DNA from: Candidatus Levyibacteriota bacterium
GTDB taxonomy: Bacteria; Patescibacteriota; Microgenomatia; Levybacterales; UBA12049
Length of the DNA stretch: 64,000 nucleotides
Reading direction: 5' to 3'
NCBI GenBank assembly: GCA_003173895.1
Contig: PJMG01000012.1
Coordinates: 35,448-99,447 of the forward strand
How positions within the stretch are numbered: the first letter of the stretch is position 1; every line of letters begins with the position of its first letter. Made by a program: the position numbers and the translations under genes. Below are positions 1 through 64,000 of this stretch, piece by piece. The notes under the pieces were generated by a model, which worked only from the letters and a program-made list of their open reading frames with translations, searched no databases and was not told the DNA's origin.

Positions 1-503
1 ATGAATTACTTACTGATGGAACTATAAGAATAGATGATGATGATTTTAGAATTTATTCCAGTAGTAATTTTATCTCAGAAGTACAAGCAGCACGAATAAA
101 AGGTGAATCTTTATCTCTTCCTCCTATAGTTATAATTAACGGAGACGCCGGAGATCCAAGTCTGGTAGAAAGTATTATAAATGAATGCTCCAAAGATTCC
201 TCTCTTCTTACTATAGCTAGAAATATAGGAGCATTCCCGTATGAACAAATTGCAGAAATGTGGAGTAAACAAATTACAAAAAAAAATGCTAACCAAAATC
301 CCAGTTTTTTGGCTTTTACAACTCATGTACCTGCTTATAGAGATATGCTTACTGCGCAATTAGACTCAATATTAAAACCTAATCAAATAAATATATTGAT
401 AAATGGGGAGTTATTATCTCATCCTCCTAATTTAATAAAAAGCGGTGGAGGCTGGACAGATCAGTATATTCATCTTATAGGAGATGCACGAACTTTTAAA
501 TAG
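1..503 (+). CDS. Hypothetical protein, 5'-truncated by window edge (frame 3, open from position 3 to TAG at 501-503)
   Basis: Frame 3 is open from the first base: ELLTDGTIRIDDDDFRIYSS...GDARTFK*. The ORF-track entry 258..503 is only the first internal Met. Balanced amino acid composition; no recognised domain. Confidence 0.5.
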   Translation, partial: ELLTDGTIRIDDDDFRIYSSSNFISEVQAARIKGESLSLPPIVIINGDAGDPSLVESIINECSKDSSLLTIARNIGAFPYEQIAEMWSKQITKKNANQNPSFLAFTTHVPAYRDMLTAQLDSILKPNQINILINGELLSHPPNLIKSGGGWTDQYIHLIGDARTFK

Positions 504-552
504 TATTCCAAATTTGAATTTGGTTTAAAAATAGAAATAAATTTTATTTAAC

Positions 553-1080
553 TCATTCCAGTCTTTTTCTATACCAAATAACTTCAAATGAATTACCTCC
601 ACCTTCAGTGTAAAATTCTTTTTTAGTTTTCATTTTTTTGAATCCATGTTTTTCATAAAAATTTTGCGCCATTTTTTGTTGGGTCGAAGTTCGTAGTCTT
701 AGTTCTTTCAAGTCATTATTCTTAGCCACTTTTTCTAATTCATTCAATATTTGACTAGCATAACCTATTCTTCTGTAATCTGGATGTACGCGCATTCGCC
801 TTATATGACCCATCGTATCTGTTATTTTTCTATAACCTCCCATGGCAACAATTTTTTCACCAACGAACCCCACTAGAAATTCACCACCATTAAAATATGT
901 TTCTTCAATATCTTCAAAATCCTTTTCCCACGGTCCGCTTCTATATCCTATTTCAGAATAAATAGATGATAGCTCATAAAGTTTTTTAACTTCTTCTTTA
1001 TCCTCAATGATATATTTTCTTATGATAAGGTCATTCATGAGTGAAGTATAGCAAAATGAAGAGAGTAAATTGTTTTTCAT
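553..1080 (-). CDS. GNAT family N-acetyltransferase
   Basis: Acetyl-CoA binding motif HIRRMRVHPDYRRIGYASQIL (R-x-x-G-x-A/G pattern) and a length of 175 aa, typical of GNAT. Confidence 0.7.
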   Translation of the reverse strand: MKNNLLSSFCYTSLMNDLIIRKYIIEDKEEVKKLYELSSIYSEIGYRSGPWEKDFEDIEETYFNGGEFLVGFVGEKIVAMGGYRKITDTMGHIRRMRVHPDYRRIGYASQILNELEKVAKNNDLKELRLRTSTQQKMAQNFYEKHGFKKMKTKKEFYTEGGGNSFEVIWYRKRLE

Positions 1081-1118
1081 TGTTTAGGATCTAAAAATAA
1101 GCTAAAATATGCATACAT

Positions 1119-1189
1119 TGCCGGATCGTCTAATGGTAGGACGACAGAATCTGGATCTGTCTATCTTGGTTCAAATCCAGGTCCGGCAG
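1119..1189 (+). tRNA. tRNA-Gln (anticodon CUG)
   Basis: Hand-folded cloverleaf. Perfect 7-bp acceptor stem 1119-1125/1182-1188 with U1:A72 (typical of bacterial tRNA-Gln). D stem GTCT/GGAC, D loop AATGGTA containing GG. Anticodon stem ACAGA/TCTGT, loop ATCTGGA, so anticodon CTG at 1151-1153. T stem CTTGG/CCAGG with T loop TTCAAAT. Discriminator G. CCA not encoded. Confidence 0.8.
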
Positions 1190-1309
1190 CTTTGACTTTT
1201 TTCCATAAATTAGCCTCAAATATTATACGGTCCTTACAAACACTAGCTTTGATTTAAACTATTTTCAATAGCTTGCTATGATTAAAATACTATATATAAT
1301 AAATTTAAT

Positions 1310-1642
1310 ATGAGTTTACCGGAAGTAAATTTGGCTATTGAGAGCTGGCAGTTAAATGATGAATTAGCACAATCTCCTGGCTTCTGCAGAAGAACTGCTA
1401 TAGAAATTTTAAAGGTTGGTCAGGAAGCTGATGTCTCAGAGCCGCATGTTAAATTTGAGATTCTGGTTTGGCCGGATGCTAAAGAAGGAGAAGATGTACA
1501 TTATGCAGTAAAGGCAGTAAGTGATAAAGAAACTTTTATTTTTAATCCTTCACCCACGGCACAATTTCCACAGTATAATGGAACTCTTAAAGACGCACCT
1601 TCTAGTTTTAAATCCATGATTCCTACTCCTGAAGTTAAATAA
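1310..1642 (+). CDS. Hypothetical protein (110 aa)
   Basis: ORF with balanced composition; no recognisable motif. Confidence 0.4.
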   Translation: MSLPEVNLAIESWQLNDELAQSPGFCRRTAIEILKVGQEADVSEPHVKFEILVWPDAKEGEDVHYAVKAVSDKETFIFNPSPTAQFPQYNGTLKDAPSSFKSMIPTPEVK

Positions 1643-1646
1643 GAAT

Positions 1647-2015
1647 TTATTTTATAAACTTAAAAATATAGGGGACGAAGATAAGAATGCCAACGATGAT
1701 GGATCCCATTGAGGTAAGTAAAACCATCCCGGCTGCGACGTCTTTAGCTACTTTAGCCTCTTCTCTATGCTCCTTAGTTATTAGATCCACCATTTGTTCT
1801 ATAGATGTATTTATCATTTCAGCTGACATAACGAGTAGAATCATTACACCTAAAATTCCCATTTCGAAATGACTAACATCAAAAATTATACTTAAAATTA
1901 CTACTATTAATGCTATTATGAGGTGAATTCGCAGATTTTGATTATTGGCAAATGCGTATTTAATGCCTTCCCAAGCGTAGCCAAATGACTGAATTAATTT
2001 TCTATGATGAATCAT
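1647..2015 (-). CDS. dgkA: Diacylglycerol/undecaprenol kinase (DgkA family) small membrane protein
   Basis: 122 aa with 3 TM segments. N-terminal W-x-G-x-K-x-A-x-x-N pattern (AWEGIKYAFANNQN) and conserved E/N residues typical of the prokaryotic DAGK family. Confidence 0.7.
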   Translation of the reverse strand: MIHHRKLIQSFGYAWEGIKYAFANNQNLRIHLIIALIVVILSIIFDVSHFEMGILGVMILLVMSAEMINTSIEQMVDLITKEHREEAKVAKDVAAGMVLLTSMGSIIVGILIFVPYIFKFIK

Positions 2016-2030
2016 ATATATATTTTAATC

Positions 2031-2621
2031 TTATATAAAAAAACCGGCAATAACAAAAGTTATTACACAAACCATGGTTCCTAAAACTGCCCCAATTAAA
2101 ACTTCACTTAAAGTATGTTTTTTTAAATAAAGTCTGGAAAAACTCACACCAATAGGAGCGATTATAAAAATAAAAGATGGGATTATTCCATAAAGTAGAC
2201 TAACTGTTATCCAAAAAGCAAAAGCTACTGCTACATGTACGCTAGCTTTTATAAAATAATTTAAAATTTCAAAAACCACAATGCCTATAATTATTCCCAG
2301 TGCCACAAAACTAAGTGGTGAATAAAATCCACGACGAAGTGTAGCAATTAAGAAATAAATAAATGCGAAAATAAGGCTGGTGGTGTAAAAAAATGGTCTG
2401 AGTCTACGATCTGAAATATCTATATCATTTAAAATTTCCCGAGGTTTGGCAAAGAAAAAAACTAATAATGCTATGAGCACGAAAAAAGTAGCAAGTAAAA
2501 ACCACTCAAATCCTTCACCCAAATCGTGAGTGTTATGGTACATAACTATAAAAGGAATAAGAATAGCAAAAATAATAGGATGAAAAACTATAGATAAAAC
2601 TTGGGCCAGTCTTCTAGTCAT
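2031..2621 (-). CDS. PAP2 superfamily membrane phosphatase (undecaprenyl-diphosphate/lipid phosphatase-like)
   Basis: Multi-TM protein. C-terminal PAP2 motifs: S-x-S-R...H (GVSFSRLYLKKHTLSEV). 1-nt spacing from the dgkA stop suggests an operon with gltX. Confidence 0.6.
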   Translation of the reverse strand: MTRRLAQVLSIVFHPIIFAILIPFIVMYHNTHDLGEGFEWFLLATFFVLIALLVFFFAKPREILNDIDISDRRLRPFFYTTSLIFAFIYFLIATLRRGFYSPLSFVALGIIIGIVVFEILNYFIKASVHVAVAFAFWITVSLLYGIIPSFIFIIAPIGVSFSRLYLKKHTLSEVLIGAVLGTMVCVITFVIAGFFI

Positions 2622-2624
2622 TAT

Positions 2625-4013
2625 TTAATGTAAGTTTTTTAATGTTTCTTCTTTACCTAAAATTTCTAACATATCTGGAAGAGGTAAACCTTTATCTTTT
2701 CCTGTAAGAACTTTATACAATAAATTTCCTTTAGCACCTGTAGTTTTAAGAATTTCTCGCATAGCATTTAAAATATTATCTTTATTCCAAATCTTTATAT
2801 TTTCAAATTCTGATTTTAATTTTTTAGCAAAATCTTTCTCTTGAAGAGATAATTCAGTTGGGTTATAAACTACTAAATCTTTAAATTCTTTTAAAGTTTT
2901 CATACGAGATTGCGCAAGTAAAATAATTTGATCCATCTTTGATGCATTTTCTTTAAAGAAACTTTTTATCTCATCATCATCTTTAAAAAATTCTTTTAAT
3001 TTATCACTTAGTATTTCTACTTTAGTGTTTCGTATATATTCTCCATTCATCCATTTTAATTTTTCTAAATCAAAAACCGGACCTACAGGTTTAATATCTT
3101 TAAAATCAAAAACTTCTATAAATTCTTCAAGTGAAAAAATTTCTTTTCCTTCAGGATGACTCCATGAAAGAAGTGCTAAATAATTTCGAATAGCCTCAGG
3201 TAAAAATCCTTCATTTATATACCAATCTACTCCTGTATGACCGTATCTTTTAGAAAATTTAGATTTATCAGGATTTCTGATAGTGGGTGTATGAATAAAA
3301 ATAGGTTTTTCCCAACCGAAATATTCATACATTAACCAATGTTTTGGAAGAGAAGGCAACCATTCTTCACCTCTAACTACATGAGTGGTTTGCATCAAAT
3401 GATCATCTACTACACTACTGGCTAAATGATAAGTAGGGAATCCATCTGCTTTTAGTAAGACAGCATCTTCAATTAAATTAGAATCAAAACTGATTTTTCC
3501 TCTTATTAGATCTTCTACTTCAATAGTTTTATTCTCTGGTACCTTTAAACGGATAATATAAGATTCACCTAATGAGAGTTTTTTTTCTATTTCTTCTTTA
3601 GATAAATTTCTGCAGTGTTTATCATACATGGTGGGTTGATGATTGGTTTCCTGACTTTTACGTAACTGTTCAAGTCTTTCTTTGGTACAAAAACAATAAT
3701 ATGCTCCACCTTTTTCAATTAATTCTAAAGCATATTTCTTATAAATTCCCATTGCTTGTCTTTCTGACTGTCTATAAGGACCAAACTCTCCACCTTTTCT
3801 GGGACTTTCGTCTTCTGTAAGTCCTACCCAATCAAGTCCCGCATAAATTTTATCTTCTGCTCCTTCTACAAATCTAGCTCGATCTGTATCTTCAATTCTT
3901 ATAAAGAATTTCCCATTATTTTTTTTCGCAAAAGCATAATCAAATAGAGCTTGATAAATTAACCCTAAATGCGGAAACCCTGTTGGACTGGGTGCTATCC
4001 TAACTCTTACCAT
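2625..4013 (-). CDS. gltX: Glutamyl-tRNA synthetase
   Basis: Class I HIGH motif (PSPTGFPHLG) and KMSKS-like motif (KFSKR). Full-length similarity pattern to GluRS (462 aa). Confidence 0.9.
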   Translation of the reverse strand: MVRVRIAPSPTGFPHLGLIYQALFDYAFAKKNNGKFFIRIEDTDRARFVEGAEDKIYAGLDWVGLTEDESPRKGGEFGPYRQSERQAMGIYKKYALELIEKGGAYYCFCTKERLEQLRKSQETNHQPTMYDKHCRNLSKEEIEKKLSLGESYIIRLKVPENKTIEVEDLIRGKISFDSNLIEDAVLLKADGFPTYHLASSVVDDHLMQTTHVVRGEEWLPSLPKHWLMYEYFGWEKPIFIHTPTIRNPDKSKFSKRYGHTGVDWYINEGFLPEAIRNYLALLSWSHPEGKEIFSLEEFIEVFDFKDIKPVGPVFDLEKLKWMNGEYIRNTKVEILSDKLKEFFKDDDEIKSFFKENASKMDQIILLAQSRMKTLKEFKDLVVYNPTELSLQEKDFAKKLKSEFENIKIWNKDNILNAMREILKTTGAKGNLLYKVLTGKDKGLPLPDMLEILGKEETLKNLH

Positions 4014-4023
4014 AATTACAATA

Positions 4024-4091
4024 TGTCATCCTGAACTTGTTTCAGGATCTTAAAATTATTAAGAAGATTCTGAAATAAATTCAGCATGACA
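4024..4091. repeat. Palindromic dispersed repeat (TGTCAT...ATGACA family) in divergent intergenic region
   Basis: TGTCATCCTGAAC-ttgtt-TCAGGATC ... GAAGATTCTGAA-ataaa-TTCAGCATGACA. Two hairpins bounded by TGTCAT/ATGACA inverted termini. Related copies at 25784-25849, 45384-45451, 51312-51379 and fragments elsewhere. Confidence 0.6.
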
Positions 4092-4129
4092 CTGTTGATT
4101 GTATCTTAATCAAGAATTATACTCAAGTT

Positions 4130-5173
4130 ATGACCTCTCTGGAAAGAACTGTCGAAATTACTAAAAAAGTTTTAATAGGATTTTTAATTGGGTTAGGTTG
4201 TATTATTTTTATAGTTATTTTAGTTAATATTATTAGCAGTATTAGAAAAGCTTTTTTCCCTCCTACTCCTGCTGGTCCAAGTGTAGCTTTTGGAAAACTG
4301 GATCAAATACCTTTTGATGACAATGGTGAAAAAGGAAATTTCACTTATTCGCTTCAAACGGTAAGTGGAACTTTACCTACTCTATCTGATAGAGAAGAAG
4401 TTTTTAAAATTAATAATGCGGCACCAAGTTTATTAAATTTATCAAATGCTAAATCTATAGTCGCTGCGGGAAATTTTACTAGCGATCCTACTGCTATTTC
4501 TGATACTAATTATGAATGGACTAATTCTACACCAAGTTCCACTTTAGTCATGAATATAATAAATAATAATTTTACTTACTCTTATGATTATAATTCTGAT
4601 CCAAATGTACTACAGGGAATTAATCTAACAGACACTATTGGTGCTATAAATACAGCCACTACGTTTTTTAATACTTATATTTCTACTTTACCCAGTGATA
4701 TCAATGTAGATAATCCCAACACTTCTTTTTTTAGTATTAATAATGGTAATTTTACCTCTGTTCCTAGTCTTTCTCAGGCACAGGCTATCCGAGTAGATTT
4801 TTTCCCAAACAATGTAAATAAATTATCTATTTATTATCCCACTTTCCCTAATTCGCTTATGTATGCTTATGTGGGTGGAGGAGCAGATAATTCTCAAGTT
4901 ATAAAAGCCAGTTATTTCCACGTTAATATTAGTAATCAAAATTCTACTTATCCCATTATTAGCTCTCAAGATGCTTTTAATGATTTAAAAAATGGAAATG
5001 CATATATTTTACCTAGTTATACTGGCAGTAAAAATGTAAATATTAGAAATGTTTCCGTGGTTTATTTCATAGCTAATGATAATCAGAATTACCTCATGCC
5101 AGTTATAGTTTTCCAAGGAGACAATAATTTTTACGCAGTAGTCAGCGCAGTTAAGGGTGAATGGATAAAATAA
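4130..5173 (+). CDS. Membrane-anchored extracytoplasmic protein of unknown function (N/S/T-rich)
   Basis: N-terminal TM anchor (LIGFLIGLGCIIFIVILVNII) followed by a 300-aa Asn/Thr/Ser-rich ectodomain; no catalytic motif recognised. Confidence 0.5.
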   Translation: MTSLERTVEITKKVLIGFLIGLGCIIFIVILVNIISSIRKAFFPPTPAGPSVAFGKLDQIPFDDNGEKGNFTYSLQTVSGTLPTLSDREEVFKINNAAPSLLNLSNAKSIVAAGNFTSDPTAISDTNYEWTNSTPSSTLVMNIINNNFTYSYDYNSDPNVLQGINLTDTIGAINTATTFFNTYISTLPSDINVDNPNTSFFSINNGNFTSVPSLSQAQAIRVDFFPNNVNKLSIYYPTFPNSLMYAYVGGGADNSQVIKASYFHVNISNQNSTYPIISSQDAFNDLKNGNAYILPSYTGSKNVNIRNVSVVYFIANDNQNYLMPVIVFQGDNNFYAVVSAVKGEWIK

Positions 5174-5182
5174 ATACCTTTA

Positions 5183-5677
5183 TTATTTTCTATTTCCCAT
5201 AGGTGTAGGAGATTCATGTTCACGTAAAAGTCTTTGCTGCTCTCTACAAAAATCAACATGAGATTGATATTGACTATTATTGCTGGGGGAATATGCTTCT
5301 CTCATAGCTAATTGATCATAGATATTAGCTACTTCTCCTAAAGTCTTATCTAAAAGATAACGTTTTTCTTCTTCTTTCCAATTAGCAAGATATGGATGAA
5401 ATTCACTTATCATTTTAGAAACAATTACTAAAGCCTCAACTCTAGTCATAGGAGTCGTATAAAGACCTGTTGTAGGAAGATTATCTAAAAAATTATAAAC
5501 CCGTTCTTGAGATGTAGAGGAAGTTAGTCTAGATACGCCTATCATAGCTCTTGCAACACGTGATTCATATTCTTCTTGATCAATTTTAAAAAAATTTGAA
5601 TATTGAGTTTCACAGGCCTGTGCAATGGGAAGGAAATCATGTCCAAATCTTTTTTCTATTTCTGAAGCGTCTGGCAT
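5183..5677 (-). CDS. Hypothetical protein (164 aa)
   Basis: ORF with balanced composition; no known motif. Confidence 0.4.
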   Translation of the reverse strand: MPDASEIEKRFGHDFLPIAQACETQYSNFFKIDQEEYESRVARAMIGVSRLTSSTSQERVYNFLDNLPTTGLYTTPMTRVEALVIVSKMISEFHPYLANWKEEEKRYLLDKTLGEVANIYDQLAMREAYSPSNNSQYQSHVDFCREQQRLLREHESPTPMGNRK

Positions 5678-5726
5678 ATTTTAAAAATTAGCAAATATTT
5701 ATTTTAAAAGCAATAGCTTATTAATT

Positions 5727-6665
5727 TTATAAATTTACTGGTACGTAGTTTACATCTTCCACTACATTATCTATTAATAATTTCGTATCTGCGAAGCGAT
5801 CCTGACTTCCCATAACTATAATAATTATAGTATGCCCATCTTTATTAATAGCTGTTACTAAAACTTGGCCTGCATCTTCTGTGTAACCTGTTTTTATTCC
5901 AAAAACTCCTTTATATCCTAACAGTTCATTTAAACTGATTAGATCAAAACTAGCACTCTGATCGACAGTAGAAATAATTTTTTCTTTAGTTGAAACAATT
6001 TGTCTTAAAACTGGATTCTTAATAGCAAAACTAGAAAGTCTGAATAAATCAATCGGCGTAGTATAATCTCCATCATCTAAAAGTCCGACTGGATCAGAAT
6101 AATGTGTATTATAAAGATGAAGTGCTGAGGCTTTCATATTCATAGCGTTTATAAAAGCCTTTTGGCCTCCAGGATAATTATCAGCGATAGCTATAGCCGC
6201 GTCATTATCTGAAGGTAACATCATAGAATATAAAAGACTTTCAAAAGTTAACTGCTGATTAGGTAAAAATCCAGCGACTACAGGTGGAATATCAGATGAT
6301 TTAATAGTTAAAATTTGATTTAATTTAAAATAATTTAGACCAATAAGTGCGGTCATAATTTTAGTAGTAGATGCTGGTGAAAAATGAAGATTAACATTTT
6401 TACTAGCGATTATTTTTTTAGAATCAGCATCTGCGATGATAAAACTTTGCGCTGAAATATCAGGAATTTGTGAATTTTCAAGTTTGGGATAATAAACTAT
6501 TGTAGGTAAATTCACATTTAATTTTTGGGTCGAAGATTCTTTATAGATTATAAATAGTGTAATGTTAACGGCAACTAGAATAAAAAAAACTACCACTGAA
6601 ATAATAGCTAGTGGGAAATAAAAATTATTTTTCTGCTTTTGGATTAAGTTGAGAAAGTCTTTCAT
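5727..6665 (-). CDS. dacA: Serine-type D-Ala-D-Ala carboxypeptidase (peptidase S11, PBP5-like)
   Basis: N-terminal TM/signal segment. SxxK active site (PASTTKIMTAL), SxN motif (LPSDNDAA) and KTG motif (GIKTGYT) in canonical order. The ORF-track start overlaps the upstream gene by 41 nt; the true start may be downstream. Confidence 0.75.
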   Translation of the reverse strand: MKDFLNLIQKQKNNFYFPLAIISVVVFFILVAVNITLFIIYKESSTQKLNVNLPTIVYYPKLENSQIPDISAQSFIIADADSKKIIASKNVNLHFSPASTTKIMTALIGLNYFKLNQILTIKSSDIPPVVAGFLPNQQLTFESLLYSMMLPSDNDAAIAIADNYPGGQKAFINAMNMKASALHLYNTHYSDPVGLLDDGDYTTPIDLFRLSSFAIKNPVLRQIVSTKEKIISTVDQSASFDLISLNELLGYKGVFGIKTGYTEDAGQVLVTAINKDGHTIIIIVMGSQDRFADTKLLIDNVVEDVNYVPVNL

Positions 6666-8013
6666 CGATTCGTTCCATATCTCGAGGGAAAAGTACTGCT
6701 TTACGAATATTATCTAATTCTAAAATTTTCATGGTTAAACGTTCTAGTCCAAATGAGAATCCTCCTTCAGGTGGCATACCATATTTAAAAGCCATTAAAT
6801 ACATACCAAAGTTTTTAGGATTAACATTTCTTTGTTTCATAACTTCTAAAAGTTTTTCGTAATCATTAATTCTTTTACTCCCACTTAAAATTTCAGCACC
6901 TCTAAAGAGTAAGTCATAACTTAAACTGTACTCTGGATTTTCTGGATCCGGATAAGTATAAAAAGCTCTTTTTTTAGTAGGATAGTGAGTAATAGTTACG
7001 AAATCAGATTTATGTTCTTCGCGAGCCCAAGCACAAATTTCTTTTTCATCTTCAGGATTTAAATCCATTTCTTTACTTAAATCACGCCCAGTCCTTTTAG
7101 TTATTATTTCCTGAGCTTCTCTAAGTTTAAGTCGAGGAATAGAGTTTGGAATAAGTGGCATTTCTATATTTAATTTTTCAAAAATATTTTTATGTTTTTC
7201 TGTAACATTTTTTACGATAGATGATCCTACAAATTCAACTGCATCTAAAAGTTCTTCAAATTTTTCTACGAATGCTATTTCTACATCCATCATAGTCACT
7301 TCTGATAAGTGACGAGTGGTCACTGAAGGCTCTGCACGATAAGCTTTACTAATAGTAAAAACCCGCTCTAAAATTCCCACCATCATCTGCTTATATAGCT
7401 GTGGACTTTGAATCATATAGGCATGATGCCCATAATAATTAACCGAGAATACATCTGCGCCTCCTTCACTAGCTCCAGCTGCTATAGTCGGGACAAAAAT
7501 TTCTGTGGCATCTAATTTTTCAGCAGCATTTCTAAACTCTTCAGCTATAGATGCCTGTATTTTAAAAATATCTCTTTGGGTTTCGTGTTTTAATGTTAAA
7601 GACCTAAAATCAAGTAGAGTAGGCAATTCTAATTTTAAATCAATTCCTCCCATATCAAATGGAAGTGTTTCAGATTTACCAATAACTTCTATATCTTCTA
7701 TTTCTAATTCTACTTTTCCAGTAATAAGTTTAGGATTAACTGCATTTTCTGGTCGAGCATGTACGATCCCTTTTATATAAACCGCTTCTTCAGGTTTTAT
7801 ATTTTTAGCTTTTTCGAAGTTGTCATTTTTAGAGAAAATTACAGTTTGTATTAAAGCACTTCTATCTTCTATATCAAAAAATACTATTTTTCCGTGTTCT
7901 CTTTTAAGTCTTACCCACCCTTTTATCTCTACTTCCTGATCAATTTTTTCAACAGTATCTTTAATTAAAGTTCGCATAAATATAATTTTACCTTTAAAAT
8001 CTCTTCTTGACAA
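6625..8013 (-). CDS. Class IIb aspartyl/asparaginyl-tRNA synthetase (archaeal/compact type; AspRS vs AsnRS not resolved)
   Basis: N-terminal OB-fold anticodon-binding region. Class II motif 2 (FRAEPSVTTRHLSEV) and motif 3 (GGFSFGLERL). QSPQLYKQ signature common to AsnRS/AspRS2. Confidence 0.85.
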   Translation of the reverse strand: MSRRDFKGKIIFMRTLIKDTVEKIDQEVEIKGWVRLKREHGKIVFFDIEDRSALIQTVIFSKNDNFEKAKNIKPEEAVYIKGIVHARPENAVNPKLITGKVELEIEDIEVIGKSETLPFDMGGIDLKLELPTLLDFRSLTLKHETQRDIFKIQASIAEEFRNAAEKLDATEIFVPTIAAGASEGGADVFSVNYYGHHAYMIQSPQLYKQMMVGILERVFTISKAYRAEPSVTTRHLSEVTMMDVEIAFVEKFEELLDAVEFVGSSIVKNVTEKHKNIFEKLNIEMPLIPNSIPRLKLREAQEIITKRTGRDLSKEMDLNPEDEKEICAWAREEHKSDFVTITHYPTKKRAFYTYPDPENPEYSLSYDLLFRGAEILSGSKRINDYEKLLEVMKQRNVNPKNFGMYLMAFKYGMPPEGGFSFGLERLTMKILELDNIRKAVLFPRDMERIDERLSQLNPKAEK

Positions 8014-8096
8014 TAACTTATATGCTTGGTTAAAATAAATATAAATTTATGAGATTCTTTTCTATTGTAAATAAGCAGATTTACTTCCTTAATTAA

Positions 8097-8152
8097 GGGA
8101 GATTTGTATTATTTACATTTTCAATCTCCCCAGATAAAAGGGAGATTTTTTG
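8097..8152 (+). promoter_or_regulatory. Putative attenuator: alternative hairpins (antiterminator A:B vs terminator B:C + U-tract) directly upstream of ORF 8157
   Basis: GGGAGAT (8097-8103) ... ATCTCCC (8124-8130) ... GGGAGAT (8140-8146) followed by TTTTTTGT. The middle segment can pair with either flank. The B:C hairpin plus T-run has intrinsic-terminator geometry on the + strand, yet no + strand gene lies upstream. Confidence 0.4.
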
Positions 8153-8156
8153 TATT

Positions 8157-8402
8157 ATGAGCATAGAGCATTTATCCGATGAAGTATTGAAAGAAAAAGG
8201 AAGTCAATTGTTTAGACTTGAAAGAAGAATTGATAGTTCTCTAGAACAATTAAGGGATGAAAGTTATGAAGGATCTTTACGACATGCTTTAGACGTTGTG
8301 GATGGTATGAGATTAGCTCAAACAGGGCTTTATATAGAATTATACGACGATGGTCATAGTAATGAAGCAAACACTCTTATAAGAAGAGCAAGAGAAAGTT
8401 AA
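8157..8402 (+). CDS. Hypothetical small protein (81 aa)
   Basis: ORF immediately after the structured leader; charged/helical composition; no known motif. Confidence 0.4.
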   Translation: MSIEHLSDEVLKEKGSQLFRLERRIDSSLEQLRDESYEGSLRHALDVVDGMRLAQTGLYIELYDDGHSNEANTLIRRARES

Positions 8403-8481
8403 ATAAAAATGATTATAATTTATAATAAAACTTTAAATTCAGTCAAGCAGAATTATATTCTCTCTCTTTTTATTAGATAGA

Positions 8482-8540
8482 GAGACTGGTTTTTATTTTA
8501 AAATTCCAGTCTCCCAAATAAAAAGGGAGATTTTTTGTAT
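8482..8540 (+). promoter_or_regulatory. Second copy of terminator/antiterminator-like leader element
   Basis: GAGACTGG-(16 nt)-CCAGTCTCCC-aaataaaaa-GGGAGA-TTTTTTGTAT, then ACCCCAGATAAAAAT, which repeats the CCCCAGATAAAAG segment of the first element. Overlapping alternative stems. Upstream of ORF 8663. Confidence 0.35.
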
Positions 8541-8662
8541 ACCCCAGATAAAAATATTTGTAGTATACAATCCACCTATTATTGCTCTGTGAGCCGTGAA
8601 CGAATAGTTCCAAAAGGCGAACAGTAAAATCTGGTGGATAATTCAGAATTATTTTAAAGGAG

Positions 8663-8890
8663 GTGAAAATTATGGCAGAAATAAAACATCCGTGGAGAGA
8701 AGTATTACCAAAATGTGAAGGCTGTGCATTATTTAATTATTGTAAAGAACAAACAGGTATTGTAACTACTAAAAATGGTGAAATTCAAACTGGAAGACGA
8801 GGAAATCCAGAATGTACTCAATGGTTTAGTGCTGAAGGAAGTTTAAAATTAGATTATACTCAACCGGTAAAATTAGCTAATAATAAATAA
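8663..8890 (+). CDS. Small Cys-rich protein of unknown function (likely starts at ATG 8672; 72 aa)
   Basis: Strong RBS AAAGGAGG 8654-8661. Four Cys in C-x2-C ... C-x(n)-C arrangement (CEGCALFNYC ... PEC); possible metal-binding mini-protein. Confidence 0.45.
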   Translation: MKIMAEIKHPWREVLPKCEGCALFNYCKEQTGIVTTKNGEIQTGRRGNPECTQWFSAEGSLKLDYTQPVKLANNK

Positions 8891-8928
8891 CTACCTTTAA
8901 AGTAGCAACTTTATTTATTCATTATTAT

Positions 8929-10581
8929 TTATCGTTTTTTTACATCCTTTATCTTAAGTTGTATGCTTTCTCTTCCATTCCACTCATTTCTATCTATTAC
9001 AAAAACTATATCAATTAAATCCCCTAGTTTAATATTCTGAAACTTATCAACCATATTAAATGCAATCCCATCAATTCTGAATTCTGAATTCTGAATTCTG
9101 AATTTCAATTTCACATGCTTTCTATCTTTTCCAATTAAATTTATTGACTCAATCTTTACATTTTTACTTAAAAATACTGGTTCTGGGTTACTCATTCCAA
9201 AAGGAGAAAGTTTTTGAATTTCATCATAAAAATTTAGATCAACTATAGATAATGGAATTTCCAAATCAATATTTAAAATTCTTTCTAAATGTTCCTCTAA
9301 AATTTCTATTAACGCTAACTCTTCCATTTTTTTCTTTAATACCCCAATTTTTACTGTTTCTATAGTAAAACCAGCAGCCATGGGATGTCCTCCAGCATTT
9401 ACTAAAAACTCAGAATGTTTTCTAATAAATTCAATAATATTAATACCACTTATTGAACGAGCAGAAGCTTTACTAACTCCATCTTTTTTAGAAATTACTA
9501 TTGAGGGTCGATAAAAAGTCTCCACTAATCGTCCTGCTACTAAACCAATAATCCCTTCTTCAAAATCATCTTCGATAATTAAAATATTTTTAATTTTTCC
9601 TCGACTTTTTACTACTTCAATGGCGCGAAGTGTCGAAGCTTGCGTTAATAATTGACGCTCTCTATTAGTTTGACCTAAAGTAAGTGCTAAATTCTGTGCT
9701 CTTTTAATATTTTTAGTACAAAGTAAACGTAAACTATCCATTGCAGATTCCAATCGTCCCATGGCATTAAGACGAGGAGCTATCATATGTCCTACCTCAT
9801 AAATTCCTATTTTTTTAGGGTCAATTCCTGCTTCCTTATATAACATTTGTAAACCTACTCTTTTAGTATCTCTTAAATATTCCAAACCAATTTTTACAAT
9901 CGCTCTATTTGCATCTTTCAGTGGCACTAAGTCAGCGATAGTTCCTAAAGTTACTAAATCTAAAAATTTAGAAGGATCTTCACTTTTTTCTTTACCCTTT
10001 ACGCTTAATACTTTTGTAATTTCTTGCGCAAGCAAATAAGCCACTCCTGCACCACATAGTTTAGTCGTATGAACAGTACTAAAACTTGGAGGCAATTTTT
10101 CACCTCCGCCAGCTGGCGGAGTATGATGATCTGTAATTATTACATCTATTCCATTTTTATTACTAAATTCCACAGCTTCATGTGCCACAATTCCATTATC
10201 AACTGTAATAATTAAACCAATTTTTTCTTTTTCATTTTTATTTATTAAATTTTCTATACCCTTAATCGATAGACCATAACCTTCCTCTACTCTATGAGGA
10301 ATATATGGTTCCACATTCGCACCTAATCCAAATAAAGTTTCCCATAAGATAGCAGTTCCTGTAATTCCATCTACATCATAATCGCCATAAATTATAATTT
10401 TTTCTTTACTTTCAATTGCTTTTTTTATACGTTTTAAACTTTTTTGCAGCTTTTTTTTATCAATCTCAACTGAATCAATTGTTATATCCTCTATTTTGGG
10501 ATTTAAATAATTTTCAATTTCCTTTTTTGTTTTCATTCCTCTATTTTCTAAAAGAATATTTAAAATTTTTCCCATTGTCAT
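8929..10581 (-). CDS. recJ: Single-stranded-DNA-specific exonuclease RecJ
   Basis: DHH motifs (IIIYGDYDVDGITGTAIL; ITDHH) and DHHA1 region (GGHPMAAG). C-terminal OB-like extension. Start chosen at MTMGKIL (10581) rather than ORF-track 10737, to match typical RecJ N-termini and avoid overlap with the divergent NUDIX gene. Confidence 0.85.
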   Translation of the reverse strand: MTMGKILNILLENRGMKTKKEIENYLNPKIEDITIDSVEIDKKKLQKSLKRIKKAIESKEKIIIYGDYDVDGITGTAILWETLFGLGANVEPYIPHRVEEGYGLSIKGIENLINKNEKEKIGLIITVDNGIVAHEAVEFSNKNGIDVIITDHHTPPAGGGEKLPPSFSTVHTTKLCGAGVAYLLAQEITKVLSVKGKEKSEDPSKFLDLVTLGTIADLVPLKDANRAIVKIGLEYLRDTKRVGLQMLYKEAGIDPKKIGIYEVGHMIAPRLNAMGRLESAMDSLRLLCTKNIKRAQNLALTLGQTNRERQLLTQASTLRAIEVVKSRGKIKNILIIEDDFEEGIIGLVAGRLVETFYRPSIVISKKDGVSKASARSISGINIIEFIRKHSEFLVNAGGHPMAAGFTIETVKIGVLKKKMEELALIEILEEHLERILNIDLEIPLSIVDLNFYDEIQKLSPFGMSNPEPVFLSKNVKIESINLIGKDRKHVKLKFRIQNSEFRIDGIAFNMVDKFQNIKLGDLIDIVFVIDRNEWNGRESIQLKIKDVKKR

Positions 10582-10671
10582 CTCAAGCGAAGTCGAGAGA
10601 TCTCGTTCTTTAATCTTTAAATTATTAACTATTTTCCATTTCATATTTGATATAATTTTACCAGAAAATTT

Positions 10672-11145
10672 ATGAAAAGAGGGATTGATTACATAGGCGT
10701 AGGAGTAGGTGCTGCTATTTTTAATAATAAAGGACAATTATTAATTATGCTCCGTGGTAAAAAAGCTAAGAACGAAAGAGGCACATGGGAAATTCCTGGT
10801 GGCTCTGTAGAGTTTAATGAAACATTTGAACAAGCTCTAAAAAGAGAAGTAAAAGAAGAAATAGGAGTAGAAATAGAAATAATAGAACTTTTAGGAATTT
10901 GTGATCATATTATTCCTTCAGAAAAACAACACTGGGTAGCCCCTACATTTATTTGTAAAATTATAAAAGGTAAACCAAAAATAAAAGAAAAAGATAAATG
11001 CGAAAAGCTAGATTGGTTCACCTTAGAAGAAGCAGAAAAATTACCACTATCAATAATCACTAAATGGGATATAGAACAACTTAAAAAGAAATATATTTCC
11101 TTTTTCTCATCAATAAGTAAATCGAAAATACACCAAAAGGAATAA
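10672..11145 (+). CDS. NUDIX hydrolase
   Basis: Nudix box GGSVEFNETFEQALKREVKEEIGVEIE (G-x5-E-x7-REuxEExGu). Confidence 0.75.
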   Translation: MKRGIDYIGVGVGAAIFNNKGQLLIMLRGKKAKNERGTWEIPGGSVEFNETFEQALKREVKEEIGVEIEIIELLGICDHIIPSEKQHWVAPTFICKIIKGKPKIKEKDKCEKLDWFTLEEAEKLPLSIITKWDIEQLKKKYISFFSSISKSKIHQKE

Positions 11146-13099
11146 ATAGAACTGTTACTAATTGTGCTTCTGGATTAGAAAAAGCATCTTCTATTTTATA
11201 GAAAATAAAATTTATAAAAGCTTTTGGCTGATGAATCAATTCTGATTTATTAACAATATAATCACCTTTTATATAATAAGGATTTGTATCCATTAAAATA
11301 TAATCTGCATCAGAAGGATTAGATAAAGTTAAGTCTACTAAATACATTTTATCTTTAGAATTAACTATTGGTGGGAATGCTAATAGATGATTTTTACTAT
11401 CTTTAATTTCTCCTACCGCATAAGAATTAATGGCATACCAATTTTTATCATTTAACTGTTTAATTTTAAAAATTAATTTTTGATTTGTATGGATATTAAT
11501 TTGTCCAGTGGATTTATGGATTATATGTAATATTAAAATCGCAAAATTATTTTCTGTAGATGTAATTTCAAACTTTATAGTGTTATGTTTTTTCATAGAA
11601 ATATATCCACTACTATTTTGCATTTTAGGATTTAAAAAAGTTAAATTTTTAAACTCATTCTGAAGTGAGAAAAGGTTAAAATTAGACTGATATGCTAAGA
11701 AAATAGATAAAATATAAAAACCAATAAAAAATGAAAATATAAATTGAGGAGTTCTAATAATTTTACCTATTTTACTCTCCTTATAATCATCCACATTTTT
11801 ATTTTCATTTTTATCTCTCTTAAAGTAAGGTCTTTCTAGAAAATAATAAGTAATACTGGAAATAATAATAACTAAAATAAAAATAATTATAATTTGAATA
11901 ATATTTATAAATAAATTAGTGGGTAAATTATGATCAATTACCATATGTAAAATAGTTGTATGAGTTAAATAGATGGAATAACTAATGGTCCCTAAAAAAA
12001 CTAAAAAATTAGAACTTAAAAACTTTGATAAAAAAGTTTTATGGTTTAAAGCAAAAGCCATTACAAAAGTTAGCGGAAATGCCCAAAGAATATGAATTAA
12101 AGGACTAAAAGATTGGGGGAAAACCCCTAAGAAAATAGTTTTATAAAATATTAAAAATAAAAATATAAATAAAGTTAAAATTGATAATTTATTAGGAAGT
12201 AATTTATCTAATTTTTCTATTAAATAAGATTTATTTTTATAAATATAACCTAAAATAATTCCTGCTATAAAATAAAAACAAATATAAACTTGTATCATAC
12301 TAAGAACAAATAGTTTTGAAGTTAGGAGAGTTAAACTACAAAATAATGGGATAAGTAAAATTAAAAATGTAATTTTTTCCCATCTTTTTCTTAACTTTAA
12401 AAAATTAATTAATGGTACGCAAATAATAGGATATAAAACGTAAAATAGTACTTCAGCTACTAAACTCCAATAAACTCCATCCAGCATAGGTACATAATTT
12501 CCTAGAGGTAAAGTTAAAGTGGCATTAACTAAAGCTATAGTCGTTTCTCTAAAAATATAGGGAAAATTATAGAAGAAAAATATTGGAGGCTGTCGCATGA
12601 TATAAAATGCATAAAATAATCCCATGAATATTTGAAGAATTAAAAATGAAAAAAACATTAATTTTCTCACACTGGTAGATGCAAACTTCTTAACTAAATA
12701 AACCCAGATAACATAAGTAAAAAGTGAATAAAGTAGAATGATTCCTATTTGAATAAGTGCATTTAAATGTGGCATTAACCATAGATTAAAACGAACGGCA
12801 ACCAAAGTAAGGAATAAAGGAAAAATACGAGTATATCTTTTTTGAAGAAAATGAAGGGAATTAGCAGGATTTGGATAAATACTTGCCATAAAAAATCCCG
12901 ACAGAATAAATAAAAGGGTAACTCCAGTTACTCCGCTCGTGAAAAGTATTTGACTTAGAAATGAACCAATTAAAGGATTTATAAAGAGAGTATTTATATG
13001 ATTTAAAACCACTAGTATTATGGCAAAACCACGGATTCCATCTAAAGCATGAAGACGAAAACTTCTGGAATTTTGTTCCATATTTATTAAATTATACAA
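11081..13099 (-). CDS. Acyltransferase family 3 (O-acyltransferase) membrane protein with C-terminal extracytoplasmic domain
   Basis: About 10 TM helices in the first ~400 aa with the conserved N-terminal R/H region (LDGIRGFAIILVVLNH). ~230-aa non-TM C-terminal domain and a terminal TM helix. Confidence 0.65.
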   Translation of the reverse strand: MYNLINMEQNSRSFRLHALDGIRGFAIILVVLNHINTLFINPLIGSFLSQILFTSGVTGVTLLFILSGFFMASIYPNPANSLHFLQKRYTRIFPLFLTLVAVRFNLWLMPHLNALIQIGIILLYSLFTYVIWVYLVKKFASTSVRKLMFFSFLILQIFMGLFYAFYIMRQPPIFFFYNFPYIFRETTIALVNATLTLPLGNYVPMLDGVYWSLVAEVLFYVLYPIICVPLINFLKLRKRWEKITFLILLIPLFCSLTLLTSKLFVLSMIQVYICFYFIAGIILGYIYKNKSYLIEKLDKLLPNKLSILTLFIFLFLIFYKTIFLGVFPQSFSPLIHILWAFPLTFVMAFALNHKTFLSKFLSSNFLVFLGTISYSIYLTHTTILHMVIDHNLPTNLFINIIQIIIIFILVIIISSITYYFLERPYFKRDKNENKNVDDYKESKIGKIIRTPQFIFSFFIGFYILSIFLAYQSNFNLFSLQNEFKNLTFLNPKMQNSSGYISMKKHNTIKFEITSTENNFAILILHIIHKSTGQINIHTNQKLIFKIKQLNDKNWYAINSYAVGEIKDSKNHLLAFPPIVNSKDKMYLVDLTLSNPSDADYILMDTNPYYIKGDYIVNKSELIHQPKAFINFIFYKIEDAFSNPEAQLVTVLFIPFGVFSIYLLMRKRKYISF

Positions 13100-13210
13100 A
13101 CAAGTAATTTAGTCAATCAATAAGCAAGCCAAAAACTTTAAGTGCAAATAATAAGCTTTACCTAAAATAAATGTTAACCTAAATTTGCTTCGTGTTATAA
13201 TTAATATGTT

Positions 13211-14557
13211 ATGCAAATAAAAATTCCTTCAGAAATCAAAGAAAAAGTTTATGAGAAATTAGAAAAAGCAGGATTTGAAGTTTATTTAGTTGGAGGTTGT
13301 ATAAGAAATATACTATTAGAAAAAGAACCTAAAGACTGGGACCTCACTACTAATGCTACTCCAGAAGAAATTTTAAAAATTTTCCCAAATGGATTCTATG
13401 ATAATAATTTTGGCACAGTGGGAATTCCTGTAAAAAGTCAAATTGTCGAAATTACTACTTTTCGTACAGAACGGGATTATTTAGACTCTCGTCACCCATC
13501 CTCAGTTCAGTGGGGTAAAACTATAGAAGAAGATTTACAAAGACGAGATTTTACTATCAATGCTATGGCTTTAGATTCTAAATTCCAACTAGTTGATCCT
13601 TTTCATGGTCAAGAAGATTTAAAAAATAAACTTATCCACGCTGTCGGAGATTCTTCCAAGCGTTTTAAAGAAGACGCTCTTCGTCTAATGCGAGCTATTA
13701 GATTCGCTACTCAATTAGGTTTTACGATCGAAGAAAAAACTTGGAATTCAATAGTAGAAGACAGTGTTTTACTGGAGAGAATTTCAGGTGAAAGAATACG
13801 TGATGAATTTTTAAAGATTTTAGAAAGTCCAAATGCATATGAAGGAATTATGATGTTAAAAAATGCAGGACTTTTAAAATATATTATTCCCGAACTTTTA
13901 GACGGGATAGGATTATCTCAAGTGAGACCTGGACGTCATCATATTTATGACGTTTTTACACATAATATAATGTCTATGAAACTTTGTCCTTCCATAGATC
14001 CAATAGTTAAATTTGCCGCTCTTATTCATGATATTGGTAAACCATTTTGTCAATCAAAAGATGAAAATGGATTAATAATTTTTTATAACCATGAAATAGT
14101 TGGAGCAAAAATAGCTTATCAAATTTGTGAGCGATTAAAATTTTCTAAAAAAGAGCGAGAAAAAATAACTAAACTTATTCGCTGGCATATGTTTTCTGTA
14201 GATGAAGAACAAACTGATGCAGCTGTTAGAAGATTTATTAGGAAAGTTGGAATTGACAATATTAAAGATATGATTGATCTTAGAATTGGTGATCGTTTAG
14301 GTAGTGGTATACCAGAAGAAAGAGCAGAAAGTTGGAGACTTAAAAAATTTAAAGAAAGAGTTGAGAAAGAACTGGCTCCAGCTGCGTTTTCTATAAATAA
14401 TTTAGCAGTAGATGGAAATGATATTATGAGAATTTTAAATATTAAACCAAGTAGAAAAATTGGTGAAATTTTACAAAAATTATTTGGTGAAGTAGATGGC
14501 CATTTAGAATTAAATACTAAAGAATATTTAGAAAAAAAGATTAAAGAATTAGAATAA
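13211..14557 (+). CDS. cca: CCA-adding tRNA nucleotidyltransferase / poly(A) polymerase family with HD domain
   Basis: Pol-beta NTase head motif (GGCIRNILL...DWDL) and downstream HD domain (HHIYDVFTH ... IHDIGK). Confidence 0.8.
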   Translation: MQIKIPSEIKEKVYEKLEKAGFEVYLVGGCIRNILLEKEPKDWDLTTNATPEEILKIFPNGFYDNNFGTVGIPVKSQIVEITTFRTERDYLDSRHPSSVQWGKTIEEDLQRRDFTINAMALDSKFQLVDPFHGQEDLKNKLIHAVGDSSKRFKEDALRLMRAIRFATQLGFTIEEKTWNSIVEDSVLLERISGERIRDEFLKILESPNAYEGIMMLKNAGLLKYIIPELLDGIGLSQVRPGRHHIYDVFTHNIMSMKLCPSIDPIVKFAALIHDIGKPFCQSKDENGLIIFYNHEIVGAKIAYQICERLKFSKKEREKITKLIRWHMFSVDEEQTDAAVRRFIRKVGIDNIKDMIDLRIGDRLGSGIPEERAESWRLKKFKERVEKELAPAAFSINNLAVDGNDIMRILNIKPSRKIGEILQKLFGEVDGHLELNTKEYLEKKIKELE

Positions 14558-14706
14558 TAGTTTGCTTATTTCGTTTTTAGTATGTATAATAATTTTGTGA
14601 GAAATAATATTTCTCGCATTTGATTAAGGATCTCATAGTTAAAGTTTGCTGATTTAATATATAGTCTCCTCTTTTAAACCGCGGGAAATTTACTCATAAT
14701 TAGTTT

Positions 14707-15609
14707 ATGGATGTTATTCAAGTTAATAATTTAACTAAAAAATTTAAAGATTTTACAGCAGTTAATAATATTTCTTTTTCTATAAAGGAGGGTGAAATAG
14801 TGGGATTACTAGGACCTAATGGTGCGGGAAAAACTACTACTATTCAAATGCTACTAGGAGTTTTAACACCAAGCAGTGGAGAGATAAAATATTTTGGTAA
14901 AAATTTAAAAACTCACAGAGAGATTTTAGAAAACGTAAATTTCTCTACCACTTATACTAATTTACCATGGGATTTATCTGTTTTGGAAAATTTAACATTT
15001 GTATCTTATCTTTATGAAATAAAAAATAGAAAAGAAAGAATTAATGAAATAATTAAAATTTTTCAGCTAGAGGATTTAAAAAATAAAACGATGGGCCAAT
15101 TATCTGCAGGACAATTAACTCGTGTTAATTTAGCTAAAGCATTTATTAATAATCCTAAAGTTTTACTTTTAGATGAACCTACAGCATCCATGGATCCTGA
15201 TATAGCAACCTATTTACGTAATTTTATATTAGAAAGAAAAGAGGAAAATAATATGTCTATTATTTGGACTTCTCATGATATGTTCGAAGTAGAAAAAGTG
15301 TGTGATAGAGTTATTTTTATAAACAGCGGCCAGATTATCGCAGATGATAAACCAGAAAATTTAGCCAAAACTATTCAAAATTCACATATAGAATTATTGA
15401 TTAAAGATGGATTGAAACGACTTATAAACTATTGTGATAAAAATAAACTTAAATACATATCAGAAAAAAGAATTATTACCATTGATGTTAAGGAAAGTGA
15501 AATATCTAAATTTTTGAGAGATATCGCTGATACAAAAATTATTTTTGAGGAAATTAGTATAGAAAAACCAAATTTAGAGGATTATTTTTTGGAGGTGGCA
15601 AAAAAATGA
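14707..15609 (+). CDS. ABC transporter ATP-binding protein
   Basis: Walker A GPNGAGKTT, ABC signature LSAGQLTR, Walker B LLLDEPTASMD. Confidence 0.85.
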   Translation: MDVIQVNNLTKKFKDFTAVNNISFSIKEGEIVGLLGPNGAGKTTTIQMLLGVLTPSSGEIKYFGKNLKTHREILENVNFSTTYTNLPWDLSVLENLTFVSYLYEIKNRKERINEIIKIFQLEDLKNKTMGQLSAGQLTRVNLAKAFINNPKVLLLDEPTASMDPDIATYLRNFILERKEENNMSIIWTSHDMFEVEKVCDRVIFINSGQIIADDKPENLAKTIQNSHIELLIKDGLKRLINYCDKNKLKYISEKRIITIDVKESEISKFLRDIADTKIIFEEISIEKPNLEDYFLEVAKK

Positions 15610-16397
15610 AAGTTAATTTAAGACGAGTTTACGCTATTATTTTGAGATATATGTTTTTATTTAGAAGAAGCTATGATCGCTTAACTGATGCTTTTTATTG
15701 GCCTGTTATTGATTTATTTGTGTGGGGTTTAACCAGTAGTTATCTTAAAAGTTTTGCGCCAAAAGCCTCACCTATTATTCTAATGGTCGTTTCAGGAATT
15801 TTACTTTGGCTTATTGTTTGGCGAGCCCAGTATGAAATTAGTGGAGGAATTTTAGAAGATTTATGGAATAAAAATTTAATCAATATTTTCGTATCTCCAC
15901 TTACATTCTTAGAATGGAATTTAGCATTTATAACAGTTGGTTTAATTAAAATTATCGTAAGCGTACCCTTTGCTATGTTAGTAGCTTATCTTTTGTATCA
16001 TGTTCAAATTTTTCTTTACGGTTTTTATTTAATTCCTTTTGCCATTTCATTAACCATATCTGGTTGGTGGATAGGATTTTTAGTAGCGGGAATTATTTTA
16101 AGATATGGAACTAAAGTTCAAACTATCGCATGGGCGAGTGTAGGTCTTATTTCTCCATTCGCAGCTATTTATTATCCAGTATCTATATTACCCATGTGGG
16201 CTCAAAAAATTGCTTATCTTATTCCTATGACATATATTTTCGAAGGTTCTAGACAAATAATTTTTCAGCATAAATTAGATCCTGAAAAATTAATAATGAG
16301 TTTTGTATTAAATGCAGTATATTTAATAGCTACTATTATTTTTGTAAGATCTTCATTTAAAAAGATCTTAAATAAAGGACTTATAAGGCTAGCATAA
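15606..16397 (+). CDS. ABC-2 type transporter permease
   Basis: 6-TM polytopic protein translationally coupled (4-nt overlap) to the ABC ATPase. Confidence 0.7.
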   Translation: MKVNLRRVYAIILRYMFLFRRSYDRLTDAFYWPVIDLFVWGLTSSYLKSFAPKASPIILMVVSGILLWLIVWRAQYEISGGILEDLWNKNLINIFVSPLTFLEWNLAFITVGLIKIIVSVPFAMLVAYLLYHVQIFLYGFYLIPFAISLTISGWWIGFLVAGIILRYGTKVQTIAWASVGLISPFAAIYYPVSILPMWAQKIAYLIPMTYIFEGSRQIIFQHKLDPEKLIMSFVLNAVYLIATIIFVRSSFKKILNKGLIRLA

Positions 16398-16416
16398 AAA
16401 CTGATATAATTTTTTT

Positions 16417-16872
16417 ATGGAAAACTGTATTTTTTGTCAAATCGTAAATGGTAAAGCTCCATCGCATAAAGTTTGGGAAGATGAAAATTATTTAGCATTT
16501 CTTTCTATATTCCCTAATACTGAAGGAGTAACAGTAGTAATTCCAAAGAAACATTATTCCAGTTACGTTTTTGATTTATCAGATGAAGTATTATCAGAAT
16601 TTATTTTAAAAGTTAAAAAAGTGGCTAAAATACTAGATGCTAAATTAGAAGATGTGGGAAGAACTGGTTTAATTTTTGAAGGATTTGGAGTAGATCATTT
16701 ACATGCTAAATTATATCCTATGCATCGGACAGCTAACATGAAAGAATGGGCTAAGATTGAATCTCAAATAGATAAATATTTTGAAAAATATGAGGGTTAT
16801 TTATCTTCACACGATGCTAAAAGAGCAGATGATCAAATACTTGCAAAATTAGCAGAAAAATTGAGAAAATAA
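16417..16872 (+). CDS. HIT family hydrolase
   Basis: N-terminal CIFCQI and histidine triad-like HLHAKLYP. Confidence 0.65.
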   Translation: MENCIFCQIVNGKAPSHKVWEDENYLAFLSIFPNTEGVTVVIPKKHYSSYVFDLSDEVLSEFILKVKKVAKILDAKLEDVGRTGLIFEGFGVDHLHAKLYPMHRTANMKEWAKIESQIDKYFEKYEGYLSSHDAKRADDQILAKLAEKLRK

Positions 16873-16876
16873 AGAT

Positions 16877-17329
16877 ATGTCAAAACAAGAATTACGTGAT
16901 CAACTAAAAACTTCTATGTTCGCGAAAGACGAATTAAAAACGTCTGTTCTTCGTATGCTACTTTCTGCTATTACCTATTATGAAATAAATAAAGGTGGGG
17001 CTGGATATGAAGCTACAGATGAAGATGTTTTATCAGTTATTCAAACTCAAATTAAACAAAGGAGAGATAGTATAGAACAGTTTGAAAAAGGTGGACGACC
17101 AGAATTAGCTGAAAAGGAAAAGAAAGAATTAGAATTATTACAAGTTTACATGCCTGCTCAAATGAGTGAAGATGAGATAAAAGCTTTAGTTAAAGAAGCA
17201 ATTAGTCAAACAGGAGCAGCAACCATGCAAGATATGGGAAAAGTTATGGGTGCTCTTATGCCCAAAACTAAAGGCAAAGCAGATGGAAGTTTAGTAAGTA
17301 AAATCGTTAAGGAAGAATTAAATAAATAA
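16877..17329 (+). CDS. GatB/YqeY domain protein
   Basis: Typical YqeY N-terminus (LRDQLKTSMFAKDELKTSVLRMLLSAI) and a length of 150 aa. Confidence 0.75.
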   Translation: MSKQELRDQLKTSMFAKDELKTSVLRMLLSAITYYEINKGGAGYEATDEDVLSVIQTQIKQRRDSIEQFEKGGRPELAEKEKKELELLQVYMPAQMSEDEIKALVKEAISQTGAATMQDMGKVMGALMPKTKGKADGSLVSKIVKEELNK

Positions 17330-17330
17330 T

Positions 17331-17738
17331 TTATCTATCTTCAAGTCTATAAACGAATTTTAACCCTGACCAAGTTTCATCAATAGCGCATACTTTTACA
17401 TCCACTACTCCATGAGATAAACCAATTTCTCGAATTATATTTTCATTTAAATCAGTTAATATTTTTGATGTTTTCTTGGACCAAGAAATCCAGAGCATTC
17501 CTGATCTTTTTAAAGATTTAATTAAAAATGGAAACATTTTTTCTAGTTGTTTTTTATCTGTAGCGAAAAAATGAATTATATCCCACATACTCCCATCGAT
17601 TTTTAATTTTACATTTTTAGGCAGTGGTCCTAAAAGTTTAAAGTAGTTTTCTGGTTCGTTCAAAACAAGTAGAGAATTTCCATCTTTTATTCCAAGTTTT
17701 TCTATAAGAGTTTTTTTTGAATAACCTGAAGTAATCAT
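17331..17738 (-). CDS. Hypothetical protein (DUF3052-like)
   Basis: N-terminus GYSKKTLIEKLGIKDG resembles DUF3052 family starts; assignment from memory only. Confidence 0.35.
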   Translation of the reverse strand: MITSGYSKKTLIEKLGIKDGNSLLVLNEPENYFKLLGPLPKNVKLKIDGSMWDIIHFFATDKKQLEKMFPFLIKSLKRSGMLWISWSKKTSKILTDLNENIIREIGLSHGVVDVKVCAIDETWSGLKFVYRLEDR

Positions 17739-18622
17739 TTTTTCTTTTTACCTAAATCGTTCCAAACTATTAAAAGTTGTGAGGCATTAAAAATAGATGA
17801 GTAGGTTCCACTTATAGTACCTATAAGTAAAGCAATTATAAACCATCTTACACTACCTGCTCCAAATAAAAGAAGTGATGTTAAAACTAAAATAACAGTA
17901 AGTGAAGTTTTTAAAGATCGTCCTAATGTTTGAAGTAAAGAATCATTAACTACTTGATCAAAATCATTAATTAAATTCTTTTTTAAATTTTCTCGAATTC
18001 TATCAAAAACTACGATCGTATCATGAACTGAAAATCCTACTACTGTTAAAATCGCAGTAACAAATAAACTATCTATCTCAATGCCAAAGAAATGTCCCAA
18101 AATAGAGAATATCCCAACGACCACTAATACATCATGAAGTAAAGCGATTATGGCACAAATTCCGAATTTTAAACTACTGGCGGGTTTGGGCACTTCGCGA
18201 AAAGCAAACCAGATATAAAGTACAATTAATAACGAAGCTAATAATACTGAATAGAATGCGTTTTTAGTAGTTTCAGCTCCAATTACTGGTCCTACTGTTT
18301 GGAAACTATCTTCACTAATATTTTCTTTTTTAAGAGTAGAAACAATTATTCTATTTTTAGTATCTATTATAACTTTAGACTTTACTAAGATTTCATTATT
18401 GGATTGAACTATGGAACCAATTTCAATATTTTCATTTTTTAAATTTTTTTGAATTTTATTTTTGGCATCATTATATGATCCTTTATATGAAAAACTGGAT
18501 TGTGATCCCCCACTAAAATCAATGGCTGGATTTAGTCCCCATATTAAAAGAGAAATTAAACCTGGAATTATAATTATTAACGAAATTGCAAAATATATTT
18601 TTTTAAATTTAATTAAGTTCAT
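17735..18622 (-). CDS. secF: Protein translocase subunit SecF
   Basis: N-terminal TM, periplasmic domain, C-terminal 5-TM RND-like bundle. Immediately downstream of secD with a 1-nt gap. Confidence 0.85.
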   Translation of the reverse strand: MNLIKFKKIYFAISLIIIIPGLISLLIWGLNPAIDFSGGSQSSFSYKGSYNDAKNKIQKNLKNENIEIGSIVQSNNEILVKSKVIIDTKNRIIVSTLKKENISEDSFQTVGPVIGAETTKNAFYSVLLASLLIVLYIWFAFREVPKPASSLKFGICAIIALLHDVLVVVGIFSILGHFFGIEIDSLFVTAILTVVGFSVHDTIVVFDRIRENLKKNLINDFDQVVNDSLLQTLGRSLKTSLTVILVLTSLLLFGAGSVRWFIIALLIGTISGTYSSIFNASQLLIVWNDLGKKKK

Positions 18623-18623
18623 A

Positions 18624-19979
18624 TTATTTATTAAATAAATTCAATAATGTTCTAGTTACAAATATGGCTGAGAACATAGAGACTCCTACTCCAATAGCGA
18701 GGGTTAGTGCGAATCCTTTTACTATCCCCTCTCCAAATCTAAATAAAATTAGACATGTAATAAGAGTTGAAATATTTGAGTCTCTTATGGATGACCAAGC
18801 TCTACTAAAACCTAGACTTTGAGCTTGTTCATGATTTCTACCTCTACGTAATTCTTCTTTAGTTCTTTCGAAAATCAAGATATTCGCATCTACAGCCATA
18901 CCTACTGATAAAATAAAACCAGCAATACCTGATAATGTTAAAGTTATAGGAATCATTTTAAAAATAGCTAAAGCCATTATGGTATAAATAATTAGAGCTA
19001 CTGTAGCTATTACACCAGATTTTTTATAAAGTGCGATCATAAATATAGCTACGATTATAAATCCTACTAAACCTGCGAAAATGCTTTCATTTAAAGAATT
19101 TTGCCCCAGTGTAGCACCTATAGTTTGTTCTGATAAAACATGCAGAGGAACTGGTAAGGTTCCTGCTTGTAACTCAATAGCTAAATTATTCGCAGTGTCT
19201 TGAGTAAAATTACCAGTTATAACTGCATTTCCAGTTAAAATAGGTTGTTGCACTACAGGCGCTTCTATAACTTGATTATCTAAAACTATAGCTATAGGTT
19301 TTTTAATATTTTTAGTAGTTAAATTTGCGAATTTTTGTGTTCCTGAATTATTAAAAATTAAATTCACTTGTGGCTGTCCAGTATTAGAATCATAAGTAAC
19401 CGAAGCACTTTTCAGATCCTTACCCGTTAGATTAGTTAGTTCAGCTGTGTTTCCCAAAACTTGTATCATGCCAACAGGTAAAATTCCAGAATTTGAGGCT
19501 ATACCACTCTCCCAAAATGATAACTCAGCCGTAGAACCAATAACTGATAAAGCTTCTTGATTACCCACTCCAGGTAAATCTACTATAAGTCGATAATCTG
19601 AACCATCTTTAGCAGTTTGAATGGTAGGTTCTGAAACTCCAAGTAAATTTATTCTATTACTAATAACTGTTTTAGCAGCATTTAATGCATTATCACGATC
19701 TGTGATTGCGATATTTTTCATATCAGCACTCAAAGTTATGCTAGTTCCACCTGCTAGATCAAGTCCTTCTCTAAACTGAAAAATTTTAATAAATTTAAAC
19801 TTACTGTAATTAAGAAAAATTACTGAACCTCCAAATGGAAGCGTTAGATTAAAACTTCTATTAATACCAGGTAGTTTTGGAATAGAAATAGAAAACAAAT
19901 TTGTCAGAGGCATATCAATAATGACTCCAACAAATATTATTAAAGCTATTAAAAAAAGAGAAAATTTATGATGTCTCAT
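18624..19979 (-). CDS. secD: Protein translocase subunit SecD
   Basis: 451 aa with N-terminal TM, large periplasmic domain and C-terminal 6-TM bundle containing conserved SecD/SecF motifs (AGIAGFILSVGMAVDANILIFER). Confidence 0.85.
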   Translation of the reverse strand: MRHHKFSLFLIALIIFVGVIIDMPLTNLFSISIPKLPGINRSFNLTLPFGGSVIFLNYSKFKFIKIFQFREGLDLAGGTSITLSADMKNIAITDRDNALNAAKTVISNRINLLGVSEPTIQTAKDGSDYRLIVDLPGVGNQEALSVIGSTAELSFWESGIASNSGILPVGMIQVLGNTAELTNLTGKDLKSASVTYDSNTGQPQVNLIFNNSGTQKFANLTTKNIKKPIAIVLDNQVIEAPVVQQPILTGNAVITGNFTQDTANNLAIELQAGTLPVPLHVLSEQTIGATLGQNSLNESIFAGLVGFIIVAIFMIALYKKSGVIATVALIIYTIMALAIFKMIPITLTLSGIAGFILSVGMAVDANILIFERTKEELRRGRNHEQAQSLGFSRAWSSIRDSNISTLITCLILFRFGEGIVKGFALTLAIGVGVSMFSAIFVTRTLLNLFNK

Positions 19980-20569
19980 GAGAGCATATCTTCTTCGTCT
20001 CCGATCAACATGACGCGAGAACCTGAAAGCACTTGATTTATAAATGGATCATTTCTGGTTTTTCTAAAGTGAAATTCTTCTTCAGTCATAACAGTATAAT
20101 TTATTTCTGTGTCTAGTCTTGCTTCTTCATTTTTTACCAGCAGTGCAATTTCAGGCAAAACTACTTTTCCTACTATAAGAAAATCTACTTCTTCAGGGTT
20201 TTTATTCATTCTCCTAATAAATTTGCCAGAAAGCATGGCATAATTTATCTTGCCTAATTTTATTTTATTTTTTAATATTTCATAACCTAAACCTATAGAT
20301 TTAGCACCTATCTTTAGTAAATCAAAATAAAAAGTATAATTTTTATTTAAATAATAATAAACACGATTAGCACGAGGTTCTCGAATTAAAATCCCTTTTT
20401 TTTCTAATATTTCTAATTCTCGTCTTACGGCATTTATTTCCTCATTTGTCTTACGAGATAAGTCTCGTACATGATACATCTCAGAAGGATAAGACAAAAA
20501 TATTTTTAAAAGCTTTATTCTAGTCTTAGATGTAATTAAATCTTCTAGCATGAAGTTATTATAGTACAA
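19976..20569 (-). CDS. Putative winged-helix DNA-binding protein
   Basis: N-terminal wHTH-like segment (RIKLLKIFLSYPSEMYHVRDLSRKTNEEINAVRRELEILEKKGIL). 4-nt overlap with secD suggests co-transcription. Confidence 0.35.
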   Translation of the reverse strand: MYYNNFMLEDLITSKTRIKLLKIFLSYPSEMYHVRDLSRKTNEEINAVRRELEILEKKGILIREPRANRVYYYLNKNYTFYFDLLKIGAKSIGLGYEILKNKIKLGKINYAMLSGKFIRRMNKNPEEVDFLIVGKVVLPEIALLVKNEEARLDTEINYTVMTEEEFHFRKTRNDPFINQVLSGSRVMLIGDEEDMLS

Positions 20570-20612
20570 TTAAACAAGTTTTGTGAACAATTAATAATAT
20601 ATAATATAAAAA

Positions 20613-21719
20613 ATGTCTGAAAATGATTCTTATGCTGCTACAGGAGTTGATTATTCTATATTAGATACTGCTAAAAGATTAGCTCAAGAACAAGCTAGCT
20701 CCACAGGAAACAATGCTAGAAGAACTGGAATCGTAGAATTATCAACTAGTCGTGGAGAATCTGCTTTTGTTTGGGAAGATGGGAATGTATACAGAGCTAT
20801 GGTTATGGAAGGATTAGGAACTAAAAGTCTAATTGCAGATAGTATGAGGACTATTACTGGAAAAACTTATTATGATCAAATTGCTCAAGATACTGTTGCA
20901 GCTATTATTAATGATTTAATTGTCGTAGGAGCAGATCCACAAATTATTACTGCTTATTGGGGAGTAGGTAATTCGGATCGGTTTTCAGATTTACAAAGGG
21001 TTGAAGATTTAGTTCGCGGATGGAAACAGGCATGTGATTTAGCTGGTGTTACATGGGGTGGTGGAGAAACACCAACTCTTACAGGAATTATTAATCAAGA
21101 CACTATAGATTTAGGAGGATCTGCGGTGGGAGTTATAAACCCTAAAGAAAATTTAGTATTAGGTGATAAATTAACCGAAGGTGATGAAATTCTTTTAGTA
21201 GAAAGTAGTGGAATACAAGCAAATGGTTTGACATTGGTTAGATCAATTGCAGATAAATTACCCCAAAGTTACGCGACATCTATGGCAGATGGGAATTTAT
21301 TTGGAGAGGCATTATTAACTCCTACAAATATTTATGCTTCATTAATTAGGGATTTACAAGTTAACGCTGTTGATATTCATTATATGGTTAATATTACTGG
21401 TCATGGCTGGAGAAAATTAATGAGAGCCACTAAAGATTTCAGTTATGTTATAGACCAAACTCCAAAACCTCAAGAACTTTTTAATTTTATACAAAAAAAG
21501 GGAAACTTAAGCGATATTGATATGTATGGTACCTTTAATATGGGAGCAGGTTTTGCCATTTACGTTCCACCTGAATATTCTGAACAAGTAATTAAGTTAG
21601 GTCAAGAAAATCATAATCTTAAAATTATTAAAGCAGGAAAAGTCCAAAAAGGACCAAAACAGGTAATTATAAATCCTTTAAATATTACTTTTGAAGAAAA
21701 AACTCTTCAAGTTCGCTAA
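20613..21719 (+). CDS. AIR synthase-related (PurM-like superfamily) protein
   Basis: PurM-like N-terminal domain (GVDYSILDTAK...AMVMEGLGTKSLIA) and C-terminal domain. Exact family (PurM/ThiL/HypE/SelD-like) not resolved. Confidence 0.6.
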   Translation: MSENDSYAATGVDYSILDTAKRLAQEQASSTGNNARRTGIVELSTSRGESAFVWEDGNVYRAMVMEGLGTKSLIADSMRTITGKTYYDQIAQDTVAAIINDLIVVGADPQIITAYWGVGNSDRFSDLQRVEDLVRGWKQACDLAGVTWGGGETPTLTGIINQDTIDLGGSAVGVINPKENLVLGDKLTEGDEILLVESSGIQANGLTLVRSIADKLPQSYATSMADGNLFGEALLTPTNIYASLIRDLQVNAVDIHYMVNITGHGWRKLMRATKDFSYVIDQTPKPQELFNFIQKKGNLSDIDMYGTFNMGAGFAIYVPPEYSEQVIKLGQENHNLKIIKAGKVQKGPKQVIINPLNITFEEKTLQVR

Positions 21720-22865
21720 TTATTTTGTAGTTACTTGATTATATGTTGGTTGAATTTCAAACCAAATTTTACCTCTGTTAAATGAAATTTCATTTCCATT
21801 GGTATCGTAAAGTAATGTTCTAGCTGTTTGACTGGCTTTTTTCCATGTAGCTGTTATTTTCTTTCCGTCTATAAAGACTAGCGCATCTCCAGATCCGATA
21901 TTTTGATAAAGTAAATGTTCGTTATTAGCATATCCATCATTAGCATGTGATTCTTTCATATATAAAACAACTACATTTTTAGCATAAACAGGTTTTTTAG
22001 TATCTACATCTATAAAGTCTTCGCCACCATTTTTTCTAAGATAACTATCTGTTTTAGGATCAAAAACCCATTCTACTACATATCCAGGATCATTCCAGAA
22101 CGGAATTGTAATATCTGTAACATTACCAAATGAGGTAGCATCATCTTTAAATGTATAAGGAGTAAAATTAGCATCCCATGGAGCACCTTTTACTAAATTA
22201 GTTATACTTCGTGTTTTAGCAATAGCCCAGAGTTTAGAAGTAGTGGAATACATAGTGTGTTCTGTAGCTACAGTGTGACCCTGTCTAGAATAATCTCTCC
22301 AATATGTAGGAAAACCTAGAGAAAATTGATTTAAATCATTATATCCATCCCAACCTAGATTACTAATTTCTCCCAGTGCATCTGCATCTCCATCTGCATT
22401 TGCTCCTCCCACATGTGCATAGAGTGGATAAGGACCGTATTCCATGAGCCATCCTATAAAATAAACTCTAGCTGATCTGATAGGACCTATTTCGGGCGCA
22501 TCCTGACAATAGAAAATATTTAGTGTTCTAGTTATTCCACCTTCTGCCACTGCTTCATAAACTATATCTGCATAAGAAATACCAGATTGAGGTCTGGCAT
22601 CTGTACTATTTTCTATCATTACACCTAGTGGTTCATGAGTTTTCCACCAATTTTCTTGCTGTACTGAATATTTAACGCCATTAATAGGACAAGCTTGAGT
22701 TTTAGGAAGATTCTGATCAAAAGCCATAGTACCATTAGCACCTGGCTTGGCAACTGGAATATTTGTACTAATGACTGTAGGATTTTTTAATTTGAAAATT
22801 AAATATGATACCAATGCTGAAATTATAAAAAGAAAAATTCCAATAATTAATATTTTTTTATTCAT
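21720..22865 (-). CDS. DUF3048 domain lipoprotein (YerB-like)
   Basis: Signal/TM N-terminus and overall resemblance to DUF3048 proteins; recalled from memory. Confidence 0.5.
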   Translation of the reverse strand: MNKKILIIGIFLFIISALVSYLIFKLKNPTVISTNIPVAKPGANGTMAFDQNLPKTQACPINGVKYSVQQENWWKTHEPLGVMIENSTDARPQSGISYADIVYEAVAEGGITRTLNIFYCQDAPEIGPIRSARVYFIGWLMEYGPYPLYAHVGGANADGDADALGEISNLGWDGYNDLNQFSLGFPTYWRDYSRQGHTVATEHTMYSTTSKLWAIAKTRSITNLVKGAPWDANFTPYTFKDDATSFGNVTDITIPFWNDPGYVVEWVFDPKTDSYLRKNGGEDFIDVDTKKPVYAKNVVVLYMKESHANDGYANNEHLLYQNIGSGDALVFIDGKKITATWKKASQTARTLLYDTNGNEISFNRGKIWFEIQPTYNQVTTK

Positions 22866-22871
22866 ATAATA

Positions 22872-23324
22872 TCAACTTTCTAATGCTCTTTTTTCTTCTT
22901 CTGATAGATCATGATCTGTACCTTTACCGTTTTTTATTTTTTTGGCATACCAACGAGTTCCTGCTCTGGAATAAAGGCCAGAAATAATTACTCCATTTTC
23001 TTCACTGTCTGTAAGGGATAAAATAAAACTTTGATCGCCTCCTGTATCCTTAAATGGATTAAATCGAAGCAGTCCTAGCTTTTGGATATGTTTTTTCCCC
23101 TCTTCTTCTATCTTATCATATCTTTCTTTTAAAATATCAATATCCTTTTTTGTATTATCATGAGAACTAAGAATCATTTCTAAAAGAGATTGTAAAGTAT
23201 GTCTAGAGGTAGCTTTTAAAAGTTTATTATAATGAGAAGAAAGTTTAAAAAAAATAAAACTTAAAAAGATAAGCCAGATAGTTATGATTCCAAGTAGTAT
23301 TAAAATAATTTGATTAATATTCAT
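22872..23324 (-). CDS. DUF4446-like membrane-anchored protein
   Basis: N-terminal TM helix then coiled/charged region. Co-oriented with DUF3048, a common pairing. Confidence 0.45.
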   Translation of the reverse strand: MNINQIILILLGIITIWLIFLSFIFFKLSSHYNKLLKATSRHTLQSLLEMILSSHDNTKKDIDILKERYDKIEEEGKKHIQKLGLLRFNPFKDTGGDQSFILSLTDSEENGVIISGLYSRAGTRWYAKKIKNGKGTDHDLSEEEKRALES

Positions 23325-23388
23325 ACCGTTGTTTTTTTATGGTATCCTCTTGACAGACACGCTGTCAATAGTGTAGCCTGAGGCAAAT

Positions 23389-23640
23389 ATGGCTAAAGTT
23401 AAAAAATCAGAAAATAATAATAGTCAAAATATAATAAATAATATTACCTATTCTTTTTCTAGTTCTAATAATTCCCCTATTATTAAAAACAACGTAAATA
23501 AAAATTCATCAACTCAAAGTTATACTTATGTTATAAAAGATCTATGGCAGACTTTTTTTATTTCTATTTTTCTATTTGTACTAGAAGTAGTAATTTTTAT
23601 ATTATTAAAAAATAACGTTTTTAAAATACCATCAATTTAA
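23389..23640 (+). CDS. Small Asn-rich protein with C-terminal TM helix
   Basis: ORF of 83 aa. Upstream perfect palindrome TTGACAGacacgCTGTCAA (23351-23369) overlapping a -35-like TTGACA. Confidence 0.3.
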   Translation: MAKVKKSENNNSQNIINNITYSFSSSNNSPIIKNNVNKNSSTQSYTYVIKDLWQTFFISIFLFVLEVVIFILLKNNVFKIPSI

Positions 23641-23697
23641 AATTCTTAACTATAAATTTTGAATTTTAAATTGTTTTTGAAAGGGGGTGATTAAAGA

Positions 23698-23835
23698 ATG
23701 CAAATGTATTGTGTAAAATGCCGACAAAAAAGAGAGGCAAAAGATCCTAAAAAAATTACCATGAAAAATGGTAAGCCAGCAACTGAAGCAATTTGTTCAG
23801 TATGTGGTACAAAAATGTTTAGAATTGGAGGCTAA
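23698..23835 (+). CDS. Zinc-ribbon mini-protein (DUF5679-like, 45 aa)
   Basis: Not in ORF track (short). RBS AGGGGGTGA 8 nt upstream. Sequence MQMYCVKCRQKREAKDPKKITMKNGKPATEAICSVCGTKMFRIGG, with two C-x2-C pairs. Confidence 0.5.
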   Translation: MQMYCVKCRQKREAKDPKKITMKNGKPATEAICSVCGTKMFRIGG

Positions 23836-23853
23836 TTAGCTTTTCCAAGTCTC

Positions 23854-23901
23854 AAAAACCCCCAACTAATACGACCAATTGGCGAATTAATTGGGGGTTT
23901 A
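23854..23901. terminator. Bidirectional intrinsic terminator hairpin between convergent mini-genes
   Basis: AAAACCCCCAA-(25 nt)-TTGGGGGTTT, flanked by an A-run on the left and a T-run on the right. Confidence 0.45.
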
Positions 23902-23907
23902 ATTTAA

Positions 23908-24045
23908 TTACTCACAACAAGGGTCTTTGAAACCACAATTCTGACAATATGCATCGCGACTTCCAGGCATATCGCCCATAAGGGTATAACAAATAGGACA
24001 GAGTTGTGTACGTAAATCCGGATTTAATTTAATATTTAAGTCCAT
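23908..24045 (-). CDS. Cys-rich mini-protein (45 aa), zinc-ribbon-like
   Basis: Not in ORF track. Reverse strand ATG at 24045 gives MDLNIKLNPDLRTQLCPICYTLMGDMPGSRDAYCQNCGFKDPCCE*, with C-x2-C ... C-x2-C plus a terminal CC. Confidence 0.45.
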   Translation of the reverse strand: MDLNIKLNPDLRTQLCPICYTLMGDMPGSRDAYCQNCGFKDPCCE

Positions 24046-24077
24046 AACTTAAAATATAAAAAATGAGATTTAAATTA

Positions 24078-25787
24078 TTATTTTTTACCTTGATAGTGTT
24101 CTAATTTATAGATTTCTATAAAGCTAACATTCTTTTTATCTACTATTTCTGCTTGACCAAAACCTGCTATTTCAAAAAGTGGATTACCTAAAGGATAGCA
24201 TGGAATACTCTCACAAATGACTATTAATTGATTAGTAACTGAAGTTCTTTGAGGATCTAAATAGGGAGGTTGTATAGTTACCGGAGGATGTCCCCAAATA
24301 GTTAAGAAATAACGATAGGCAAAATCAGAATTTCCACCTGTAATTAGAGCTAAATTAAAGGGTTTATTATCTACTTCATTTAAAACTACTTTAGATATTA
24401 ATCTCGCTTGATTAACTTGTTCATTAGGAAGAATTCTTATAGGACTATAATAAATACTAGTAAATATTATCGCTCCTAAAATTAAAATTCCACCAATTTT
24501 ACTTGATATATTTATTACTTGATAGAGCTTGTTATTCTGAGCGTTAGCGAAGAATCTCGTCCTTTTCCAATTATTTTTCCATAAAAATCCTATAAAATTA
24601 CTAATTACTAAAATTACTACAGGATATAAAAATTCAAAATAATAATCATAAATATTTTTTTTATAAAATCCAAAAATTAAGAGTGGTGGAATTAACCAGG
24701 CAAAGATTAAAAAATATTTTAGAAACTTATTTTTATTTGTCATTCTGAGCGTTAGCGAAGAATCTCGTCCCTTTTGTTTTAATAAGCTAACAAATTCAAT
24801 TAAAAAGTAGATTAAACTTCCTAAGGACACGATGGAAATTAAAATAGCAAAAATATCTAGCTTACCAAATGTTGAAACTGCTGTATTGGAAGGTGGGTAA
24901 TAGAATAAAGTTTTCCCAAAAACAGTTATAAATACATCCCAAGTTTTCATCAGGATATTCCCACTTCCTCCTACGTCAGGAGAATGAAAAATAAAATTAA
25001 TAATATTTAATGTGTTTACGAATTTATGTCTTACTTCAAATGCTAAATAAGGAGAAAACCCTATTAAAAATCCTAAAATGAAAAAGAAAAAAATCTTAAT
25101 GTCATCCTGAACTTGTTTCAGGATTTTCTTCATCATCCTAGCTGGTCCAGAATTAATGCTAAAAATAAACTCTGCTCCAATAACATATAAAATTATCGAC
25201 ACTCCTAAAAATGTTTCTATGTAGTGAAGTTGAAGTAAAATTCCATAGCAGATACCGGATAAAATAACCCATTTATTTTTCCCCTCAAACAAACTTCTAT
25301 ATAAAAACCATAAACATAATATGGTAAAAAATGGCATAGGATTTGGATTCCATGAAGATTTAGAATAAATTACTACGAGTGGTGAAATAGCATAAATAAA
25401 TGCTGCTATAAATCCTGTAGTTTTATTAAAAATATTTTTACCAAGATAATAAACTAGATAAACAGTTATTATTCCAAGTAATGCAATCATTACAGCTGGC
25501 CCCACAGGATTATAATTAAATAACCATAAAAATGGTGCCATGAAGTAGTAATAAATAGGACCTAAGAAAAAACCGCCAACAGAACTGGTTGGTCCCAGTA
25601 AAGTTAGATGTCCATGTAAAATATTATAAACAGTTAAGACATCTCTTCCTTCATCTCCTAAAAAAGTCATGTAATCACCAATCCTATAAAATCTTAGGAA
25701 TGCAGCTAACAGTAAAATTAAAAATAAAAGAAAATTTGTTTTAGTAAGATATTTTTTTAAAGCACTTATCATAATATCTAATGCCAT
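24078..25787 (-). CDS. GT-C fold glycosyltransferase, PMT_2 / ArnT-like (GT39/GT83 family)
   Basis: About 12 TM helices. DE motif in first extracytoplasmic loop (TFLGDEGRD). 569 aa. Contains three in-frame copies of dispersed-repeat fragments (24531-24568, 24739-24781, 25101-25124). Confidence 0.75.
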   Translation of the reverse strand: MALDIMISALKKYLTKTNFLLFLILLLAAFLRFYRIGDYMTFLGDEGRDVLTVYNILHGHLTLLGPTSSVGGFFLGPIYYYFMAPFLWLFNYNPVGPAVMIALLGIITVYLVYYLGKNIFNKTTGFIAAFIYAISPLVVIYSKSSWNPNPMPFFTILCLWFLYRSLFEGKNKWVILSGICYGILLQLHYIETFLGVSIILYVIGAEFIFSINSGPARMMKKILKQVQDDIKIFFFFILGFLIGFSPYLAFEVRHKFVNTLNIINFIFHSPDVGGSGNILMKTWDVFITVFGKTLFYYPPSNTAVSTFGKLDIFAILISIVSLGSLIYFLIEFVSLLKQKGRDSSLTLRMTNKNKFLKYFLIFAWLIPPLLIFGFYKKNIYDYYFEFLYPVVILVISNFIGFLWKNNWKRTRFFANAQNNKLYQVINISSKIGGILILGAIIFTSIYYSPIRILPNEQVNQARLISKVVLNEVDNKPFNLALITGGNSDFAYRYFLTIWGHPPVTIQPPYLDPQRTSVTNQLIVICESIPCYPLGNPLFEIAGFGQAEIVDKKNVSFIEIYKLEHYQGKK

Positions 25788-25849
25788 CCTGAACTTATTT
25801 CAGGATCTTCTTAATTCAGAGAGGATGCTGAAATAAATTCAGCATGACA
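25784..25849. repeat. Palindromic dispersed repeat (TGTCAT...ATGACA family)
   Basis: CATCCTGAAC-ttatt-TCAGGATC ... GGATGCTGAA-ataaa-TTCAGCATGACA. Near-identical architecture to 4024-4091. Confidence 0.6.
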
Positions 25850-25853
25850 AGAG

Positions 25854-27005
25854 TTATTTTTTCTTCCAAATAAATTTAGAATAAATAAAGAAGTTCCAGA
25901 TTAAAAGTAGTGCCGTTCCAATTACAAAATAAAGATAATAATATTTAATATTAATTAAAAAATGGAAATTGCCATTATTACTTATAAAAGTATCACCTAA
26001 AAATATAGTTCCTGTTTGAATAAAAATAACTCCGAAAATCGATGTAACATAAAATTGCAGCATTTTCCAGAAGTAGATTCCTATTCCTGTTATTTTTTGA
26101 TGACTAAAAGTCCAGATATTATTTAAATTATAGTTAGAGAAAATGGCTACAGCTGCGCCGACTAGATTAGCTAATGAATGATCCCAGTGAAAAGAATCTG
26201 ATAAAACTTTTAGAATTATAAAATTAATTACGAAACCTGTTCCTCCAACTACTAAAAATTTAAAGAAACTGGATAATTCTATTAACCTCTGAGTAATGAC
26301 AAATTTTAAAGTATTTACAATGGTAGAACCTGATGGAATTTTAGATTCACCCGCTACTCTTTCACCAAAAGCAAATGGTACTTCCGCTACTTTAAATCCA
26401 TCTTCTACAGATTTTAGTAAAAATCCTACCTGAAAATAATAACCAGTTAATTTTTTAATTCTTTCTTTTTCTTTTATAAATACTTCTTTTTTAATAGCTC
26501 TATAGCCGCCTGTCCAATCATGAATATAAAAACGCCCCAAAACAAATCTTATAAATTGATTTCCTACTACGGATAAAAATTTACGATCTATACCCCAATT
26601 TTGAGGAATTGATCCACCATCACTATATCTGGTACCAATTACGAAATCATATCCGGCGTCAATTTTTTTAAGAAATTGAGGAATTTTATCAGGATCATGT
26701 TGGAAATCCGCATCCATTTCAAAAACCACATCTACTTTTAATGCATCAATCGAAAAACTCATAGCTCTTATATATGCTGCACCTAAACCTTTTTTTGGTC
26801 CACTATCTACTCTAATATTTTTATATTTTTTATTTAAACTTTCTGCTATTTTAGCTGTACCATCAGGTGAATTATCATCAGCTACTACAATTAACATTTC
26901 ATAGTCTTTAATACGTGGAAAAACTTTTTCTTCGAGGTAGGTAATAATTTTTTCTATATTTTCTTTTTCGTTATATGTAGGAAGAATAATAGCTGCTTTT
27001 TTCAT
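25854..27005 (-). CDS. GT2 glycosyltransferase fused to GtrA-like membrane domain (polyprenyl-phosphate sugar synthase, DPM1/ArnC-like)
   Basis: N-terminal GT-A domain (ILPTYNE ... VVADDNSPDGT ... EMDADFQHDP = DxD). C-terminal 4-TM GtrA-like domain. Confidence 0.8.
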   Translation of the reverse strand: MKKAAIILPTYNEKENIEKIITYLEEKVFPRIKDYEMLIVVADDNSPDGTAKIAESLNKKYKNIRVDSGPKKGLGAAYIRAMSFSIDALKVDVVFEMDADFQHDPDKIPQFLKKIDAGYDFVIGTRYSDGGSIPQNWGIDRKFLSVVGNQFIRFVLGRFYIHDWTGGYRAIKKEVFIKEKERIKKLTGYYFQVGFLLKSVEDGFKVAEVPFAFGERVAGESKIPSGSTIVNTLKFVITQRLIELSSFFKFLVVGGTGFVINFIILKVLSDSFHWDHSLANLVGAAVAIFSNYNLNNIWTFSHQKITGIGIYFWKMLQFYVTSIFGVIFIQTGTIFLGDTFISNNGNFHFLINIKYYYLYFVIGTALLLIWNFFIYSKFIWKKK

Positions 27006-27955
27006 ATGCTCTTAAAATATTCTATCGTTTTATTAAGTCCTTCTTCAAGTGATACTTTCGGTTCCCAATTTAAAAGTTGTTTAGCTTTAGAGATATCTGC
27101 TTTACGTTTTAGTGGATCATCTAAAGGGAGCTCTTCACTAAAAATTATCTCACTTTTAGAATCAGTTAATTTTTTAACTATTTGAGCATATTCCAGAACT
27201 GTATGTTCAGATGGACTCCCTAAATTTATAACTTCACCTTTTACATTATCATTAAACATAAATTTCATCAGTCCATCGACTAAATCATCTATAAAACAAA
27301 GAGAACGCGTTTGACTTCCATCACCAAAAACTGTAATTGATTCTCCACTTAATGATTGATTAATAAAACTTATTATCATTCTCCCATCTTCCTTTAACAT
27401 ATTTGGTCCATAGGTATTAAAAATGCGAACTATTCGTCCATCTAAATTTTTATCACGAACATAATAAGCAGTTAAAGTTTCACCAAATCTTTTCGATTCA
27501 TCATAAATAGAACGAGGTCCAGTGGTAGAAACATTTCCTCGATAAGTTTCTTTCTGTGGATGTTCTAATGGATCACCATAAATTTCTGATGTCGAAGCAA
27601 ATAAAAATCGCGCATTATTTTTTAAAGCTAAATCAAGTAATAAATGTGTTCCGGTAGTATTAGCCATCATAGTTTGTATTGGAAGAGCCAAATAGCTAAT
27701 AGAACTATGATGATTAGGAGATGCAGGGGATGCTAGATGAAAAAGAAAATCAAATTTTAAATCTCCTTCAACTGGCTTTGTAATATCTGCTTCTATAAAA
27801 GTAAACTGCGGATTATTTAATAAATTTTGTATGTTTGATTTTTTACTAGTTATGAAATTATCTATACAGATTACGCTGTAGTTTTGCTCTAAAAGTCTTT
27901 TACATAAATTAGAACCAATAAATCCTGCTCCCCCAGCAACCAGAACTGTCTTCAT
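27002..27955 (-). CDS. UDP-glucuronate decarboxylase (UDP-xylose synthase) / ArnA C-terminal-like SDR
   Basis: Rossmann GGAGFIGSNL. Catalytic S-x(n)-Y-x3-K region (STSEIYGDP ... YDESKRFGE). 317 aa, typical of UXS. 4-nt overlap with the GT2-GtrA gene. Confidence 0.75.
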   Translation of the reverse strand: MKTVLVAGGAGFIGSNLCKRLLEQNYSVICIDNFITSKKSNIQNLLNNPQFTFIEADITKPVEGDLKFDFLFHLASPASPNHHSSISYLALPIQTMMANTTGTHLLLDLALKNNARFLFASTSEIYGDPLEHPQKETYRGNVSTTGPRSIYDESKRFGETLTAYYVRDKNLDGRIVRIFNTYGPNMLKEDGRMIISFINQSLSGESITVFGDGSQTRSLCFIDDLVDGLMKFMFNDNVKGEVINLGSPSEHTVLEYAQIVKKLTDSKSEIIFSEELPLDDPLKRKADISKAKQLLNWEPKVSLEEGLNKTIEYFKSI

Positions 27956-28002
27956 TAAAATAATTCTAGCAGAAAAAATAATTTCAAGAAAGCAATGAAG
28001 TT

Positions 28003-28755
28003 TTAAAAGTTTTTTGCTCTGTATTTATCTTCAGTTATTTTAGTTAAACTTTGAGTATCTGAGTCAAATTCAAATAAATCTGAGAATGGTGCAACTTTTG
28101 TAGAAGTCATCATACCCTTTATATAATTAATTATTATACCTGGTTCCTGGGTTGTTACTTCTTGTCTACCAACATTACATGCTGCAATAATAATTCTATC
28201 TATAGGTTTACCTTGCTGCTTAGATGTAGAAATAATATGATTAATTAACTCTTGTATTGGTGCACCATGAGGAGTATCTGCGTTTTTAAAAACTTTCCAA
28301 GGTTTACCTCCTCCTTCACCAACAATAACTACTATGTGTTCTTTTCTTCCCAATTCTTCCTCTCTCGTTTTTACTCTCTCTTCTACCATGGTTAGTCTAT
28401 ATTTAGAATCACTAAGCACCCAACTAATAGCATCCTCTCTATTCTTTTCATTTGCACGCTTACCAAATCTTCTTGTTGCAGTTATTGCTAACCTACCTAC
28501 TAACTCCCTTACACCGCTAGGCACATAATATGTAATATCACCTAAGCCTGAAGTATTATTCAAGGAAGATAATGCTGAAATTCCCTCAAAGTTATTATCC
28601 AAATTATATGACACAATATCAAATTGCACATTGTTAATCGCAAAAGCTCCTCTTTTTAGAGTAAATGCTCTTTCTTCCTCATTTATTGAGAACATTCTTT
28701 CAGCAAATTCATTTGGCATATAGGTAATGTTAGCACCCATTCTCATAAATGTCAA
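28003..28755 (-). CDS. Hypothetical protein with caspase-like H-G ... A-C-x-x-G dyad signature (candidate clan CD cysteine peptidase)
   Basis: Beta-strand HIVVIVGEGGG then ADTPHG, and ~35 aa later IIIAACNVGRQ. This arrangement resembles the His-Gly / Ala-Cys catalytic dyad of caspase/CHAT/gingipain-like folds. Composition differs from neighbouring K/N-rich genes. Confidence 0.35.
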   Translation of the reverse strand: MTFMRMGANITYMPNEFAERMFSINEEERAFTLKRGAFAINNVQFDIVSYNLDNNFEGISALSSLNNTSGLGDITYYVPSGVRELVGRLAITATRRFGKRANEKNREDAISWVLSDSKYRLTMVEERVKTREEELGRKEHIVVIVGEGGGKPWKVFKNADTPHGAPIQELINHIISTSKQQGKPIDRIIIAACNVGRQEVTTQEPGIIINYIKGMMTSTKVAPFSDLFEFDSDTQSLTKITEDKYRAKNF

Positions 28756-28910
28756 TATTATAGGCTATCTAGTTTCATTCAAAGAAATAATAAGAGTTTA
28801 TTTTATTTTGCAAAATTTTTTTTAGATATTTCTTAAAGATATAGATTTTCTTTCTTACAATTCTCTAACTTGTAATCATTATTACATTTATGTTAAATTG
28901 TAATAATTAT

Positions 28911-29915
28911 ATGGCCAAGAAAGCTTTAATAATTGGAATAACTTCCCAAGATGGATCATATTTAGCGGATCTTCTTTTAGAAAAAGGTTATGAAGTAATT
29001 GGAACATTAAGACGCAGCACTAATTATGTACATGAAAATATTAAACATCTTTATGGAAAAGTAAATTTAGAATTTGCCGATTTACTTGATTTTGAGAGTA
29101 TTGCCAGACTTATTAGAATTTATAAGCCAGACGAAATATATAATATCGCTTCTCAATCAGTCCCTGCTGATAGTTGGAATTTACCTTATTACACTGCTGA
29201 AATTACAGGAATTGGTCCACTTCGGGTTTTAGAAGCAGTAAGACAATTTCATCCGGAAGCTAAACTTTATCAAGCTACCACTCGCGAAATTTTTGGAAAT
29301 ATTACAGCAGATTCTGCTAATGAAGATACACTTTTTGATGCAAATAATCCTTATGGAATTGCGAAAACATATGCACATCTTATGGTTAAATGTTATCGAG
29401 AATCATATGGTATGTTCGCAACTGGTGGAATCTTATTTAATCATGAAAGTCCTCGTCGTGGACTTTGGTTCGTAACCCGAAAAGTGACAGCAGCCGTAGC
29501 TTGTATTAAAAATGGAGTTAAAAATCCACCCATGAATGAAATGGGTGAACCGTTAATCACACCTGACTTTAAGTTACACTTAGGAGATTTAACTTCTCAA
29601 AGAGACTGGGGTTATGCTAAAGAATATGTAGAAGCTATGTGGCTTATCTTACAGCACGATAAACCTATGGATTATATTATAGGCACTAATACCACTCATA
29701 ATGTGGAAGAATTATGTAAAGTCGCATTTGCACATGCAGGATTAAATTATAAAGATCATGTAGTTTCTAATAAAAAGTTTTTCAGACCGACTGAAATTAA
29801 ACCTCTAAAAGGTGATTATTCCAGGGCTAAAAAAGAATTAGGTTGGGAACCAAAAACTTCTTTTGAAGATTTGATAAAACTTATGGTCGATTCCGATCTC
29901 CAAACCTTCAAGTAA
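28911..29915 (+). CDS. gmd: GDP-mannose 4,6-dehydratase
   Basis: MAKKALIIGITSQDGSYLADLLLEKGYEV start; NHESPRRG motif; RDWGYAKEYVEAMWLILQ. The ORF-track start at 28890 adds 7 unlikely residues. Confidence 0.85.
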   Translation: MAKKALIIGITSQDGSYLADLLLEKGYEVIGTLRRSTNYVHENIKHLYGKVNLEFADLLDFESIARLIRIYKPDEIYNIASQSVPADSWNLPYYTAEITGIGPLRVLEAVRQFHPEAKLYQATTREIFGNITADSANEDTLFDANNPYGIAKTYAHLMVKCYRESYGMFATGGILFNHESPRRGLWFVTRKVTAAVACIKNGVKNPPMNEMGEPLITPDFKLHLGDLTSQRDWGYAKEYVEAMWLILQHDKPMDYIIGTNTTHNVEELCKVAFAHAGLNYKDHVVSNKKFFRPTEIKPLKGDYSRAKKELGWEPKTSFEDLIKLMVDSDLQTFK

Positions 29916-29916
29916 T

Positions 29917-30489
29917 ATGGCAGAAGTATTATTAATAAATCCCTTTAATTTTATTCAAAGTATCCCAAGACGTGTTGAAAGAGCCAACAATTATGATCTT
30001 TCTCATACTTCATATGAAATAGCTTTAGAAGTAACTAGAGAATATTTAGATTATGTAGAAAATGAAGGAAAAGAACCCCAGCGCTTAAGTGAATTTCAAA
30101 TTCATCAATCAGCCAATGGAGAAATTTTTTTACAAACAATGACAGGTTTAGTAAAAGAAATCACAGAAAATCCATCTAATGAATATAATAGGAGACGAAT
30201 AGAAATTGCTAAGGAATTAAATGCTAATACTTCTGATGAAGAAAGATATAATCTAGCAAAAAGATTTTTAGATGAGTCAAATAATTATTATGCTTCTCTT
30301 AGTGGTTTAGCAGCAACGGGAGCGGTTGAAAGAAGAGCCAAACTTTTAAAATTGCAAGATACAGATATGAATTTATTTCAAGTAAATGTAATTATTGGCT
30401 CTATGTTAGTTCTACAGAGTGAAATAGCTGATATTAGTGAACATCCTCAAGATACAAGACATAAAAGAATACAGCAAATAGGAGAATAA
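29917..30489 (+). CDS. Hypothetical protein (190 aa)
   Basis: ORF 1 nt after the gmd stop; helical/charged; no motif recognised. Confidence 0.4.
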   Translation: MAEVLLINPFNFIQSIPRRVERANNYDLSHTSYEIALEVTREYLDYVENEGKEPQRLSEFQIHQSANGEIFLQTMTGLVKEITENPSNEYNRRRIEIAKELNANTSDEERYNLAKRFLDESNNYYASLSGLAATGAVERRAKLLKLQDTDMNLFQVNVIIGSMLVLQSEIADISEHPQDTRHKRIQQIGE

Positions 30490-30490
30490 G

Positions 30491-31447
30491 TTAATTCTGA
30501 TTTCTCCACCACTCTAATATCTCTCCCAAACTTTTTTCAAAAGGAATTTCGGGGGACCAACCGGTTAGATTTTTTAGTTTAGAAGCGTCACAAATAAGAT
30601 CAGGAATATCACTAGGACGAATTCTGGTTGGATCGGTTTCGACTTTAATAGTCATTTTAGCATGAGAAATGAAAAAATCTAAAATTTCTTTTATTTGATG
30701 AGAAACTCCTGAACCGATATTATAAACTTCCCCGATTTCTCCTTTTTCCATGAGAAGTACGTAGGCTTTCACTACATCTCGTACATCTATAAAATCGCGT
30801 TTAGGATCCAAATTGCCTACTTTAATAATTGGCTCCTGTAAACCTTTTTCTATTTCTGCTATCTGTTTAGCAAAATCTGATGTCACAAAACCGGTTTTTT
30901 GACCAGGTCCTATATGAGTAAAAGGACGAACGCGAATAATAGGCATTTTATAGCTTTTACCGTATTGATAAGCTAAAGCATCACACGCTACTTTAGAGAC
31001 TGCATATGGATTACCGGGTCTAAATGGAGTTTCTTCATCGATAGGTAAATCTTCAGGTTTTACATACCCATAGACATCAGCTGATAAAACGATTAATGTT
31101 TTAGTTTCTGTCAAACCTAATTCTTTTAAACTTTCAAAAAGAAATAACTCTGAATCAATATTATTATGTAACGTCTCTAGTGGATTTTTAATACTTTCCC
31201 CTATAGCTGCCTGAGCTGCCAAATGATAAATTTGATCAGGTTTAATATCTTCTAAAACTTGTTTTAAGTTTTCTCTATTGGTTAGATCTAACTGTACAAA
31301 TTTTATTTTATCTTTAACTGGAGAATTATTTTTAGAATCTTCTGAGTGGTAAGTTCCATAAATTTCGCAGTCACCCAAAGTTAACAAGTGTTGAGCTAAA
31401 TAAGTTCCTACAAATCCTGAAGCACCTGTGATTAAAACTTTCTTCAT
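30491..31447 (-). CDS. NAD-dependent epimerase/dehydratase, GDP-4-keto-6-deoxy-D-mannose reductase (Rmd)-like
   Basis: Rossmann GASGFVGTYL; Y-x3-K (YAVSKVACD). ~318 aa. Genomic linkage to gmd. Confidence 0.6.
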   Translation of the reverse strand: MKKVLITGASGFVGTYLAQHLLTLGDCEIYGTYHSEDSKNNSPVKDKIKFVQLDLTNRENLKQVLEDIKPDQIYHLAAQAAIGESIKNPLETLHNNIDSELFLFESLKELGLTETKTLIVLSADVYGYVKPEDLPIDEETPFRPGNPYAVSKVACDALAYQYGKSYKMPIIRVRPFTHIGPGQKTGFVTSDFAKQIAEIEKGLQEPIIKVGNLDPKRDFIDVRDVVKAYVLLMEKGEIGEVYNIGSGVSHQIKEILDFFISHAKMTIKVETDPTRIRPSDIPDLICDASKLKNLTGWSPEIPFEKSLGEILEWWRNQN

Positions 31448-32736
31448 CTACCTACTCCAACATAATTAAATCCTAATTCTTTTGCTTTTTCGGGTTCATA
31501 AATATTTCTTCCATCGACTAAATTAGGCTCTTTCATAACTGACTTCAATTCTCTTAAGTCTAATTGTTTAAATTCATTCCAATCAGTCACTATTATTAAA
31601 ACATCTACATCTGTAGCTGCTTCGATAGCATTATTAGTATAAACAATATTTGGCAAGATTTTTCGAGCCTTTTCCATCGCAATAGGATCAAAAGCTTTAA
31701 CCGAAGCACCATGATTTAAAAGTTCATTAATTATTATAATCGAGGGCGCATCTCGCATATCGTCAGTATCAGGTTTAAATGAAAGGCCTAAAATACCTAC
31801 TGTTTTTCCTTCTAATTCACCTACTAATGATTTAGTTTTCTTTACAATATTTAAAATAGTTTGTTTATTTACTTCCTCAGCAGATTTCAATAAGGTAAAA
31901 TCATAATCTTCTCCTTTAGCTATATGAATTAAAGCTTTAACATCTTTAGGAAAACAGGAACCACCATAACCAGCTCCAGGACTTAAAAAATATCCACCAA
32001 TACGTTTATCTAAACTTATACCTTCCAGAACTTGCAATCCATCTGCTCCTAATTTTTCAGCTAAATGAGCTATTGCATTAGCGTAGGAAATTTTAGTCGC
32101 TAAGAAAGAATTAGCCGCATATTTTATAAGCTCAGCTGTAGGAATATTAGTTAAAACTCTTTTACCACCAATAGGTTTATGTAATTCTACTAAAATATTT
32201 CTGGCTTTATCTGAATATGTACCGATAACTACACGATCTGGATTTAATGTATCTGAAATAGCTTGACCTTCTCTTAAGAATTCTGGAGTGGAAGCCATAT
32301 CAAACTCAGCTTTTTCAGGTTTTACTTTATTGATTACTGCTTCTAGTTCTTTATGCGTTCCTACTGGAACTGTACTTTTAGTTACTACTACTGTATATCC
32401 ATCTAAATTTTTACCAATCTCCTCGGCTACCTGCTTTACTACAGTAAGATCTGCTTCTCCTGTAACAGGTTTAGGTGGAGTACCAACTGCTATAAATACT
32501 ACTTCTGACTGTGGAATGGCTTCTTTAAAATCTAATGTAAAATGAAGACGATTAGCTGCTAAATTTCTTTTTACTATTTCTTCCAGTCCTGGTTCATAAA
32601 TAGGTAGAAATCCTTTTTTTAAACCTTCTACTTTATCTGGAGTATGTCCAACTACAAAAACATCATTACCTAAGTCCGCGAAAATAGAAGCTGTAACTAA
32701 ACCTACGTATCCATGTCCTATAAATGCTATTTTCAT
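31444..32736 (-). CDS. ugd: UDP-glucose 6-dehydrogenase
   Basis: N-terminal NAD-binding GHGYVGLVTA. Catalytic Cys region (GGSCFPKDV). 430 aa. Confidence 0.85.
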   Translation of the reverse strand: MKIAFIGHGYVGLVTASIFADLGNDVFVVGHTPDKVEGLKKGFLPIYEPGLEEIVKRNLAANRLHFTLDFKEAIPQSEVVFIAVGTPPKPVTGEADLTVVKQVAEEIGKNLDGYTVVVTKSTVPVGTHKELEAVINKVKPEKAEFDMASTPEFLREGQAISDTLNPDRVVIGTYSDKARNILVELHKPIGGKRVLTNIPTAELIKYAANSFLATKISYANAIAHLAEKLGADGLQVLEGISLDKRIGGYFLSPGAGYGGSCFPKDVKALIHIAKGEDYDFTLLKSAEEVNKQTILNIVKKTKSLVGELEGKTVGILGLSFKPDTDDMRDAPSIIIINELLNHGASVKAFDPIAMEKARKILPNIVYTNNAIEAATDVDVLIIVTDWNEFKQLDLRELKSVMKEPNLVDGRNIYEPEKAKELGFNYVGVGR

Positions 32737-32804
32737 AAATTGATATTAATATTTTAACATTACTTTAAAATATATGAAACTATTATTTTGAAAACTAAGT
32801 ACTG

Positions 32805-33257
32805 TTAGTTTAATTGTTTAATTATTTTAAATCCACTACCTTCTGCTTCTAATTGAAACCCATTTTGTGTATAAAAATTTGGTAGCCAAGGCTGTGTCTG
32901 AATATCGCTTGCTGAAATCTGTCCGTCAATTCTTTTAGCACCAAATCGGCGGGCTCGCCTTTCTAATTCTGCTAAAATTGCTGTACCTACTCCTCTTCTT
33001 CTGTTAACTTTAGTTCCTTGATTGGAATCAACATCAATCCTAGCTAAATAAACATATCTATCTCTTTCTTCATATTGATTTGAAGATATATTAAATTCTT
33101 TTTTTATACTAAATGTGGCTGTTGCTAAACCCACTTTAGTTCCATCTAATAACCCTTCTATCTGAATTGTTTCAAAGAGATTATTTCTTAGCTCATTTTC
33201 CCATGAACGATCGTCAAAAATGTATGCAGTGTTATCTGTAATTTGTGCTTCTACCAT
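32805..33257 (-). CDS. GNAT family N-acetyltransferase
   Basis: Acetyl-CoA motif RRRGVGTAILAELERRA. 150 aa. Confidence 0.6.
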   Translation of the reverse strand: MVEAQITDNTAYIFDDRSWENELRNNLFETIQIEGLLDGTKVGLATATFSIKKEFNISSNQYEERDRYVYLARIDVDSNQGTKVNRRRGVGTAILAELERRARRFGAKRIDGQISASDIQTQPWLPNFYTQNGFQLEAEGSGFKIIKQLN

Positions 33258-33340
33258 AGAGGAGATTTTATCTATTTTTCTTTAAAAAAGCAATTTGTTA
33301 AGTGTTTGTATTTTTTATTTTATTCACAGAATTTTAGTAA

Positions 33341-35401
33341 TTAAGATCTAGGAATACAAAAAATAAATTCATTAAAAAAAAAGCGTCTGTCATAAGGTGT
33401 ACCACGATAGGAACTTAATTTCAATTTATCTTCTCTACGACGAATATCAAATATTAAACCCAATATTGGTTTCATTGCTATATTAACAGTCTCATCATTT
33501 TGTAATTCATCCCCATAATGAAGTGCTAGATATGGCCCTATTTCTGGAGGACAAAGATCTAATCCTAAATCTGTTGCCGCCTGATAAATATCTCCAATTG
33601 CTACATAAGGAGGAGAAAAATAAGAAGGTAAATCATTTGCTCTTAATCTTATTAAATCTAAATCTATCGGAGATTGTAATGTCGTAAAATCTGTATTTAA
33701 CATCATAGCCTTTGCCTCTTCACCTATACTAATACCTTTTAACTCTAACTCACGTAGTAATTGTGCAGGAGTTTTAATTGGATCAATTTTAAGCTTTTCT
33801 ATTTTTATTTTTCTACCTGGGAATGATAAATATATTTCATTAACATTATATAATTGTAATTTTTGGAAAATTCCAGCTTCTAAAGAACCTATACTTCCTG
33901 TGTGTATATATACCTTTGTAAATGCATTAATGCTTTCTAAGTTAAGAGCAATTTGCTCTGGTTTATATTCTAAAATAATTGCTGCATCAACGTTAAGATC
34001 TCTGGTCTTTCTTAATTCATAAACTCTTGGATCATTACCTTGTCCAAATCCTTCAATAGGACCATCAAGTTCATATAAAAATCGTACTTCTTCTCGCGTT
34101 AAATCTTTATCAGCTTTTGATTTATTATAAATTTCTGTTAATCGTTTCATATTTTCGGTTCGTTTTTGATAAGCTTTACCATCAGGGAATTCTTGAAGTT
34201 TTTTCTCAACAACCGAATAGATATAGGGGTCTAAATTTTGATTTTCTGTAACTCCTCGTACTTCACCAATCTTATCTCCTTCCATTCTAATTGCTACTCT
34301 AGGAATAGTTGGATTTCCAGCTCTATCCAACGAATAATAAACATAGAAATCTCCTCCTTTCAATTGCTGTCTAGCAGTTGATTCACCTGCGGTACACCAA
34401 CCTGTACTATATCCTATCCTAGATGCTTTTTGTAATGAAGGAACTAATGGTTCAGCTTCAATTGCTTTAGAATCCATTTCTATATGTGGTCTATAAGTCA
34501 TAGGATCAGAATTTCTTGGAAATTTAATCCATACACCTTCTGTTTTATTTAAGAGTTCTCTTGAACCATGTATAATTTTTTCAATTGCCCATGCATATAG
34601 CTTTGCAAAATTTTCTCCTGCTAAAAGTTGTTCAAATCTTTGGCGATCATTTATATCTAAATTAGACAGATCTGTTTGTTTAACTATGTATTTTTTTTCA
34701 ATTGCATCAAGTACATAACTAAGTGCCTCTGGATTAAGCTCAGGAAATGTTTTAGTAGTATCATAAGAACGATTACCAAATGCTTTTTTATCCTTATCAT
34801 ATGTACTCATTTGTAAGATACTACGAAAAGTCCAATATTTTAACCAATCTGGGTAAGGTGCATAACTAGAAGAAAGATAGTCAATCCAACTATCAAGAGA
34901 GTTTTTTTGATCAGTAATAGTTGCCTCCGCAAATTGCCTTGGAAGATCGCTTAAGTCTGTAGCTACTAAATCACCACCTTGTCCACGTTCATACATTTGT
35001 AGTATTTGTTTATCAATTGCACTTAATTTATATAGCTTACCTTCTGTATCTATTGGTTTCCCAGCATTATCTCTTTTTGCCACCATAATATCTCTAATTT
35101 CAGGATTGATAGAGAAAGCAGGATTATCAGGTTTTATAATAAATTTTTCATATAAAACTCTTTTTAAAATATCTAGATTTCTTTTCTTCCGATCAAAATC
35201 AGGATAATCTTCTAGTGAAGGAGGATTAATAAGAGAATTTAAACGATCCAGAAAATTTTGGATTCTGGCAGAAGGATTATTTTGAGCGAGATTTTCTCCT
35301 ATATGTAAATAATTATGTTTAGCTGCTGATTGCACTTCAGAACTCGTACGCAAAGAGGAATATTTTTTATCTAAAAATTTAGGACCTGCACTTTCTGGCA
35401 T
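33341..35401 (-). CDS. Large uncharacterised soluble protein (686 aa) embedded in dTDP-rhamnose operon
   Basis: Starts 3 nt after the rfbD stop. No TM, no recognisable catalytic motif (no Walker A, HExxH, DxD). Non-K/N-rich composition unlike the genome background. Confidence 0.5.
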   Translation of the reverse strand: MPESAGPKFLDKKYSSLRTSSEVQSAAKHNYLHIGENLAQNNPSARIQNFLDRLNSLINPPSLEDYPDFDRKKRNLDILKRVLYEKFIIKPDNPAFSINPEIRDIMVAKRDNAGKPIDTEGKLYKLSAIDKQILQMYERGQGGDLVATDLSDLPRQFAEATITDQKNSLDSWIDYLSSSYAPYPDWLKYWTFRSILQMSTYDKDKKAFGNRSYDTTKTFPELNPEALSYVLDAIEKKYIVKQTDLSNLDINDRQRFEQLLAGENFAKLYAWAIEKIIHGSRELLNKTEGVWIKFPRNSDPMTYRPHIEMDSKAIEAEPLVPSLQKASRIGYSTGWCTAGESTARQQLKGGDFYVYYSLDRAGNPTIPRVAIRMEGDKIGEVRGVTENQNLDPYIYSVVEKKLQEFPDGKAYQKRTENMKRLTEIYNKSKADKDLTREEVRFLYELDGPIEGFGQGNDPRVYELRKTRDLNVDAAIILEYKPEQIALNLESINAFTKVYIHTGSIGSLEAGIFQKLQLYNVNEIYLSFPGRKIKIEKLKIDPIKTPAQLLRELELKGISIGEEAKAMMLNTDFTTLQSPIDLDLIRLRANDLPSYFSPPYVAIGDIYQAATDLGLDLCPPEIGPYLALHYGDELQNDETVNIAMKPILGLIFDIRRREDKLKLSSYRGTPYDRRFFFNEFIFCIPRS

Positions 35402-35404
35402 ATA

Positions 35405-36286
35405 TTATATATTATAATTTAATTGCCTTTTTATTTCTTCCAATCCTTCTCTAAATGTCTTTAAATTTACGCCCAATTTTTTTATTTTATTGTTATTAAG
35501 CGATGAGTTATATGGTTCTTTTGGCTTATCAATTAAAAATTCTGCTCGTGTTGTAGAAGCTATTAAACTTTTATCCAATCCGGAAACGTTGGCTATTTCT
35601 AAAGCCGCATCATAAATACTTAGTGAAGTATCACCCACTACATGATAAATACCGTTAGCGCTATTTTCGATCAAGATATCAACTGCTGTTGCTATGTCAT
35701 CTATAAAAGTAGGAGTAATAATTCTATCTTTTAAAACTGTTAATTGTTCTTTATTTTTAAGTTTTTGTATAAATAGCCTGACAAAATCATTTTTCTCATA
35801 ATTAGCTCTGTATGGATAAGCTACGCGAGTAATAGTCCATAGAGTTTTTATATTTTTTACTCTTAATTCTCCTTCATATTTAGTCTGAGCATACCAGTTA
35901 AGTGGATTTTCGCGATCTCTCTCTGTATAACCTCCCTCGGGCGTATTTTCTCCATCGAAAACTAAATCTGTAGAAAAATAAATAAGCGGAATATTATTCT
36001 CTTCACAAACTTGAGCCACATTTTCTGTCCCTAAAACATTTATTTTCCACGCTTCACTTTTTTCACCCAAGTTTCTATCCAATTCTGCCTGTTTTACATT
36101 AGTATATGCTGCTAAATGTAAAACAAAATCTGGTCTTAAATCCTGAAGAGATTTTTGAACACTTTCTTTACTCGTTATATCTACGCCTGTACTTCTACTA
36201 ATATTTTCAAAAGTATATTTATCTTTAAGAAGTTCTAAAATTCTGGAACCAATTAATCCATTTAAACCAGTAGCTAAAATTTTCAT
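35405..36286 (-). CDS. rfbD: dTDP-4-dehydrorhamnose reductase
   Basis: N-terminal Rossmann GLNGLIGS; Y-x3-K (YAQTKYEGE). 293 aa. 4-nt overlap with rfbB. Confidence 0.8.
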   Translation of the reverse strand: MKILATGLNGLIGSRILELLKDKYTFENISRSTGVDITSKESVQKSLQDLRPDFVLHLAAYTNVKQAELDRNLGEKSEAWKINVLGTENVAQVCEENNIPLIYFSTDLVFDGENTPEGGYTERDRENPLNWYAQTKYEGELRVKNIKTLWTITRVAYPYRANYEKNDFVRLFIQKLKNKEQLTVLKDRIITPTFIDDIATAVDILIENSANGIYHVVGDTSLSIYDAALEIANVSGLDKSLIASTTRAEFLIDKPKEPYNSSLNNNKIKKLGVNLKTFREGLEEIKRQLNYNI

Positions 36287-37308
36287 AATTGGTCAATATT
36301 TCCGCCTAAGTTATTACGCATTATTTCTTCATAATCCTCTTTTTTTATTTGCTCCCACCAGCTTCTATTTTCTATATACCAATCAACAGTTTTTTTAAGC
36401 CATGTATCAAAATCATGTAAAGGTTTCCATCCAAGTTCTTTATTAATTTTAGTCCAGTCCACATTATATTTTCTATCATTACCTTGTCTATCTTTAACAA
36501 ATTTAATATGCTCTTCACCCATATCTAAAACTTTTAAAATCCTCTTAACTACTTCTAAATTAGAAATTCCTTTATGCATTCCACCGATTAAATAAGTTTC
36601 ACCTATTTTACCTTTATTTAAAATTAGCTCAATAGCACGTACATGATCTTCTACATATAACCAATCTCGAACATTTTTACCATCACCATGAACAGGAACT
36701 TTTTTACCCTCTAATAAATTGGTAATCGCGATAGGAATTAATTTTTCCGGATACATCGCAGGTCCAAAATTATTAGAACAGTTACTAATAGTAATCGGCA
36801 AATTATATGTATGATGATAAGCTCTAACTAGATGATCAGCTCCTGCTTTAGTGGCTGAATAAGGACTAGAAGGATTATATGGAGTTTTTTCACTAAACTG
36901 TGAAGTTGTCTCTAAGTTTAAACTACCAAAAACTTCATCAGTAGAAATGTGATGAAATCTTTTTATTTTATGTTTCTTAGCTGCCTCAAGAAGTACATAA
37001 GTTCCGACAATATTAGAATTTATAAAAGGAAGTGGATCCATTATGGAACGATCTACATGTGTTTCTGCTGCAAAGTGAACTACTATATCTACACCACGCA
37101 TAATTTCATCTACTACTTCTGCATTACAAATATCAGCACAAACAAATGAATAATGTGGATTTTCCTGTACGCCTAGGAGATTAGCTAAATTACCTGCGTA
37201 AGTTAATTTATCAATATTAATGATTTTATCTTCTGGATGATTTTTCATCCAATAAAGAATAAAATGCGAACCTATGAATCCTGCCCCTCCAGTTACCAAA
37301 AGCTTCAT
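36283..37308 (-). CDS. rfbB: dTDP-glucose 4,6-dehydratase
   Basis: GGAGFIGSHF; Y-x3-K (YSATKAGAD); classic RfbB length and motifs. Confidence 0.9.
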   Translation of the reverse strand: MKLLVTGGAGFIGSHFILYWMKNHPEDKIINIDKLTYAGNLANLLGVQENPHYSFVCADICNAEVVDEIMRGVDIVVHFAAETHVDRSIMDPLPFINSNIVGTYVLLEAAKKHKIKRFHHISTDEVFGSLNLETTSQFSEKTPYNPSSPYSATKAGADHLVRAYHHTYNLPITISNCSNNFGPAMYPEKLIPIAITNLLEGKKVPVHGDGKNVRDWLYVEDHVRAIELILNKGKIGETYLIGGMHKGISNLEVVKRILKVLDMGEEHIKFVKDRQGNDRKYNVDWTKINKELGWKPLHDFDTWLKKTVDWYIENRSWWEQIKKEDYEEIMRNNLGGNIDQL

Positions 37309-37375
37309 ATTGATTAATTTATCTTAACATTTCTGCTATACCAAATACAATATTAAATGTGTTAATATTATTTCT

Positions 37376-38011
37376 ATGGATCAAACAAATAATTACGAAT
37401 TAGTTATTAAACCCACAGACCCAGATTTTCCCAAAATGATCGAAACTACAGATATTCCAGGATTACTAATTTACCAACGTGAAACTTTCGAAGATAACCG
37501 GGGATTTTTTAGAGAAGCCGTAGAACTACGTGATCTGGAAAAAGTTTTAGGTAAAAAAATAACTGTAACTCAGTGGAATCATTCTTTATCACATTCTAAA
37601 GTTATACGAGGATTTCATGCAGAACCATGGGAAAAAATTATTTATGTGTTAAGAGGTGAAGTAATGGCTGCTATAGTGGATTTAAGATTGGATTCTCCTA
37701 CTTTTGGAAAAGTAGTTACAGTGACTTTAGGAGAAAATAATAGAAAAACTCTTTATTTACCTAAAGGTATGGGAAATTCTTTTTGCGTAACCAGCTCTAC
37801 AGATGCTGAATATATGTATATGATCACTGATTATTTTGAGGGCAAACCCACACCTGCAGTTGCATGGAATGATCCTGTTTTAACCAAACAGTTTGGTGGT
37901 TGGCCTGTAGAAAATCCTATCGTTAGTGAAAAAGATATGAATTATCCTACACTTAAGGAAAAATTTGGTGATCAAGTAGACTTCTCTAAATTTCCCTGGC
38001 TAAATAGTTAA
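37376..38011 (+). CDS. rfbC: dTDP-4-dehydrorhamnose 3,5-epimerase
   Basis: Cupin fold motifs (QRETFEDNRGFFRE ... SKVIRGFHAE ... MYMITDYF). Confidence 0.85.
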   Translation: MDQTNNYELVIKPTDPDFPKMIETTDIPGLLIYQRETFEDNRGFFREAVELRDLEKVLGKKITVTQWNHSLSHSKVIRGFHAEPWEKIIYVLRGEVMAAIVDLRLDSPTFGKVVTVTLGENNRKTLYLPKGMGNSFCVTSSTDAEYMYMITDYFEGKPTPAVAWNDPVLTKQFGGWPVENPIVSEKDMNYPTLKEKFGDQVDFSKFPWLNS

Positions 38012-38019
38012 ATTTCAAT

Positions 38020-38044
38020 GTCATCCTGAACTCGATTCAGAATC
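38020..38044. terminator. Hairpin (TGTCAT repeat-family fragment) between convergent rfbC and kinase genes
   Basis: GTCATCCTGAActcgaTTCAGAATC followed by TTTTAATATT; possible bidirectional terminator. Confidence 0.4.
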
Positions 38045-38052
38045 TTTTAATA

Positions 38053-38562
38053 TTAACTTTTATTTAAAATATTTACTATTTGCTTCACAGTTTTTTCAGG
38101 CGTTTTATCAGTGTTGTCTATTTTATATTCGTTTGTAAAATGTAAATCATCTCTTAATTTTTTATTAAATTTAATAGATTCTTCAAAATCTCTGAATCCA
38201 CTATCTCTAGTTTCTGTCAAAACTCTTTTTTTAAGTTTATCGTCGTCAGTAAGATAAAAAGTAAAAACTATATTTCTATAATCTTTTAACTCTTCTAGAA
38301 TTCTCTCAATATTCTTTTCTGTAAACCCACCAACAATTACATTTTTATAATTATGTTTTGCATAATTTCTTAATAAGAATACAAGGTTTTCAATAGACAT
38401 TTTTTCTTCTATATCATTAGTATTTGTCCAAGTGTTATTTAAGTGAAACCCTCTAATCCAATCAAAATCAATATGAACAGAATTAAGTTTTTCTTTAAGA
38501 AGTCGAGCAAGTGTAGTTTTTCCTGCTCCTTGTGCACCTAAAATGAAAATAAAATTATACAT
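38053..38562 (-). CDS. P-loop NTPase / small nucleotide-or-sugar kinase-like protein
   Basis: Walker A GAQGAGKTT at residues 9-17. 169 aa. No lid/signature allowing specific assignment. Confidence 0.5.
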   Translation of the reverse strand: MYNFIFILGAQGAGKTTLARLLKEKLNSVHIDFDWIRGFHLNNTWTNTNDIEEKMSIENLVFLLRNYAKHNYKNVIVGGFTEKNIERILEELKDYRNIVFTFYLTDDDKLKKRVLTETRDSGFRDFEESIKFNKKLRDDLHFTNEYKIDNTDKTPEKTVKQIVNILNKS

Positions 38563-38571
38563 ATAAGAATT

Positions 38572-39513
38572 CTAATTATTTACTCTCAAACTTTTAATGG
38601 TTTTATTTTTTAAATAATCTATACCTTTTTCCACTAACCAGAATAACCATTTTGGATATTTATTTTTATAATTTTTTTCATAAAAAATTTTCATCGCATT
38701 AAAACGTTCTGTTTGAAGCATTATTTTTGCATCAATGTTTGCAGTAGTTATATTGGCCGTTTTTTTCTTAATTCCACTTGATGCACCACCTATGTGCATA
38801 ATACTAACTTCGCCTACATAATAAATTTTATAACCTAATTTTTTTATGTTATAACAAAATTGTAAATCCTCACCATAAAAAAAATAATCTTCATCCCACC
38901 AATCCACCTTTTTACCTACTTCATAAGGAACTAACATAAATGCACCTTCTATAGCATCTACTTCATGTGTAGTATTTAAATTTTCCCAACCCTGTGTATA
39001 ACCTGCAAAAAATTTACTGCGTGGAAAAATTCTTTGAAGATGGGAGAAATAACAAAATGAATTCCAAGGAGTAGGAAATCCACGATGACAATTAAAATCT
39101 ATTTCTCCATCTTTATTAATTAATTTACAAGAAGCTGCACCTGCATCTGGATGTGCTTCCATAAATTCCAACATATAATTTAGACTGTCTTTATAAACTA
39201 TAGTGTCATTATTTAAAAATAAAACATATTTTCCATGCGCATAAGGAATTCCTTTATTATTACCTTTAGAGAACCCAATATTCCCACCGTTATCAATGAT
39301 ATCAAAATTTTTAATTTTGGTTTTCTTTTTATAATTTTTAAAAAATTCTAAAGTCCCATCTGTGGAAGCATTATCAGTAACTATTATTTCAAATTTCCCA
39401 TTTTCCACTTCTTTTAAATAATTTTTTTCGATAGAAGATACAGCATCTAAAGTAATTTCTTTAGCATTGTAAGTCAAAATAATTATAGAAAGTAAAACAT
39501 CGTTTTTATTCAT
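38572..39513 (-). CDS. GT2 glycosyltransferase
   Basis: ILTYNAKE ... VTDNASTDGT ... DxD-like LNNDT; GT-A fold signature. Confidence 0.8.
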   Translation of the reverse strand: MNKNDVLLSIIILTYNAKEITLDAVSSIEKNYLKEVENGKFEIIVTDNASTDGTLEFFKNYKKKTKIKNFDIIDNGGNIGFSKGNNKGIPYAHGKYVLFLNNDTIVYKDSLNYMLEFMEAHPDAGAASCKLINKDGEIDFNCHRGFPTPWNSFCYFSHLQRIFPRSKFFAGYTQGWENLNTTHEVDAIEGAFMLVPYEVGKKVDWWDEDYFFYGEDLQFCYNIKKLGYKIYYVGEVSIMHIGGASSGIKKKTANITTANIDAKIMLQTERFNAMKIFYEKNYKNKYPKWLFWLVEKGIDYLKNKTIKSLRVNN

Positions 39514-39533
39514 TTGCTTATTAGTTTATTGGA

Positions 39534-40421
39534 TTATTTATTAATTACCTCTAAAGCTTCTTTATAAGTGTTTTTTAAATAATTATTATTAGTTATTGTT
39601 CCTAAAATAATTAATAATACTGCTTTTGAACTCATTAAAAATTTAGCTATTAAATATTCGATAAATGATTTATGTTTTTTATAGAAATATAAAAGATTTT
39701 CATAAATATGAACTATCGCAAAAGTTCTATTAGTACTACCATGATCTTGATGTAAAATATTAATGTTAGGATAAAAATAGGTATTAAAACCGTTTAATTT
39801 AGCTCTATAACATAACTCCATATCTTCTGTATACATAAAAATCTTTTCATCAAATCCTTTTAATTTTTCAAAAACATTTTTTCTAATCATTAATAATCCT
39901 CCTTTAACCCAATCTACTTTAGAAATATTTTCAGGACTTTTATCTAAAATTCCATATTTTTGAAAACCTAAAAGTAAAAGTAAAACTTTATCCAAATTAT
40001 AAAAATCACCAGTGGAAGCTTGTAGAGTATCATCCATATTTTTCAGCTGTCCTCCTAAAATAGAAACTTCATTATGATCTTGCATATACTCTGCCATTTT
40101 TAAGATCCCCTTATCTTTAATAACTGTATCGTTATTTAAAAATAAAATAAAATCTCCTTTAGAAAATTTCGCTCCTAAATTACATCCTTTACTAAAACCT
40201 GCGTTTTCTGAATTTTCAATTATTTTAATATTTTGATATTTATTTTTTTTAATTATTGATTCCAGTTTTCTTACTGAGTCATCTCCAGAAGCATTATCTA
40301 CGATAATTAATTCAAAAATATTATTTTCAAATTCTGGTTTAAATTCTTTATAAAGCGATTCCATACACGTAATGGTTAAATTAGCTTTTTTATAATTTAA
40401 AGTAACGATTGAAACAAACAT
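39534..40421 (-). CDS. GT2 glycosyltransferase
   Basis: IVTLNYKK ... IVDNASGDDS ... LNNDT; GT-A fold signature. Confidence 0.8.
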   Translation of the reverse strand: MFVSIVTLNYKKANLTITCMESLYKEFKPEFENNIFELIIVDNASGDDSVRKLESIIKKNKYQNIKIIENSENAGFSKGCNLGAKFSKGDFILFLNNDTVIKDKGILKMAEYMQDHNEVSILGGQLKNMDDTLQASTGDFYNLDKVLLLLLGFQKYGILDKSPENISKVDWVKGGLLMIRKNVFEKLKGFDEKIFMYTEDMELCYRAKLNGFNTYFYPNINILHQDHGSTNRTFAIVHIYENLLYFYKKHKSFIEYLIAKFLMSSKAVLLIILGTITNNNYLKNTYKEALEVINK

Positions 40422-40425
40422 ATAT

Positions 40426-40680
40426 TTATAAACCTACACTAATGATGAAGTATAAAAGAGAGATACCTAAAATTCCAACGGCAAAATACTCTATCATTAC
40501 TTTAAATGAAAATGTGTGATGAAGTGCTTGATGTAAAATTCCCCATAAAACATAAAAGAGTGCCGTTAATGAAAGTATTTCTAATTGATAATTAATATTA
40601 CCTTTTAGACTACTAGCAAAACCAAATCCTAAAACTAGAATTAAGATAAGTATTGTATAGTGAAAAATATGTTTTTTCAT
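40426..40680 (-). CDS. Small 2-3 TM membrane protein
   Basis: 84-aa hydrophobic ORF with 4-nt overlap to the upstream CAP-domain gene. Confidence 0.35.
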   Translation of the reverse strand: MKKHIFHYTILILILVLGFGFASSLKGNINYQLEILSLTALFYVLWGILHQALHHTFSFKVMIEYFAVGILGISLLYFIISVGL

Positions 40681-41585
40681 GGCGTTATACTACCTGCTGT
40701 TAAAAATATTATAAATACTAAAATACCAGCAAAAAATAAAATGTGATCTAAATTGTGTCCAGATAATCTATAAATTTTTTTTCGCTGGACTATAAATAGA
40801 TCTAGTGAAAAAACTATAATAAATAGAATTATAAGAATTTGTGCTAAATTTTTAGCGAAATTAAATCTATTAATAAGTGATGCTTCACTTACCATTTCAT
40901 TTACAGGATTATTACTAGCATAAGCATTATTAATCAAATTTTTAGAATTATTATTATTGGACAATGGTGCATTTCCTTTACCCCCAAACATTTCGACTAT
41001 TAAAACAGTGTTTTTTTCACCTGTTAAAGTTCCTTCTTTAACGGAAAATCCTATATCTTGATAGTCAGGAGATAAAATATTTTCTCTATGAGATGGGCTA
41101 TTCATCCAAGCATCCATCACATCACCAGGTGTAGTAAATCCGCGAGCTAAATTTTCACCAGCATATGTATAGTTATAATTTTCTTTTTGTATAAAATACC
41201 ATGGAGTTTTACCACTGGGAGATATATGTGCCCAATAATTTTCTGCGAACATATTATCTGCTTTTAAATCAGCAGCTTGAGCTAATTCAGCATTATAATT
41301 TAGAGGTTTTAATCCATTTTCTTCTCTCTGCTGATTAGTTAAAACTAAAAGTTGTTGGGTAGAAATATTTACAGACAAACCTAAAACTTTAGGATAATTA
41401 TTTTTAACATAGGATAATGAAATAGAAGCAATTAAAAATATTCCAGCAATTAAAAGTAAAATATCGTTGTGGAGAATTTTAGGTTTATGATTATTACTTT
41501 TATGAGGAATAAAAAAGTGTCTAAAAATATTACGATAACTTCTATTCATAGAAACAGTATAACGTTTATGAATAAATGGGTGCAA
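40677..41585 (-). CDS. Membrane-anchored CAP/SCP/PR-1 domain protein
   Basis: TM anchor then CAP motifs (HISPSGKTPWYF ... GENLARGF ... VMDAWMNSPSHRENIL). C-terminal TM. The real start is probably the internal Met (MNRSYR) near 41549. Confidence 0.65.
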   Translation of the reverse strand: MHPFIHKRYTVSMNRSYRNIFRHFFIPHKSNNHKPKILHNDILLLIAGIFLIASISLSYVKNNYPKVLGLSVNISTQQLLVLTNQQREENGLKPLNYNAELAQAADLKADNMFAENYWAHISPSGKTPWYFIQKENYNYTYAGENLARGFTTPGDVMDAWMNSPSHRENILSPDYQDIGFSVKEGTLTGEKNTVLIVEMFGGKGNAPLSNNNNSKNLINNAYASNNPVNEMVSEASLINRFNFAKNLAQILIILFIIVFSLDLFIVQRKKIYRLSGHNLDHILFFAGILVFIIFLTAGSITP

Positions 41586-41889
41586 TAGATTTTTTTATAT
41601 TAAACTTTTTACTATTTAATTTAATCCCTAATGCATAAGAAATGGCCTGAGCGACAGAAATCCCTACTCTAAGTCCAGTAAAAGATCCAGGTCCTGTAAA
41701 AACCTCTATATCATCTAAATCTTTAAATTTTAATTTATTTTCTTTTAAGATTTCAACAATTAGTGGTAATAAAGTCTGACTTTTACGATTAGCAACTTTA
41801 GTTTTTTTTATTTTTTTAATACCAATACTTAATTTTACTTTAGCCAAATCCTTATCAGATGTGTCAATGAATAATTTTATATTTTTCAT
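41566..41889 (-). CDS. tsaB: TsaB (YeaZ) N-terminal fragment, 107 aa; possibly truncated
   Basis: LFIDTSDKDLAKVKL ... LPLIVEILKE ... DIEVFTGPGSFTGLRVGISVAQAISYALGI matches the TsaB N-terminal half. Full-length TsaB is ~220 aa. The ORF ends inside the CAP-domain gene. Confidence 0.55.
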   Translation of the reverse strand: MKNIKLFIDTSDKDLAKVKLSIGIKKIKKTKVANRKSQTLLPLIVEILKENKLKFKDLDDIEVFTGPGSFTGLRVGISVAQAISYALGIKLNSKKFNIKKSIAPIYS

Positions 41890-41930
41890 ATTTATTAATC
41901 AAATCCTATAGATATTTATCTTTTTAATAA

Positions 41931-42095
41931 AAAGTGAGCAAATATATATTTTAAAATGCATTGAAAGTTTGCTCTATGATAATTTTTAAATTTAATTTAA
42001 GTTTGGTAGCAAACTTTCACGAGCAAGAATGATATTTAATATTAATTTACAAAGCAATGTTTTCGAGCGTCTTTTAAAATATATTTTGCGAACTC
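41931..42095. repeat. Long (~165 bp) imperfect-palindrome dispersed repeat, copy 1 (upstream of tsaB)
   Basis: agtgagcaaatatatattttaaaatGCATTGAAAGTTTGCTctatgataattt...aagtttggtAGCAAACTTTCacgagcaagaatgatatt...gcgtcttttaaaatatattttgcgaactc. Internal GAAAGTTTGCT/AGCAAACTTTC and terminal tatattttaaaa/ttttaaaatata inverted segments. Confidence 0.6.
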
Positions 42096-42131
42096 AAAAC
42101 AAAATCAATCTTATTACAAACCTCTGCTAAC

Positions 42132-42713
42132 TTATAAATTAATTTTAATTACTCCTTCTCTTATAATTTTCCACTCTTTCCTTGTCACGTCAATTATAGT
42201 CGAAGACAACGAACCTTTACAAACTCCAGGTAATACAAAATCCACTTTCTCTAAAAGTTTTTGATCTAAATCTTCCAATTTAGAACTGGAAGGTTTACCA
42301 TGAAAATTAGCAGAAGTACCTATAATAGGAACACTGATTTTTTCAATTATCTCAAGCAGATTTTTATCATCAGGCATGCGAACTGCTACAGTATCTTTAT
42401 TAGAACGAACAATTTCCAGAACTTTATCTTTCTTAACTTTAGTTACAATTGTTAATCCTCCTGGCCAATATTTATTAATTAATTCTTCAATAACATTTTT
42501 ATTAAATGGCTCTACATACTTTTGAGCCATTTCTACTGAAGAAATTAAAATCGGTAAAGGTACCTTTTCCTTTCTTTTTTTAATTTCAAAAATTCTTTTT
42601 ATAGCTTTTTTATTATCAATCCTACACCCAATTCCAAAAACAGTATCTGTAGGAAAAATCACTACTCCACCATTTTTAAAAACCTCGATGGCTTTTTCTA
42701 AACTAGGATTCAT
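42132..42713 (-). CDS. tsaC: L-threonylcarbamoyladenylate synthase TsaC/YrdC
   Basis: YrdC fold signature (GGVVIFPTDTVFGIGC ... PLPILI ... VAVRMP ... GTSANFHGKP). Confidence 0.8.
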   Translation of the reverse strand: MNPSLEKAIEVFKNGGVVIFPTDTVFGIGCRIDNKKAIKRIFEIKKRKEKVPLPILISSVEMAQKYVEPFNKNVIEELINKYWPGGLTIVTKVKKDKVLEIVRSNKDTVAVRMPDDKNLLEIIEKISVPIIGTSANFHGKPSSSKLEDLDQKLLEKVDFVLPGVCKGSLSSTIIDVTRKEWKIIREGVIKINL

Positions 42714-42740
42714 AATTCAAACTATATTATAGTATAAAAA

Positions 42741-42800
42741 GTTTAATCAAAAGCGAGCAGAAGTATATTTTAAAACGCATTGAAAGTTTGCTCTATGATA
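42741..42800. repeat. Partial copy (left half) of the ~165 bp repeat, upstream of tsaC / overlapping tsaE 3' end
   Basis: aaagcgagcagaagtatattttaaaacGCATTGAAAGTTTGCTctatgataatttc, near-identical to the left arm of the copies at 41931 and 50763. Confidence 0.45.
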
Positions 42801-43300
42801 ATTTCTCTTTTATTCTCATCTAAAATCTCAAATTTTATTTCCCATCTTTTCTCAGGTAAAAATTTACCTAACTTTTCCGGCCATTCAATGGCTACAATAT
42901 TATTCTTTTCTTTTAAAATATCTAATAATCCTGTAGATTCTAAATCATTTTCATTTTCTAAACGATATAAATCCGCATGATAAAAATTACTAAATTCTTC
43001 AATCTTAACCTTATTTACATTTTTCACTTTTAACTTTTCACTTTTAACTTTATAGCTTCTTACTATTATAAATGTTGGGGAGATAATTCTGTGCTTTATA
43101 CCTAAACCTTTAGCTAACCCTTTAACAAATTGCGTTTTACCTGCTCCTAAATTACCATATAAACAAATGACATCTCCTATTTCTAATTTTTTTGCAAAGT
43201 CAAATCCTAACTTCTCAGTTTCTTCACTACTATTAGTTACCAAAATTTTTTTAAATTTATTTTCCCTTTTTTCCATAACTGAAATCCTAATATACCACAT
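42770..43300 (-). CDS. tsaE: tRNA t6A biosynthesis ATPase TsaE
   Basis: Walker A GNLGAGKTQFVKG; SPTFIIV; YHADLYRL motif. Contains a K/V-rich ~20-aa insertion encoded by a 14-nt tandem duplication. The annotated start overlaps the upstream gene by 64 nt; the true start may be a downstream non-ATG codon. Confidence 0.7.
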   Translation of the reverse strand: MWYIRISVMEKRENKFKKILVTNSSEETEKLGFDFAKKLEIGDVICLYGNLGAGKTQFVKGLAKGLGIKHRIISPTFIIVRSYKVKSEKLKVKNVNKVKIEEFSNFYHADLYRLENENDLESTGLLDILKEKNNIVAIEWPEKLGKFLPEKRWEIKFEILDENKREIIIEQTFNAF

Positions 43301-44118
43301 GATAATAGCAAAATAAAAACTCCAATAAAAATATAGATCACATTTGCGCTATTATTCACATTCTTAGTACTGTTTTTATTAGTTTTTTTAACACTTGTAC
43401 CTAGTACTTCACCTTTCCATAAATTATTATCAATGGTCACTGAAGGAGAATCTGTAGCTGTAGAGGACTTTGTAGCAGCCGTATTCGGTTTTAAATCAAC
43501 TTTCGTAGGATTTCTAGTCGGAATTTTCGTCGCTGTAGGAATAGGAGTATTGGTAGGAGACTTAGAAGTAGGCAAAGGCGTAGGCGTATTCGTAGGGTTT
43601 GGTGTTGGTGTGGGAGTATCAGTCGGGGTAGGCGTAGGAGGAACTGTAATATTTACAGTCACAATATTAGACCAAGTAGCAGTACTTCCCGTTTCAGTAT
43701 AACGCCCAATTTTCAGGTCGTAAGATCCACTTCCTGTTGTAAAGTTTGGATCGTCAGAGTCTATTCTTCCTTGAATATCACCATTCCAAACTCCATTATT
43801 ATCAGTAGTAATACTTAAAAAACTGGAATAATTTATAGGAGGTGGTGTCCCGTTATACCAACCAGTACCATTATAAGTGGATCCAAAATAATTAGAAGTT
43901 CCAGTTGGGGCTAAAGCCAGACGTAAACGATAGATCGCATTTTTAGAAAGTCCACTCATAGTAGCAGTTACATTAAAAGAAGTATCCAGAGTTAGAGTAT
44001 CCGTTGGGTAAGAAATAATAGTTGGTGCGGAAGCAAGAATTTTATTGGGGAAAAATAGAAAGATTAAAAGTAAAAAAAGAATTTCAAAAAATTTTCCAAG
44101 CTTCAGGGCAGCTCTCAT
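43237..44118 (-). CDS. Secreted/membrane-anchored protein with Pro/Thr-rich linker
   Basis: Signal peptide, beta-rich N-domain, (PTxT)n linker PTPTPTDTPTPTPNPTNTPTPLPT, C-terminal TM + basic tail. Confidence 0.5.
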   Translation of the reverse strand: MRAALKLGKFFEILFLLLIFLFFPNKILASAPTIISYPTDTLTLDTSFNVTATMSGLSKNAIYRLRLALAPTGTSNYFGSTYNGTGWYNGTPPPINYSSFLSITTDNNGVWNGDIQGRIDSDDPNFTTGSGSYDLKIGRYTETGSTATWSNIVTVNITVPPTPTPTDTPTPTPNPTNTPTPLPTSKSPTNTPIPTATKIPTRNPTKVDLKPNTAATKSSTATDSPSVTIDNNLWKGEVLGTSVKKTNKNSTKNVNNSANVIYIFIGVFILLLSCGILGFQLWKKGKINLKKFW

Positions 44119-44156
44119 AAATTAATTATGTTTCAATTTTTATATATTTGCAAATT

Positions 44157-45365
44157 TTATAATATTTGCACTCGATCTACTTCTACGATAGGCTCTGTGG
44201 GATATGTACCTCTGAAAGAAATATCATGTCCATTTGGAGTAAAAGGATCATTCATTTGATAGTTACCATTAGATCCACTTATTAAAACTACGAAATGATC
44301 TGCTATTGGTCCACCATCATAACTAATACCTACGATTACTGGATCACCACCTGATAAAACACTATCTATAGAAGCATTAGCTCGTTGAGCACTTACGCCC
44401 CCTGCAGAAATGGTAAATAAAAGATAAGCTGTAGAAGAGAAAAAGTTTGAGGAGTTAGAATTTATATCCAAAGGTGTAACTTTATGTCCATAATGGGTTA
44501 TTACCATAGCCATACTAGTCATCAAGCACCCATAACTAGCTATAGACGAATCTGTTCCATTAATTCCTATACCTCCCCACTGTGAATCTCTTTGATTATA
44601 ATAACAGCCCCACCCATCACAAACTGTTTGATTAGACAGAAGACTAGCTCCTCCCTGAGCAGCTACGAAATTTCCAAAACCAGCCAATTGTGCTTTAGCT
44701 TGGTTCAGTAAATGTTGATAATTTTCTTCACTATTTTGAGTTTCTGTAAGTAAAGTCTGTTTTTGAGTTTTTTGTGTATTTAATTGATCAGTATATTGTT
44801 GAAGCTGAGCTTGTAAAGATACCACTTGCTGTTTTTTAGTTTCTAGAATTTGTTTTTGGTTAGTGTAATCATCTTTAGCCTGCACTGTAGCGAATGCTAC
44901 TTGTCTATCATTAGCTTCTACTATTTGTAAATAATTCTCGCGATTCACAAAATCGCTTATATTATTAGATGCTAAAATAGATTGAATAGGCGGTTGTGTA
45001 CCTACTTCATAACTTTTTCTAATTCTATTATAGAAAATCTTACTTAAAGTCTGAAAAGCATTATTCAAACTTCCTATTTTTTGAGTTGTACTATCTATAT
45101 CTTCTTCAAGAGAAATAATTTGTGCTTGAGTCGCATCTATTCTAGCTTGGGTTAATTCAATTTGCCCATTCATTACGGCTATTTGATTAGAAAGTGTATT
45201 AGCTTGCCCTTTCAAATCCGTAAGTTTACTTTGGAGAGAATTTATAAGATTTTGACAGTCAGCTTGAGAAGAACACGAAACATCGTCAGCTAAAGTTTTA
45301 TTGGCTGATAAATTAAATACGATAAATAAAGCTAAAACAATGGTAAAAATCTTCAGAAATTTCAT
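44157..45365 (-). CDS. Secreted coiled-coil protein with C-terminal papain-like (peptidase C39_2/CHAP-like) domain; PcsB/EnvC-like FtsEX partner candidate
   Basis: Signal peptide and ~230-aa coiled-coil rich in Q/L heptads. C-terminal domain has a Cys motif (SYGCLMTSMAMVITHYG) and His motif (ADHFVVLISG). Located directly downstream of ftsE-ftsX. Confidence 0.55.
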   Translation of the reverse strand: MKFLKIFTIVLALFIVFNLSANKTLADDVSCSSQADCQNLINSLQSKLTDLKGQANTLSNQIAVMNGQIELTQARIDATQAQIISLEEDIDSTTQKIGSLNNAFQTLSKIFYNRIRKSYEVGTQPPIQSILASNNISDFVNRENYLQIVEANDRQVAFATVQAKDDYTNQKQILETKKQQVVSLQAQLQQYTDQLNTQKTQKQTLLTETQNSEENYQHLLNQAKAQLAGFGNFVAAQGGASLLSNQTVCDGWGCYYNQRDSQWGGIGINGTDSSIASYGCLMTSMAMVITHYGHKVTPLDINSNSSNFFSSTAYLLFTISAGGVSAQRANASIDSVLSGGDPVIVGISYDGGPIADHFVVLISGSNGNYQMNDPFTPNGHDISFRGTYPTEPIVEVDRVQIL

Positions 45366-45383
45366 ACTTCTAAATTTTTAACT

Positions 45384-45451
45384 TGTCATCCTGAGCAACG
45401 CGAAGGATCTCATTCTATAGATAGAGATTCTTCACTTCGTTCAGAATGACA
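45384..45451. repeat. Palindromic dispersed repeat (TGTCATCCTGAGC...GTTCAGAATGACA)
   Basis: 68-bp element with perfect 13-bp terminal inverted repeats and central cgaaggatctcattctatagatagagattcttcac palindrome. Inverted-orientation twin at 51312-51379. Confidence 0.6.
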
Positions 45452-45479
45452 AATGAGTTTTAACGAAGCAAATTTAAAT

Positions 45480-46349
45480 TTATTTTAAATATCTATAAAC
45501 CGCAATCAAGCTAGAATAAAGACCTAGTAGTACTGCTAAGATAATTTCAAAACCTAAAAGAGCCAGTAAAAAGTAAGGATTTGCAGGAAGCACTGGAATA
45601 CCTTTTAGAAATGACATTAAATAGGGAGTAGCATATAAAAGAGTACCTGTAGTAATCACCCAACCTAAAACTGCTCCTACTAAAGCATAAAAAATTCCTT
45701 CATACACAAAAGGCCAAGCTATGTATAAATTAGTCGCGCCAATTAAACGCATTATTTCTATATCTTCTCTTTTTTGTGAAACTTTAATGCCAATTATGGT
45801 AGCCATTATAAAAAGTGAAACTAGGATTAATGTACCTATTAGCACTAATCCTATTTTTCGAACGGCACCAGTCCAAGAAACTAAAGTAGAAACTATATCT
45901 TGTTGATAAACTACTTGATCTACGATAGTAGAACTTTTTACTTGCGAGGCCAGGCTAGCTAAATCATCTATATTATTAGCGGAAATTTCTAAAGACGCGG
46001 GAAGTATATCTGCTGTTACTAGTTGCAATAACAAGGGATCATTTTTATTTTGTGCTTTATATAATTGTAATGCTTGTTCTTTAGAAACAAATTTTAAACT
46101 GGAAACTTTACCAGTAGCTTTAAGTTGATTTTCTAAAGTAGTTATTTGAGCTGGAGTAGCTGCATCTTGGAAAAATGCAGTGACTTGAGGTTTGGATTCA
46201 AAATAATTAATTACTATTTGTGATCCAACAGTTATAAAACCAAATGCTGAAATTACCATAAAAGTAAGAAGCATTATAAAAATAGCAGCTAGTGCCTGAT
46301 ATGGCGAACGTCTGATATGATGATATGCTGTTTTTATATGTTTTTTCAT
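45480..46349 (-). CDS. ftsX: Cell division permease FtsX
   Basis: N-terminal TM, periplasmic domain, C-terminal 3-TM FtsX-like bundle. 2-nt gap to ftsE. Confidence 0.8.
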   Translation of the reverse strand: MKKHIKTAYHHIRRSPYQALAAIFIMLLTFMVISAFGFITVGSQIVINYFESKPQVTAFFQDAATPAQITTLENQLKATGKVSSLKFVSKEQALQLYKAQNKNDPLLLQLVTADILPASLEISANNIDDLASLASQVKSSTIVDQVVYQQDIVSTLVSWTGAVRKIGLVLIGTLILVSLFIMATIIGIKVSQKREDIEIMRLIGATNLYIAWPFVYEGIFYALVGAVLGWVITTGTLLYATPYLMSFLKGIPVLPANPYFLLALLGFEIILAVLLGLYSSLIAVYRYLK

Positions 46350-46351
46350 AT

Positions 46352-47365
46352 CTATTTTTTAAACTTAAATCTCTCAGCTAATTTTCCACCAAAAAGTCCT
46401 TTTTTAATCTGAGGTTTTTCTTCATCTATTCTATCTTTTTCAATTGTTTCGTCCTCTAAATTTTTTTCTTTTTTATGATCTTCTTTATGTTTGGATTTAT
46501 CTACTGGTATTTTTTCATCAACTTTTTCATGTTCTACTCTATCTTCAACTTCTTCTTTTTTATCTTTATTTTTTTCATCCAAAGGATGATCAGCCTTTGG
46601 ATGAATTTTCTCATGTTTATCTTTTACTTTTTCTTTAGCTTCTTTTACATTTTCCATTTTCTCTTCATCCAATTTTTCCTTCTCATTCTTACCATTTTTC
46701 TTAGAATCTGAGATCATTTTTCCACTATCTAATTTTATAACTCTATTTTTAGGATATTTTTTTAAAATTTCTAAATTATGTGTAGCCATAATTATTGTTG
46801 TGCCTGCTGCCTTATTAATAGTATCTAAAAGCTCTACTATTCCAAATGCTGTATCAGAATCTAAATTACCAGTTGGTTCATCAGCTAAGATCATCAAAGG
46901 ATCTAAAGTTAAAGCACGAGCTATAGCTGCTCTCTGAAGTTCTCCTCCTGAAAGTTGAATAGGAAATTTATCTTTATGTTCCATAATCCCTACTTTTTCT
47001 AGAAGTTCTAAGGCTTTATTCAAAGCCTCTTTTGGATGAGATCCTCTGATCTCAAAAGGTAGTAGAACATTTTCTAGAATGGTCTTATCATTTAAAAGTT
47101 TTAAATCTTGGAAAACCACTCCGATTTTAGACCTTAAAGCAGGAATTTTATTTTTAGGGAGTTTAGAAATATCTACTTCTTCTATAGTTATAACTCCGCT
47201 ACTAGGAAGATATTCGCGAATTAAAAGTCTAAGAAGTGTAGTTTTACCCGAACCAGTGTGTCCTACGAGAAAAACAAATTCCCCTTTATCTATTTCTAGA
47301 TTTAGAGTATCTAGTCCAATAGTACCTGTGGAAAAAGTCTTTGAAACATCAGTTAAAACAATCAT
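46352..47365 (-). CDS. ftsE: Cell division ATP-binding protein FtsE with ~120-aa K/E/D-rich C-terminal tail
   Basis: Walker A GHTGSGKTT, signature LSGGELQR, Walker B ILADEPTGNLD, H-loop ATHN. Residues ~215-337 are a low-complexity charged extension (KEKVKDKHEKIHPKADHPLDEKNKDKKEE...). Confidence 0.85.
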   Translation of the reverse strand: MIVLTDVSKTFSTGTIGLDTLNLEIDKGEFVFLVGHTGSGKTTLLRLLIREYLPSSGVITIEEVDISKLPKNKIPALRSKIGVVFQDLKLLNDKTILENVLLPFEIRGSHPKEALNKALELLEKVGIMEHKDKFPIQLSGGELQRAAIARALTLDPLMILADEPTGNLDSDTAFGIVELLDTINKAAGTTIIMATHNLEILKKYPKNRVIKLDSGKMISDSKKNGKNEKEKLDEEKMENVKEAKEKVKDKHEKIHPKADHPLDEKNKDKKEEVEDRVEHEKVDEKIPVDKSKHKEDHKKEKNLEDETIEKDRIDEEKPQIKKGLFGGKLAERFKFKK

Positions 47366-47833
47366 CTAGTTTTCCACCTCCACACGTCCTACATCCATGA
47401 GCCAACCTGCTGTTTGAGCTTTTTGTGTGGCTCCATTGACTTTAACTTTATGATTTATAAACATAGATAAATCAACTGAAGATGAGGTTAAATAAACATA
47501 TTGAGATGGGCCTCCACTCCGGACTAAATGATATTGTCCTTCGTTATTAATGCCTCCTTTTTGTAATACACCTTCAGCACTATCAGGGAAGGAAGATAAG
47601 TTACTAGCTCCAAAAACCATTCCTTTTGAGACAGCTGTTTTACTACCTGTAGTCGATGACATTACCTGACTCGCTGAACCAGTAGTCATTTTAAATACCA
47701 AATAACCCACAGAAGCTCCAACTACTATAGTAAATATTAAAAATAAAATGGCGCCCATTGGAGGATTTTTCTTATTTTTCTCCTCAAATTTATGAAACGC
47801 CTGATTATTACTTTGTGCACTTTGTTCTTCCAT
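47366..47833 (-). CDS. Membrane-anchored hypothetical protein upstream of ftsE
   Basis: Single N-terminal TM (AILFLIFTIVVGASVGYLVF), ~100-aa extracytoplasmic domain; stop abuts the ftsE start. Confidence 0.4.
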   Translation of the reverse strand: MEEQSAQSNNQAFHKFEEKNKKNPPMGAILFLIFTIVVGASVGYLVFKMTTGSASQVMSSTTGSKTAVSKGMVFGASNLSSFPDSAEGVLQKGGINNEGQYHLVRSGGPSQYVYLTSSSVDLSMFINHKVKVNGATQKAQTAGWLMDVGRVEVEN

Positions 47834-47929
47834 AATTCACCTACCTTTAAATTCTCTACTGGGATATATATTTAGTAAAACATATTTACTGTTCTTTCGC
47901 AACAGATTAGTAGATATTTTTGATATAAT

Positions 47930-48238
47930 ATGTTTGTGATAAAAGATGTTTTAATCACTTTGATCTCTGTATTAGGTGGTTATAAATTTAGCGACTATAT
48001 TATCGGTAAAAAAGCTAAAAAATTACATTTTTTGGGTTATAAGATTTCTAAAAAACATCATGTTCATCACAGTATGTATGGATTAGTTCCCTTCTTTATC
48101 GCTCCTTTTACTCTGGCTAATATTACACTCACTATTACTATAGTAGGATTTGGTATAGGAATTATAATAGAACACACAGTACATGAAGGATTTGTTTTTA
48201 TAAATAAAGTAGAAAAGGAATTAAGTAATATTGATTAA
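47930..48238 (+). CDS. Small membrane protein (102 aa)
   Basis: Three hydrophobic segments; no motif. Confidence 0.3.
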   Translation: MFVIKDVLITLISVLGGYKFSDYIIGKKAKKLHFLGYKISKKHHVHHSMYGLVPFFIAPFTLANITLTITIVGFGIGIIIEHTVHEGFVFINKVEKELSNID

Positions 48239-48924
48239 TTTAGTATTTCAATAATCTCAGGATCCCATGTAAGTGAAGCATTAGTTAGTTGATCACATTC
48301 AATATCATATTCTCCGTGTCTATTCTCAATATTAGTTGGAAATGGATCTAAAACATGAAACATATTATCTTTGTATCCTGTTACTAAAACAAAGTGTCCT
48401 TCAAGTCCTCCTTTAATATCATCTACTATTCTTTCTTTTCCTACCATTTTTAGTCTATGACCCCATGCCCAATCTTCATCAATGCAAAGAATTACTAAAG
48501 ATTTTTTATCTAACATGTCTTTAATAGTTTGGGATGAATATGATTTCTGTTCTAGATCTCCACCGTCTTCAAGATAATCTAAAATATATGTAACTTCCTT
48601 ACGCCAGAGATTCTTTGGATGAAAATTAAGCCATTCCTTAATATTTTCAATTAATTTATCTTTTGGTAAATCTCGCCAAGCGTAGGATAATACCTTGCTA
48701 GTTGAAGTAACTAGTTTTGTTTTTATTCCGTTCTTATGTACATGTGAAACAAGTTGAGCTGCATAGGTTGGTTTACCTCTTTTAGGATGCCCAAAGTCTT
48801 TTAGAACATCTCCTAACTTTATATCTTTACCTTTCATGGAATATACCATAGCTACACAACATGGGCCACACGTATATGAGTTTGATGCTTGAAATATATG
48901 AATATTTTTATATTTACTATCCAT
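48235..48924 (-). CDS. Cytoplasmic papain-like cysteine peptidase, C39-like (peptidase_C39_2-type)
   Basis: Q-x9-C nucleophile context (IFQASNSYTCGPCCVAMV), His motif (EGHFVLVTGY), downstream Asp (VLDPF). No signal peptide. Confidence 0.5.
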   Translation of the reverse strand: MDSKYKNIHIFQASNSYTCGPCCVAMVYSMKGKDIKLGDVLKDFGHPKRGKPTYAAQLVSHVHKNGIKTKLVTSTSKVLSYAWRDLPKDKLIENIKEWLNFHPKNLWRKEVTYILDYLEDGGDLEQKSYSSQTIKDMLDKKSLVILCIDEDWAWGHRLKMVGKERIVDDIKGGLEGHFVLVTGYKDNMFHVLDPFPTNIENRHGEYDIECDQLTNASLTWDPEIIEILN

Positions 48925-48928
48925 AAAC

Positions 48929-49687
48929 TTATTTTAACATTTTCCTTATTTCTTTTAAATTATTTTCAAGTATTTTAAATTTTTCATTTTTATCAATAGT
49001 TTCAAACTTGAAAATTTCAAATGCTATTGTTCCATTCCAATTTAACTTTTTAATTAGTTTCAATAATTTTTTGATTGGTAAATTCCCTGTAAATAAAGGT
49101 AGATGTTGATTTCCATTTTTATAGTCACTTAAGTGAATTAATTTTATTCTCTTATGATACTGATTAAAAAAATCAATAATATTTATATCAAACGTTCCTA
49201 AATGTGATGTATCCATGGTCATATTTAAATCATTCTTAATACAAAAATTAGCAAAGGCTTCAGGATTAGTCCCTTCTTTATTTACTAAAGAGGCCATGTT
49301 AGTAGTTCCACTTTCAAATGAAATAATTACATTATTTTTTTCACCCCATTTATTAATTTTTTCAATCAAATTTAATCCATTTAAAAATATAGGTTTTCTA
49401 AAATTAAATAAATGAAAATTTAGGACTGGATTTTTAGTATTTGTTAGCTCTAATGCTTTTTTAAGAGTTTTTCTGAGAAAAAAATCACTTTCAAAAAAAA
49501 ACATTAAACGGGGTTCATGTAAACAAACTACAAATTTTTTTTGTTCTTCGGTTAATTTAGTATTTTTATAAAAATCTGAAAGACCCATGTCATAGTCTAA
49601 TCCATCAAAACTAGCTTTTTTCGCGAAATTATAAATTTCATTAAACGAAGAATCTTTAAGAGTGGTAGATAGAGTAATTTTTAGCAT
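48929..49687 (-). CDS. Xylose isomerase-like TIM-barrel (sugar phosphate isomerase/epimerase) family protein
   Basis: Weak: IKLIHLSDYKNGNQHLPLFTGNLP ... GTIAFEIF resembles the H-L-x-D ... E metal-site segments of AP endonuclease 2/xylose isomerase-like folds. Confidence 0.4.
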   Translation of the reverse strand: MLKITLSTTLKDSSFNEIYNFAKKASFDGLDYDMGLSDFYKNTKLTEEQKKFVVCLHEPRLMFFFESDFFLRKTLKKALELTNTKNPVLNFHLFNFRKPIFLNGLNLIEKINKWGEKNNVIISFESGTTNMASLVNKEGTNPEAFANFCIKNDLNMTMDTSHLGTFDINIIDFFNQYHKRIKLIHLSDYKNGNQHLPLFTGNLPIKKLLKLIKKLNWNGTIAFEIFKFETIDKNEKFKILENNLKEIRKMLK

Positions 49688-49688
49688 C

Positions 49689-50696
49689 TTAAGTCAATAA
49701 GCGTAGTTCTTCTTCTATAAATTTATCCAAATTTCCATTTAAAACACCTGCAGTATCAGAAGTTTCATACTGCGTCCTTAAATCTTTAACCATGTGATAT
49801 GGGTGTAAAACATACGAGCGAATTTGATTTCCCCATCCAGGCGTTTTATATCCACCTTTTAGTGCTGCTTCAGCTTTTTTACGTTCTTCTTCCTGAATTA
49901 ACCAAAGTTTAGCTTTAAGCATACGTAGAGCATATTCACGATTCTGAAGCTGAGATCTTTCTGTTTGGCAAGTTATGACAATTCCTGTAGGTTTATGTTT
50001 TAAACGAACTGCAGAAGAAACTTTATTTACATTTTGTCCTCCGTGTCCACCTGCTCTAAAAAATTCCCATTCTAAATCTTCATCTTTTACTTCTACATCA
50101 CTATCATTTTCTATTTCTGGAAGGACTTCTACTAAAGCAAATGAAGTCTGACGTAAATTATCCGCGTTAAACGGAGATTGGCGAACCAGTCTATGAGTTC
50201 CTGCTTCAAACTTTAAAAATCCATAAGCATAAGATCCTGTTATTTCTATAGTTATACTTTTAAATCCTGCTTCATCACCTGGTGTTTGATCTATAATTTC
50301 ATATTTCCAACCTTTTTTTTCTATAAATCTGGTATACATACGAAATAAAATTTCACACCAATCCATAGCTTCAGTTCCACCCTGGCCCGAATGAATAGAT
50401 AAAATAGCATTACTCTGATCATGAGCTCCAGAGAAATACAAAAACATTTCCAGTTTTTCTACTATTTTTTCAGCTTCTTCTAAATTATTTTCTTCAAGAT
50501 ACAGCTGAAGCATTTCTATTTCCTCTACTTCTTTTTGCAAATCAGAAAGTTGCTTCATCTTTTCAGATGCGCTTTTATGATCTTGCCAGAAAACAGGATT
50601 TTCACTCTCTTTTTGAAGAGATGTAATTTTTTCTTTTTTAGAATTTATATCCAGTTTTTCTATTATTTTTTCAGCTCGGGCTTTTAATTCATCCAT
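49689..50696 (-). CDS. prfB: Peptide chain release factor 2
   Basis: GGQ motif ([17 protein letters not shown]) and SPF tripeptide (RQSPFNADN), which is RF2-specific. ORF is continuous with no programmed +1 frameshift site. Confidence 0.85.
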
Positions 50697-50762
50697 GTAC
50701 CTATTTTCTCACAGAAAAACTTAAATTCCAAATTCTACAGAATAAATTGATTATTAATTACT

Positions 50763-50928
50763 AAAAGAGAGCAGATGTGTATTTTAAACAGCATTGAAAG
50801 TTTGCTTTATAATAATTTGAAATCTAATTTAACTTTGGTAGCGAACTTTCAAGAGCGAGAATGATATTGAATATTAATTCACAAAGCAATGTTTTCTAGC
50901 GTCTTTTAAAATATACTCTGCGAGCTAT
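50763..50928. repeat. Long imperfect-palindrome dispersed repeat, copy 3 (upstream of prfB)
   Basis: aaagagagcagatgtgtattttaaacaGCATTGAAAGTTTGCTttataataattt...AGCGAACTTTCaagagcgagaatgatatt...gcgtcttttaaaatatactctgcgagctat; ~90% identical to copy 1. Confidence 0.6.
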
Positions 50929-50965
50929 AGTAAAAGAGGTTATAAAAGTCCATTTGTTTCAAAAT

Positions 50966-51310
50966 TTATAATTTATCGCAGATTTGAAGGCAGGCGTTTT
51001 TAGCATTATTTAAAGGTGTTTGCGGTAACTGTTGAAGCTCCTGAATAATCTGTCTTACTTGAGGTGAACTGCTAGCTAATTGATTTAAATTAATATTTTT
51101 TGCCTGATCTTGAATAGAGTTAATAGTTCCAGCTACCGCAGAATTTGTAGATGAATTATTAGTAGAAATTTCTATTCCCTTTACCTCTTTTTGTAAAACT
51201 AATGGAACAACAGTCTGCTTTTTATTAAAATAACCATTTTTGTATAAATAAAATCCTCCAACTCCTATTCCAATTAAAAATAAAAAAAGAAAAAATTTCA
51301 TATTATCCAT
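50966..51310 (-). CDS. Small secreted/membrane-anchored protein (114 aa)
   Basis: N-terminal hydrophobic segment; Q/N/S-rich; no motif. Confidence 0.3.
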   Translation of the reverse strand: MDNMKFFLFLFLIGIGVGGFYLYKNGYFNKKQTVVPLVLQKEVKGIEISTNNSSTNSAVAGTINSIQDQAKNINLNQLASSSPQVRQIIQELQQLPQTPLNNAKNACLQICDKL

Positions 51311-51311
51311 C

Positions 51312-51379
51312 TGTCATTCTGAACATAGTGAAGAATCTCTATCTATAGAATTAGATCCTTCACGTTGCTCAGTATGACA
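51312..51379. repeat. Palindromic dispersed repeat (inverse-orientation twin of 45384-45451)
   Basis: TGTCATTCTGAACatagtgaagaatctctatctatagaattagatccttcacGTTGCTCAGTATGACA is approximately the reverse complement of the 45384 copy. Confidence 0.6.
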
Positions 51380-51382
51380 ACT

Positions 51383-52243
51383 TTATCTTAGAAGAAATAT
51401 TACCAAACTTATCCCTCCTGCGATAATACAATAAATTCCAAAGGGAGTAAGTTTATTGGTCTTAAAATATTTCACTAAAAATTTATTTGATAGATATGCA
51501 AATATTCCGGCCATCGCTGCACCAATTAAAATCTGATGCAAATTCCCTCTTTCTGCCTTTCCTAAAATGTGAGGTAATTTTAAAAGTGCTGCGCCACCTA
51601 TGATCGGAGTTGCAAGTAAAAATGAGAATTTAACAGCATCCTCGTGGGATAAACCTGATAATAATCCACCCGATAGTGTCGCTCCAGTTCTAGAAAATCC
51701 CGGTAGAAGAGCTAATAGCTGAGATAATCCTACTTTAAATGATTGCATAAATGAAATTTTAGAAATTCTGGAATCACTTTTAACTAAACTCTCCTCTATC
51801 ATTTTTTTCTTTCTAAGTCCTTCAGCAAAAAGTAGCATAATTCCATTTAGAATTAAAAATATCGCCGCCTCAGATGAAGATGCAAATAATCCCTGAATTT
51901 TTTTTTCAAATATTACTCCAACTAATCCTGCAGGAACTGTGGCAATAATTAAAAGCCACCCTAGTTTTTCATTAATATCATTTTCATTTATTTTTCTATT
52001 TTTAATAGTACGAATAATTCCACTAATTATCGCCATCCAATCTTTTCGATAAATCATAAATAGAACTAAAGCAGTAGCAAAATGTGTAGCGACTAAAAAA
52101 TCTAAAAATGATGAGGAATTCTGGTTAATATGCCAATTAAGCAAGCTAGGTAAAATTACACTGTGGCCCAGACTGGATATAGGAAAAAGTTCTGTAATTC
52201 CTTGAAAAATTCCTAGAATGATTGCTTGAGTAACTGTTAGCAT
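51383..52243 (-). CDS. uppP: Undecaprenyl-diphosphatase
   Basis: GFSRSGATLSGGLL-type motif (GFSRTGATLSGGLLSGLSHEDA) and N-terminal TELFPISSLGH; 8 TM. Confidence 0.85.
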   Translation of the reverse strand: MLTVTQAIILGIFQGITELFPISSLGHSVILPSLLNWHINQNSSSFLDFLVATHFATALVLFMIYRKDWMAIISGIIRTIKNRKINENDINEKLGWLLIIATVPAGLVGVIFEKKIQGLFASSSEAAIFLILNGIMLLFAEGLRKKKMIEESLVKSDSRISKISFMQSFKVGLSQLLALLPGFSRTGATLSGGLLSGLSHEDAVKFSFLLATPIIGGAALLKLPHILGKAERGNLHQILIGAAMAGIFAYLSNKFLVKYFKTNKLTPFGIYCIIAGGISLVIFLLR

Positions 52244-52275
52244 GTATTAATATTAACTATTTATATAAAACAAAA

Positions 52276-52423
52276 CAAGATTTAATTGAAAATTTGCTGT
52301 TTAGTAATTTCGTAATTTAATTAAAGTTTGGTATCAAACTTTCAAGAGCGAGAATGATATTCTATATTAATTTATAAAACAATTTTTACGAACGTCTTTT
52401 AAAATATACTCTGCGAGCTATAG
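52276..52423. repeat. Long imperfect-palindrome dispersed repeat, copy 4 (upstream of uppP, left terminus shortened)
   Basis: attgaaaatttgctgtttagtaattt...aagtttggtATCAAACTTTCaagagcgagaatgatatt...gaacgtcttttaaaatatactctgcgagctatag. Confidence 0.55.
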
Positions 52424-52455
52424 ACAAGCCATAAAAACATACTTATACTAAGTTT

Positions 52456-52788
52456 ATGAATTTAAAAGATTTACAAAAAAGATTAGATACTACACTTTCA
52501 CAAATTAAACCAAAATATAAATTATATACTCCCATGGAAAAAGAATTATTGACACAAACTGTAAAGTTAAACGAAGAAGTAGGAGAATTATGTAATGATA
52601 TTTTATCTGTTTTAAAACTTCAGAGAAAATCAAAATTGGAAAAATTTGAAAAGAAAAATTTTTATGAAGAATTCGCTGATGTAATAATTTCTACTATACA
52701 ACTCGCAAATACTGCACATGTAGATATTCAAAGAGCAGTAAATGATAAAGTTAAAAAAATTGAAAAAAGATATATAAAAGACCACTAA
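52456..52788 (+). CDS. MazG-like nucleotide pyrophosphohydrolase domain protein (small, 110 aa)
   Basis: All-alpha. E-E-x-x-E-x(n)-E-x-x-D pattern (LNEEVGELCNDI ... EEFADVIIS) typical of MazG/HisE-like NTP pyrophosphatases. Confidence 0.45.
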   Translation: MNLKDLQKRLDTTLSQIKPKYKLYTPMEKELLTQTVKLNEEVGELCNDILSVLKLQRKSKLEKFEKKNFYEEFADVIISTIQLANTAHVDIQRAVNDKVKKIEKRYIKDH

Positions 52789-52835
52789 GTCTTATTGCAG
52801 AAAAATTTACTTAGAAGTATTATGTTCCTACTCCC

Positions 52836-53987
52836 ATGAATGACATTACTTGTCCAAACTGTGGTAAACCAATTGAAATATCTCAAGCACTTCAACATCA
52901 AATTGAAGAACAAATTACTATTAAATTAAAAAATCAATATACTGAAGAATTTGAAAAACAAAAAGAGAAAATAAAAAAACAAACAGAGGATAAAATTAAA
53001 GAAGATTTAAATCTTCAAATAAAAAATTCTGCTAATGAAGTAGAAGAATCTAAAAAGAAAAATGAACAGTTACAAACACAACTTCTAGAACTTACTAAAA
53101 ACCTTCGTGAATTAAAAGATAAAGATCAAACCAGAGAATTAGAAATGCAAAAAAAACTTTTAGATGAAAGAGAAAAAATGAAAGATGAAATTTCTAAAAA
53201 TATCCAAGAAAAATCAAATTTAGAAATTCTCGAAATGAAAAAGCAACTAGATGATACTAAAAAAGCTCTAGAAGAAGCACAGAGAAAAGCAGCTCAGAAG
53301 TCTCAACAACTACAGGGAGAAGTTTTAGAATTGGAATTAGAGGAACTTTTAAGAAACGCTTTCCCGCTGGACCAAATAGAACCTGTAGCTAAGGGTGTAA
53401 ATGGAGCTGACATCAAACATTTGGTTAAAACCCCTATGGGAAATATTTGCGGCATTATTCTATGGGAGTTTAAAAGAACCAAACATTTTGATGACAAATG
53501 GACTCAAAAACTTAAAGATGATTTAAGAAATGCTAAGGCCAATATCCCAGTTATCGTAAGTATGGAATTACCTCTAGAAGCCAAAAGTGGTATGGGAATT
53601 AAAGATGGAGTTTGGATTTGTAATATGCAATTAGTTATTCCTTTAGCAGAATTATTACGTAAAAATTTATATGATATAGCCCGTCAAAAAGCTATTAATG
53701 ATAAAGCATCAGAGAAAGCAGATTTAATTTATCAGTATATTACTAGTCATGAATTTCAACAACAAGTTGAATCAATTATAGAAACATATACTAGCATGCA
53801 ACAACAATTAATGAAAGAAAAAACTGCATTTGAAAGAATCTGGAAAGTGAGAGAAGGACAAATAGATAAATTACTTCGGGGTACTGCTAATATTATTGGT
53901 AGTATCCAAGGAAAAGGTGCTACTTTACCATCAATTAAAGGATTAAATTTAATTGAAGATGTAGATCAACAAAATTTATTAGAATAA
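52836..53987 (+). CDS. Zinc-ribbon + long coiled-coil + C-terminal PD-(D/E)xK-like domain protein (DUF2130-like)
   Basis: N-terminal CPNCG zinc ribbon. ~150 aa K/E-rich coiled coil. C-terminal GADIKHLV ... ILWEFKRTK fits D ... E-x-K restriction-endonuclease-fold spacing. Confidence 0.45.
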   Translation: MNDITCPNCGKPIEISQALQHQIEEQITIKLKNQYTEEFEKQKEKIKKQTEDKIKEDLNLQIKNSANEVEESKKKNEQLQTQLLELTKNLRELKDKDQTRELEMQKKLLDEREKMKDEISKNIQEKSNLEILEMKKQLDDTKKALEEAQRKAAQKSQQLQGEVLELELEELLRNAFPLDQIEPVAKGVNGADIKHLVKTPMGNICGIILWEFKRTKHFDDKWTQKLKDDLRNAKANIPVIVSMELPLEAKSGMGIKDGVWICNMQLVIPLAELLRKNLYDIARQKAINDKASEKADLIYQYITSHEFQQQVESIIETYTSMQQQLMKEKTAFERIWKVREGQIDKLLRGTANIIGSIQGKGATLPSIKGLNLIEDVDQQNLLE

Positions 53988-53988
53988 T

Positions 53989-55494
53989 CTATTGATTTAG
54001 CATAGTAGTATTTTCTAGCATCATTTTAGCCTGTTCATAATTTATAACCCACCCTGTATGTAACATACTTTTATAAAATGGTGTTTTAAAAATATTTCCG
54101 TTTTTATCGTATAGTTCAGGATATCCCCCATATTTAAGAATATTATTTTTATACGCATCTAAACCACTCTCAGCATCTGATAAAAATTTAGGATCATAAT
54201 TACCTAAGAGTATTAGAGTCTCTATATATTCCTGGCCTAAATGGCTCCAAATAGATTGTCCCATGTAAGAAGTAGCAAAATAATGAACAAAAAAGTAAAG
54301 ATTATTTACTTCATCTTTTTGAGCATAAAAAAGTGGAAAAGGTTTATCTAAGTTATTTTTCTGAACATAATTTACCATTTTAATTAATTTAGCTCTATCA
54401 TCAGAATTCCTAAAATCTAAAAAATTTAATGAAGTCACTATAAATTCTTCACCAGTATATTCATGATTTTTTATAGATTCTGATGATAAATCATTTATAA
54501 ATAATCCATCCCTATCATCCCAGAAATTTTTTATAATATTTTCTTTCCATTTATTAAAATCACAAGAATTACTATTTAAATAAAAATTCGGACAATTTAT
54601 TTTCAGTCCTAGTGATATAGCATCTTTAGCAGTTCCCCACGCAATTACATTATCATAAAAACTACTTTGTCTTTTTATACTATCTCTAGCACTGGAAAGG
54701 GTAATATCTTTTTTAATTAAGCCTGTATTGGAATCAATAACATAAATTAAATAATTATTTATTGCTTTTGTTAAGGTAAGTTTATAAGTGGAAACTAAAT
54801 TTTTAGCTGCATTTGTAGTTTGTAAGGAATAATTAAAATCATTAATTTTAGCGGGTAAAGAAATAGAAATAAAATTAGGATTTATAGCTGCGTTTAAAGT
54901 ATAAACAATAGCAAAAAGTGAATCCGAAGGATAAGTATTAAAATTAGTTCCTACGAAAGTATTACTGTTTATAGGCGTAAAAGTGGTGTATTCCTGACCA
55001 TTAGTTTGTTTAAGTAACTCTAAATCTATGGCAATTGTTTGTAAAGTGACCCTTTGGCGAGTTTCCCAATCAGATTTAGAACTAGGGATTCGAGAATCAA
55101 GCATAGCACTATAAAAAACACCAAAATTTCTTACATATAGATCAGGAAAATGACCTCCACTTATCGTATATGGGGTATTCACATTAAAACGTTCATTATG
55201 AATTTGATCTATTATCTGTTGCTCATTTCCTTTAAAGGGTCTCTCGGAAAAATAGACATCAGTTTCTACTCTAAATATGGATTGGAAATACATTAATAAT
55301 TTAGAAAATGGACTATTAAAGACATAAAGATTTCTAGTTTTTTTAAGAATTATTTGTCCATTTTTATCAAAAGAAGTAGTAAAAAATGGTTTTACCCAAG
55401 TATTTTTACTATATGGATTATTTTTATCTACCCACCAAAAACCAAGTGAGAAAATTATTATTAAAAAAACAATCAAGCTGAATAACTTCTTCAT
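53989..55494 (-). CDS. Secreted hypothetical protein (501 aa)
   Basis: Signal/TM N-terminus; N/S/T-rich. Possibly a glycoside hydrolase-like fold, but no motif secured. Confidence 0.35.
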   Translation of the reverse strand: MKKLFSLIVFLIIIFSLGFWWVDKNNPYSKNTWVKPFFTTSFDKNGQIILKKTRNLYVFNSPFSKLLMYFQSIFRVETDVYFSERPFKGNEQQIIDQIHNERFNVNTPYTISGGHFPDLYVRNFGVFYSAMLDSRIPSSKSDWETRQRVTLQTIAIDLELLKQTNGQEYTTFTPINSNTFVGTNFNTYPSDSLFAIVYTLNAAINPNFISISLPAKINDFNYSLQTTNAAKNLVSTYKLTLTKAINNYLIYVIDSNTGLIKKDITLSSARDSIKRQSSFYDNVIAWGTAKDAISLGLKINCPNFYLNSNSCDFNKWKENIIKNFWDDRDGLFINDLSSESIKNHEYTGEEFIVTSLNFLDFRNSDDRAKLIKMVNYVQKNNLDKPFPLFYAQKDEVNNLYFFVHYFATSYMGQSIWSHLGQEYIETLILLGNYDPKFLSDAESGLDAYKNNILKYGGYPELYDKNGNIFKTPFYKSMLHTGWVINYEQAKMMLENTTMLNQ

Positions 55495-55745
55495 ATATTA
55501 ATTATACTAAAAATTAATTTGATATACTTTAGAAAGAAGAAATTTTATTAAAAAAGATTAGAGATGTTGTCTTTTCAATTTTTGGTGAATTGGAATTGTC
55601 TCTTAAATAACTATTATATTATCAATAAGTTTGGCGAGAAAATTCCACTAGCGAAGTCCGACACTTTATTTTAAATCTTAATAAACTTTCCCTGAGCACC
55701 GCCAAAAATTGTGAAAGCAAACATCTCAATAAAATTTAATGTTTA

Positions 55746-56552
55746 ATGTTAAATTCATTTGAAAAAACCATTTTAGAAATAGAAAATTATTGTAATAAAA
55801 ATAATCTTGACCATAGATTTGTTGGTGGTTCTTCTTTTGGAGGTTTATTAAATAAAAAAACCACATGGAAAATAAATATTAAAAATAGAGAAGTAATTTT
55901 AACAAATAATAATAAATTAACTTCACTTAGAAAAGATAAAACCTTAAAGGATATAGATTTAATTATTTTTGAAAAAAATAAAAATAAATTAAAAAGCTTA
56001 AAAAAAATTTATAATAAAAAGTCAAATAAAAAATCACGTTTAAGTTTAGAGAATGCAGTTTATTTTCCGAATAAAATTAATTCTCTCTTACAATTTGTAA
56101 CTACTATTTATATAGATAAAGATAATGAGTATTATCTGCAATTTGGAAATATAAAAGAAAAAATTTTGAAAAAATCACTAGAGGCTTGGACTGTAATTCT
56201 AAATGATAAGTTAAAATATTCTGTCCGGAATCCTATAGCTGATTATTTCGCATATCAATTTCGAAGTCCTGGCGGAATAAAAGAAAAAGATAAAAATAAA
56301 TTAATTTTGCTTAAGAAATTAAGTGATGATGTAATTAAAAACGGGAGGAAAAATAATATCGATTTCTTATTAGATCAGTATTATAATTCCTGGTTTAATT
56401 TTATTCAAAAATTACAAACGTCAAATGATTATAATATTAGAATAAAAAGAACTCTTATGAAAATTTATTGGAAAACTATTGGTGAATATTTAGCACATGG
56501 TAAAGGAATTACAAAATATTTCCAATTTTTATCAGATAAGTTCACAGGATAA
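55746..56552 (+). CDS. K/N-rich hypothetical protein with Pol-beta-type nucleotidyltransferase-like G-S ... D-I-D-L motif
   Basis: FVGGSSFGGLL ... (low-complexity insert) ... KDIDLIIF resembles the GS-x(n)-DxD head of minimal/ANT-type nucleotidyltransferases. Spacing is atypically long. Confidence 0.3.
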   Translation: MLNSFEKTILEIENYCNKNNLDHRFVGGSSFGGLLNKKTTWKINIKNREVILTNNNKLTSLRKDKTLKDIDLIIFEKNKNKLKSLKKIYNKKSNKKSRLSLENAVYFPNKINSLLQFVTTIYIDKDNEYYLQFGNIKEKILKKSLEAWTVILNDKLKYSVRNPIADYFAYQFRSPGGIKEKDKNKLILLKKLSDDVIKNGRKNNIDFLLDQYYNSWFNFIQKLQTSNDYNIRIKRTLMKIYWKTIGEYLAHGKGITKYFQFLSDKFTG

Positions 56553-56557
56553 ATATT

Positions 56558-57418
56558 TTACAATACTTTTTTAATTAATTTTTCTGTGTTAGTTAACGTT
56601 TGAGTTAATGCAAAATGCATTAAAGTTTGAGTTATTGGTAGAGCCTTTTGCATGTTTACAAATCCACTATCTAGAAGCATTAAATGATATTCATCATTAT
56701 TCCTAATTATTTCTAGATTCCCTTCTCCTAAAAGATCTGGCTCTAATTCATAATCTTTTAAGAGTGTATTACACAATTTTTTAAAAGCATTAAATTCTTT
56801 AATTAAAATTTTTCTTTGATCATCATTTAATTTTTTCTTTACTCTTGATGGTTTTACTACATGTAAAAATGGTTGTAACACTAATGTTCTTTCAGTTGTA
56901 ATTCCTTCCTCTTGTAATTTAGCCCAGATAATTTCTTCGGGTTTTGGCAGTAAATTATTTAATTCTTTGTATTTCTTTAATTCTTTCTTTAAAATATCTA
57001 AGTGTTTTTTCCTTTCTTTATAATAATCCTCTGTAGATGGATCGCCAAAATCTACTACCAATGATAATTTATATCCTATTTTTAAAACCCACTTTTTTAT
57101 ATCCTCACCAACAAATGTTTTAAAAGTTATTAATTTACTATTAAACCCTTTTTTAAAATGTTTTACTTCAAAAAACTCTCCACTTTCTCCAAATATTTCT
57201 TTAAAAACTAGATTTGAAGCTTTATTATTTTTTAGATAATTTCTAAAGTAAATCAGAAAACCAATTGCTTCTTCCATTTCTGTATGAGTCCAGATAAATT
57301 TATCTTTTATTTTTCCGCCTATTCTATATAGAAATGATGTGGATTCTCTATATAGAGCTTTAACAATATTTTTAGTTTTCATTGTCTTAATTTTACCTGT
57401 ATTTGATAAAATATGCAC
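56558..57418 (-). CDS. K/N-rich hypothetical protein (286 aa)
   Basis: ORF only; convergent with 55746 and divergent/overlapping with 57403. Confidence 0.3.
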   Translation of the reverse strand: MHILSNTGKIKTMKTKNIVKALYRESTSFLYRIGGKIKDKFIWTHTEMEEAIGFLIYFRNYLKNNKASNLVFKEIFGESGEFFEVKHFKKGFNSKLITFKTFVGEDIKKWVLKIGYKLSLVVDFGDPSTEDYYKERKKHLDILKKELKKYKELNNLLPKPEEIIWAKLQEEGITTERTLVLQPFLHVVKPSRVKKKLNDDQRKILIKEFNAFKKLCNTLLKDYELEPDLLGEGNLEIIRNNDEYHLMLLDSGFVNMQKALPITQTLMHFALTQTLTNTEKLIKKVL

Positions 57419-58329
57419 ATATGAATCTTTCTAAAGCTCAAAATAACTCTATGCGAAAAATTCTTCAAATTTTTGAGCCAATACTTAATAGAATTATTGA
57501 TTCTAAACTTTCTCCCAATGAAATTTCACTTTTAGGACTTAATAAATCAATTCATGGTTTAAATAAAATTTTTAATTCTAAAAATATATCGGTTAAATTT
57601 TATGGTTTTTATTTATTCTCTTTTGGTGAATTCCTAGATCTCTTAGATGGCATCCGCGCCCGATCTCAGGGTAAAGCAAGAAGCGTAAAGGGTAAAGAAA
57701 AAACACATCAAAAACTTTACATTTCACCCTTAACTCTTAACACTTTAAACGGTCAGCTTCTCGATGGTTTCTGTGACCGTGTTAAAGAATTTTATTATTT
57801 TTATAAAAAAACAAATTTTAATAAGCAATTTGGAATTTCTTGTATTTTACCTAGCATTGCCCGTGCTGCTAATGAACTTTTAAATCAAACAGTTTCTGAA
57901 AAAGATGAAAAAGGTGGAAGTATGTTAGATAGAACCAGATTAATTTTTATTTCATTATTTTTTTACATTTTAGGTTTTACCAAAAAATCTCTACAAATAG
58001 ATCAAATAATTTATGAAAGAAATTTAGCCACTTTTAGTAATAGAATTAATAAAATAAATTTTGAAAAATTAGAAAAATATCCACCAGCTGGCGGAGAAAA
58101 GGATTTAAATGAATTTCAAAAAAAAGCACTAATTCGTTTGAAATTTTATTTAAAACTATATAAAGAAGAACAGTTAGTTTGTCATTCTGAACAAGGCGAA
58201 GAATTTCAATTTATAAAAAAATTAGATCAATTAAAAATTTTAAAATCCGTAAATTTAAAAAATGAAGAAAAATTATTTAGCTTATTTAATAATTTTTTTC
58301 CGATAAATAAATGCTATCATTCCCAATGA
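57403..58329 (+). CDS. K/N-rich hypothetical protein (308 aa) with CDP-alcohol phosphatidyltransferase-like D-G-x2-A-R ... G-x3-D-x3-D segment
   Basis: DLLDGIRARSQG ... GQLLDGFCD fits the D-G-x2-A-R-x(n)-G-x3-D-x3-D motif order, but with a 29-aa rather than 8-aa spacer and weak TM content. Contains an in-frame repeat fragment at 58181-58207. Confidence 0.3.
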   Translation: MIKYAHMNLSKAQNNSMRKILQIFEPILNRIIDSKLSPNEISLLGLNKSIHGLNKIFNSKNISVKFYGFYLFSFGEFLDLLDGIRARSQGKARSVKGKEKTHQKLYISPLTLNTLNGQLLDGFCDRVKEFYYFYKKTNFNKQFGISCILPSIARAANELLNQTVSEKDEKGGSMLDRTRLIFISLFFYILGFTKKSLQIDQIIYERNLATFSNRINKINFEKLEKYPPAGGEKDLNEFQKKALIRLKFYLKLYKEEQLVCHSEQGEEFQFIKKLDQLKILKSVNLKNEEKLFSLFNNFFPINKCYHSQ

Positions 58330-58845
58330 ACAAATCATAATATAAATTTGGAATATTGACGCAGATTCCAGTTTATATGCTATTAAACTTAAAAATGCCG
58401 CAACAGCTGCTAATAAATAAAATAAAGGAGCTTCAGTATGAGGATGTTTCCATGTTTTTATAAATGCTGGAATATAAGCTGCAAAATCAGCAAGTATGGA
58501 AAACCAGACTCCAACCAGTGGATTTCCTGTTAGCTTCCACCCGATTATACCAATAGTAGCAATTGCTAAACATAGATAATCTAATTTACTTGATCCTCCC
58601 ATACCTCGCCATAGACTCATTAAAAAAATAATAAGACCTTGAAGAAAAGTTACTCCCGCAAAAATTTCAGCGCCTAGATTTCCTTTCGCTGCTAGTATGC
58701 TAAAAAAATTGAGAGTTAAAACAAAAGCTAAAATAAATCTAGTCATTCTATGAGGTTTTGTTTTACCATGAGCAATACTAATAATGTAGGTAATGGGAGA
58801 AATTATAACTAAGATCGTACTTAAAGCTAATAAAATTGCTTGCAT
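58282..58845 (-). CDS. Polytopic membrane protein (187 aa)
   Basis: Five to six hydrophobic helices; no motif. Confidence 0.4.
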   Translation of the reverse strand: MQAILLALSTILVIISPITYIISIAHGKTKPHRMTRFILAFVLTLNFFSILAAKGNLGAEIFAGVTFLQGLIIFLMSLWRGMGGSSKLDYLCLAIATIGIIGWKLTGNPLVGVWFSILADFAAYIPAFIKTWKHPHTEAPLFYLLAAVAAFLSLIAYKLESASIFQIYIMICSLGMIAFIYRKKIIK

Positions 58846-58865
58846 CGATAAATATTATAACAAAT

Positions 58866-61049
58866 TTAAATAACTATTTTTCCATTTTCAATCTTAGGAC
58901 TAATTGTATCTCCAGATTTAATTCTATTTTCTAATATTCTCATTGCAATTTCATCGACTAATTTTTCTTCTATTAATCTTTTCAATGGACGAGCACCAAA
59001 ATCCACATCATATCCATTTTCTGCAAAGTAAAAAACTAAATCATCAGAAATTTTAAAAGTTATATTATTTTCTTCTAATCTTTCTCCTACTTCTTTTAAT
59101 TGAAGTCTGGAAATTTCTATCATATCGCGAGCAGTTAAGCTATTATAAATTACTACTCCATCTAGTCTATTTAAAAATTCTGGCTTAAAGGAGCGTCTCA
59201 AGATTTGCCAAATATCCCTGTCCACCGAAGCTTTAGCGGAGGTGGATTTTTCATTATTTTTCCCCAAAATTATATCTGATCCTAAATTAGAAGTCATAAT
59301 AATAATGGCATTCCTAAAATCCACAGTTACTCCTTTAGCATCAGTTAATCTTCCTTCATCAAAAATTTGGAGAAACAAATTAAAGATTTGTGGATGAGCT
59401 TTTTCTATCTCATCAATTAAAATAACAGAATATGGTTTTCGACGAACTGCTTCTGTTAACTGTCCACCTTCTTCATAACCCACATATCCAGGAGGAGCAC
59501 CTATAAGACGCGCTACTGTATGAGCTTCTTGATATTCACTCATATCAATCCTAGTCATAGCATGCTCATCACTAAATAATATAGAAGCTAGTGCTTTAGC
59601 TGTTTCTGTCTTACCTACACCTGTAGGACCTAAGAAAAGAAATGAACCAACTGGTTTATTATGAGAAGCGAGTCCTGATCTAGCACGACGAATAGCACGA
59701 GCTAATAGAACTAAAGCTTTTTCCTGACCAATAACTTTGGACTTTAGTTCTTCTTCTAAATGCGAAAGTCTTTCTGCTTCTGTAGAAAGCATACGATTGA
59801 CTGGGACTCCCGTCCAACGGGATACTACGCGAGCTATATCTTCAGAATCAACTTCTTCTCTTAAAACTTTTTCTTCAGTCGGAATTTTATCCCACTCTCC
59901 ACGTAAAGTAGAAAGTTGTTTTTCTAATTCTGGAATTTTACCAAATTTTAACTCTGCCGCTTTTTCTAACATTACATCCCTCTCTGCCTGTTCTAATTCG
60001 ATTTTTAATGAGTCAATTTTAGCTCTAACATCCTGAATTTTTTGAATAATTCCTTTTTGTTCTTGCCATTTTTTTTCTAAAGTTTCAGCAGATTTTTTTA
60101 AGGTTTCCAGTTCTTTCTTTTCATTTTCTACTTTTGCCTTTGAGCTTTCTCCTTTATCTTTTTTAAGAGCAGTTATAGTTATTTCATGCTGAGTAATTTT
60201 TCGCTTTAATGTATCCAGTTCTGCCGGCATACTTTCTGCTTCTATTTTGATAGCCGCTGCTGCTTCATCTACTAAATCTATCGCTTTATCGGGTAAAAAT
60301 CTTTGAGGAATATATTGAGCTGAAAGTTTACTAGCGGCAATTAATGCATCATCCGTAATTCTTATTCCATGATGAAGTTCATATTTTTCTTTAATTCCAC
60401 GCAGTATAGAAATAGTATCTTCTACTGTAGGTTCATTAACCATTACTTGTTGGAAACGTCTCTCAAAAGCAGGATCTTTTTCTATATACTTTCTATATTC
60501 ACTAAAAGTAGTAGCACCGATCATACGGAGTAAACCTCTAGCCAGTGATGGTTTTAAAATATTAGCAGCATCAATACTTCCTTCACTCGCTCCACCACCA
60601 ATTATCGTATGAAGTTCGTCTATGAAAATGATGTACTTACCATTTGCGTCTTCAATAGCTTTAATAACTCCCTTTAATCTTTCTTCAAACTCTCCTCTAA
60701 ATTTAGCTCCGGCCAAAAGTGCTGCAAAATCTAACACTACTAATTCTTTTTCGCGAAGAGTAGTAGGAACCGTACCTTCAATAATCTTTATAGCTAGACC
60801 TTCCACGATAGCAGTTTTCCCAACTCCTGGATCACCTATAAGTACAGGATTATTTTTAGTCCTGCGAGATAAAATTTCCATTACTCTACGAATTTCTTCC
60901 TCACGACCTATAACTGGATCCAGTTTTCCTGCCCTAGCAGAATCGGTTAAATTAATAGTATATTTTTTTAGGGCTTCTTCGGGATTTACTGGTTTTAAGA
61001 AGTCCGGAATATTAGAATTATCGTTATCCACATTTTTATAATACCACAA
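58866..61049 (-). CDS. clpB: AAA+ chaperone ClpB (lacking N-terminal domain)
   Basis: Two AAA modules. D1 Walker A GDPGVGKTA, D2 Walker A GPTGVGKTE. Long coiled-coil M-domain between them (ClpB-specific). Protein starts directly at D1 (727 aa). Confidence 0.85.
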   Translation of the reverse strand: MWYYKNVDNDNSNIPDFLKPVNPEEALKKYTINLTDSARAGKLDPVIGREEEIRRVMEILSRRTKNNPVLIGDPGVGKTAIVEGLAIKIIEGTVPTTLREKELVVLDFAALLAGAKFRGEFEERLKGVIKAIEDANGKYIIFIDELHTIIGGGASEGSIDAANILKPSLARGLLRMIGATTFSEYRKYIEKDPAFERRFQQVMVNEPTVEDTISILRGIKEKYELHHGIRITDDALIAASKLSAQYIPQRFLPDKAIDLVDEAAAAIKIEAESMPAELDTLKRKITQHEITITALKKDKGESSKAKVENEKKELETLKKSAETLEKKWQEQKGIIQKIQDVRAKIDSLKIELEQAERDVMLEKAAELKFGKIPELEKQLSTLRGEWDKIPTEEKVLREEVDSEDIARVVSRWTGVPVNRMLSTEAERLSHLEEELKSKVIGQEKALVLLARAIRRARSGLASHNKPVGSFLFLGPTGVGKTETAKALASILFSDEHAMTRIDMSEYQEAHTVARLIGAPPGYVGYEEGGQLTEAVRRKPYSVILIDEIEKAHPQIFNLFLQIFDEGRLTDAKGVTVDFRNAIIIMTSNLGSDIILGKNNEKSTSAKASVDRDIWQILRRSFKPEFLNRLDGVVIYNSLTARDMIEISRLQLKEVGERLEENNITFKISDDLVFYFAENGYDVDFGARPLKRLIEEKLVDEIAMRILENRIKSGDTISPKIENGKIVI

Positions 61050-61114
61050 TTAGCAATCTTGTCAAGCGAGTGATAAAATAGCAGACAATAACCTCATTTT
61101 GATATAATTTAGCT

Positions 61115-62095
61115 ATGAGCAATCTTACAAATATCCTCCCTGAAAAATTTTTAGAAAAATTGCCTGATATTGTCGGAAAAGAAAATCTAGATCAAATTTT
61201 AGAATCTTTTTCTACCAACAAACCATCTACTTTCCGAACAAACACTCTTAAAATAACTGCTGATCAATTAGAAAGTGAATTAAATAAATTAAATATTAAA
61301 ACTGAACGTGTTTCCTGGTATAGAGATGCATTCATTCTAAAAAATGTACCCCAAAAAGTTCTATCAGAAACTAAATTTTATCAAGAAGGCTATTTATATA
61401 TTCAAAGTTTATCTAGTATGCTTCCACCTCTTATTTTAGAACCTAAAGCTGGTGAAAAAATTCTAGATCTTTGTGCTGCTCCTGGAAGTAAAACTACGCA
61501 AATAGCCTCGCTGATGGAAAATAGTGGTGAAATCATCGCTAATGATTTAAGTCGAATTAGAAATTTTAGACTTATCGCTAATTTAAAATTACAAGGAGTA
61601 AATAATACAAAAGTAACAAGCTCTATGGGCGAAATAATTTGGAAAACATATCCAGAATATTTTGATCGCGTATTAGTAGATGTTCCTTGTTCTATGGAAG
61701 GAAGATTTAATACAAATGATGAAAAAACTTATAAAGATTGGACTCCAGGAAAAGTTCGTCAATTATCACAAAAGCAAAAATTTTTACTCCGCTCTGCTAT
61801 ATCTAGCACGAAAGTTGGTGGAATTATAGTTTATTCAACCTGCACACTTTCACCTGAAGAAAATGAAGAAGTTATTAATTGGATTTTAGAAAAAGAAAAA
61901 GGAAATATAGAATTAGAAGATATTCAAAAATCATTACTCTTAAATCATAAATCAATTTTCACAAAGGGTTTAACAAAATTTAAAAACAAAGTTTATAATA
62001 CAGACTTAGAGAAAACTATTAGAATTAATCCATCTAAAATGATGGAAGGATTTTATGTAGCAAAATTGCGAAAAATTAAATCTAATATTATTTAA
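61115..62095 (+). CDS. RsmB/RsmF (NOL1/NOP2/Sun) family RNA cytosine-C5 methyltransferase
   Basis: SAM motif I (LDLCAAPGSKT). Catalytic Cys motifs (DVPCSMEG; YSTCTLSPEENE). No N-terminal NusB domain. Extended -10 TGATATAAT at 61090-61098. Confidence 0.8.
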   Translation: MSNLTNILPEKFLEKLPDIVGKENLDQILESFSTNKPSTFRTNTLKITADQLESELNKLNIKTERVSWYRDAFILKNVPQKVLSETKFYQEGYLYIQSLSSMLPPLILEPKAGEKILDLCAAPGSKTTQIASLMENSGEIIANDLSRIRNFRLIANLKLQGVNNTKVTSSMGEIIWKTYPEYFDRVLVDVPCSMEGRFNTNDEKTYKDWTPGKVRQLSQKQKFLLRSAISSTKVGGIIVYSTCTLSPEENEEVINWILEKEKGNIELEDIQKSLLLNHKSIFTKGLTKFKNKVYNTDLEKTIRINPSKMMEGFYVAKLRKIKSNII

Positions 62096-62414
62096 GAAGT
62101 TTTTCCATATCTTTTTCAAATTCTGCTATAGTTTTTTCAATATTTTTAGATATTTTTTCTTTAGGATTATCTATTTTATGATAAAGAAAACTCCAGATTA
62201 TTTCATGTTTATCAACATATACATGTGAAAGAAAAATTTTCTTATCCTCTTTATCTAATTCTGATAAAATAGTATCCATAACTACTGTATGAACACTAGA
62301 ATGTAAAACATTTAGCAGATGTTTCCTTTCATTTTCTGAAAGTTTTAGTTTTCCTAATTTCATTTCTAAATTTTCTATTTGTATTAAATTTGAATAAAAA
62401 GTTTTTTGTTTCAT
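62088..62414 (-). CDS. Hypothetical protein (108 aa)
   Basis: ORF, helical/charged. Confidence 0.3.
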   Translation of the reverse strand: MKQKTFYSNLIQIENLEMKLGKLKLSENERKHLLNVLHSSVHTVVMDTILSELDKEDKKIFLSHVYVDKHEIIWSFLYHKIDNPKEKISKNIEKTIAEFEKDMEKLLK

Positions 62415-62416
62415 AT

Positions 62417-63316
62417 TTATTTCATACTAATAGGCCCAAGCGAAACTGTGTTATTTGGATCATCAATAAAAAAGTATAGCACTGGACCCTTTTGTGCACC
62501 ATCCACTCTTTCTAAATAATCCATTACTTCGGGAGAACCTCCTAAATTTTTACCAGTAAAAGGCGCAGGTCCGCTATCTGCTATATCAGCTATTATAGCT
62601 TTTCCATTATCTGGATTAACTACTAACATTTTTCTATACTTAAAAAATGCACTATATGTTGCTACATTTTCATTAAAATTAGGTGCTAAAAATGTAGGAA
62701 CTGCAATATAATATTTTTCTCTTAAATCATCTTCTGAGGTTAATTCTGACTGGGAAGAAGCAAAATATCCCCAAGCTCCTAACCCAGGTGCCATGCCTGT
62801 GTCTGCATATTTATCTGATTCTCCACTGGAGTCAAAATGAATAGATATTTGATCTCCTGGAAAACGAGCTAGATGTTGTTCTTTACCAATAAGGCCATAA
62901 TTTCGATCCAGACGTATTCCATTCAATTCAGCCTTTACCGACAAATTAAAATCTTTAGAGAGCATATCAGTTATTTTATTTTCCTGGTCAGAAGTCAAAG
63001 GTTGAACCTGAGATGGTAATACGTTTGCTAGATCAGACATCATAAATGTATTGGGATCAATTTCACGAAAAGTACTTTGCTGAACCTGGCTGGCTGAGTT
63101 AGAAGAAACCATAGCGTTTGCAGGAGTTGTAGTTAATAGAACCATCCCTGCCAATGTACTCATCGCTAAATTTTGAGGTTTAGATAAAAATGAATGAATA
63201 GTGTCTCCGTGTTTAGTCCAGAGATTTTCTTGGAGTTCTTTATGACGTTGACTCCATTTGCTATGTAAATATTCAAAGTGTGACTTTTTTTTATTAAAAA
63301 AGGACAGGCGGAGCAT
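62417..63316 (-). CDS. Secreted RlpA-like double-psi beta-barrel (DPBB) domain protein
   Basis: TM/signal segment. C-terminal KMLVVNPDNGKAIIADIADSGPAPFTGKNLGGSPEVMDYL matches the RlpA/3D-domain DPBB signature (V-x-N-x-x-NG ... DRGP ... DLS). Confidence 0.5.
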   Translation of the reverse strand: MLRLSFFNKKKSHFEYLHSKWSQRHKELQENLWTKHGDTIHSFLSKPQNLAMSTLAGMVLLTTTPANAMVSSNSASQVQQSTFREIDPNTFMMSDLANVLPSQVQPLTSDQENKITDMLSKDFNLSVKAELNGIRLDRNYGLIGKEQHLARFPGDQISIHFDSSGESDKYADTGMAPGLGAWGYFASSQSELTSEDDLREKYYIAVPTFLAPNFNENVATYSAFFKYRKMLVVNPDNGKAIIADIADSGPAPFTGKNLGGSPEVMDYLERVDGAQKGPVLYFFIDDPNNTVSLGPISMK

Positions 63317-63337
63317 ATATCTATAATAACATAGAAA

Positions 63338-63796
63338 TTATATTTTTCCGTATAATCTTTCTGAAAGTAATTTTTTACCCGCTGGTCCTTCTAGAATATT
63401 TATTTCCATCGATTGCAAATGCAATTTTTCTTCATTAGATAATAATTGAGATTTATCAAATATCTCTAATATTTTAGAAGGAGAATCATCCGCTGCTACT
63501 CTATTTACCACATATTTATTACATCCTAGACATCTATGTACTAACATAACATCTCCTAGCTTTTGATTACCTGTGTATTTATCTTGTCCTTCTATTTTTA
63601 GAGTTACAGCAATAGGTTCCATTCCAGCTCCACATTTTGAAGCACGATCTCCAGGATTATTATCTACGTGTTTAGACCATAAACAATTATTACAATGATT
63701 TCTATGAATAGTTCCCATTTCTGGATTTATAGGAACAAAAGATTTACAATTCATACAGATAAATCCTTTTATATTTTCGTCCTTTATAGTTTTCAT
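63338..63796 (-). CDS. RNHCP domain protein (multi-CxxC zinc-binding)
   Basis: Contains the eponymous R-N-H-C motif (IHRNHCNNC) plus further C-x2-C pairs (CMNC, CLGC). Confidence 0.5.
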   Translation of the reverse strand: MKTIKDENIKGFICMNCKSFVPINPEMGTIHRNHCNNCLWSKHVDNNPGDRASKCGAGMEPIAVTLKIEGQDKYTGNQKLGDVMLVHRCLGCNKYVVNRVAADDSPSKILEIFDKSQLLSNEEKLHLQSMEINILEGPAGKKLLSERLYGKI

Positions 63797-64000
63797 ACTA
63801 TTTCTACTACTTCAGAGTTTACTAATTTTTTATAATCCGAAGCAAGCATACCAATAGAAAAACTTCTATCCCCTGCATTAAATCCAATTTTTTCATTATT
63901 AAAAAGTGTTTTATCTGCATATACTTTAAGATTAAATAAATTCCCAAATGGCGGAACTCCTCCTCGTTCTACTCCATTAGTTATTTTTAATAATTCTTCA
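63793..64000 (-). CDS. YbaK/ProX-like aminoacyl-tRNA deacylase, 5'-truncated by window edge
   Basis: Reverse-strand frame open to the window end. C-terminus ...GVERGGVPPFGNLFNLKVYADKTLF...SEVVEIV*. TGA stop overlaps the ATG of the downstream gene (ATGA). Confidence 0.4.
   Translation of the reverse strand, partial: EELLKITNGVERGGVPPFGNLFNLKVYADKTLFNNEKIGFNAGDRSFSIGMLASDYKKLVNSEVVEIV

Follow-up and report, generated by a model that had tools for sequence, protein, structure and literature searches.

A tagged 28-nt hairpin repeat of the CGTC/TGTC type in a patescibacterial genome, with Ssn-motif anatomy and a link to GIY-YIG nuclease genes

Repeat sites in the window

The 64-kb stretch of DNA analysed in this study, referred to here as the window, contains a 28-nt hairpin repeat in 14 copies, which occur as single units or as inverted pairs (Table 1). 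Each unit reads, from 5' to 3', a TGTC tag, a hairpin opening with AT and a CTC tail. Eight of the 14 units form four 68-bp inverted pairs, all four with their tags facing outward, while the other six are complete single units. The repeat thus occupies 10 sites in 64 kb, or about one per 6.4 kb, close to the density of about one per 7 kb given by an earlier note on this DNA. The flanking genes that the note had named are recovered by Pfam as gltX, PMT_2/GT39, FtsX and BacA/UppP. In the window itself no GIY-YIG gene is found, and there is no Y1_Tnp or other transposase among the window ORFs of at least 70 aa.

Table 1. Repeat sites in the 64-kb window, with unit orientation and neighbouring genes
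Position	Feature	Units and strand	Neighbourhood	Other properties
4024..4091	tags-out pair, two A-type units	4024-4051 (+), 4064-4091 (-)	divergent starts: gltX (2625-4013, -; Pfam) / ORF 4130-5173 (+)	DNA fold -14.8 kcal/mol, z -5.3
10576..10604	single unit, TGTCATCTCAAGCGAAGTCGAGAGATCTC	+	abuts or overlaps likely recJ start (ATG 10581 or 10575, - strand); NUDIX gene diverges at 10672	co-varied outer stem ATCTC/GAGAT
24530..24558	single B-type unit, tag TGTT	+	inside GT39 gene	in-frame on - strand as RFFANAQNNK
24738..24766	single B-type unit	+	inside GT39 gene	in-frame reading RDSSLTLRMTN
25100..25127	single A-type unit	+	inside GT39 gene	read as ILKQVQDDI; fold -6.2 kcal/mol, z -4.1
25782..25849	tags-out pair, A-type units	25782-25809 (+, tag TGCC), 25822-25849 (-)	spacer from GT2/GtrA stop (25854) to GT39 start (25772 or 25787)	
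38019..38046	single A-type unit	+	convergent genes: rmlC-like (37376-38011, +) / AAA_18 kinase-like (38053-38562, -)	
45384..45451	tags-out pair, B-type units	45384-45411 (+), 45424-45451 (-)	between ftsX stop (45480) and start of ORF 44157-45365; both genes on - strand	
51312..51379	tags-out pair, B-type units	51312-51339 (+), 51352-51379 (-)	3 nt from uppP stop (51383), 1 nt from called start of ORF 50966-51310	
58180..58207	single B-type unit	+	inside conserved ORF 57403-58329 (+)	read as VCHSEQGEEF

The nine places at which the earlier note had located the repeat all carry it, with two corrections to the inventory: the second full copy begins at 25782 (TGCCAT) instead of 25784, and the 14th unit, beside the recJ start, had been missed. 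The architecture has to be read differently. The 66-68-bp copies described as single full elements each consist of two 28-nt units in inverted orientation, and the supposed fragments at 24530, 24738, 25100, 38019 and 58180 are in fact complete 28-nt units. The TGTCAT...ATGACA ends that had been taken for element termini are instead the orientation tags of two independent hairpin units arranged tags-out. Four of the 14 units are not intergenic, as they lie in frame within the GT39 gene or, at 58180, within a conserved ORF. Two further claims are confirmed: the pairs at 45384 and 51312 are reverse complements of each other (91% over 76 nt), and each of the four pairs folds into a long hairpin as DNA, at -10 to -14.8 kcal/mol (z = -2.3 to -5.3). 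The copies are not confined to the window, their ends are conserved, and no Rfam family matches them; the sole gathering-level Rfam match in the window is a tRNA at 1119-1189, and what the pair at 45384 gives against miRNA hairpin models is weak, at chance level and far under threshold.

Unit anatomy, stem covariation and presence in relatives

The 14 units carry the tag TGTC twelve times and TGCC and TGTT once each, and 12 of them show the flank TGTCAT. Across genomes the unpaired 5' tag has the consensus (T/C)GTC, as units elsewhere carry either TGTC or CGTC. All 14 units have a 3-nt tail, whose first base is C in 12 (CTC, CTT, CTA or CCT); in the same proportion a C stands immediately 3' of the palindrome, the exceptions being the intragenic units at 25100 and 58180, which have T instead. 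Two stem types can be distinguished. The A-type (6/14) has the canonical form ATCCTGAA-CTTGT-TTCAGGAT, for example at 4024+ and 25100+, with an 8 bp stem of Watson-Crick pairs and the loop CTTGT, although some A-type arms in the window carry mismatches. The B-type, ATYCT-GA-RC-loop-GY-GA-AGRAT, has a stem that starts with A-T and covers nine positions, including two G.A mismatches around a GCGNAGC-like mini-hairpin: a 5-bp outer stem is followed inwards by the tandem G.A and by a 2-bp inner stem that closes a loop of 3-4 nt. The spacer between paired units varies from pair to pair. At no more than two mismatches, TGTCATYCTGARC has 14 matches in the window against 3.5 +/- 1.7 in shuffled sequences, none of 100 shuffles reaching 14. 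A profile of the unit retrieves exactly 13 window units with E-values of 4e-6 to 3e-9, the next match having E = 0.36.

The stem co-varies. Among 75 distinct units from loci picked through a GIY-YIG protein and not through the repeat, 89.9% of stem cells are paired, a share that does not exceed 49% once the partners are slid. Changes on both sides of a pair occur in 63 cells versus 16 in shuffles (0/500 shuffles reach 63), and such double changes are found at 5 of the 7 stem pairs. The inner R-Y pair is G-C 83 times, A-T 24 times and mismatched twice.

Comparison with relatives reveals insertion polymorphism at three sites. The unit at 24530 is an insertion relative to most GT39 homologues; that at 24738 is an insertion of about 13 codons, missing in the closest GT39 homologue (66% identical) and in most others; and the pair at 25782 is missing at the conserved GT2-GT39 junction in two relatives. 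The other two intragenic units are not clean insertions, as 25100 shows no length difference to the closest GT39 homologue and 58180 lies in a variable segment of its conserved ORF with the net length unchanged. No target-site duplication is found at any of the four pairs. The absence of two intragenic units and one pair in relatives points to insertion, and from presence/absence alone the 68-bp pairs appear to be mobile. The suggestion in the earlier note of a non-autonomous element is plausible.

Distribution and association with GIY-YIG nuclease genes

The repeat family is spread over many phyla and is not specific to this genome or lineage. Two collection scans for the unit gave at least 120 matches each. 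The hosts among the matches listed include other CPR groups, Bacteroidota, Acidobacteriota, Chloroflexota, Firmicutes, Proteobacteria, Nitrospirota, Planctomycetota and Verrucomicrobiota. The same 28-mer is seen, among these matches, in well over 10 phyla as well as in viral contigs. A lineage-specific MITE is ruled out by this distribution. The unconstrained inner bases of the matches listed always take the same few forms, in contigs ranging from 31 to 71% GC, and the pairs among them are mostly tags-out (15/19), with two tags-in and two tandem. No recurrent transposase family lies beside the units in 240 other listed loci from viruses and genomes.

A different gene associates with the units. 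On a Gracilibacteria contig a 100-aa GIY-YIG gene has B-type units on its flanks, and the encoded protein has at least 8000 relatives, with 58-68% identity across phyla. In 80 metagenome loci with such a gene of about 95 aa, units are approximately 10-fold enriched close to it: up to 200 nt away they number 2.04 per kb, and beyond that distance 0.19 per kb. Units lie upstream of the gene in 38 of these loci, downstream in 41 and on both sides in 30. The arrangement could be judged in the 74 loci with enough flank: the nearest unit is within 120 nt on both sides in 25, most commonly in a tags-out layout (13 loci; median span 362 bp), and a perfect-stem unit within 120 nt is missing in 30. In loci selected by the repeat pattern, four further GIY-YIG genes occur, each no more than about 64 nt from a unit. 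One of the four is in Saccharibacteria, and one adjoins an A-type unit, the only locus at which a unit of this type is next to a GIY-YIG gene. Viral contigs carry units, and a single search found no genes of this GIY-YIG clade there.

The proteins of the clade are 92-110 aa long, match the Pfam GIY-YIG domain (E = 3e-16) and have the conserved Tyr, Tyr and Glu at checked spacing. NCBIfam yields no match, and the nearest solved structures are UPF0213 proteins. The gene that associates with the units is a predicted single-domain GIY-YIG nuclease of about 95 aa and of Ssn type, where the resemblance to the SsnA family (cd10448) consists of the Pfam GIY-YIG match and the size.

Relation to known systems and rival explanations

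Two known repeat systems share most features of the units. Di Nocera 2013 (BMC Genomics 14:522, PMC3733652) described CGTC-tagged REPs with tag, stem, loop and tail, HH dimers and intragenic copies but no transposase, a superfamily that takes in the family CGTC-2, Neisseria dRS3 and Rickettsia RPE-4 and RPE-6. Its members have the tag CGTC, often TGTC or CCTC. Their stem starts with an A-T pair, measures 8-9 bp and encloses a loop of 4-5 nt, and the tail is 3 nt long; CPR are absent from the five phyla listed there. The window units share with them the CGTC/TGTC tag, the A-T stem opening, the 3-nt tail, the predominance of tags-out (HH) dimers, often with unlike halves, the in-frame intragenic copies and the lack of an adjoining transposase. 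Back-translation of the Sulfurovum CGTC-2 peptide RHSELVSGS (PMC3733652) gives the A-type consensus. The canonical A-type fits the stem and loop of the superfamily, whereas the B-type departs from them by its two G.A mismatches and 3-4-nt loop; the tail is CTC in the window units and CCA in the superfamily consensus.

The other system is that of Chenal 2025 (Nat Commun 16:2388, PMC11893778), in which single-domain GIY-YIG ssDNA nucleases, termed Ssn, bind hairpin repeats (SRM); in Neisseria the NTS repeat CGTCATTCCCGCGMAVGCGGGAATCYRG is found in the layout NTS-ssnA-NTS. These enzymes cleave only ssDNA, upstream of the tag, and the C 3' of the palindrome is crucial (PMC11893778). The window units resemble SRM/NTS in being hairpins of about 28 nt in many copies, with the 5' flank (C/T)GTCAT, which corresponds to the HGTCWY flank of SRM, and with the C after the palindrome. 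The unit family at large often brackets a single-domain GIY-YIG gene as well, although no ssn gene lies in this window. The stems differ: CTGAGC..GCGAAG or CTGAAC..TTCAG in the window units against TCCCGCG..CGCGGGA in NTS, the B-type also holding two G.A mismatches, unlike NTS. The published SRM search pattern, HGTCWYN(0-2)YYVSBRHN(0-5)WNVSBRGN(0-2)RNCYNB, was derived from 29 genomes with G+C-rich stems (PMC11893778); it has no match in the whole window and recovers none of the 14 units, while the NTS and NTSvar controls match.

We consider, with a probability of roughly 0.7, that the repeat is a tagged hairpin of the CGTC/TGTC REP superfamily with Ssn-motif anatomy, acted on by an Ssn-like nuclease, and that the pairs are gene-less derivatives. 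The window repeats extend a known system to a new host and are not an element of a novel type. The unit would fold once the tagged strand is single-stranded, as in replication, repair or incoming transforming DNA. By analogy with the published enzymes, an Ssn-like nuclease may bind the hairpin along with its tag and the C that follows the palindrome, and would cut a few nucleotides 5' of the tag; binding and cleavage of these units as ssDNA are thus suggested by the literature. The nuclease gene typically lies between two units with tags facing outward, and the 68-bp pairs show this layout without the gene; they may be derivatives whose spread was aided by a nuclease encoded elsewhere or by host repair. 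Single units can insert in frame into tolerant protein loops. We infer that the pairs have been mobilised as derivatives, and that a cognate nuclease is, or once was, present in this genome. We know of no demonstration that an Ssn protein moves DNA.

Several other explanations have to be weighed against this reading. Host regulatory hairpins acting at the RNA level, such as intercistronic stabilisers, attenuators or terminators under selection without a dedicated nuclease, would be compatible with it and are the least improbable of the alternatives, although still unlikely. The pairs fold well, three of them fill spacers of co-directional genes and a single unit separates two convergent genes, such intercistronic or intergenic spots being the usual REP position (PMC3733652). 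However, divergent genes flank two of the sites, four units are within coding sequence, and a scan for the intrinsic-terminator consensus picks up none of the units and lends no support to the terminator role raised by the earlier note. Nor would RNA-level selection explain a near-constant tag, stem and tail over many phyla and 31-71% GC, or the enrichment beside GIY-YIG genes, and SsnA does not bind RNA (PMC11893778).

We regard as improbable that these are classical REPs or REPINs mobilised by a RAYT, an IS200/IS605-like Y1 HUH enzyme recognising the ssDNA hairpin. The REP-like label itself is right. REP/REPIN repeats such as E. coli BIMEs and Pseudomonas REPINs are likewise short, tagged, intergenic hairpins that occur singly or in inverted pairs and are presumably recognised as ssDNA. 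Those repeats, however, have a GTAG tag, a Y1 HUH transposase partner and species-specific sequence, unlike the (T/C)GTC tag, the GIY-YIG partner and the near-identical sequence across phyla found here. The IS200/IS605 TnpA or RAYT partner proposed by the earlier note is encoded neither in the window nor recurrently in the 240 listed loci, and Di Nocera 2013 (PMC3733652) saw no RAYT gene with CGTC-type repeats on its flanks. A conventional MITE, in the sense of a 66-68-bp deletion derivative of a DDE-type IS with TGTCAT...ATGACA as terminal inverted repeats, would agree with the size, the inverted ends, the intergenic spots and the absence of the pair at 25782 in relatives. We find it very hard to credit, as each half is its own hairpin with a co-varying stem and is also found alone as a complete unit, the spacers are unequal, target-site duplications are missing at all four pairs, and DDE transposases are absent from the window and from the unit neighbourhoods in the listed loci. 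Rickettsia palindromic elements offer a further comparison, as they too are translated as short peptides in conserved proteins, here at two clear sites in GT39; RPE-4 and RPE-6 are CGTC-type units themselves (PMC3733652), whereas RPE-1 measures about 100-150 bp and the 28-nt units add about 10-13 residues.

A bolder extension of the Ssn-like reading is tentative, and we think it somewhat less probable than its contrary. The forms CTGAGC-GNA-GCGAAG and CTGAAC-TTG-TTTCAG may constitute a very widespread class of Ssn-type motif, in well over 10 phyla and in phages, that the SRM pattern misses. With the highly conserved GIY-YIG nuclease of about 95 aa (58-68% identity across phyla) they may make up a selfish cassette, some 360 bp long and ordered unit, gene, inverted unit, whose horizontal spread leaves 68-bp pairs without the gene, as well as peptides inserted in frame, even in tiny CPR genomes. 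If the cassette reading is true, it would be the first instance of a MITE-like repeat family mobilised by a GIY-YIG ssDNA nuclease. If the main reading holds, CPR/Patescibacteria become hosts of the Ssn hairpin-repeat system, a modulator of transforming-DNA uptake in Neisseria, and the published motif definition misses a large and very widespread repeat class with its nuclease clade. The clade may also yield new enzymes for site-specific cutting of ssDNA.

The repeats matter for annotation as well. Because the reverse of the tag reads ATGACA, units make false start codons, here at GT39 and recJ. Through them real proteins also acquire short peptides, RDSSLTLRMT for example, and metagenome catalogues acquire many spurious small ORFs. 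In addition, units provide stop codons to the GIY-YIG nuclease genes.

Architecture of the tagged hairpin unit

The repeat described in the earlier note is present at every site that it listed. A search with TGTCATYCTGARC at up to 2 mismatches gives 14 matches in the window, compared with 3.5 +/- 1.7 in shuffled sequences, and none of 100 shuffles reaches 14. A profile made from the copies recovers exactly 13 units with E values from 4e-6 to 3e-9, the next match being at E = 0.36, and the 14th unit, at 10576-10604, has a different outer stem that nevertheless stays complementary (ATCTC/GAGAT). The unit is about 28 nt long and reads as a TGTC tag, a stem arm beginning with AT, a loop, the returning stem arm and a final CTC. 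The sequences of 66-68 bp that had been taken for full copies do exist, but they are not single elements, since each consists of two inverted units with the TGTC tags outermost. Likewise, each supposed fragment is a whole unit standing alone. Over 76 nt, the pair at 45384 is 91% complementary to that at 51312.

Two versions of the stem were recognized. The A-type, ATCCTGAA-CTTGT-TTCAGGAT, has an 8-bp stem that is Watson-Crick throughout, while the B-type, ATYCT-GA-RC-(3-4 nt)-GY-GA-AGRAT, combines an outer stem of 5 bp, two G.A mismatches and an inner stem of 2 bp. This B-type architecture is of particular interest, and its core resembles the DNA mini-hairpin GCGNAGC, which is very stable (PMC13037366). 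Single units fold weakly to moderately (the A-type unit at 25100 reaches -6.2 kcal/mol, z -4.1), and the four pairs fold into long hairpins of -10 to -14.8 kcal/mol with z from -2.3 to -5.3. Pairing of the stem was examined in 75 distinct units from loci that had been chosen through a protein rather than through the repeat. In these units 89.9% of stem cells are paired, compared with no more than 49% after the partners have been shifted, and changes on both sides occur in 63 cells against 16 in shuffles (none of 500 shuffles reaches 63). Such double changes are seen at five of the seven stem pairs; at the inner R-Y position the counts are 83 G-C, 24 A-T and two mismatches. The repeat matches no Rfam model, either at the gathering threshold or with a permissive E-value, and literature queries with the literal repeat sequence returned unrelated primers only. 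A hammerhead-like or K-turn reading of the CUGA...GA motif was considered and dropped, since the motif lacks part of the hammerhead core and fits no Rfam model.

Genomic sites and evidence for insertion

The GT39 homologues place the window, which has a G+C content of about 30%, in Patescibacteria near Microgenomates and Levybacteria. The tagged strand is the + strand in all six single units, and the + strand of the window has a negative GC skew. Single units in the genome loci show no clear preference for one replication strand (p = 0.09 and 0.58), and the skew bias seen in viral loci comes from units that are not independent of one another.

Sites of the tagged units in the window, with gene context from Pfam annotation of every ORF of at least 70 aa
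Form	Position	Context
Pair	4024-4091	between gltX and an unknown ORF, divergent
Single	10576-10604	at the recJ start; NUDIX gene diverges
Single	24530	within the GT39 (PMT_2) gene
Single	24738	within the GT39 (PMT_2) gene
Single	25100	within the GT39 (PMT_2) gene
Pair	25782-25849	between GT2/GtrA stop and GT39 start
Single	38019-38046	between rmlC-like and kinase-like genes, convergent
Pair	45384-45451	between ftsX stop and start of the next gene
Pair	51312-51379	3 nt past the uppP stop and 1 nt ahead of the next called start
Single	58180-58207	within a conserved ORF (47 homologues)

Comparison with related genes points to insertion at some of the sites. The units at 24738 (KGRDSSLTLRMTN) and 24530 (KRTRFFANAQNNK) form extra segments in the GT39 alignment that are missing from most homologues, including the closest one (66% identity), and a search of the DNA of this closest relative found no unit. 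The GT2-GT39 gene pair is kept in two relatives, whose upstream proteins are 72% and 76% identical to that of the window and whose spacers, of 45 nt and 4 nt, contain no unit; the spacer in the window consists of CTCT, the 68-bp pair and TTAGATATT. At this junction the window has the filled site and the two relatives have empty sites. Both the unit at 25100 and that at 58180 fall within variable segments that are as long as those of homologues, and in both the base after the palindrome is no longer C; these two are not clean insertions. No target-site duplication was found at any of the four pairs.

Some mechanically called starts fall inside or beyond units (25772-25787 and 10575-10737). For GT39, the called ATG at 25787 comes from the tag read in reverse (ATGGCA), and ATG 25772 is the likelier start; for recJ, translation from the called TTG at 10737 would pass through the unit, and ATG 10581 or 10575 is likelier. 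Homologues of ORF 57403-58329 are about 570 aa long, and the ORF matches their C-terminal half only. Their N-terminal half, with a HAD-like DxDGT motif, is absent from this ORF; an opposite-strand ORF (56558-57418) fills the space upstream.

Spread across phyla and link to small GIY-YIG nuclease genes

Other collections were scanned with a pattern in which only the tag and outer stem were fixed. The viral collection gave at least 120 matches, and among those listed the contigs range from 31 to 71% G+C and the free inner bases are nearly always GAGC-GNA-GCGAAG, GAAC-GNA-GTGAAG or GAAC-TTG-TTTCAG. Species-representative genomes also gave at least 120 matches, and the hosts among those listed include Gracilibacteria, Saccharibacteria, Komeilibacteria, Melainabacteria, Nitrospirota, Bacteroidota, Acidobacteriota, Chloroflexota, Firmicutes, alpha-, beta-, gamma- and delta-Proteobacteria, Gemmatimonadota, Nitrospinota, Omnitrophota, Planctomycetota, Verrucomicrobiota and Bdellovibrionota. 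Pairs among the listed genome matches are oriented tags-out in 15 cases, tags-in in 2 and in tandem in 2. On phage-like contigs (viral loci L003-L122, such as L031, L044, L047, L051 and L053) units lie beside genes for structural proteins, portal and capsid among them. Two viral contigs, L093 and L080, mix stem variants within a few kb, A-type units occurring with ATTTC...GAAAT units like GTCATTTCGAGCAAACGCGAGAAATCT, a mixture comparable to that of the two types in the window.

The pattern scan led to a Gracilibacteria contig on which B-type units flank a 100-aa GIY-YIG gene (Pfam E = 3e-16) at both ends, and the protein of this gene has at least 8000 relatives of 92-110 aa that are 58-68% identical across phyla. 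Searched with a profile, the 240 loci selected by pattern yield four GIY-YIG genes (an initial regular expression gave one); three come from Gracilibacteria, Saccharibacteria and Cyclobacteriaceae, and the fourth lies in another locus. A unit lies within about 64 nt of each of these genes. One of these units is A-type, and this is the only locus with an A-type unit beside a GIY-YIG gene. An alignment of the relatives of the Gracilibacteria protein also gave 80 metagenome loci. The density of perfect-stem units in these loci is 2.04 per kb up to 200 nt from the gene and 0.19 per kb beyond, and such units are found upstream in 38 loci, downstream in 41 and on both sides in 30. Arrangement was judged on the 74 loci with sufficient flank, of which 25 have the nearest unit within 120 nt on both sides. 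Tags-out is the commonest arrangement of those bracketed (13 loci, median span 362 bp), and in 7 of these 13 the ORF runs into the downstream unit and takes its stop codon from the tag. The 68-bp pairs of the window therefore share the layout of such a cassette minus its gene. Some nuclease ORFs terminate in RDSSLRSE, translated from the downstream unit. The small nuclease (loci L243-L322, proteins P0121-P0240) is unusually conserved across phyla and very often lies on contigs shorter than 2 kb, as would be expected if the gene is mobile or present in multiple copies and thereby interrupts assemblies. One search of the viral collection found no member of the nuclease clade, although viral contigs carry units.

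Relation to published repeats and other repeats in the window

The CGTC-tagged REP superfamily was defined by Di Nocera et al. 2013 (PMC3733652). Its tag is often TGTC, its stem of 8-9 bp begins with A-T, and it has a loop of 4-5 nt and a tail of 3 nt. Tags-out (HH) dimers predominate, heterodimers do so in CGTC-2, intragenic in-frame copies are known and there is no associated transposase; the superfamily includes Neisseria dRS3 as well as Rickettsia RPE-4 and RPE-6 (PMC3733652). Back-translation of the intragenic Sulfurovum CGTC-2 peptide RHSELVSGS (PMC3733652) gives CGTCATTCTGAACTTGTTTCAGGATCT, the consensus of the A-type. NTS, the Neisseria repeat CGTCATTCCCGCGMAVGCGGGAATCYRG (Chenal et al. 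2025, PMC11893778), has the same layout as the window unit. It is bound, as single-stranded DNA only, by SsnA, a single-domain GIY-YIG nuclease of 94 aa, which cleaves a few nucleotides upstream of the tag; cleavage is governed by the three bases upstream of the palindrome and binding by the C after it (PMC11893778). The ssn genes typically have such motifs on their flanks, and the Ssn system modulates natural transformation (PMC11893778).

The window repeat is a CPR instance of these CGTC/TGTC-tagged hairpin repeats, and the REP-like reading of the earlier note holds. Other readings fared differently. A genome-specific MITE with TGTCAT termini is contradicted by the occurrence of the repeat across many phyla. 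A tyrosine transposase as partner finds no candidate, since Pfam annotation of ORFs of at least 70 aa detected no transposase, integrase or GIY-YIG gene in the 64-kb window, and ORF clusters near units in viral and genome loci consist of phage structural genes only, with no transposase. A terminator role finds no support in an intrinsic-terminator scan, which picks out no repeat element. The partner of the window repeat is instead likely to be a putative Ssn-type GIY-YIG ssDNA nuclease, for which tblastn and hmmsearch with the nuclease profile gave in the window one chance match only, inside the aspS leader. Also of interest, the published search pattern for Ssn-related motifs matches 0 of the 14 window units and does match its controls, NTS and NTSvar. 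Counts made with that pattern would miss this class.

The window also contains another repeat family, unrelated to the first and about 170 nt long, at 41923-42102, 50756-50934 and 52285-52427, with a partial copy at 42742-42804. The copies are 77-90% identical, contain the inverted repeat TTGAAAGTTTGCT / AGCAAACTTTCAA, and are intergenic, adjoining the tsaB/sua5, prfB and uppP genes. This family has no match in Rfam; it may represent either a structured RNA or a regulatory region that the sites share. Finally, a 44-nt direct repeat at 8112-8155 and 8497-8540 (82% identity) carries TCTCCC...GGGAGA with a run of T behind it and looks like a terminator.

Follow-up and report, generated by a model that had tools for sequence, protein, structure and literature searches.

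A probable ribosome-dependent transcription attenuator, present in tandem copies ahead of two orphan genes divergent from aspS in Levybacteria

In the window, by which we mean the whole 64-kb stretch of DNA analysed, the gap between aspS and recJ carries two small plus-strand reading frames, ORF81 and ORF72, and the leader elements listed in Table 1. The aspS mRNA appears to be leaderless; relatives have recJ upstream of aspS, both genes on one strand. Both small frames look like coding sequence by codon usage: their LLRs are 0.446 (ORF81) and 0.596 (ORF72), compared with 0.446 +/- 0.143 for chunks of real genes and -0.01 for spurious ORFs. A further frame, ORF30 (8535-8627), has an LLR of -0.08 and was not accepted as a gene. 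The strong RBS that an earlier note on this DNA had seen before ORF72 is there, 6 nt 5' of the ATG.

Table 1. Features of the aspS-recJ gap and its flanking genes
Feature	Coordinates	Strand	Basis or remarks
aspS	6625-7977	-	archaeal/ND-type AspRS, 450 aa; conserved neighbour anchoring the element
Leader promoter	8007-8036	+	-35 TTGACA 8007-8012; 18-nt spacer; -10 TAAAAT 8031-8036
uORF1	8049-8096	+	15 codons, MRFFSIVNKQIYFLN; stop TAA 8094-8096 adjoins segment 2
P1 hairpin (segment 1 : segment 2)	8066-8117	+	MFE fold; covariation in CM alignment
Segment 2, GGGAGATT	8097-8104	+	pairs with segment 1 or, as antiterminator, with segment 3
Intrinsic terminator 1 (predicted)	8123-8151	+	hairpin + U-tract; CM match
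ORF81	8157-8402	+	first regulated gene (predicted); orphan 81-aa acidic protein, three helices predicted
uORF2	8409-8480	+	23 codons, MIIIYNKTLNSVKQNYILSLFIR; stop TAG 8478-8480 adjoins segment 2'
Attenuator copy 2 (probable)	8459-8536	+	CM R1 match; 2':3' duplex; ribosome-masked folds
Small hairpin GTATAC...GTATAC	8537-8568	+	includes a degenerate third copy of the repeat piece CCCCAGATAAAA
Rod-like structured RNA	8570-8639	+	five short helices, tandem G.A, GAAUA loop
ORF72 with SD AGGAGGTG (8658-8665)	8658-8890	+	ATG 8672, stop at 8890; orphan, 72 aa
recJ	8929-10650	-	convergent with ORF81/ORF72; upper coordinate approximate (start assumed at the internal Met of MKWKIV in ORF 8929..10737)

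Neither small protein could be connected to a family. A word-indexed search for homologues of ORF72 and ORF81 returned the queries themselves only, phmmer against 544 syntenic ORFs found none for either, and a full HMMER search with ORF72 against 1.84e9 representative proteins returned ORF72 itself and a spurious tandem-repeat protein (P0003). Pfam and NCBIfam gave no domains for the window ORFs, the ORF72 matches being noise, and Pfam gave none for ten cargo proteins from relatives. ORF72 seemed to resemble a cargo family through 'GAWR...IPxRxYG', but with an HMM score of -1.4 this was rejected. The AF2 model of ORF72 is unusable (pLDDT 49); that of ORF81 (pLDDT 70) consists of three generic helices and has no fold match in the PDB. 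The earlier note had suggested that the 72-aa protein, with its four Cys (C15, C18, C26, C50), might be a metal-binding peptide or a RiPP precursor and had proposed a homologue search. That search came back empty and the suggestion found no support, there being no homologues, no domain, no maturase neighbours (the neighbours are aspS and recJ) and a pLDDT of 49. Across relatives, the genes 3' of the element vary from genome to genome and are mutually non-homologous.

The leader promoter matches the consensus at 11 of 12 positions (TTGACA-18-TAAAAT) and lies 40 nt 5' of the leader, so transcription enters the element. The opposite claim, that nothing is transcribed into it from upstream, is refuted by this promoter, which is also conserved in relatives. 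The divergent aspS promoter has its -35 (TTGTCA, 8013-8008) overlapping that of the leader promoter, the palindrome being common to both. Downstream, ATCTCCC (8124-8130) is complementary to both GGGAGAT 8097-8103 and GGGAGAT 8140-8146, and T6 (8146-8151) stands directly 3' of the second, as had been claimed. In P1, CTTCCTT (8084-8090) pairs with AAGGGAG (8095-8101) to form the core, and the 5' arm is the coding sequence of uORF1. Terminator 1 is made of segment 3, AATCTCCC (8123-8130), a 9-nt loop, segment 4, GGGAGATT (8140-8147), and the U-tract 8146-8151.

That a second, related element precedes ORF72 is borne out by a direct repeat of 44 nt (8112-8155 versus 8497-8540, 82% identity). Each repeat copy is a hairpin followed by U6, with a 5' segment able to pair with the hairpin's 5' arm. 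The sequence AAGGGAGATTTTTTGTAT occurs exactly twice in the 64 kb, with 0.41 matches expected at <=3 mismatches, and the observed count is reached in 0/100 shuffles; CCCCAGATAAAA also occurs twice, at 8128 and 8542. A strict scan of the whole window for a perfect hairpin with a T-rich tail found four distinct sites, two of which are the copies described here. Folding energies of 8040-8165 and 8400-8675 lie below those of shuffles (z = -3.1 and -6.0).

Copy 2 has segment 1' TCTCTCT (8459-8467), segment 2' (A)GAGAGACTGG (8479-8489), segment 3' CCAGTCTCCC (8506-8515), segment 4' GGGAGATT (8525-8532) and a U-tract at 8531-8536. Its 2':3' duplex has an energy of -14.4 kcal/mol (p = 0.016 versus shuffles). 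Beyond the 44-nt repeat the two window leaders show no significant alignment (p = 0.12). The copies are thus arranged in tandem in this genome, ahead of ORF81 and then ORF72, and ribosome-masked folding of both reproduces the three predicted states. In the small hairpin that follows, the arms are compensatorily changed in another Levybacterium, L038 (ATGCAC...GTGCAT), by reading of the aligned sequences; the hairpin is not in the RNAalifold consensus.

The uORF1 ATG lies 12 nt 3' of the -10 hexamer, which makes it near-leaderless, and uORF1 has no SD, so that its translation would depend on near-leaderless initiation; to our knowledge, this has so far not been demonstrated in CPR bacteria. The uORF2 ATG lies 6 nt past the ORF81 stop. 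In all 20 aligned instances there is a uORF, 15-23 codons long, whose stop adjoins segment 2, and the stop position holds TAG, TAA or TGA, never a sense codon. The start falls 3-28 nt 3' of the -10 in the 18 instances with a promoter found, and within 8-14 nt in 12 of them. In 20/20 instances the uORF frame stays open over at least 20 codons; frame +1 is open too, for at least 14 codons in 13/20, because the 5' arm is pyrimidine-rich. The peptides are conserved no further than RNA pairing demands and have no known arrest motif in common. Nor do the uORFs have a common run of one regulatory codon: NNN is found only in the uORFs of two relatives (L034 and L042), and Asn is enriched only 1.55-fold.

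Computational comparison with relatives establishes the promoter, the uORF, three covarying helices, the terminator, their conservation and their restriction to this locus. Neither collection held closer relatives for nucleotide-level covariation (best AspRS identity 72-74%), and we therefore took a motif-level CM approach. The first model (CM R1), seeded with eight relatives and with the window left out, recovers both window copies, at 8062-8155 (32.6 bits, E 5e-4) and 8440-8540 (29.6 bits, E 2.5e-3). The second (CM R2) gives 23 matches at E<0.01 in 1.4 Mb, every one of which falls at a Levybacteria-type locus, in the gap upstream of aspS and on the divergent strand; there are zero matches at this threshold in the non-Levybacteria loci searched. 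Relatives' copies have a consensus promoter (TTGACA-17/18-TAnnAT in 22/22 relatives examined), a near-leaderless uORF of 14-23 codons, P1 (1:2), an antiterminator (2:3) and a terminator (3:4 + U5-U9). In all 24 copies the terminator is a hairpin (median -11 kcal/mol) and then an uninterrupted U5-U9. Most relatives have a separate RBS (GGRR + A-rich + ATG) 3' of the U-tract, and the hairpin would therefore act on transcription. The P1 loop and inner stem are free to vary in length and sequence, and a conserved unpaired core is absent. A CM match at window 41159-41248 (E 0.13) was rejected as apparent coding sequence lacking a terminator, and a pattern match on a viral contig (L166) as a chance hit in what looks like GC-rich coding sequence.

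The mutually exclusive antiterminator and terminator proposed from the window alone are conserved in the relatives (>20 genomes), and all three helices covary, although a caveat to the counts is that the CM alignments were fitted to the same structures later counted on them. For the OFF fold (P1 + terminator), 88.8% of cells form pairs compared with 74.0% in shuffles, double-sided changes occur in 14 of 18 pairs, and the covariation score of 0.508 (versus 0.256) is reached in 0/500 shuffles; slid controls give 67% at most. For the ON fold (2:3), 76.5% are paired (68.6% in shuffles, 0/500 reaching the observed value), with double changes in 9/11 pairs. When the 2:3 helix was tested in fixed columns of the OFF-state alignment, the test failed, since its register shifts by one column or a bulge from genome to genome; duplex-energy tests and an ON-state model took its place. 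In 19 of 20 instances the 2:3 duplex is stabler than its dinucleotide shuffles (Fisher combined p = 6e-22), and a segment paired with its own-genome partner (-15.1 kcal/mol) is stabler than one paired across genomes (-10.05 kcal/mol; 0/20000 permutations).

We consider it likely that each copy works as a trp/erm-type transcription attenuator that depends on the ribosome and a leader peptide. Conservation and covariation support the attenuator half of the earlier note's "riboswitch- or attenuator-controlled"; the riboswitch half is improbable, with no Rfam match and no aptamer found. We infer that the uORF is translated and that transcription ends at the hairpin. The sigma-70-type promoter would give an mRNA with the uORF1 ATG within its first few nucleotides. 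With no ribosome on the uORF, its coding sequence would pair with segment 2 (P1), the 3:4 hairpin + U6 would form, and RNA polymerase would terminate. A ribosome at the uORF stop, adjoining segment 2, would cover segment 2 with its footprint, and the terminator would again form. If instead a ribosome stalled or slowed in mid-uORF, P1 would be melted and segment 2 left free to form the 2:3 antiterminator, allowing read-through into ORF81. The diverged copy 2 would gate read-through to ORF72 and, since it does so after ORF81, would place ORF81 and ORF72 under serial control.

The sensor is almost certainly the translated leader peptide, which the earlier note had not noticed, and not a ligand-binding aptamer: Rfam gave no match, no unpaired core is conserved, and the P1 loop is free to vary. 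Because the uORFs share no regulatory codon run, a specific amino-acid signal is unsupported, and most likely the signal is a general stalling or slowing of ribosomes, as in starvation or under translation inhibitors. Such a run marks the amino-acid subclass of these attenuators but not the stall-responsive one.

The architecture is that of the trpL, pheL, hisL, leuL and thrL attenuators (PMC1183508, PMC3082878): a leader ORF overlapping segment 1, a stop codon beside segment 2, exclusive helices 1:2, 2:3 and 3:4, and a 3:4 intrinsic terminator with a U-tract just before the first structural gene. Unlike the classical elements, which have a single-amino-acid codon run, the Levybacteria element has none, its uORF is near-leaderless and has no SD, its promoter has a palindromic -35 common to aspS, and it occurs in tandem copies in this genome. 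The classical attenuators regulate biosynthetic enzymes, whereas the Levybacteria element precedes orphan small proteins. Biosynthetic pathways of the amino-acid-operon kind are largely missing from CPR bacteria.

The likeness extends to the stall-responsive attenuators of bmrB-bmrCD (PMC4191407), mef/mel (PMC4335068), the ermB leader (PMC8274638) and tlrB/yxjB (PMC6851288), which have the same short uORF without amino-acid runs. In these, stalling on the uORF flips terminator to antiterminator, as we propose here, and what is sensed is translation status, likewise the likeliest signal in Levybacteria. However, the stall-responsive systems control resistance genes (ABC transporters, rRNA methylases) whereas the Levybacteria cargo has no recognizable function, and the Levybacteria uORFs have no known shared arrest motif. 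The mycobacterial leaderless polycysteine short ORF attenuators (bioRxiv 10.1101/834739) have the same (near-)leaderless sensory uORF as first cistron, and there too ribosome position remodels the downstream RNA, as would happen here. The mycobacterial system, however, senses Cys via Cys runs and acts by RBS sequestration; the Levybacteria element has no Cys run and a canonical terminator. The attenuator is absent from Rfam and from the literature searched, in which no paper links CPR, Patescibacteria or Microgenomates with attenuation.

Some observations weigh against an attenuator of this type: classical amino-acid logic is not evident, attenuators do not usually regulate non-homologous orphans as here, and canonical intrinsic terminators are otherwise rare in the window. 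The hairpins could be purely constitutive, as plain terminators, insulators or 5' stabilizers for divergent transcription from the aspS promoter region, with the complementarity and the uORF as by-products of purine/pyrimidine tracts in AT-rich DNA. Polypurine and polypyrimidine segments (GGGAG, CTCCC, TCTCTC) do pair promiscuously, the two leaders are unaligned outside the 44-nt repeat (p = 0.12), and frame +1 is often open as well. We nevertheless regard this as unlikely, given that the 2:3 pairing reaches into variable flanks and covaries genome by genome, that the stop adjoins segment 2 in 20/20 instances with all three stop codons used, and that the start codon is kept at a fixed short distance from the -10. 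The terminator/antiterminator architecture, the highly structured leader, the adjoining aaRS gene (aspS) and the SD-like GGGAG or GGA motifs as possible protein sites would also suit a metabolite riboswitch or a protein- or tRNA-mediated (T-box-like) antiterminator that senses through P1 or its loop and for which the uORF is irrelevant. However, cmscan against Rfam, at the gathering threshold and at E<=10, over the window and sub-windows left the attenuator without a match. Nothing relevant appeared at 7900-9000 in the Rfam/Infernal scan that the earlier note had proposed, and the window gave no T-box (RF00230) match. The element lies on the strand divergent from aspS and controls the divergent genes rather than aspS; the P1 loop and inner stem vary, and no unpaired core is conserved; and a sensor of this kind would not account for the conserved start and stop of the uORF. 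We regard this explanation as quite improbable.

We give equally little credence to translational attenuation of the erm/cat type, in which segment 4 GGGAG is the downstream SD and 3:4 mainly blocks translation, perhaps besides causing termination. Such sequestration is conceivable for ORF81, whose only SD in the window is GGGAG (8140-8144), 12 nt 5' of the ATG, and the mycobacterial leaderless uORF attenuators act in this way (bioRxiv 10.1101/834739). Against this stand the U5-U9 tract 3' of the hairpin in 24/24 copies, the GGRR SD that most relatives have 3' of the U-tract, and the position of copy 2, 135 nt 5' of ORF72, which has a strong SD of its own. Finally, the short terminated leader might itself be the conserved product, as a ~105-nt trans sRNA and/or a peptide (like rnTrpL/peTrpL), with the downstream ORFs as incidental, fast-evolving read-through cargo. 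The leader is conserved and the downstream genes are not, and trans-acting attenuator RNAs and peptides have precedents (PMC6614838, PMC7298713); however, the peptides are not conserved past the RNA-pairing constraint, the downstream ORFs resemble genes in codon usage and carry ribosome-binding sites, and no target is known, which makes this very improbable. It is compatible with the leader-peptide attenuator rather than exclusive of it.

Between copy 2 and ORF72, the "GC-richer stretch" of the earlier note does contain a TCCACC...GGTGGA hairpin (8571-8576 / 8633-8638, -24.8 kcal/mol), but the hairpin does not belong to the attenuator and makes up a structured RNA of its own, conserved and with a rod-like fold. 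Its sole homologue is in L038 (404-527, minus strand; nhmmer E 2.8e-4), where of 21 consensus pairs 0 are broken and 6 are compensatory relative to the window. There the rod lies between a SAM-I/IV riboswitch and metK, and its closing helix includes the metK SD. This recalls the SD-sequestering metK-leader riboswitches (SAM-III/SMK, SAM-VI, tandem SAM), unlike which the window rod has no SD inside and precedes an unrelated orphan gene. The rods of the window and L038 match no Rfam family, and none of the SAM-I/IV, II, III, V, VI and SAM/SAH models; the SAM-I/IV match in L038 is only to the element 5' of the rod. A role as a general metK leader element is unsupported, the rod being missing upstream of metK in three other relatives (L162, L163, L164). 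Two known instances are too few for a ligand to be inferred.

Gene regulation in Patescibacteria/CPR has been described as virtually unknown (PMC11665869). The element adds a concrete cis-regulatory device with three covarying helices in a CPR lineage without a cultured member. By implication, transcription and translation may be coupled in these reduced cells, with near-leaderless initiation and intrinsic termination also at work. Levybacteria are an uncultured, ultrasmall lineage of the CPR. We tentatively raise, as a possibility that we hold to be doubtful, a wider reading in which the attenuator is a lineage-wide sensor of translation stress in Levybacteria and the rod a new class of cis-regulatory RNA or riboswitch. 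The near-leaderless uORF attenuator would then be hard-wired to the aspS promoter via the shared palindromic -35 and drive a hypervariable slot whose small proteins are fast-evolving or newly born, and ORF72 would have two gates, ribosome stalling and a second signal. For the biology of these bacteria, the locus is probably responsive to translational stress, and the rod hairpin is a candidate new regulatory RNA. A conserved leader with non-conserved cargo makes a useful case for the origin and turnover of orphan genes, and the element could become a native inducible expression module for emerging CPR genetics.

The 950-nt gap between recJ and aspS in the window contains two plus-strand ORFs, ORF81 and ORF72, each preceded by one copy of a leader that, on computational evidence, is probably a ribosome-dependent transcription attenuator. 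In the predicted element, segments 1 and 2 form the P1 hairpin and segments 3 and 4 form a terminator followed by a U-tract (together the OFF state), or segments 2 and 3 form an antiterminator (the ON state). All sequence features listed in the earlier note are present. GGGAGAT occurs three times (8097, 8140 and 8525), and ATCTCCC (8124-8130) can pair with either flanking GGGAGAT, the downstream pairing being followed by T6. The copies share a 44-nt repeat (8112-8155 and 8497-8540, 82% identity). Within the 64 kb, the 18-mer AAGGGAGATTTTTTGTAT is found exactly two times; allowing up to three mismatches, the expected number of matches is 0.41, and none of the shuffles attained the observed count. 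The predicted folds of both leaders are much more stable than those of shuffles (z = -3.1 and -6.0). The statement that nothing is transcribed into the element proved wrong, as the plus strand carries a near-consensus promoter just upstream (see table).

Features of the recJ-aspS gap and its flanking genes in the window
Feature	Position	Strand	Codon-usage LLR	Remark
aspS	6625-7977	-		
Leader promoter	8007-8036	+		TTGACA-18-TAAAAT
uORF1 (predicted leader-peptide ORF, copy 1)	8049-8096	+		MRFFSIVNKQIYFLN
ORF81	8157-8402	+	0.446	
uORF2 (predicted leader-peptide ORF, copy 2)	8409-8480	+		start 6 nt past ORF81 stop
Rod hairpin	8570-8639	+		
ORF72	8672-8890	+	0.596	
recJ	8929 to ~10650	-		

A strict scan of the whole window (perfect stem, at least 3 GC pairs, T-rich tail) finds four distinct sites, two of which are the terminators of copies 1 and 2. 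Since shuffles contain 3-9 such sites, canonical intrinsic terminators are not commoner in the 64 kb than in shuffles, which indicates that the hairpins of the element are not examples of a genome-wide terminator habit. Most window genes seem to do without canonical intrinsic terminators.

The closest AspRS relatives of the window (29.8% G+C) belong to Levybacteria (Levyibacteriota) and other Microgenomates MAGs of the CPR/Patescibacteria, with identities of at most 72-74%; one Logan contig (L001, run SRR490139) matches window 7751-9098 exactly. About 35 relatives have co-oriented recJ and aspS genes separated by 16-1400 nt, and these gaps usually contain one or two ORFs on the opposite strand, for the most part unrelated between genomes. 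Scanning for hairpins with T-runs reveals a CTCCC-loop-GGGAG-T6-9 hairpin just ahead of the first of these ORFs in many gaps, and reading of the sequences gives a common plan of TTGACA-17/18-TAnnAT promoter, short ORF, P1 and terminator. The 3' arm of P1 is segment 2 (...GGGAGAUUg), which is complementary to segment 3 (cAAUCUCCC), the 5' arm of the terminator. After segment 4 and the U-tract, most genomes have GGRR, an A-rich spacer and the ATG of the first gene. The minimum free energy fold is the antiterminator in two genomes; in most, it is P1 together with the terminator.

A covariance model (CM) built from eight relatives, with the window left out, matches window 8062-8155 (32.6 bits, E 5e-4) and 8440-8540 (29.6 bits, E 2.5e-3), so that the second element is a true second copy. 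A 20-sequence CM run over 0.97 Mb returns 23 hits at E<0.01, each of them in the gap upstream of aspS and on the strand that diverges from this gene. In a further 0.43 Mb, only two metagenome loci (L095 and L096) match at this threshold, in the same gap and with the same score as locus L026; non-Levybacteria loci in the two sets give no match. A weak match at window 41159 is spurious.

The pairings covary in related genomes, in both the OFF state and the 2:3 helix. In CM-derived alignments, which are biased towards the modelled structures and hold phylogenetically related instances, OFF-state positions are 88.8% paired (74.0% in shuffles), 14 of 18 pairs have changed on both sides, and covariation is 0.508 versus 0.256, the observed values being reached by 0/500 shuffles; slid controls pair at 67% or less. 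The ON helix, tested in fixed columns that are weakened by bulges and register shifts, is 76.5% paired versus 68.6%, with double changes in 9 of 11 pairs (0/500). Independently of any alignment, the segment-2 region forms a more stable duplex with segment 3 than dinucleotide shuffles do in 19 of 20 instances (combined p = 6e-22), and own-genome partners are 5 kcal/mol more stable than other-genome partners (0/20000 permutations). This pairing runs into genome-variable flanks, such as ACGCGAAC with GUUCGCGU, CCAAAUC with GAUUUGG and, in window copy 2, CCAGUC with GACUGG. These sequence comparisons indicate that the 2:3 covariation is real.

A start codon, mostly ATG, is present in all 20 aligned instances. 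It lies 3-28 nt past the -10 hexamer in the 18 instances with a promoter found, and 8-14 nt past it in 12, a spacing that gives a 5' UTR of roughly 0-7 nt. The uORF has 15-23 codons, its frame stays open for 20 codons or more (20/20), and its TAG, TAA or TGA stop directly abuts segment 2 (20/20). The use of all three stop codons, and never of a sense codon, speaks for a stop-codon constraint and against an SD-like RNA motif. In the predicted peptides, Asp and Glu show about 10-fold depletion, and Phe, Arg, His, Cys and Asn are over-represented (Asn 1.55-fold); no codon run is common to the uORFs, NNN occurring in L034 and L042 only. Because uORF2 starts directly behind ORF81, it is probably translated through coupling or re-initiation.

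Constrained folding of unmasked RNA gives P1 plus terminator for copies 1 and 2 (-28.9 and -32.1 kcal/mol). If the RNA is masked up to and including segment 1, to mimic a stalled ribosome, the 2:3 antiterminator forms and the terminator does not; masking on through the stop-codon ribosome footprint brings the terminator back. The modelled folds of both window copies thereby reproduce classical attenuation logic: free RNA would form P1 and the terminator, a ribosome stalled over segment 1 would allow the antiterminator to replace the terminator, and a ribosome at the uORF stop would let the terminator form again. Since an uninterrupted U5-U9 run ends 24/24 copies and most relatives have their own SD after the U-tract, the element is predicted to terminate transcription and may, for ORF81, mask the SD as well. 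Of the riboswitch or attenuator control proposed earlier, the attenuator reading is favored by covariation and constrained folds. An Rfam/Infernal scan finds the element absent from Rfam 15. A tRNA gene at 1119-1189 is the sole Rfam match at gathering threshold in the window.

By codon-usage log-likelihood trained on 43 long window ORFs, ORF81 and ORF72 score like genuine genes (real-gene chunks 0.446 +/- 0.143; spurious ORFs -0.01), and the other five frames are strongly negative. The earlier note had suggested looking for homologues of ORF72; neither ORF has any among 5.8 billion clustered proteins or 544 ORFs of the same syntenic slot in relatives. Full HMMER against 1.84 billion representatives found no true homologue of ORF72, the only other match (P0003) being rejected as a tandem-repeat artefact. 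Pfam and NCBIfam return noise only. For ORF72, no usable structure model was obtained (pLDDT 49); the ORF81 model is a generic three-helix protein (pLDDT 70) with no match in the PDB. No result supports the suggestion of a ribosomally synthesised peptide precursor.

Across loci L002-L045 and L082-L139, the recJ-aspS gap is a slot whose cargo varies. L003, L021 and L033 have no ORF there (16-64 nt); the other gaps hold 1-3 ORFs, which come from several small unrelated families reshuffled among genomes and lack Pfam domains. One family, 'GAWRP...IPxRLYG', occurs in L026, L028, L032 and L035 and, by eye, in the first ORF of L099. In the window, a 30-codon TTG-initiated ORF (8535-8627) was rejected as a gene, with no coding signal (LLR -0.08). 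It begins in the U-tract of terminator 2, where the first gene stands in relatives, and its region contains a degenerate third copy of CCCCAGATAAAA, so that the stretch resembles a remnant of the duplication behind copy 2. The whole cassette lies between two exact copies of a 10-nt direct repeat, TACCTTTAAA (7989-7998, just inside the aspS promoter, and 8892-8901, just past the ORF72 stop); about 2 such repeats per kb are expected by chance at this AT content, which makes a target-site duplication improbable. The 3' part of recJ (~9073-9100) carries four tandem, in-frame AATTCTG heptamers encoding ...RIQNSEFRI...

The GC-richer stretch ahead of ORF72 is present as described, but it is a separate element, the rod hairpin, rather than part of the attenuator. 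The rod and its single homologue (L038 404-527(-), nhmmer E 2.8e-4) have 21 base pairs in their consensus fold; all are intact, six of them through compensatory double changes. Outside this consensus fold, a small GTATAC hairpin upstream of the rod is, by eye, compensatorily changed in L038 (ATGCAC...GTGCAT). Within L038 404-700 (minus strand), the homologue follows the terminator of a SAM-I/IV-type riboswitch and precedes the metK ATG, with its closing 3' arm AAGGAGGAU serving as the metK SD; the aptamer matches RF01725 at 37.7 bits (E 1.4e-4), below the gathering score of 41.1. Neither rod copy matches an Rfam family. Searches of the metK upstream regions of three further relatives, and of the other 1.4 Mb of loci, do not find the hairpin. 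Viral contig L165 (IMGVR_UViG_3300007126_000115, 920-1030) has a similar core, GAGCCG..CGAAUAGU..AAGGCGA, with a 10-bp closing helix, about 60 nt past the 3' end of a transposase gene (IS110-family by eye from the ORF translation). This may be an IS/REP-type palindrome or a chance pattern match, several of which (roughly ten) are expected in its collection. The rod itself might act as a second regulatory RNA, affect processing or stability, or represent a mobile palindrome.

The leader promoter is also linked to that of aspS. The aspS -10 (TAAAAT, 7990-7985) is followed by 7 nt and the ATG at 7977, so aspS appears leaderless, and its -35 (TTGTCA, 8013-8008) overlaps the divergent TTGACA (8007-8012). 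Most relatives have the palindrome CTTGACAAG in this back-to-back layout, suggesting that RNAP binding at the two promoters is mutually exclusive.

Regulation in Patescibacteria/CPR is virtually unknown according to a 2024 review (PMC11665869), and full-text searches found nothing relevant tying CPR, Patescibacteria, Levybacteria or Microgenomates to attenuation, riboswitches or terminators. The element shares its design with trp/phe/his leaders (PMC1183508, PMC3082878) and with stall-responsive leaders such as bmrB-bmrCD, mef/mel and ermB (PMC4191407, PMC4335068, PMC8274638), and its leaderless sensory uORF recalls mycobacterial polycysteine attenuators (bioRxiv 10.1101/834739). Unlike these, it lacks amino-acid runs, has orphan, non-conserved cargo, is tied to aspS via a common palindromic -35, and stands in tandem duplicate in the window. 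With no shared regulatory codon, the signal is most likely a general slowing or stalling of the ribosome.

Follow-up and report, generated by a model that had tools for sequence, protein, structure and literature searches.

Do three adjacent, co-directional genes of a candidate-phylum bacterium, encoding a sugar-nucleotide decarboxylase (UXS), a polyprenyl-phosphate glycosyltransferase (GT2) and a membrane glycosyltransferase (GT-C), form a self-standing module that places a pentose on the cell envelope, or does the pair of glycosyltransferases handle another sugar? The window analysed here is the whole stretch of 64,000 nucleotides from Candidatus Levyibacteriota bacterium (GCA_003173895.1 PJMG01000012.1:35448-99447), and its first-pass annotation read the three genes as an Arn-like pentose module with xylose as the lipid-linked sugar. 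The gene types and the lipid-linked logic of that proposal stood, while the Arn analogy and xylose were not supported. The three ORFs lie on the minus strand at exactly the coordinates first given for them (Table 1), with a 4-bp overlap between UXS and GT2. In relatives, the GT2 and GT-C genes overlap or nearly do so; in the window, they are separated by a spacer with palindromic repeats. As had been guessed, the host can be placed by its sequences among Microgenomates-type Patescibacteria (CPR), since the named GT-C homologs from our homolog search belong to Patescibacteria, Microgenomates or Levybacteria.

Table 1. Coordinates of the three genes and their neighbours, counted from the first nucleotide of the window.
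Feature	Position	Strand	Length	Remarks
PMT_2-family GT-C(A)-fold membrane glycosyltransferase (GT-C)	24078-25787	-	569 aa	
Pair of palindromic repeat elements	25786-25845		21 nt each	Fills GT2/GT-C intergenic spacer
DPM1/DPMS-type polyprenyl-phosphate glycosyltransferase (GT2)	25854-27005	-	383 aa	GT2 + GtrA/DPMS-type TM domain
UDP-glucuronate decarboxylase / UDP-xylose synthase (UXS)	27002-27955	-	317 aa	
GDP-mannose 4,6-dehydratase (GMD)	28890-29915	+		P. aeruginosa GMD 1rpn, 316 bits
GDP-6-deoxy-D-lyxo-4-hexulose reductase-like SDR (RMD)	30491-31447	-		
UDP-glucose 6-dehydrogenase (Ugd)	31444-32736	-		Three UDPG_MGDP_dh Pfam domains
RmlD	35405-36286	-		Pfam RmlD_sub_bind, 221 bits
RmlB	36283-37308	-		Pfam GDP_Man_Dehyd/Epimerase
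RmlC	37376-38011	+		Pfam dTDP_sugar_isom, 146 bits

The product of the first gene matches Pfam Epimerase with 175.8 bits over residues 4-246, and its N-terminal NAD-binding Rossmann fold is of the extended SDR type, with the GxxGxxG motif present as GGAGFIGS (residues 7-14). It scores 312 bits against human UXS1 (E 4e-92), compared with 146 bits for the next family and 78 bits for ArnA, and is nearer to UXS than to the ArnA C-domain, dTDP-glucose dehydratases or 4-epimerases; the NCBIfam models ArnA and U4kpxs score far under their cutoffs. When aligned to 2B69/4GLL, the segments ASTSEIYGDP, YDESKR and GSQTRS match the human catalytic Thr/Glu, the Tyr-x3-Lys and the active-site Arg. The protein groups with decarboxylases and not with hexose epimerases, and the original call of a UDP-glucuronate decarboxylase is borne out: we regard it as a genuine UDP-xylose synthase, predicted to convert UDP-GlcA into UDP-Xyl.

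GT2 combines a catalytic domain (residues 1 to about 235; Pfam Glycos_transf_2, 96.4 bits) with a four-helix TM domain (residues 249-380; GtrA_DPMS_TM, 47.5 bits), in agreement with the fusion to a GtrA flippase-like domain annotated earlier. At full length, it scores 132 bits over residues 3-340 against the type-III DPMS of P. furiosus (PfDPMS; 5MLZ), which is likewise built of a catalytic domain and a 4-helix GtrA-like TM domain, and 133 bits against mammalian DPM1, to which its catalytic domain is 38% identical over 240 aa. The catalytic domain alone gives 110 bits with PfDPMS and 45 bits with both ArnC and GtrB. The UDP-dependent Pren-P GTs score low throughout (ArnC 45-49, GtrB 44-45 and ALG5 24 bits); for comparison, DPM1 gives 54 bits with ALG5. 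An ArnC identity was rejected because the ArnC equivalog model PRK10714, whose cutoff is 529, reaches 49.3 bits, and because the membrane part is a GtrA-type TM domain, not a two-helix anchor.

The extended metal/diphosphate motif DxDxQ, described as a hallmark of Pren-P GTs (PMC10821137), is present as D98-A-D100-F-Q102, and the lipid-phosphate residues R126, R141 and S145 (Arg117, Arg131 and Ser135 of PfDPMS) are invariant in 59 family members; the DADxQH motif, the guanine loop and the Dol-P phosphate residues are common to GT2 and DPM1. According to the roles reported for PfDPMS residues (PMC5526996), GT2 keeps the equivalents of Asp39 and Gly68-Leu69 (guanine contacts), Asp89 and His94 (mannose O2 and O3) and Asp91 and Gln93 (metal), as well as those of Arg202 and Lys208, and the motifs that carry the guanine and mannose contacts are conserved as DDNSPD, KKGLGAAY and DADFQH. 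GLGAAY is invariant in all 49 GT2s of UXS-positive loci and kept in 8-10 of 10 per position in UXS-less ones, whereas ArnC, GtrB and ALG5 depart from the guanine- and mannose-contact motifs, with RN(Y/F)G or RGKGG in place of the guanine loop. Lys178 of PfDPMS, which contacts mannose O4/O6 and the phosphoester, is replaced by Tyr in the GT2 of the window and mostly by Thr or Ile in its relatives; because mammalian DPM1 has Val at this position, the lysine is not a family-wide requirement. These features place GT2, as far as sequence can tell, in the DPM1/DPMS family. Its TM domain has equivalents of the polar-pocket residues Asn248 and Asn277 of PfDPMS, and Dol-P-Man has been seen bound head-down in the TM domain of the latter, for which flipping was proposed (PMC12992685). 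Searched alone against the PDB, the TM domain of GT2 found no match, so type-III DPMS membership is weak for that half. TMH4, with the positions of the gating Phe338 and of the polar-pocket Arg/Asn341, did not align between the two proteins.

The GT-C matches Pfam PMT_2, as had been annotated, with 58.3 bits (cutoff 26.1) over residues 77-205. Its GT-C(A) fold is multi-pass, and the first external loop holds a conserved acidic residue: there D44-E45-G-R47-D48, right after TM1, is invariant (the DE motif of loop 1). A C-terminal soluble domain extends over roughly residues 447-568, and C524 and C529 in it are invariant. Sequence searches of the PDB returned no relative and no match to ArnT. An ArnT (GT83) identity was set aside, as there is no specific sequence or structural affinity above that to other GT-C families: the protein is a generic GT-C(A) fold and not specifically ArnT-like. 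Pfam detected no MIR domain. An oligosaccharyltransferase (STT3/AglB/PglB), which the first-pass annotation had named as incompatible with its reading, is also unlikely: the WWDxG motif is absent from the sequence, which has no WWD, and the NCBIfam archaeo_STT3 model, with a cutoff of 450, gives 19.9 bits. The GT-C is predicted to use a lipid-linked sugar outside the membrane.

About 60 related loci share the operon RmlB-RmlD-Ugd-RMD-GMD-UXS-GT2-GT-C, of which the three genes are the 3' end. GMD, 48-50% identical to the "SDR2" of related operons, is inverted in the window, whereas in relatives it is co-directional and stands between RMD and UXS. The isolation of the three genes is a local artefact of this inversion, and the three-gene module proposed for them gives way to one longer operon. 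RMD scores 291 bits (E 1e-85) against 2pk3 (A. thermoaerophilus RMD), and together GMD and RMD are predicted to make GDP-D-rhamnose. Ugd, placed 4 kb from the three genes at first and in fact about 3.5 kb away, is TuaD-type (538.6 bits on the TuaD model); RmlD and RmlB, which head the conserved operon, have orthologs 46-66% identical in relatives. Of 56 non-redundant related loci, with a GT-C identity of only 41-50%, 46 show the adjacency of UXS, GT2 and GT-C, an arrangement far beyond chance, and GT2 adjoins GT-C in every GT-C-sampled locus with enough upstream sequence, down to a GT-C identity of 41%. Since the pair follows Ugd-RMD-GMD-UXS in the single operon of relatives, this adjacency does not single out UXS.

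Among the genes of this conserved operon, UXS is conserved least: it is present in 37 of 42 loci, compared with 42 for Ugd and 41 each for GMD and RMD. Its orthologs (57-70% identical) stand directly upstream of GT2 in the same 46 of 56 loci and are missing from 10, and these 10 fall at no fewer than five or six separate places in the GT2 and GT-C trees. Two of them (L113 and L131) retain UXS remnants of 60 aa, and in a Woesebacteria locus (L011) GMD overlaps GT2 by 4 bp where UXS is missing. GT2 and GT-C are intact in the UXS-less loci, with no systematic active-site change in GT2. At the locus, UXS is dispensable and accompanies the GT2/GT-C pair facultatively; UXS-less genomes may carry a copy elsewhere, and one locus (L137) has a second UXS, 45% identical, about 7 kb away. 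Three loci (L137, L160 and L161) also lack GMD or RMD.

The most likely reading, to which we give a probability of roughly 0.55, is that GT2 is a polyprenyl-phosphate mannose (or 6-deoxymannose) synthase that works with the GT-C transferase as a two-step, lipid-mediated pair for extracytoplasmic glycosylation; the general logic of the first-pass annotation, a polyprenyl-phosphate GT with a flippase-like domain feeding an outside-acting GT-C, is retained. At the cytoplasmic face, GT2 would take a hexose from a GDP-sugar and load it onto polyprenyl (undecaprenyl) phosphate. The likeliest donor would be GDP-mannose or its 6-deoxy derivative GDP-D-rhamnose, the expected product of GMD and RMD, and as these are encoded in the same operon the lipid-linked sugar may be 6-deoxymannose; the two donors are indistinguishable by sequence. 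The fused GtrA/DPMS-type four-helix domain would anchor GT2 and may flip its product across the membrane, where the GT-C, through the DEGRD loop after TM1, would put the sugar on an envelope acceptor, perhaps a surface protein or a wall polymer rich in rhamnose. The UDP-Xyl made by UXS would go to another transferase, probably a cytoplasmic one, and UXS would not be the dedicated donor-maker of the pair. Several points weigh against this reading. Donor specificity is not readable with certainty from sequence, and for lactococcal WpsA, a UDP-GlcNAc user, the best structural match is PfDPMS (PMC10821137). In 82% of loci UXS is contiguous with GT2, mostly overlapping it by 4 bp, which is what functional linkage would predict. 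The possible UXS copies elsewhere in UXS-less genomes, the three loci short of GMD or RMD, the TM domain that finds no PDB match by itself and the replaced Lys178 also count against it.

That contiguity, with a 4-bp overlap in 27 of the 46 loci, is one argument for the unlikely alternative of an Arn-like pentose path without lipid A, in which UXS makes UDP-xylose, GT2 loads the xylose, and the GT-C uses it, once flipped by the GtrA-like domain, to xylosylate an envelope acceptor. The SDR is a true UXS, Ugd is found in every operon, and PfDPMS shows limited promiscuity in vitro, product formation from GDP-Glc being about a quarter of that from GDP-Man, with UDP-Glc activity within error (PMC5526996). 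However, GT2 resembles GDP-Man enzymes much more than it does any tested UDP-dependent Pren-P GT and carries the DPMS guanine loop, and UXS has been lost repeatedly, twice leaving deletion scars, from loci whose GT2 and GT-C are unaffected. The gene order also departs from the pathway order, because RMD and GMD separate Ugd from UXS, and 4-bp overlaps occur all along the operon. Our literature search found no UDP-Xyl-derived, lipid-linked xylopyranose donor, and the known UndP-Xylf derives from PRPP (PMC11127046).

We find it improbable that GT2 and GT-C are neighbours only and not a donor-user pair, the GT-C acting, for example, as an oligosaccharyltransferase or polymerase on a polyprenyl-diphosphate-linked glycan while the GT2 product serves other enzymes; the lowest Foldseek E-values of the GT-C (4e-7) are to AglB/STT3 and it has faint NCBIfam matches to archaeal STT3 and Agl23, both far under cutoff. 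Least probable is that GT2 loads glucuronic acid from UDP-GlcA, or is promiscuous (UDP-GlcA without UXS, UDP-Xyl with it), with UXS as a dispensable switch between side chains, comparable to the auxiliary epimerase ORF13 of Citrobacter youngae, since the DPM1-type nucleotide loop, the similarity scores and the sugar-contact residues of GT2, which are the mannose-binding set of PfDPMS, all oppose it, and a cytoplasmic GlcA transferase explains equally well why Ugd, the only sugar-nucleotide gene in 42/42 operons, is kept where UXS is deleted, even with the precedent of an auxiliary SDR lost with remnants, the sugar switched and a promiscuous GT-C kept (PMC11127046).

Returning to the mannose or 6-deoxymannose pair, DPM1 and DPMS use dolichyl phosphate, whereas the GT2 of the window presumably uses undecaprenyl phosphate, and its gene shares an operon with those of GMD and RMD. 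In actinobacteria, the polyprenyl-phosphate mannose synthase Ppm1 feeds Pmt (GT39) and other PPM-dependent GT-Cs, likewise a bacterial DPM1-like synthase feeding a PMT-type GT-C. A GT39 of Caldicellulosiruptor bescii carries out protein O-glycosylation in a Gram-positive bacterium (PMC6151902). In contrast to both, the GT-C of the window has no Pfam-detected MIR, and the genes of the window are fused, adjacent and inside a sugar-nucleotide operon. PfDPMS is archaeal, and type-III DPMS, when strictly defined, have been found in archaea only (PMC12992685), while the GT2 studied here is bacterial, with Lys178 replaced and a TM-domain similarity that is weak on its own.

The window encodes together a Pren-P GT, a GtrA-type module and a GT-C, the same set as in three-component extracytoplasmic systems (GtrB/GtrA/Gtr*; CsbB/GtcA/YfhO; GacI/GacL; lactococcal Csd), and the Gram-positive Rha-CWPS systems likewise lie beside rhamnose-polymer precursor genes (PMC11127046, PMC10821137, PMC7389260). 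It differs from them in that the flippase-like module is fused to GT2, that GT2 is DPM1-type and not of the UDP-sugar GtrB/CsbB type, and that the GT-C belongs to a CPR-specific PMT_2 subfamily without a PDB sequence relative. The ArnA-ArnC-ArnT analogy is unsupported at each gene: the SDR is UXS and not ArnA, GT2 falls far below the ArnC cutoff, the GT-C has no ArnT sequence match, no aminotransferase, formyltransferase or deformylase accompanies them, and in relatives UXS is dispensable at the locus. Because GT2 resembles a mannose-loading and not a pentose-loading Arn enzyme, the GT2/GT-C pair would be an ordinary example of an already known glycosylation scheme, found here in a CPR bacterium.

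The unit to which the UDP-xylose synthase gene (UXS), the GT2/GtrA fusion and the GT-C transferase belong is larger than three genes. The first-pass annotation read these three co-directional minus-strand ORFs as an Arn-like pentose module, and they are present exactly where it placed them, with a 4-bp overlap between the UXS and GT2 ORFs; none of the three passes an NCBIfam equivalog cutoff. In four distant relatives (GT-C identity 48-50%), one co-directional block is shared, (RmlA)-NUDIX-RmlB-RmlD-Ugd-SDR1-SDR2-SDR3-GT2/GtrA-GT-C, and BLAST against the window proteins identifies SDR1 as the reductase-like gene RMD, SDR2 as the GDP-mannose 4,6-dehydratase gene (GMD), and SDR3 as UXS. In the window, GMD and a neighboring 190-aa ORF (28890-30489) are inverted relative to the co-directional order of nearly all relatives, and four soluble inserted ORFs break the otherwise conserved operon, so that UXS, GT2 and GT-C are left isolated and look like a three-gene module. 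The four ORFs have no counterparts in ~90 related loci and, save for a weak GNAT signal in one of them, no match in Pfam (permissive), PHROGs or PADLOC. GMD is also inverted in loci L087 and L117, and the segment may represent a recurrent inversion.

Features of the window, with their positions and the matches that identify them
Feature	Position	Strand	Description
GT-C	24078-25787	-	569 aa; Pfam PMT_2, 58.3 bits
GT2/GtrA	25854-27005	-	383 aa; Pfam Glycos_transf_2, 96.4 bits, and GtrA_DPMS_TM, 47.5 bits (residues 249-380)
UXS	27002-27955	-	317 aa; Pfam Epimerase/GDP_Man_Dehyd
Inserted ORF	28003-28755	-	Soluble, 250 aa
GMD	28890-29915	+	GDP-mannose 4,6-dehydratase; solved structure 1rpn, 316 bits
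Inserted ORF	29917-30489	+	Soluble, 190 aa
RMD	30491-31447	-	GDP-6-deoxy-D-lyxo-4-hexulose reductase-like; solved structure 2pk3, 291 bits
Ugd	31444-32736	-	
Inserted ORF	32805-33257	-	Soluble, 150 aa; weak GNAT signal
Inserted ORF	33341-35401	-	Soluble, 686 aa
Palindromic repeats within GT-C	24529-24562, 24737-24770, 25091-25127		
Other palindromic repeats	25773-25845, 4015-4107, 38010-38046, 45384-45422, 51312-51350, 58180-58218		
Intergenic direct repeat	41923-42102, 42742-42804, 50756-50934, 52285-52427		3-4 copies of 63-143 nt, 77-90% identical, upstream of several minus-strand genes
TsaD-like ORF	41566-41889		107 aa; similarity confined to the TsaD N-terminal part (profile positions 25-84 of 264)
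CAP/SCP-domain ORF	40677-41585		302 aa; follows the TsaD-like ORF
Further envelope-glycan genes	11081-13099, 14707-16397, 38572-40421, 51383-52243		672-aa Acyl_transf_3 (OatA-like) protein; ABC-2 type transporter pair; two cytoplasmic GT2s beside RmlC; BacA/UppP (undecaprenyl-diphosphate phosphatase)

The conservation of this arrangement was determined by mapping the window proteins onto five full-length genomic relatives and onto 80 metagenomic loci collected via the GT-C alignment; operons without the GT2/GT-C pair are invisible to sampling by GT-C. A scan of genome contigs with the GT2 recovered L007-L012 as the only full-length relatives; most of its matches were discarded, being Bacteroidota GT2 catalytic domains of a generic DPM1-like kind that occur as standalone proteins of 250 aa in housekeeping contexts. 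Of 42 loci whose sequence extends 5.3 kb or more 5' of the GT2, every one carries Ugd, 41 carry RMD, 41 GMD and 37 UXS; GMD or RMD is at times missing from a locus (L137, L160, L161). These results describe an operon of ~8-10 genes, strongly conserved in Microgenomates-type CPR bacteria and ending in a lipid-linked glycosylation pair; the operon is predicted to supply dTDP-L-Rha, UDP-GlcA, GDP-D-Rha and usually UDP-Xyl. Named GT-C homologs are nearly all labeled "Patescibacteria group", Microgenomates or Levybacteria, indicating that the host, whose window has a G+C content of ~30%, is a CPR bacterium, as first guessed. A promoter scan of the window returned fewer hits than expected by chance (39 against 50). 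Some of the terminator-like hits (8 against 4.2 expected) are palindromic repeat elements, and the hits do not mark where the operon ends.

UXS is the least constant partner of the pair. Of 56 non-redundant loci that include 1.1 kb or more of sequence 5' of the GT2, 46 have UXS directly before that gene, in 27 cases with a 4-bp overlap, and the other 10 lack it, absence being scored for the locus and not for the genome. Two UXS-less loci, L113 and L131, retain a ~60-residue N-terminal UXS remnant (65-67% identical), which is a deletion scar. Since the UXS-less loci fall at five to six or more separate places in the neighbor-joining trees of both GT2 and GT-C, UXS has been lost repeatedly while the pair was kept intact. 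Some 7 kb downstream of its operon, locus L137 carries a second UXS-like gene (16168-17103 of that locus) with 45% identity to the window UXS, showing that CPR genomes can hold UXS paralogs elsewhere. In the Woesebacteria locus L011, whose operon lacks UXS, there is a 4-bp overlap between GMD and the GT2, and two divergent GT-Cs come next, an arrangement suggesting that one lipid-linked donor serves several GT-Cs. Downstream of the orthologous GT2 in this locus (11047-14894) lie these two PMT_2 GT-Cs, 29% and 25% identical to that of the window, and another short GT2.

By homology, the SDR gene encodes a UDP-xylose synthase. The protein matches human UXS1 over its whole length (312 bits, E 4e-92), the next family scoring 146 bits, and the catalytic STSE, YDESK and Arg are in place in the alignment to the human enzyme; the decarboxylase assignment of the first-pass annotation thus stands, with no clustering among epimerases or dehydratases. 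ArnA, at 78 bits, was ruled out. Relative to human UXS1, the CPR enzymes contain a 5-7-residue insertion right after ASPASP, which is NHHSS in the window (protein residues ~79-83) and longer in L001.

The GT2 is of the DPM1 type. Its best solved relative is the Pyrococcus furiosus Dol-P-Man synthase (PfDPMS, 5mlz; 132 bits over residues 3-340), compared to 49.5 bits for ArnC and 43.8 for GtrB, and the catalytic domain alone gives 110, 45 and 45 bits, respectively. Against named sequences, it is 38% identical to mammalian DPM1 over 240 residues (133 bits, E 4e-41) and scores 24 bits with yeast ALG5, a UDP-Glc-dependent Dol-P glucosyltransferase; DPM1 and ALG5 score 54 bits with each other. Mapping the residue roles reported for PfDPMS (PMC5526996), we found that the guanine contacts Asp39 and Gly68-Leu69 are kept, the family motif KKGLGAAY matching KKLGLGTAY of DPM1, as are the equivalents of the mannose O2/O3 contacts Asp89 and His94, the metal ligands Asp91 and Gln93, the Dol-P phosphate site Arg117, Arg131 and Ser135, and Arg202 and Lys208. 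In ArnC, GtrB and ALG5, the corresponding sequences are RN(Y/F)G or RGKGG, and DADLQ(N/D) or DADGAS. Where PfDPMS has Lys178, the window protein has Tyr, its relatives mostly Thr or Ile, and DPM1 itself Val. The lactococcal enzyme WpsA uses UDP-GlcNAc, yet its best structural match is PfDPMS (PMC10821137), so the DPM1-type argument draws on sequence identity and the nucleotide-loop motif rather than the fold. The transmembrane half is of the GtrA/DPMS type by Pfam and keeps the equivalents of the polar-pocket residues Asn248 and Asn277, while the domain alone finds no match in the PDB even at E 10.

The GT-C has no sequence relatives among solved structures. Modeling with AlphaFold from 54 homologs gave a confident structure (pLDDT 84.6, pTM 0.89); Foldseek gives the lowest E-values to AglB/STT3, with TM-scores of ~0.5 alike for OSTs, ArnT, ALG9/12 and Pmt4. 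It is a GT-C(A) enzyme in which D44-E45-G-R-D48, following TM1, is invariant, as are SWNPNP, E250-x-R-H and KKxIY; it is not specifically ArnT-like. No MIR domain is detected by Pfam. An oligosaccharyltransferase identity was rejected, since the WWDxG motif is absent and the structural score is no better than for other GT-C families. For the C-terminal domain (~residues 447-568), in which Cys524 and Cys529 are invariant, no informative structural neighbor was found.

The window GT-C also bears copies of a short palindromic repeat family dispersed in the window (seven matches to one 21-mer, with 0.01 expected), reminiscent of Rickettsia palindromic elements and otherwise mostly intergenic and paired. 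Two of its three copies represent a single 29-33 nt element; both insertions are in-frame, but the element is translated in a different frame in each (GRDSSLTLRMT and RTRFFANAQNN), and they occupy sites that are gaps in at least 80% of 53 homologs; these insertions explain its 569 aa as against ~525 aa. Elsewhere in the window, the intergenic direct repeat could act as a common regulatory or leader sequence, TsaD appears truncated or its gene split, with TsaE and Sua5/YrdC just upstream, and the further envelope-glycan genes may provide the remaining steps of the glycopolymer pathway.

The best-supported scheme, to which we assign a probability of about 0.55, is that the GT2 would load polyprenyl phosphate with mannose, or else with 6-deoxymannose taken from the GDP-D-rhamnose of the operon; its fused GtrA-like domain would anchor the enzyme and may flip the product, as proposed for Dol-P-Man and the PfDPMS transmembrane domain (PMC12992685); the GT-C would move the lipid-linked sugar outside the membrane onto an envelope polymer or protein; and UXS would serve a different transferase. 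Polyprenyl-phosphate xylose, the lipid-linked sugar of the earlier reading, agrees with the usual position of UXS and is an improbable rival: the pair outlives the gene, and GT2s from UXS-positive and UXS-less loci show no systematic difference at any mapped PfDPMS site. The only related item that our literature searches returned is UndP-Xylf, made from PRPP (PMC11127046). That the pair is functionally uncoupled, or the GT-C OST-like, is very unlikely, despite the AglB/STT3 E-values. Loading of GlcA, or a GlcA/Xyl switch like that of the C. youngae auxiliary epimerase (PMC11127046), would suit the invariable Ugd but has the slimmest chance beside the conserved guanine contacts.

Systems of the GT2/GtrA/GT-C kind, lipid-linked and of the three-component type, are well known (PMC11127046, PMC7389260, PMC10821137), and GT39-type protein O-glycosylation is known in a Gram-positive bacterium (PMC6151902). 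The synthase in the window is of the DPM1 type, as in archaeal and eukaryotic DPMS/PMT systems. Actinobacterial Ppm1/Pmt systems also use such a synthase. The new elements here are the CPR lineage, the occurrence of such a fusion in bacteria and its setting in a conserved operon. Type-III DPMS, strictly defined, is reported from archaea only (PMC12992685); the fusion of a DPM1 catalytic domain with a GtrA-like domain, lately described as an archaeal feature, is found widely across a bacterial radiation. Our literature search found no paper on a polyprenyl-phosphate xylopyranose or D-rhamnose donor, and nothing relevant on CPR envelope glycosylation. Tentatively, and at less than even odds, the DPM1-like GT2 would load one of these two sugars, from the GDP-D-rhamnose of GMD/RMD or from UDP-Xyl; the Microgenomates envelope would then be decorated by extracytoplasmic D-rhamnosylation or xylosylation, and the synthase would be bacterial yet archaeal-type (type-III-like), flipping its own product. 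The mechanism is familiar, so its general significance is modest; for the CPR bacteria, which are uncultivated, the operon offers a concrete handle on a major surface glycoconjugate.
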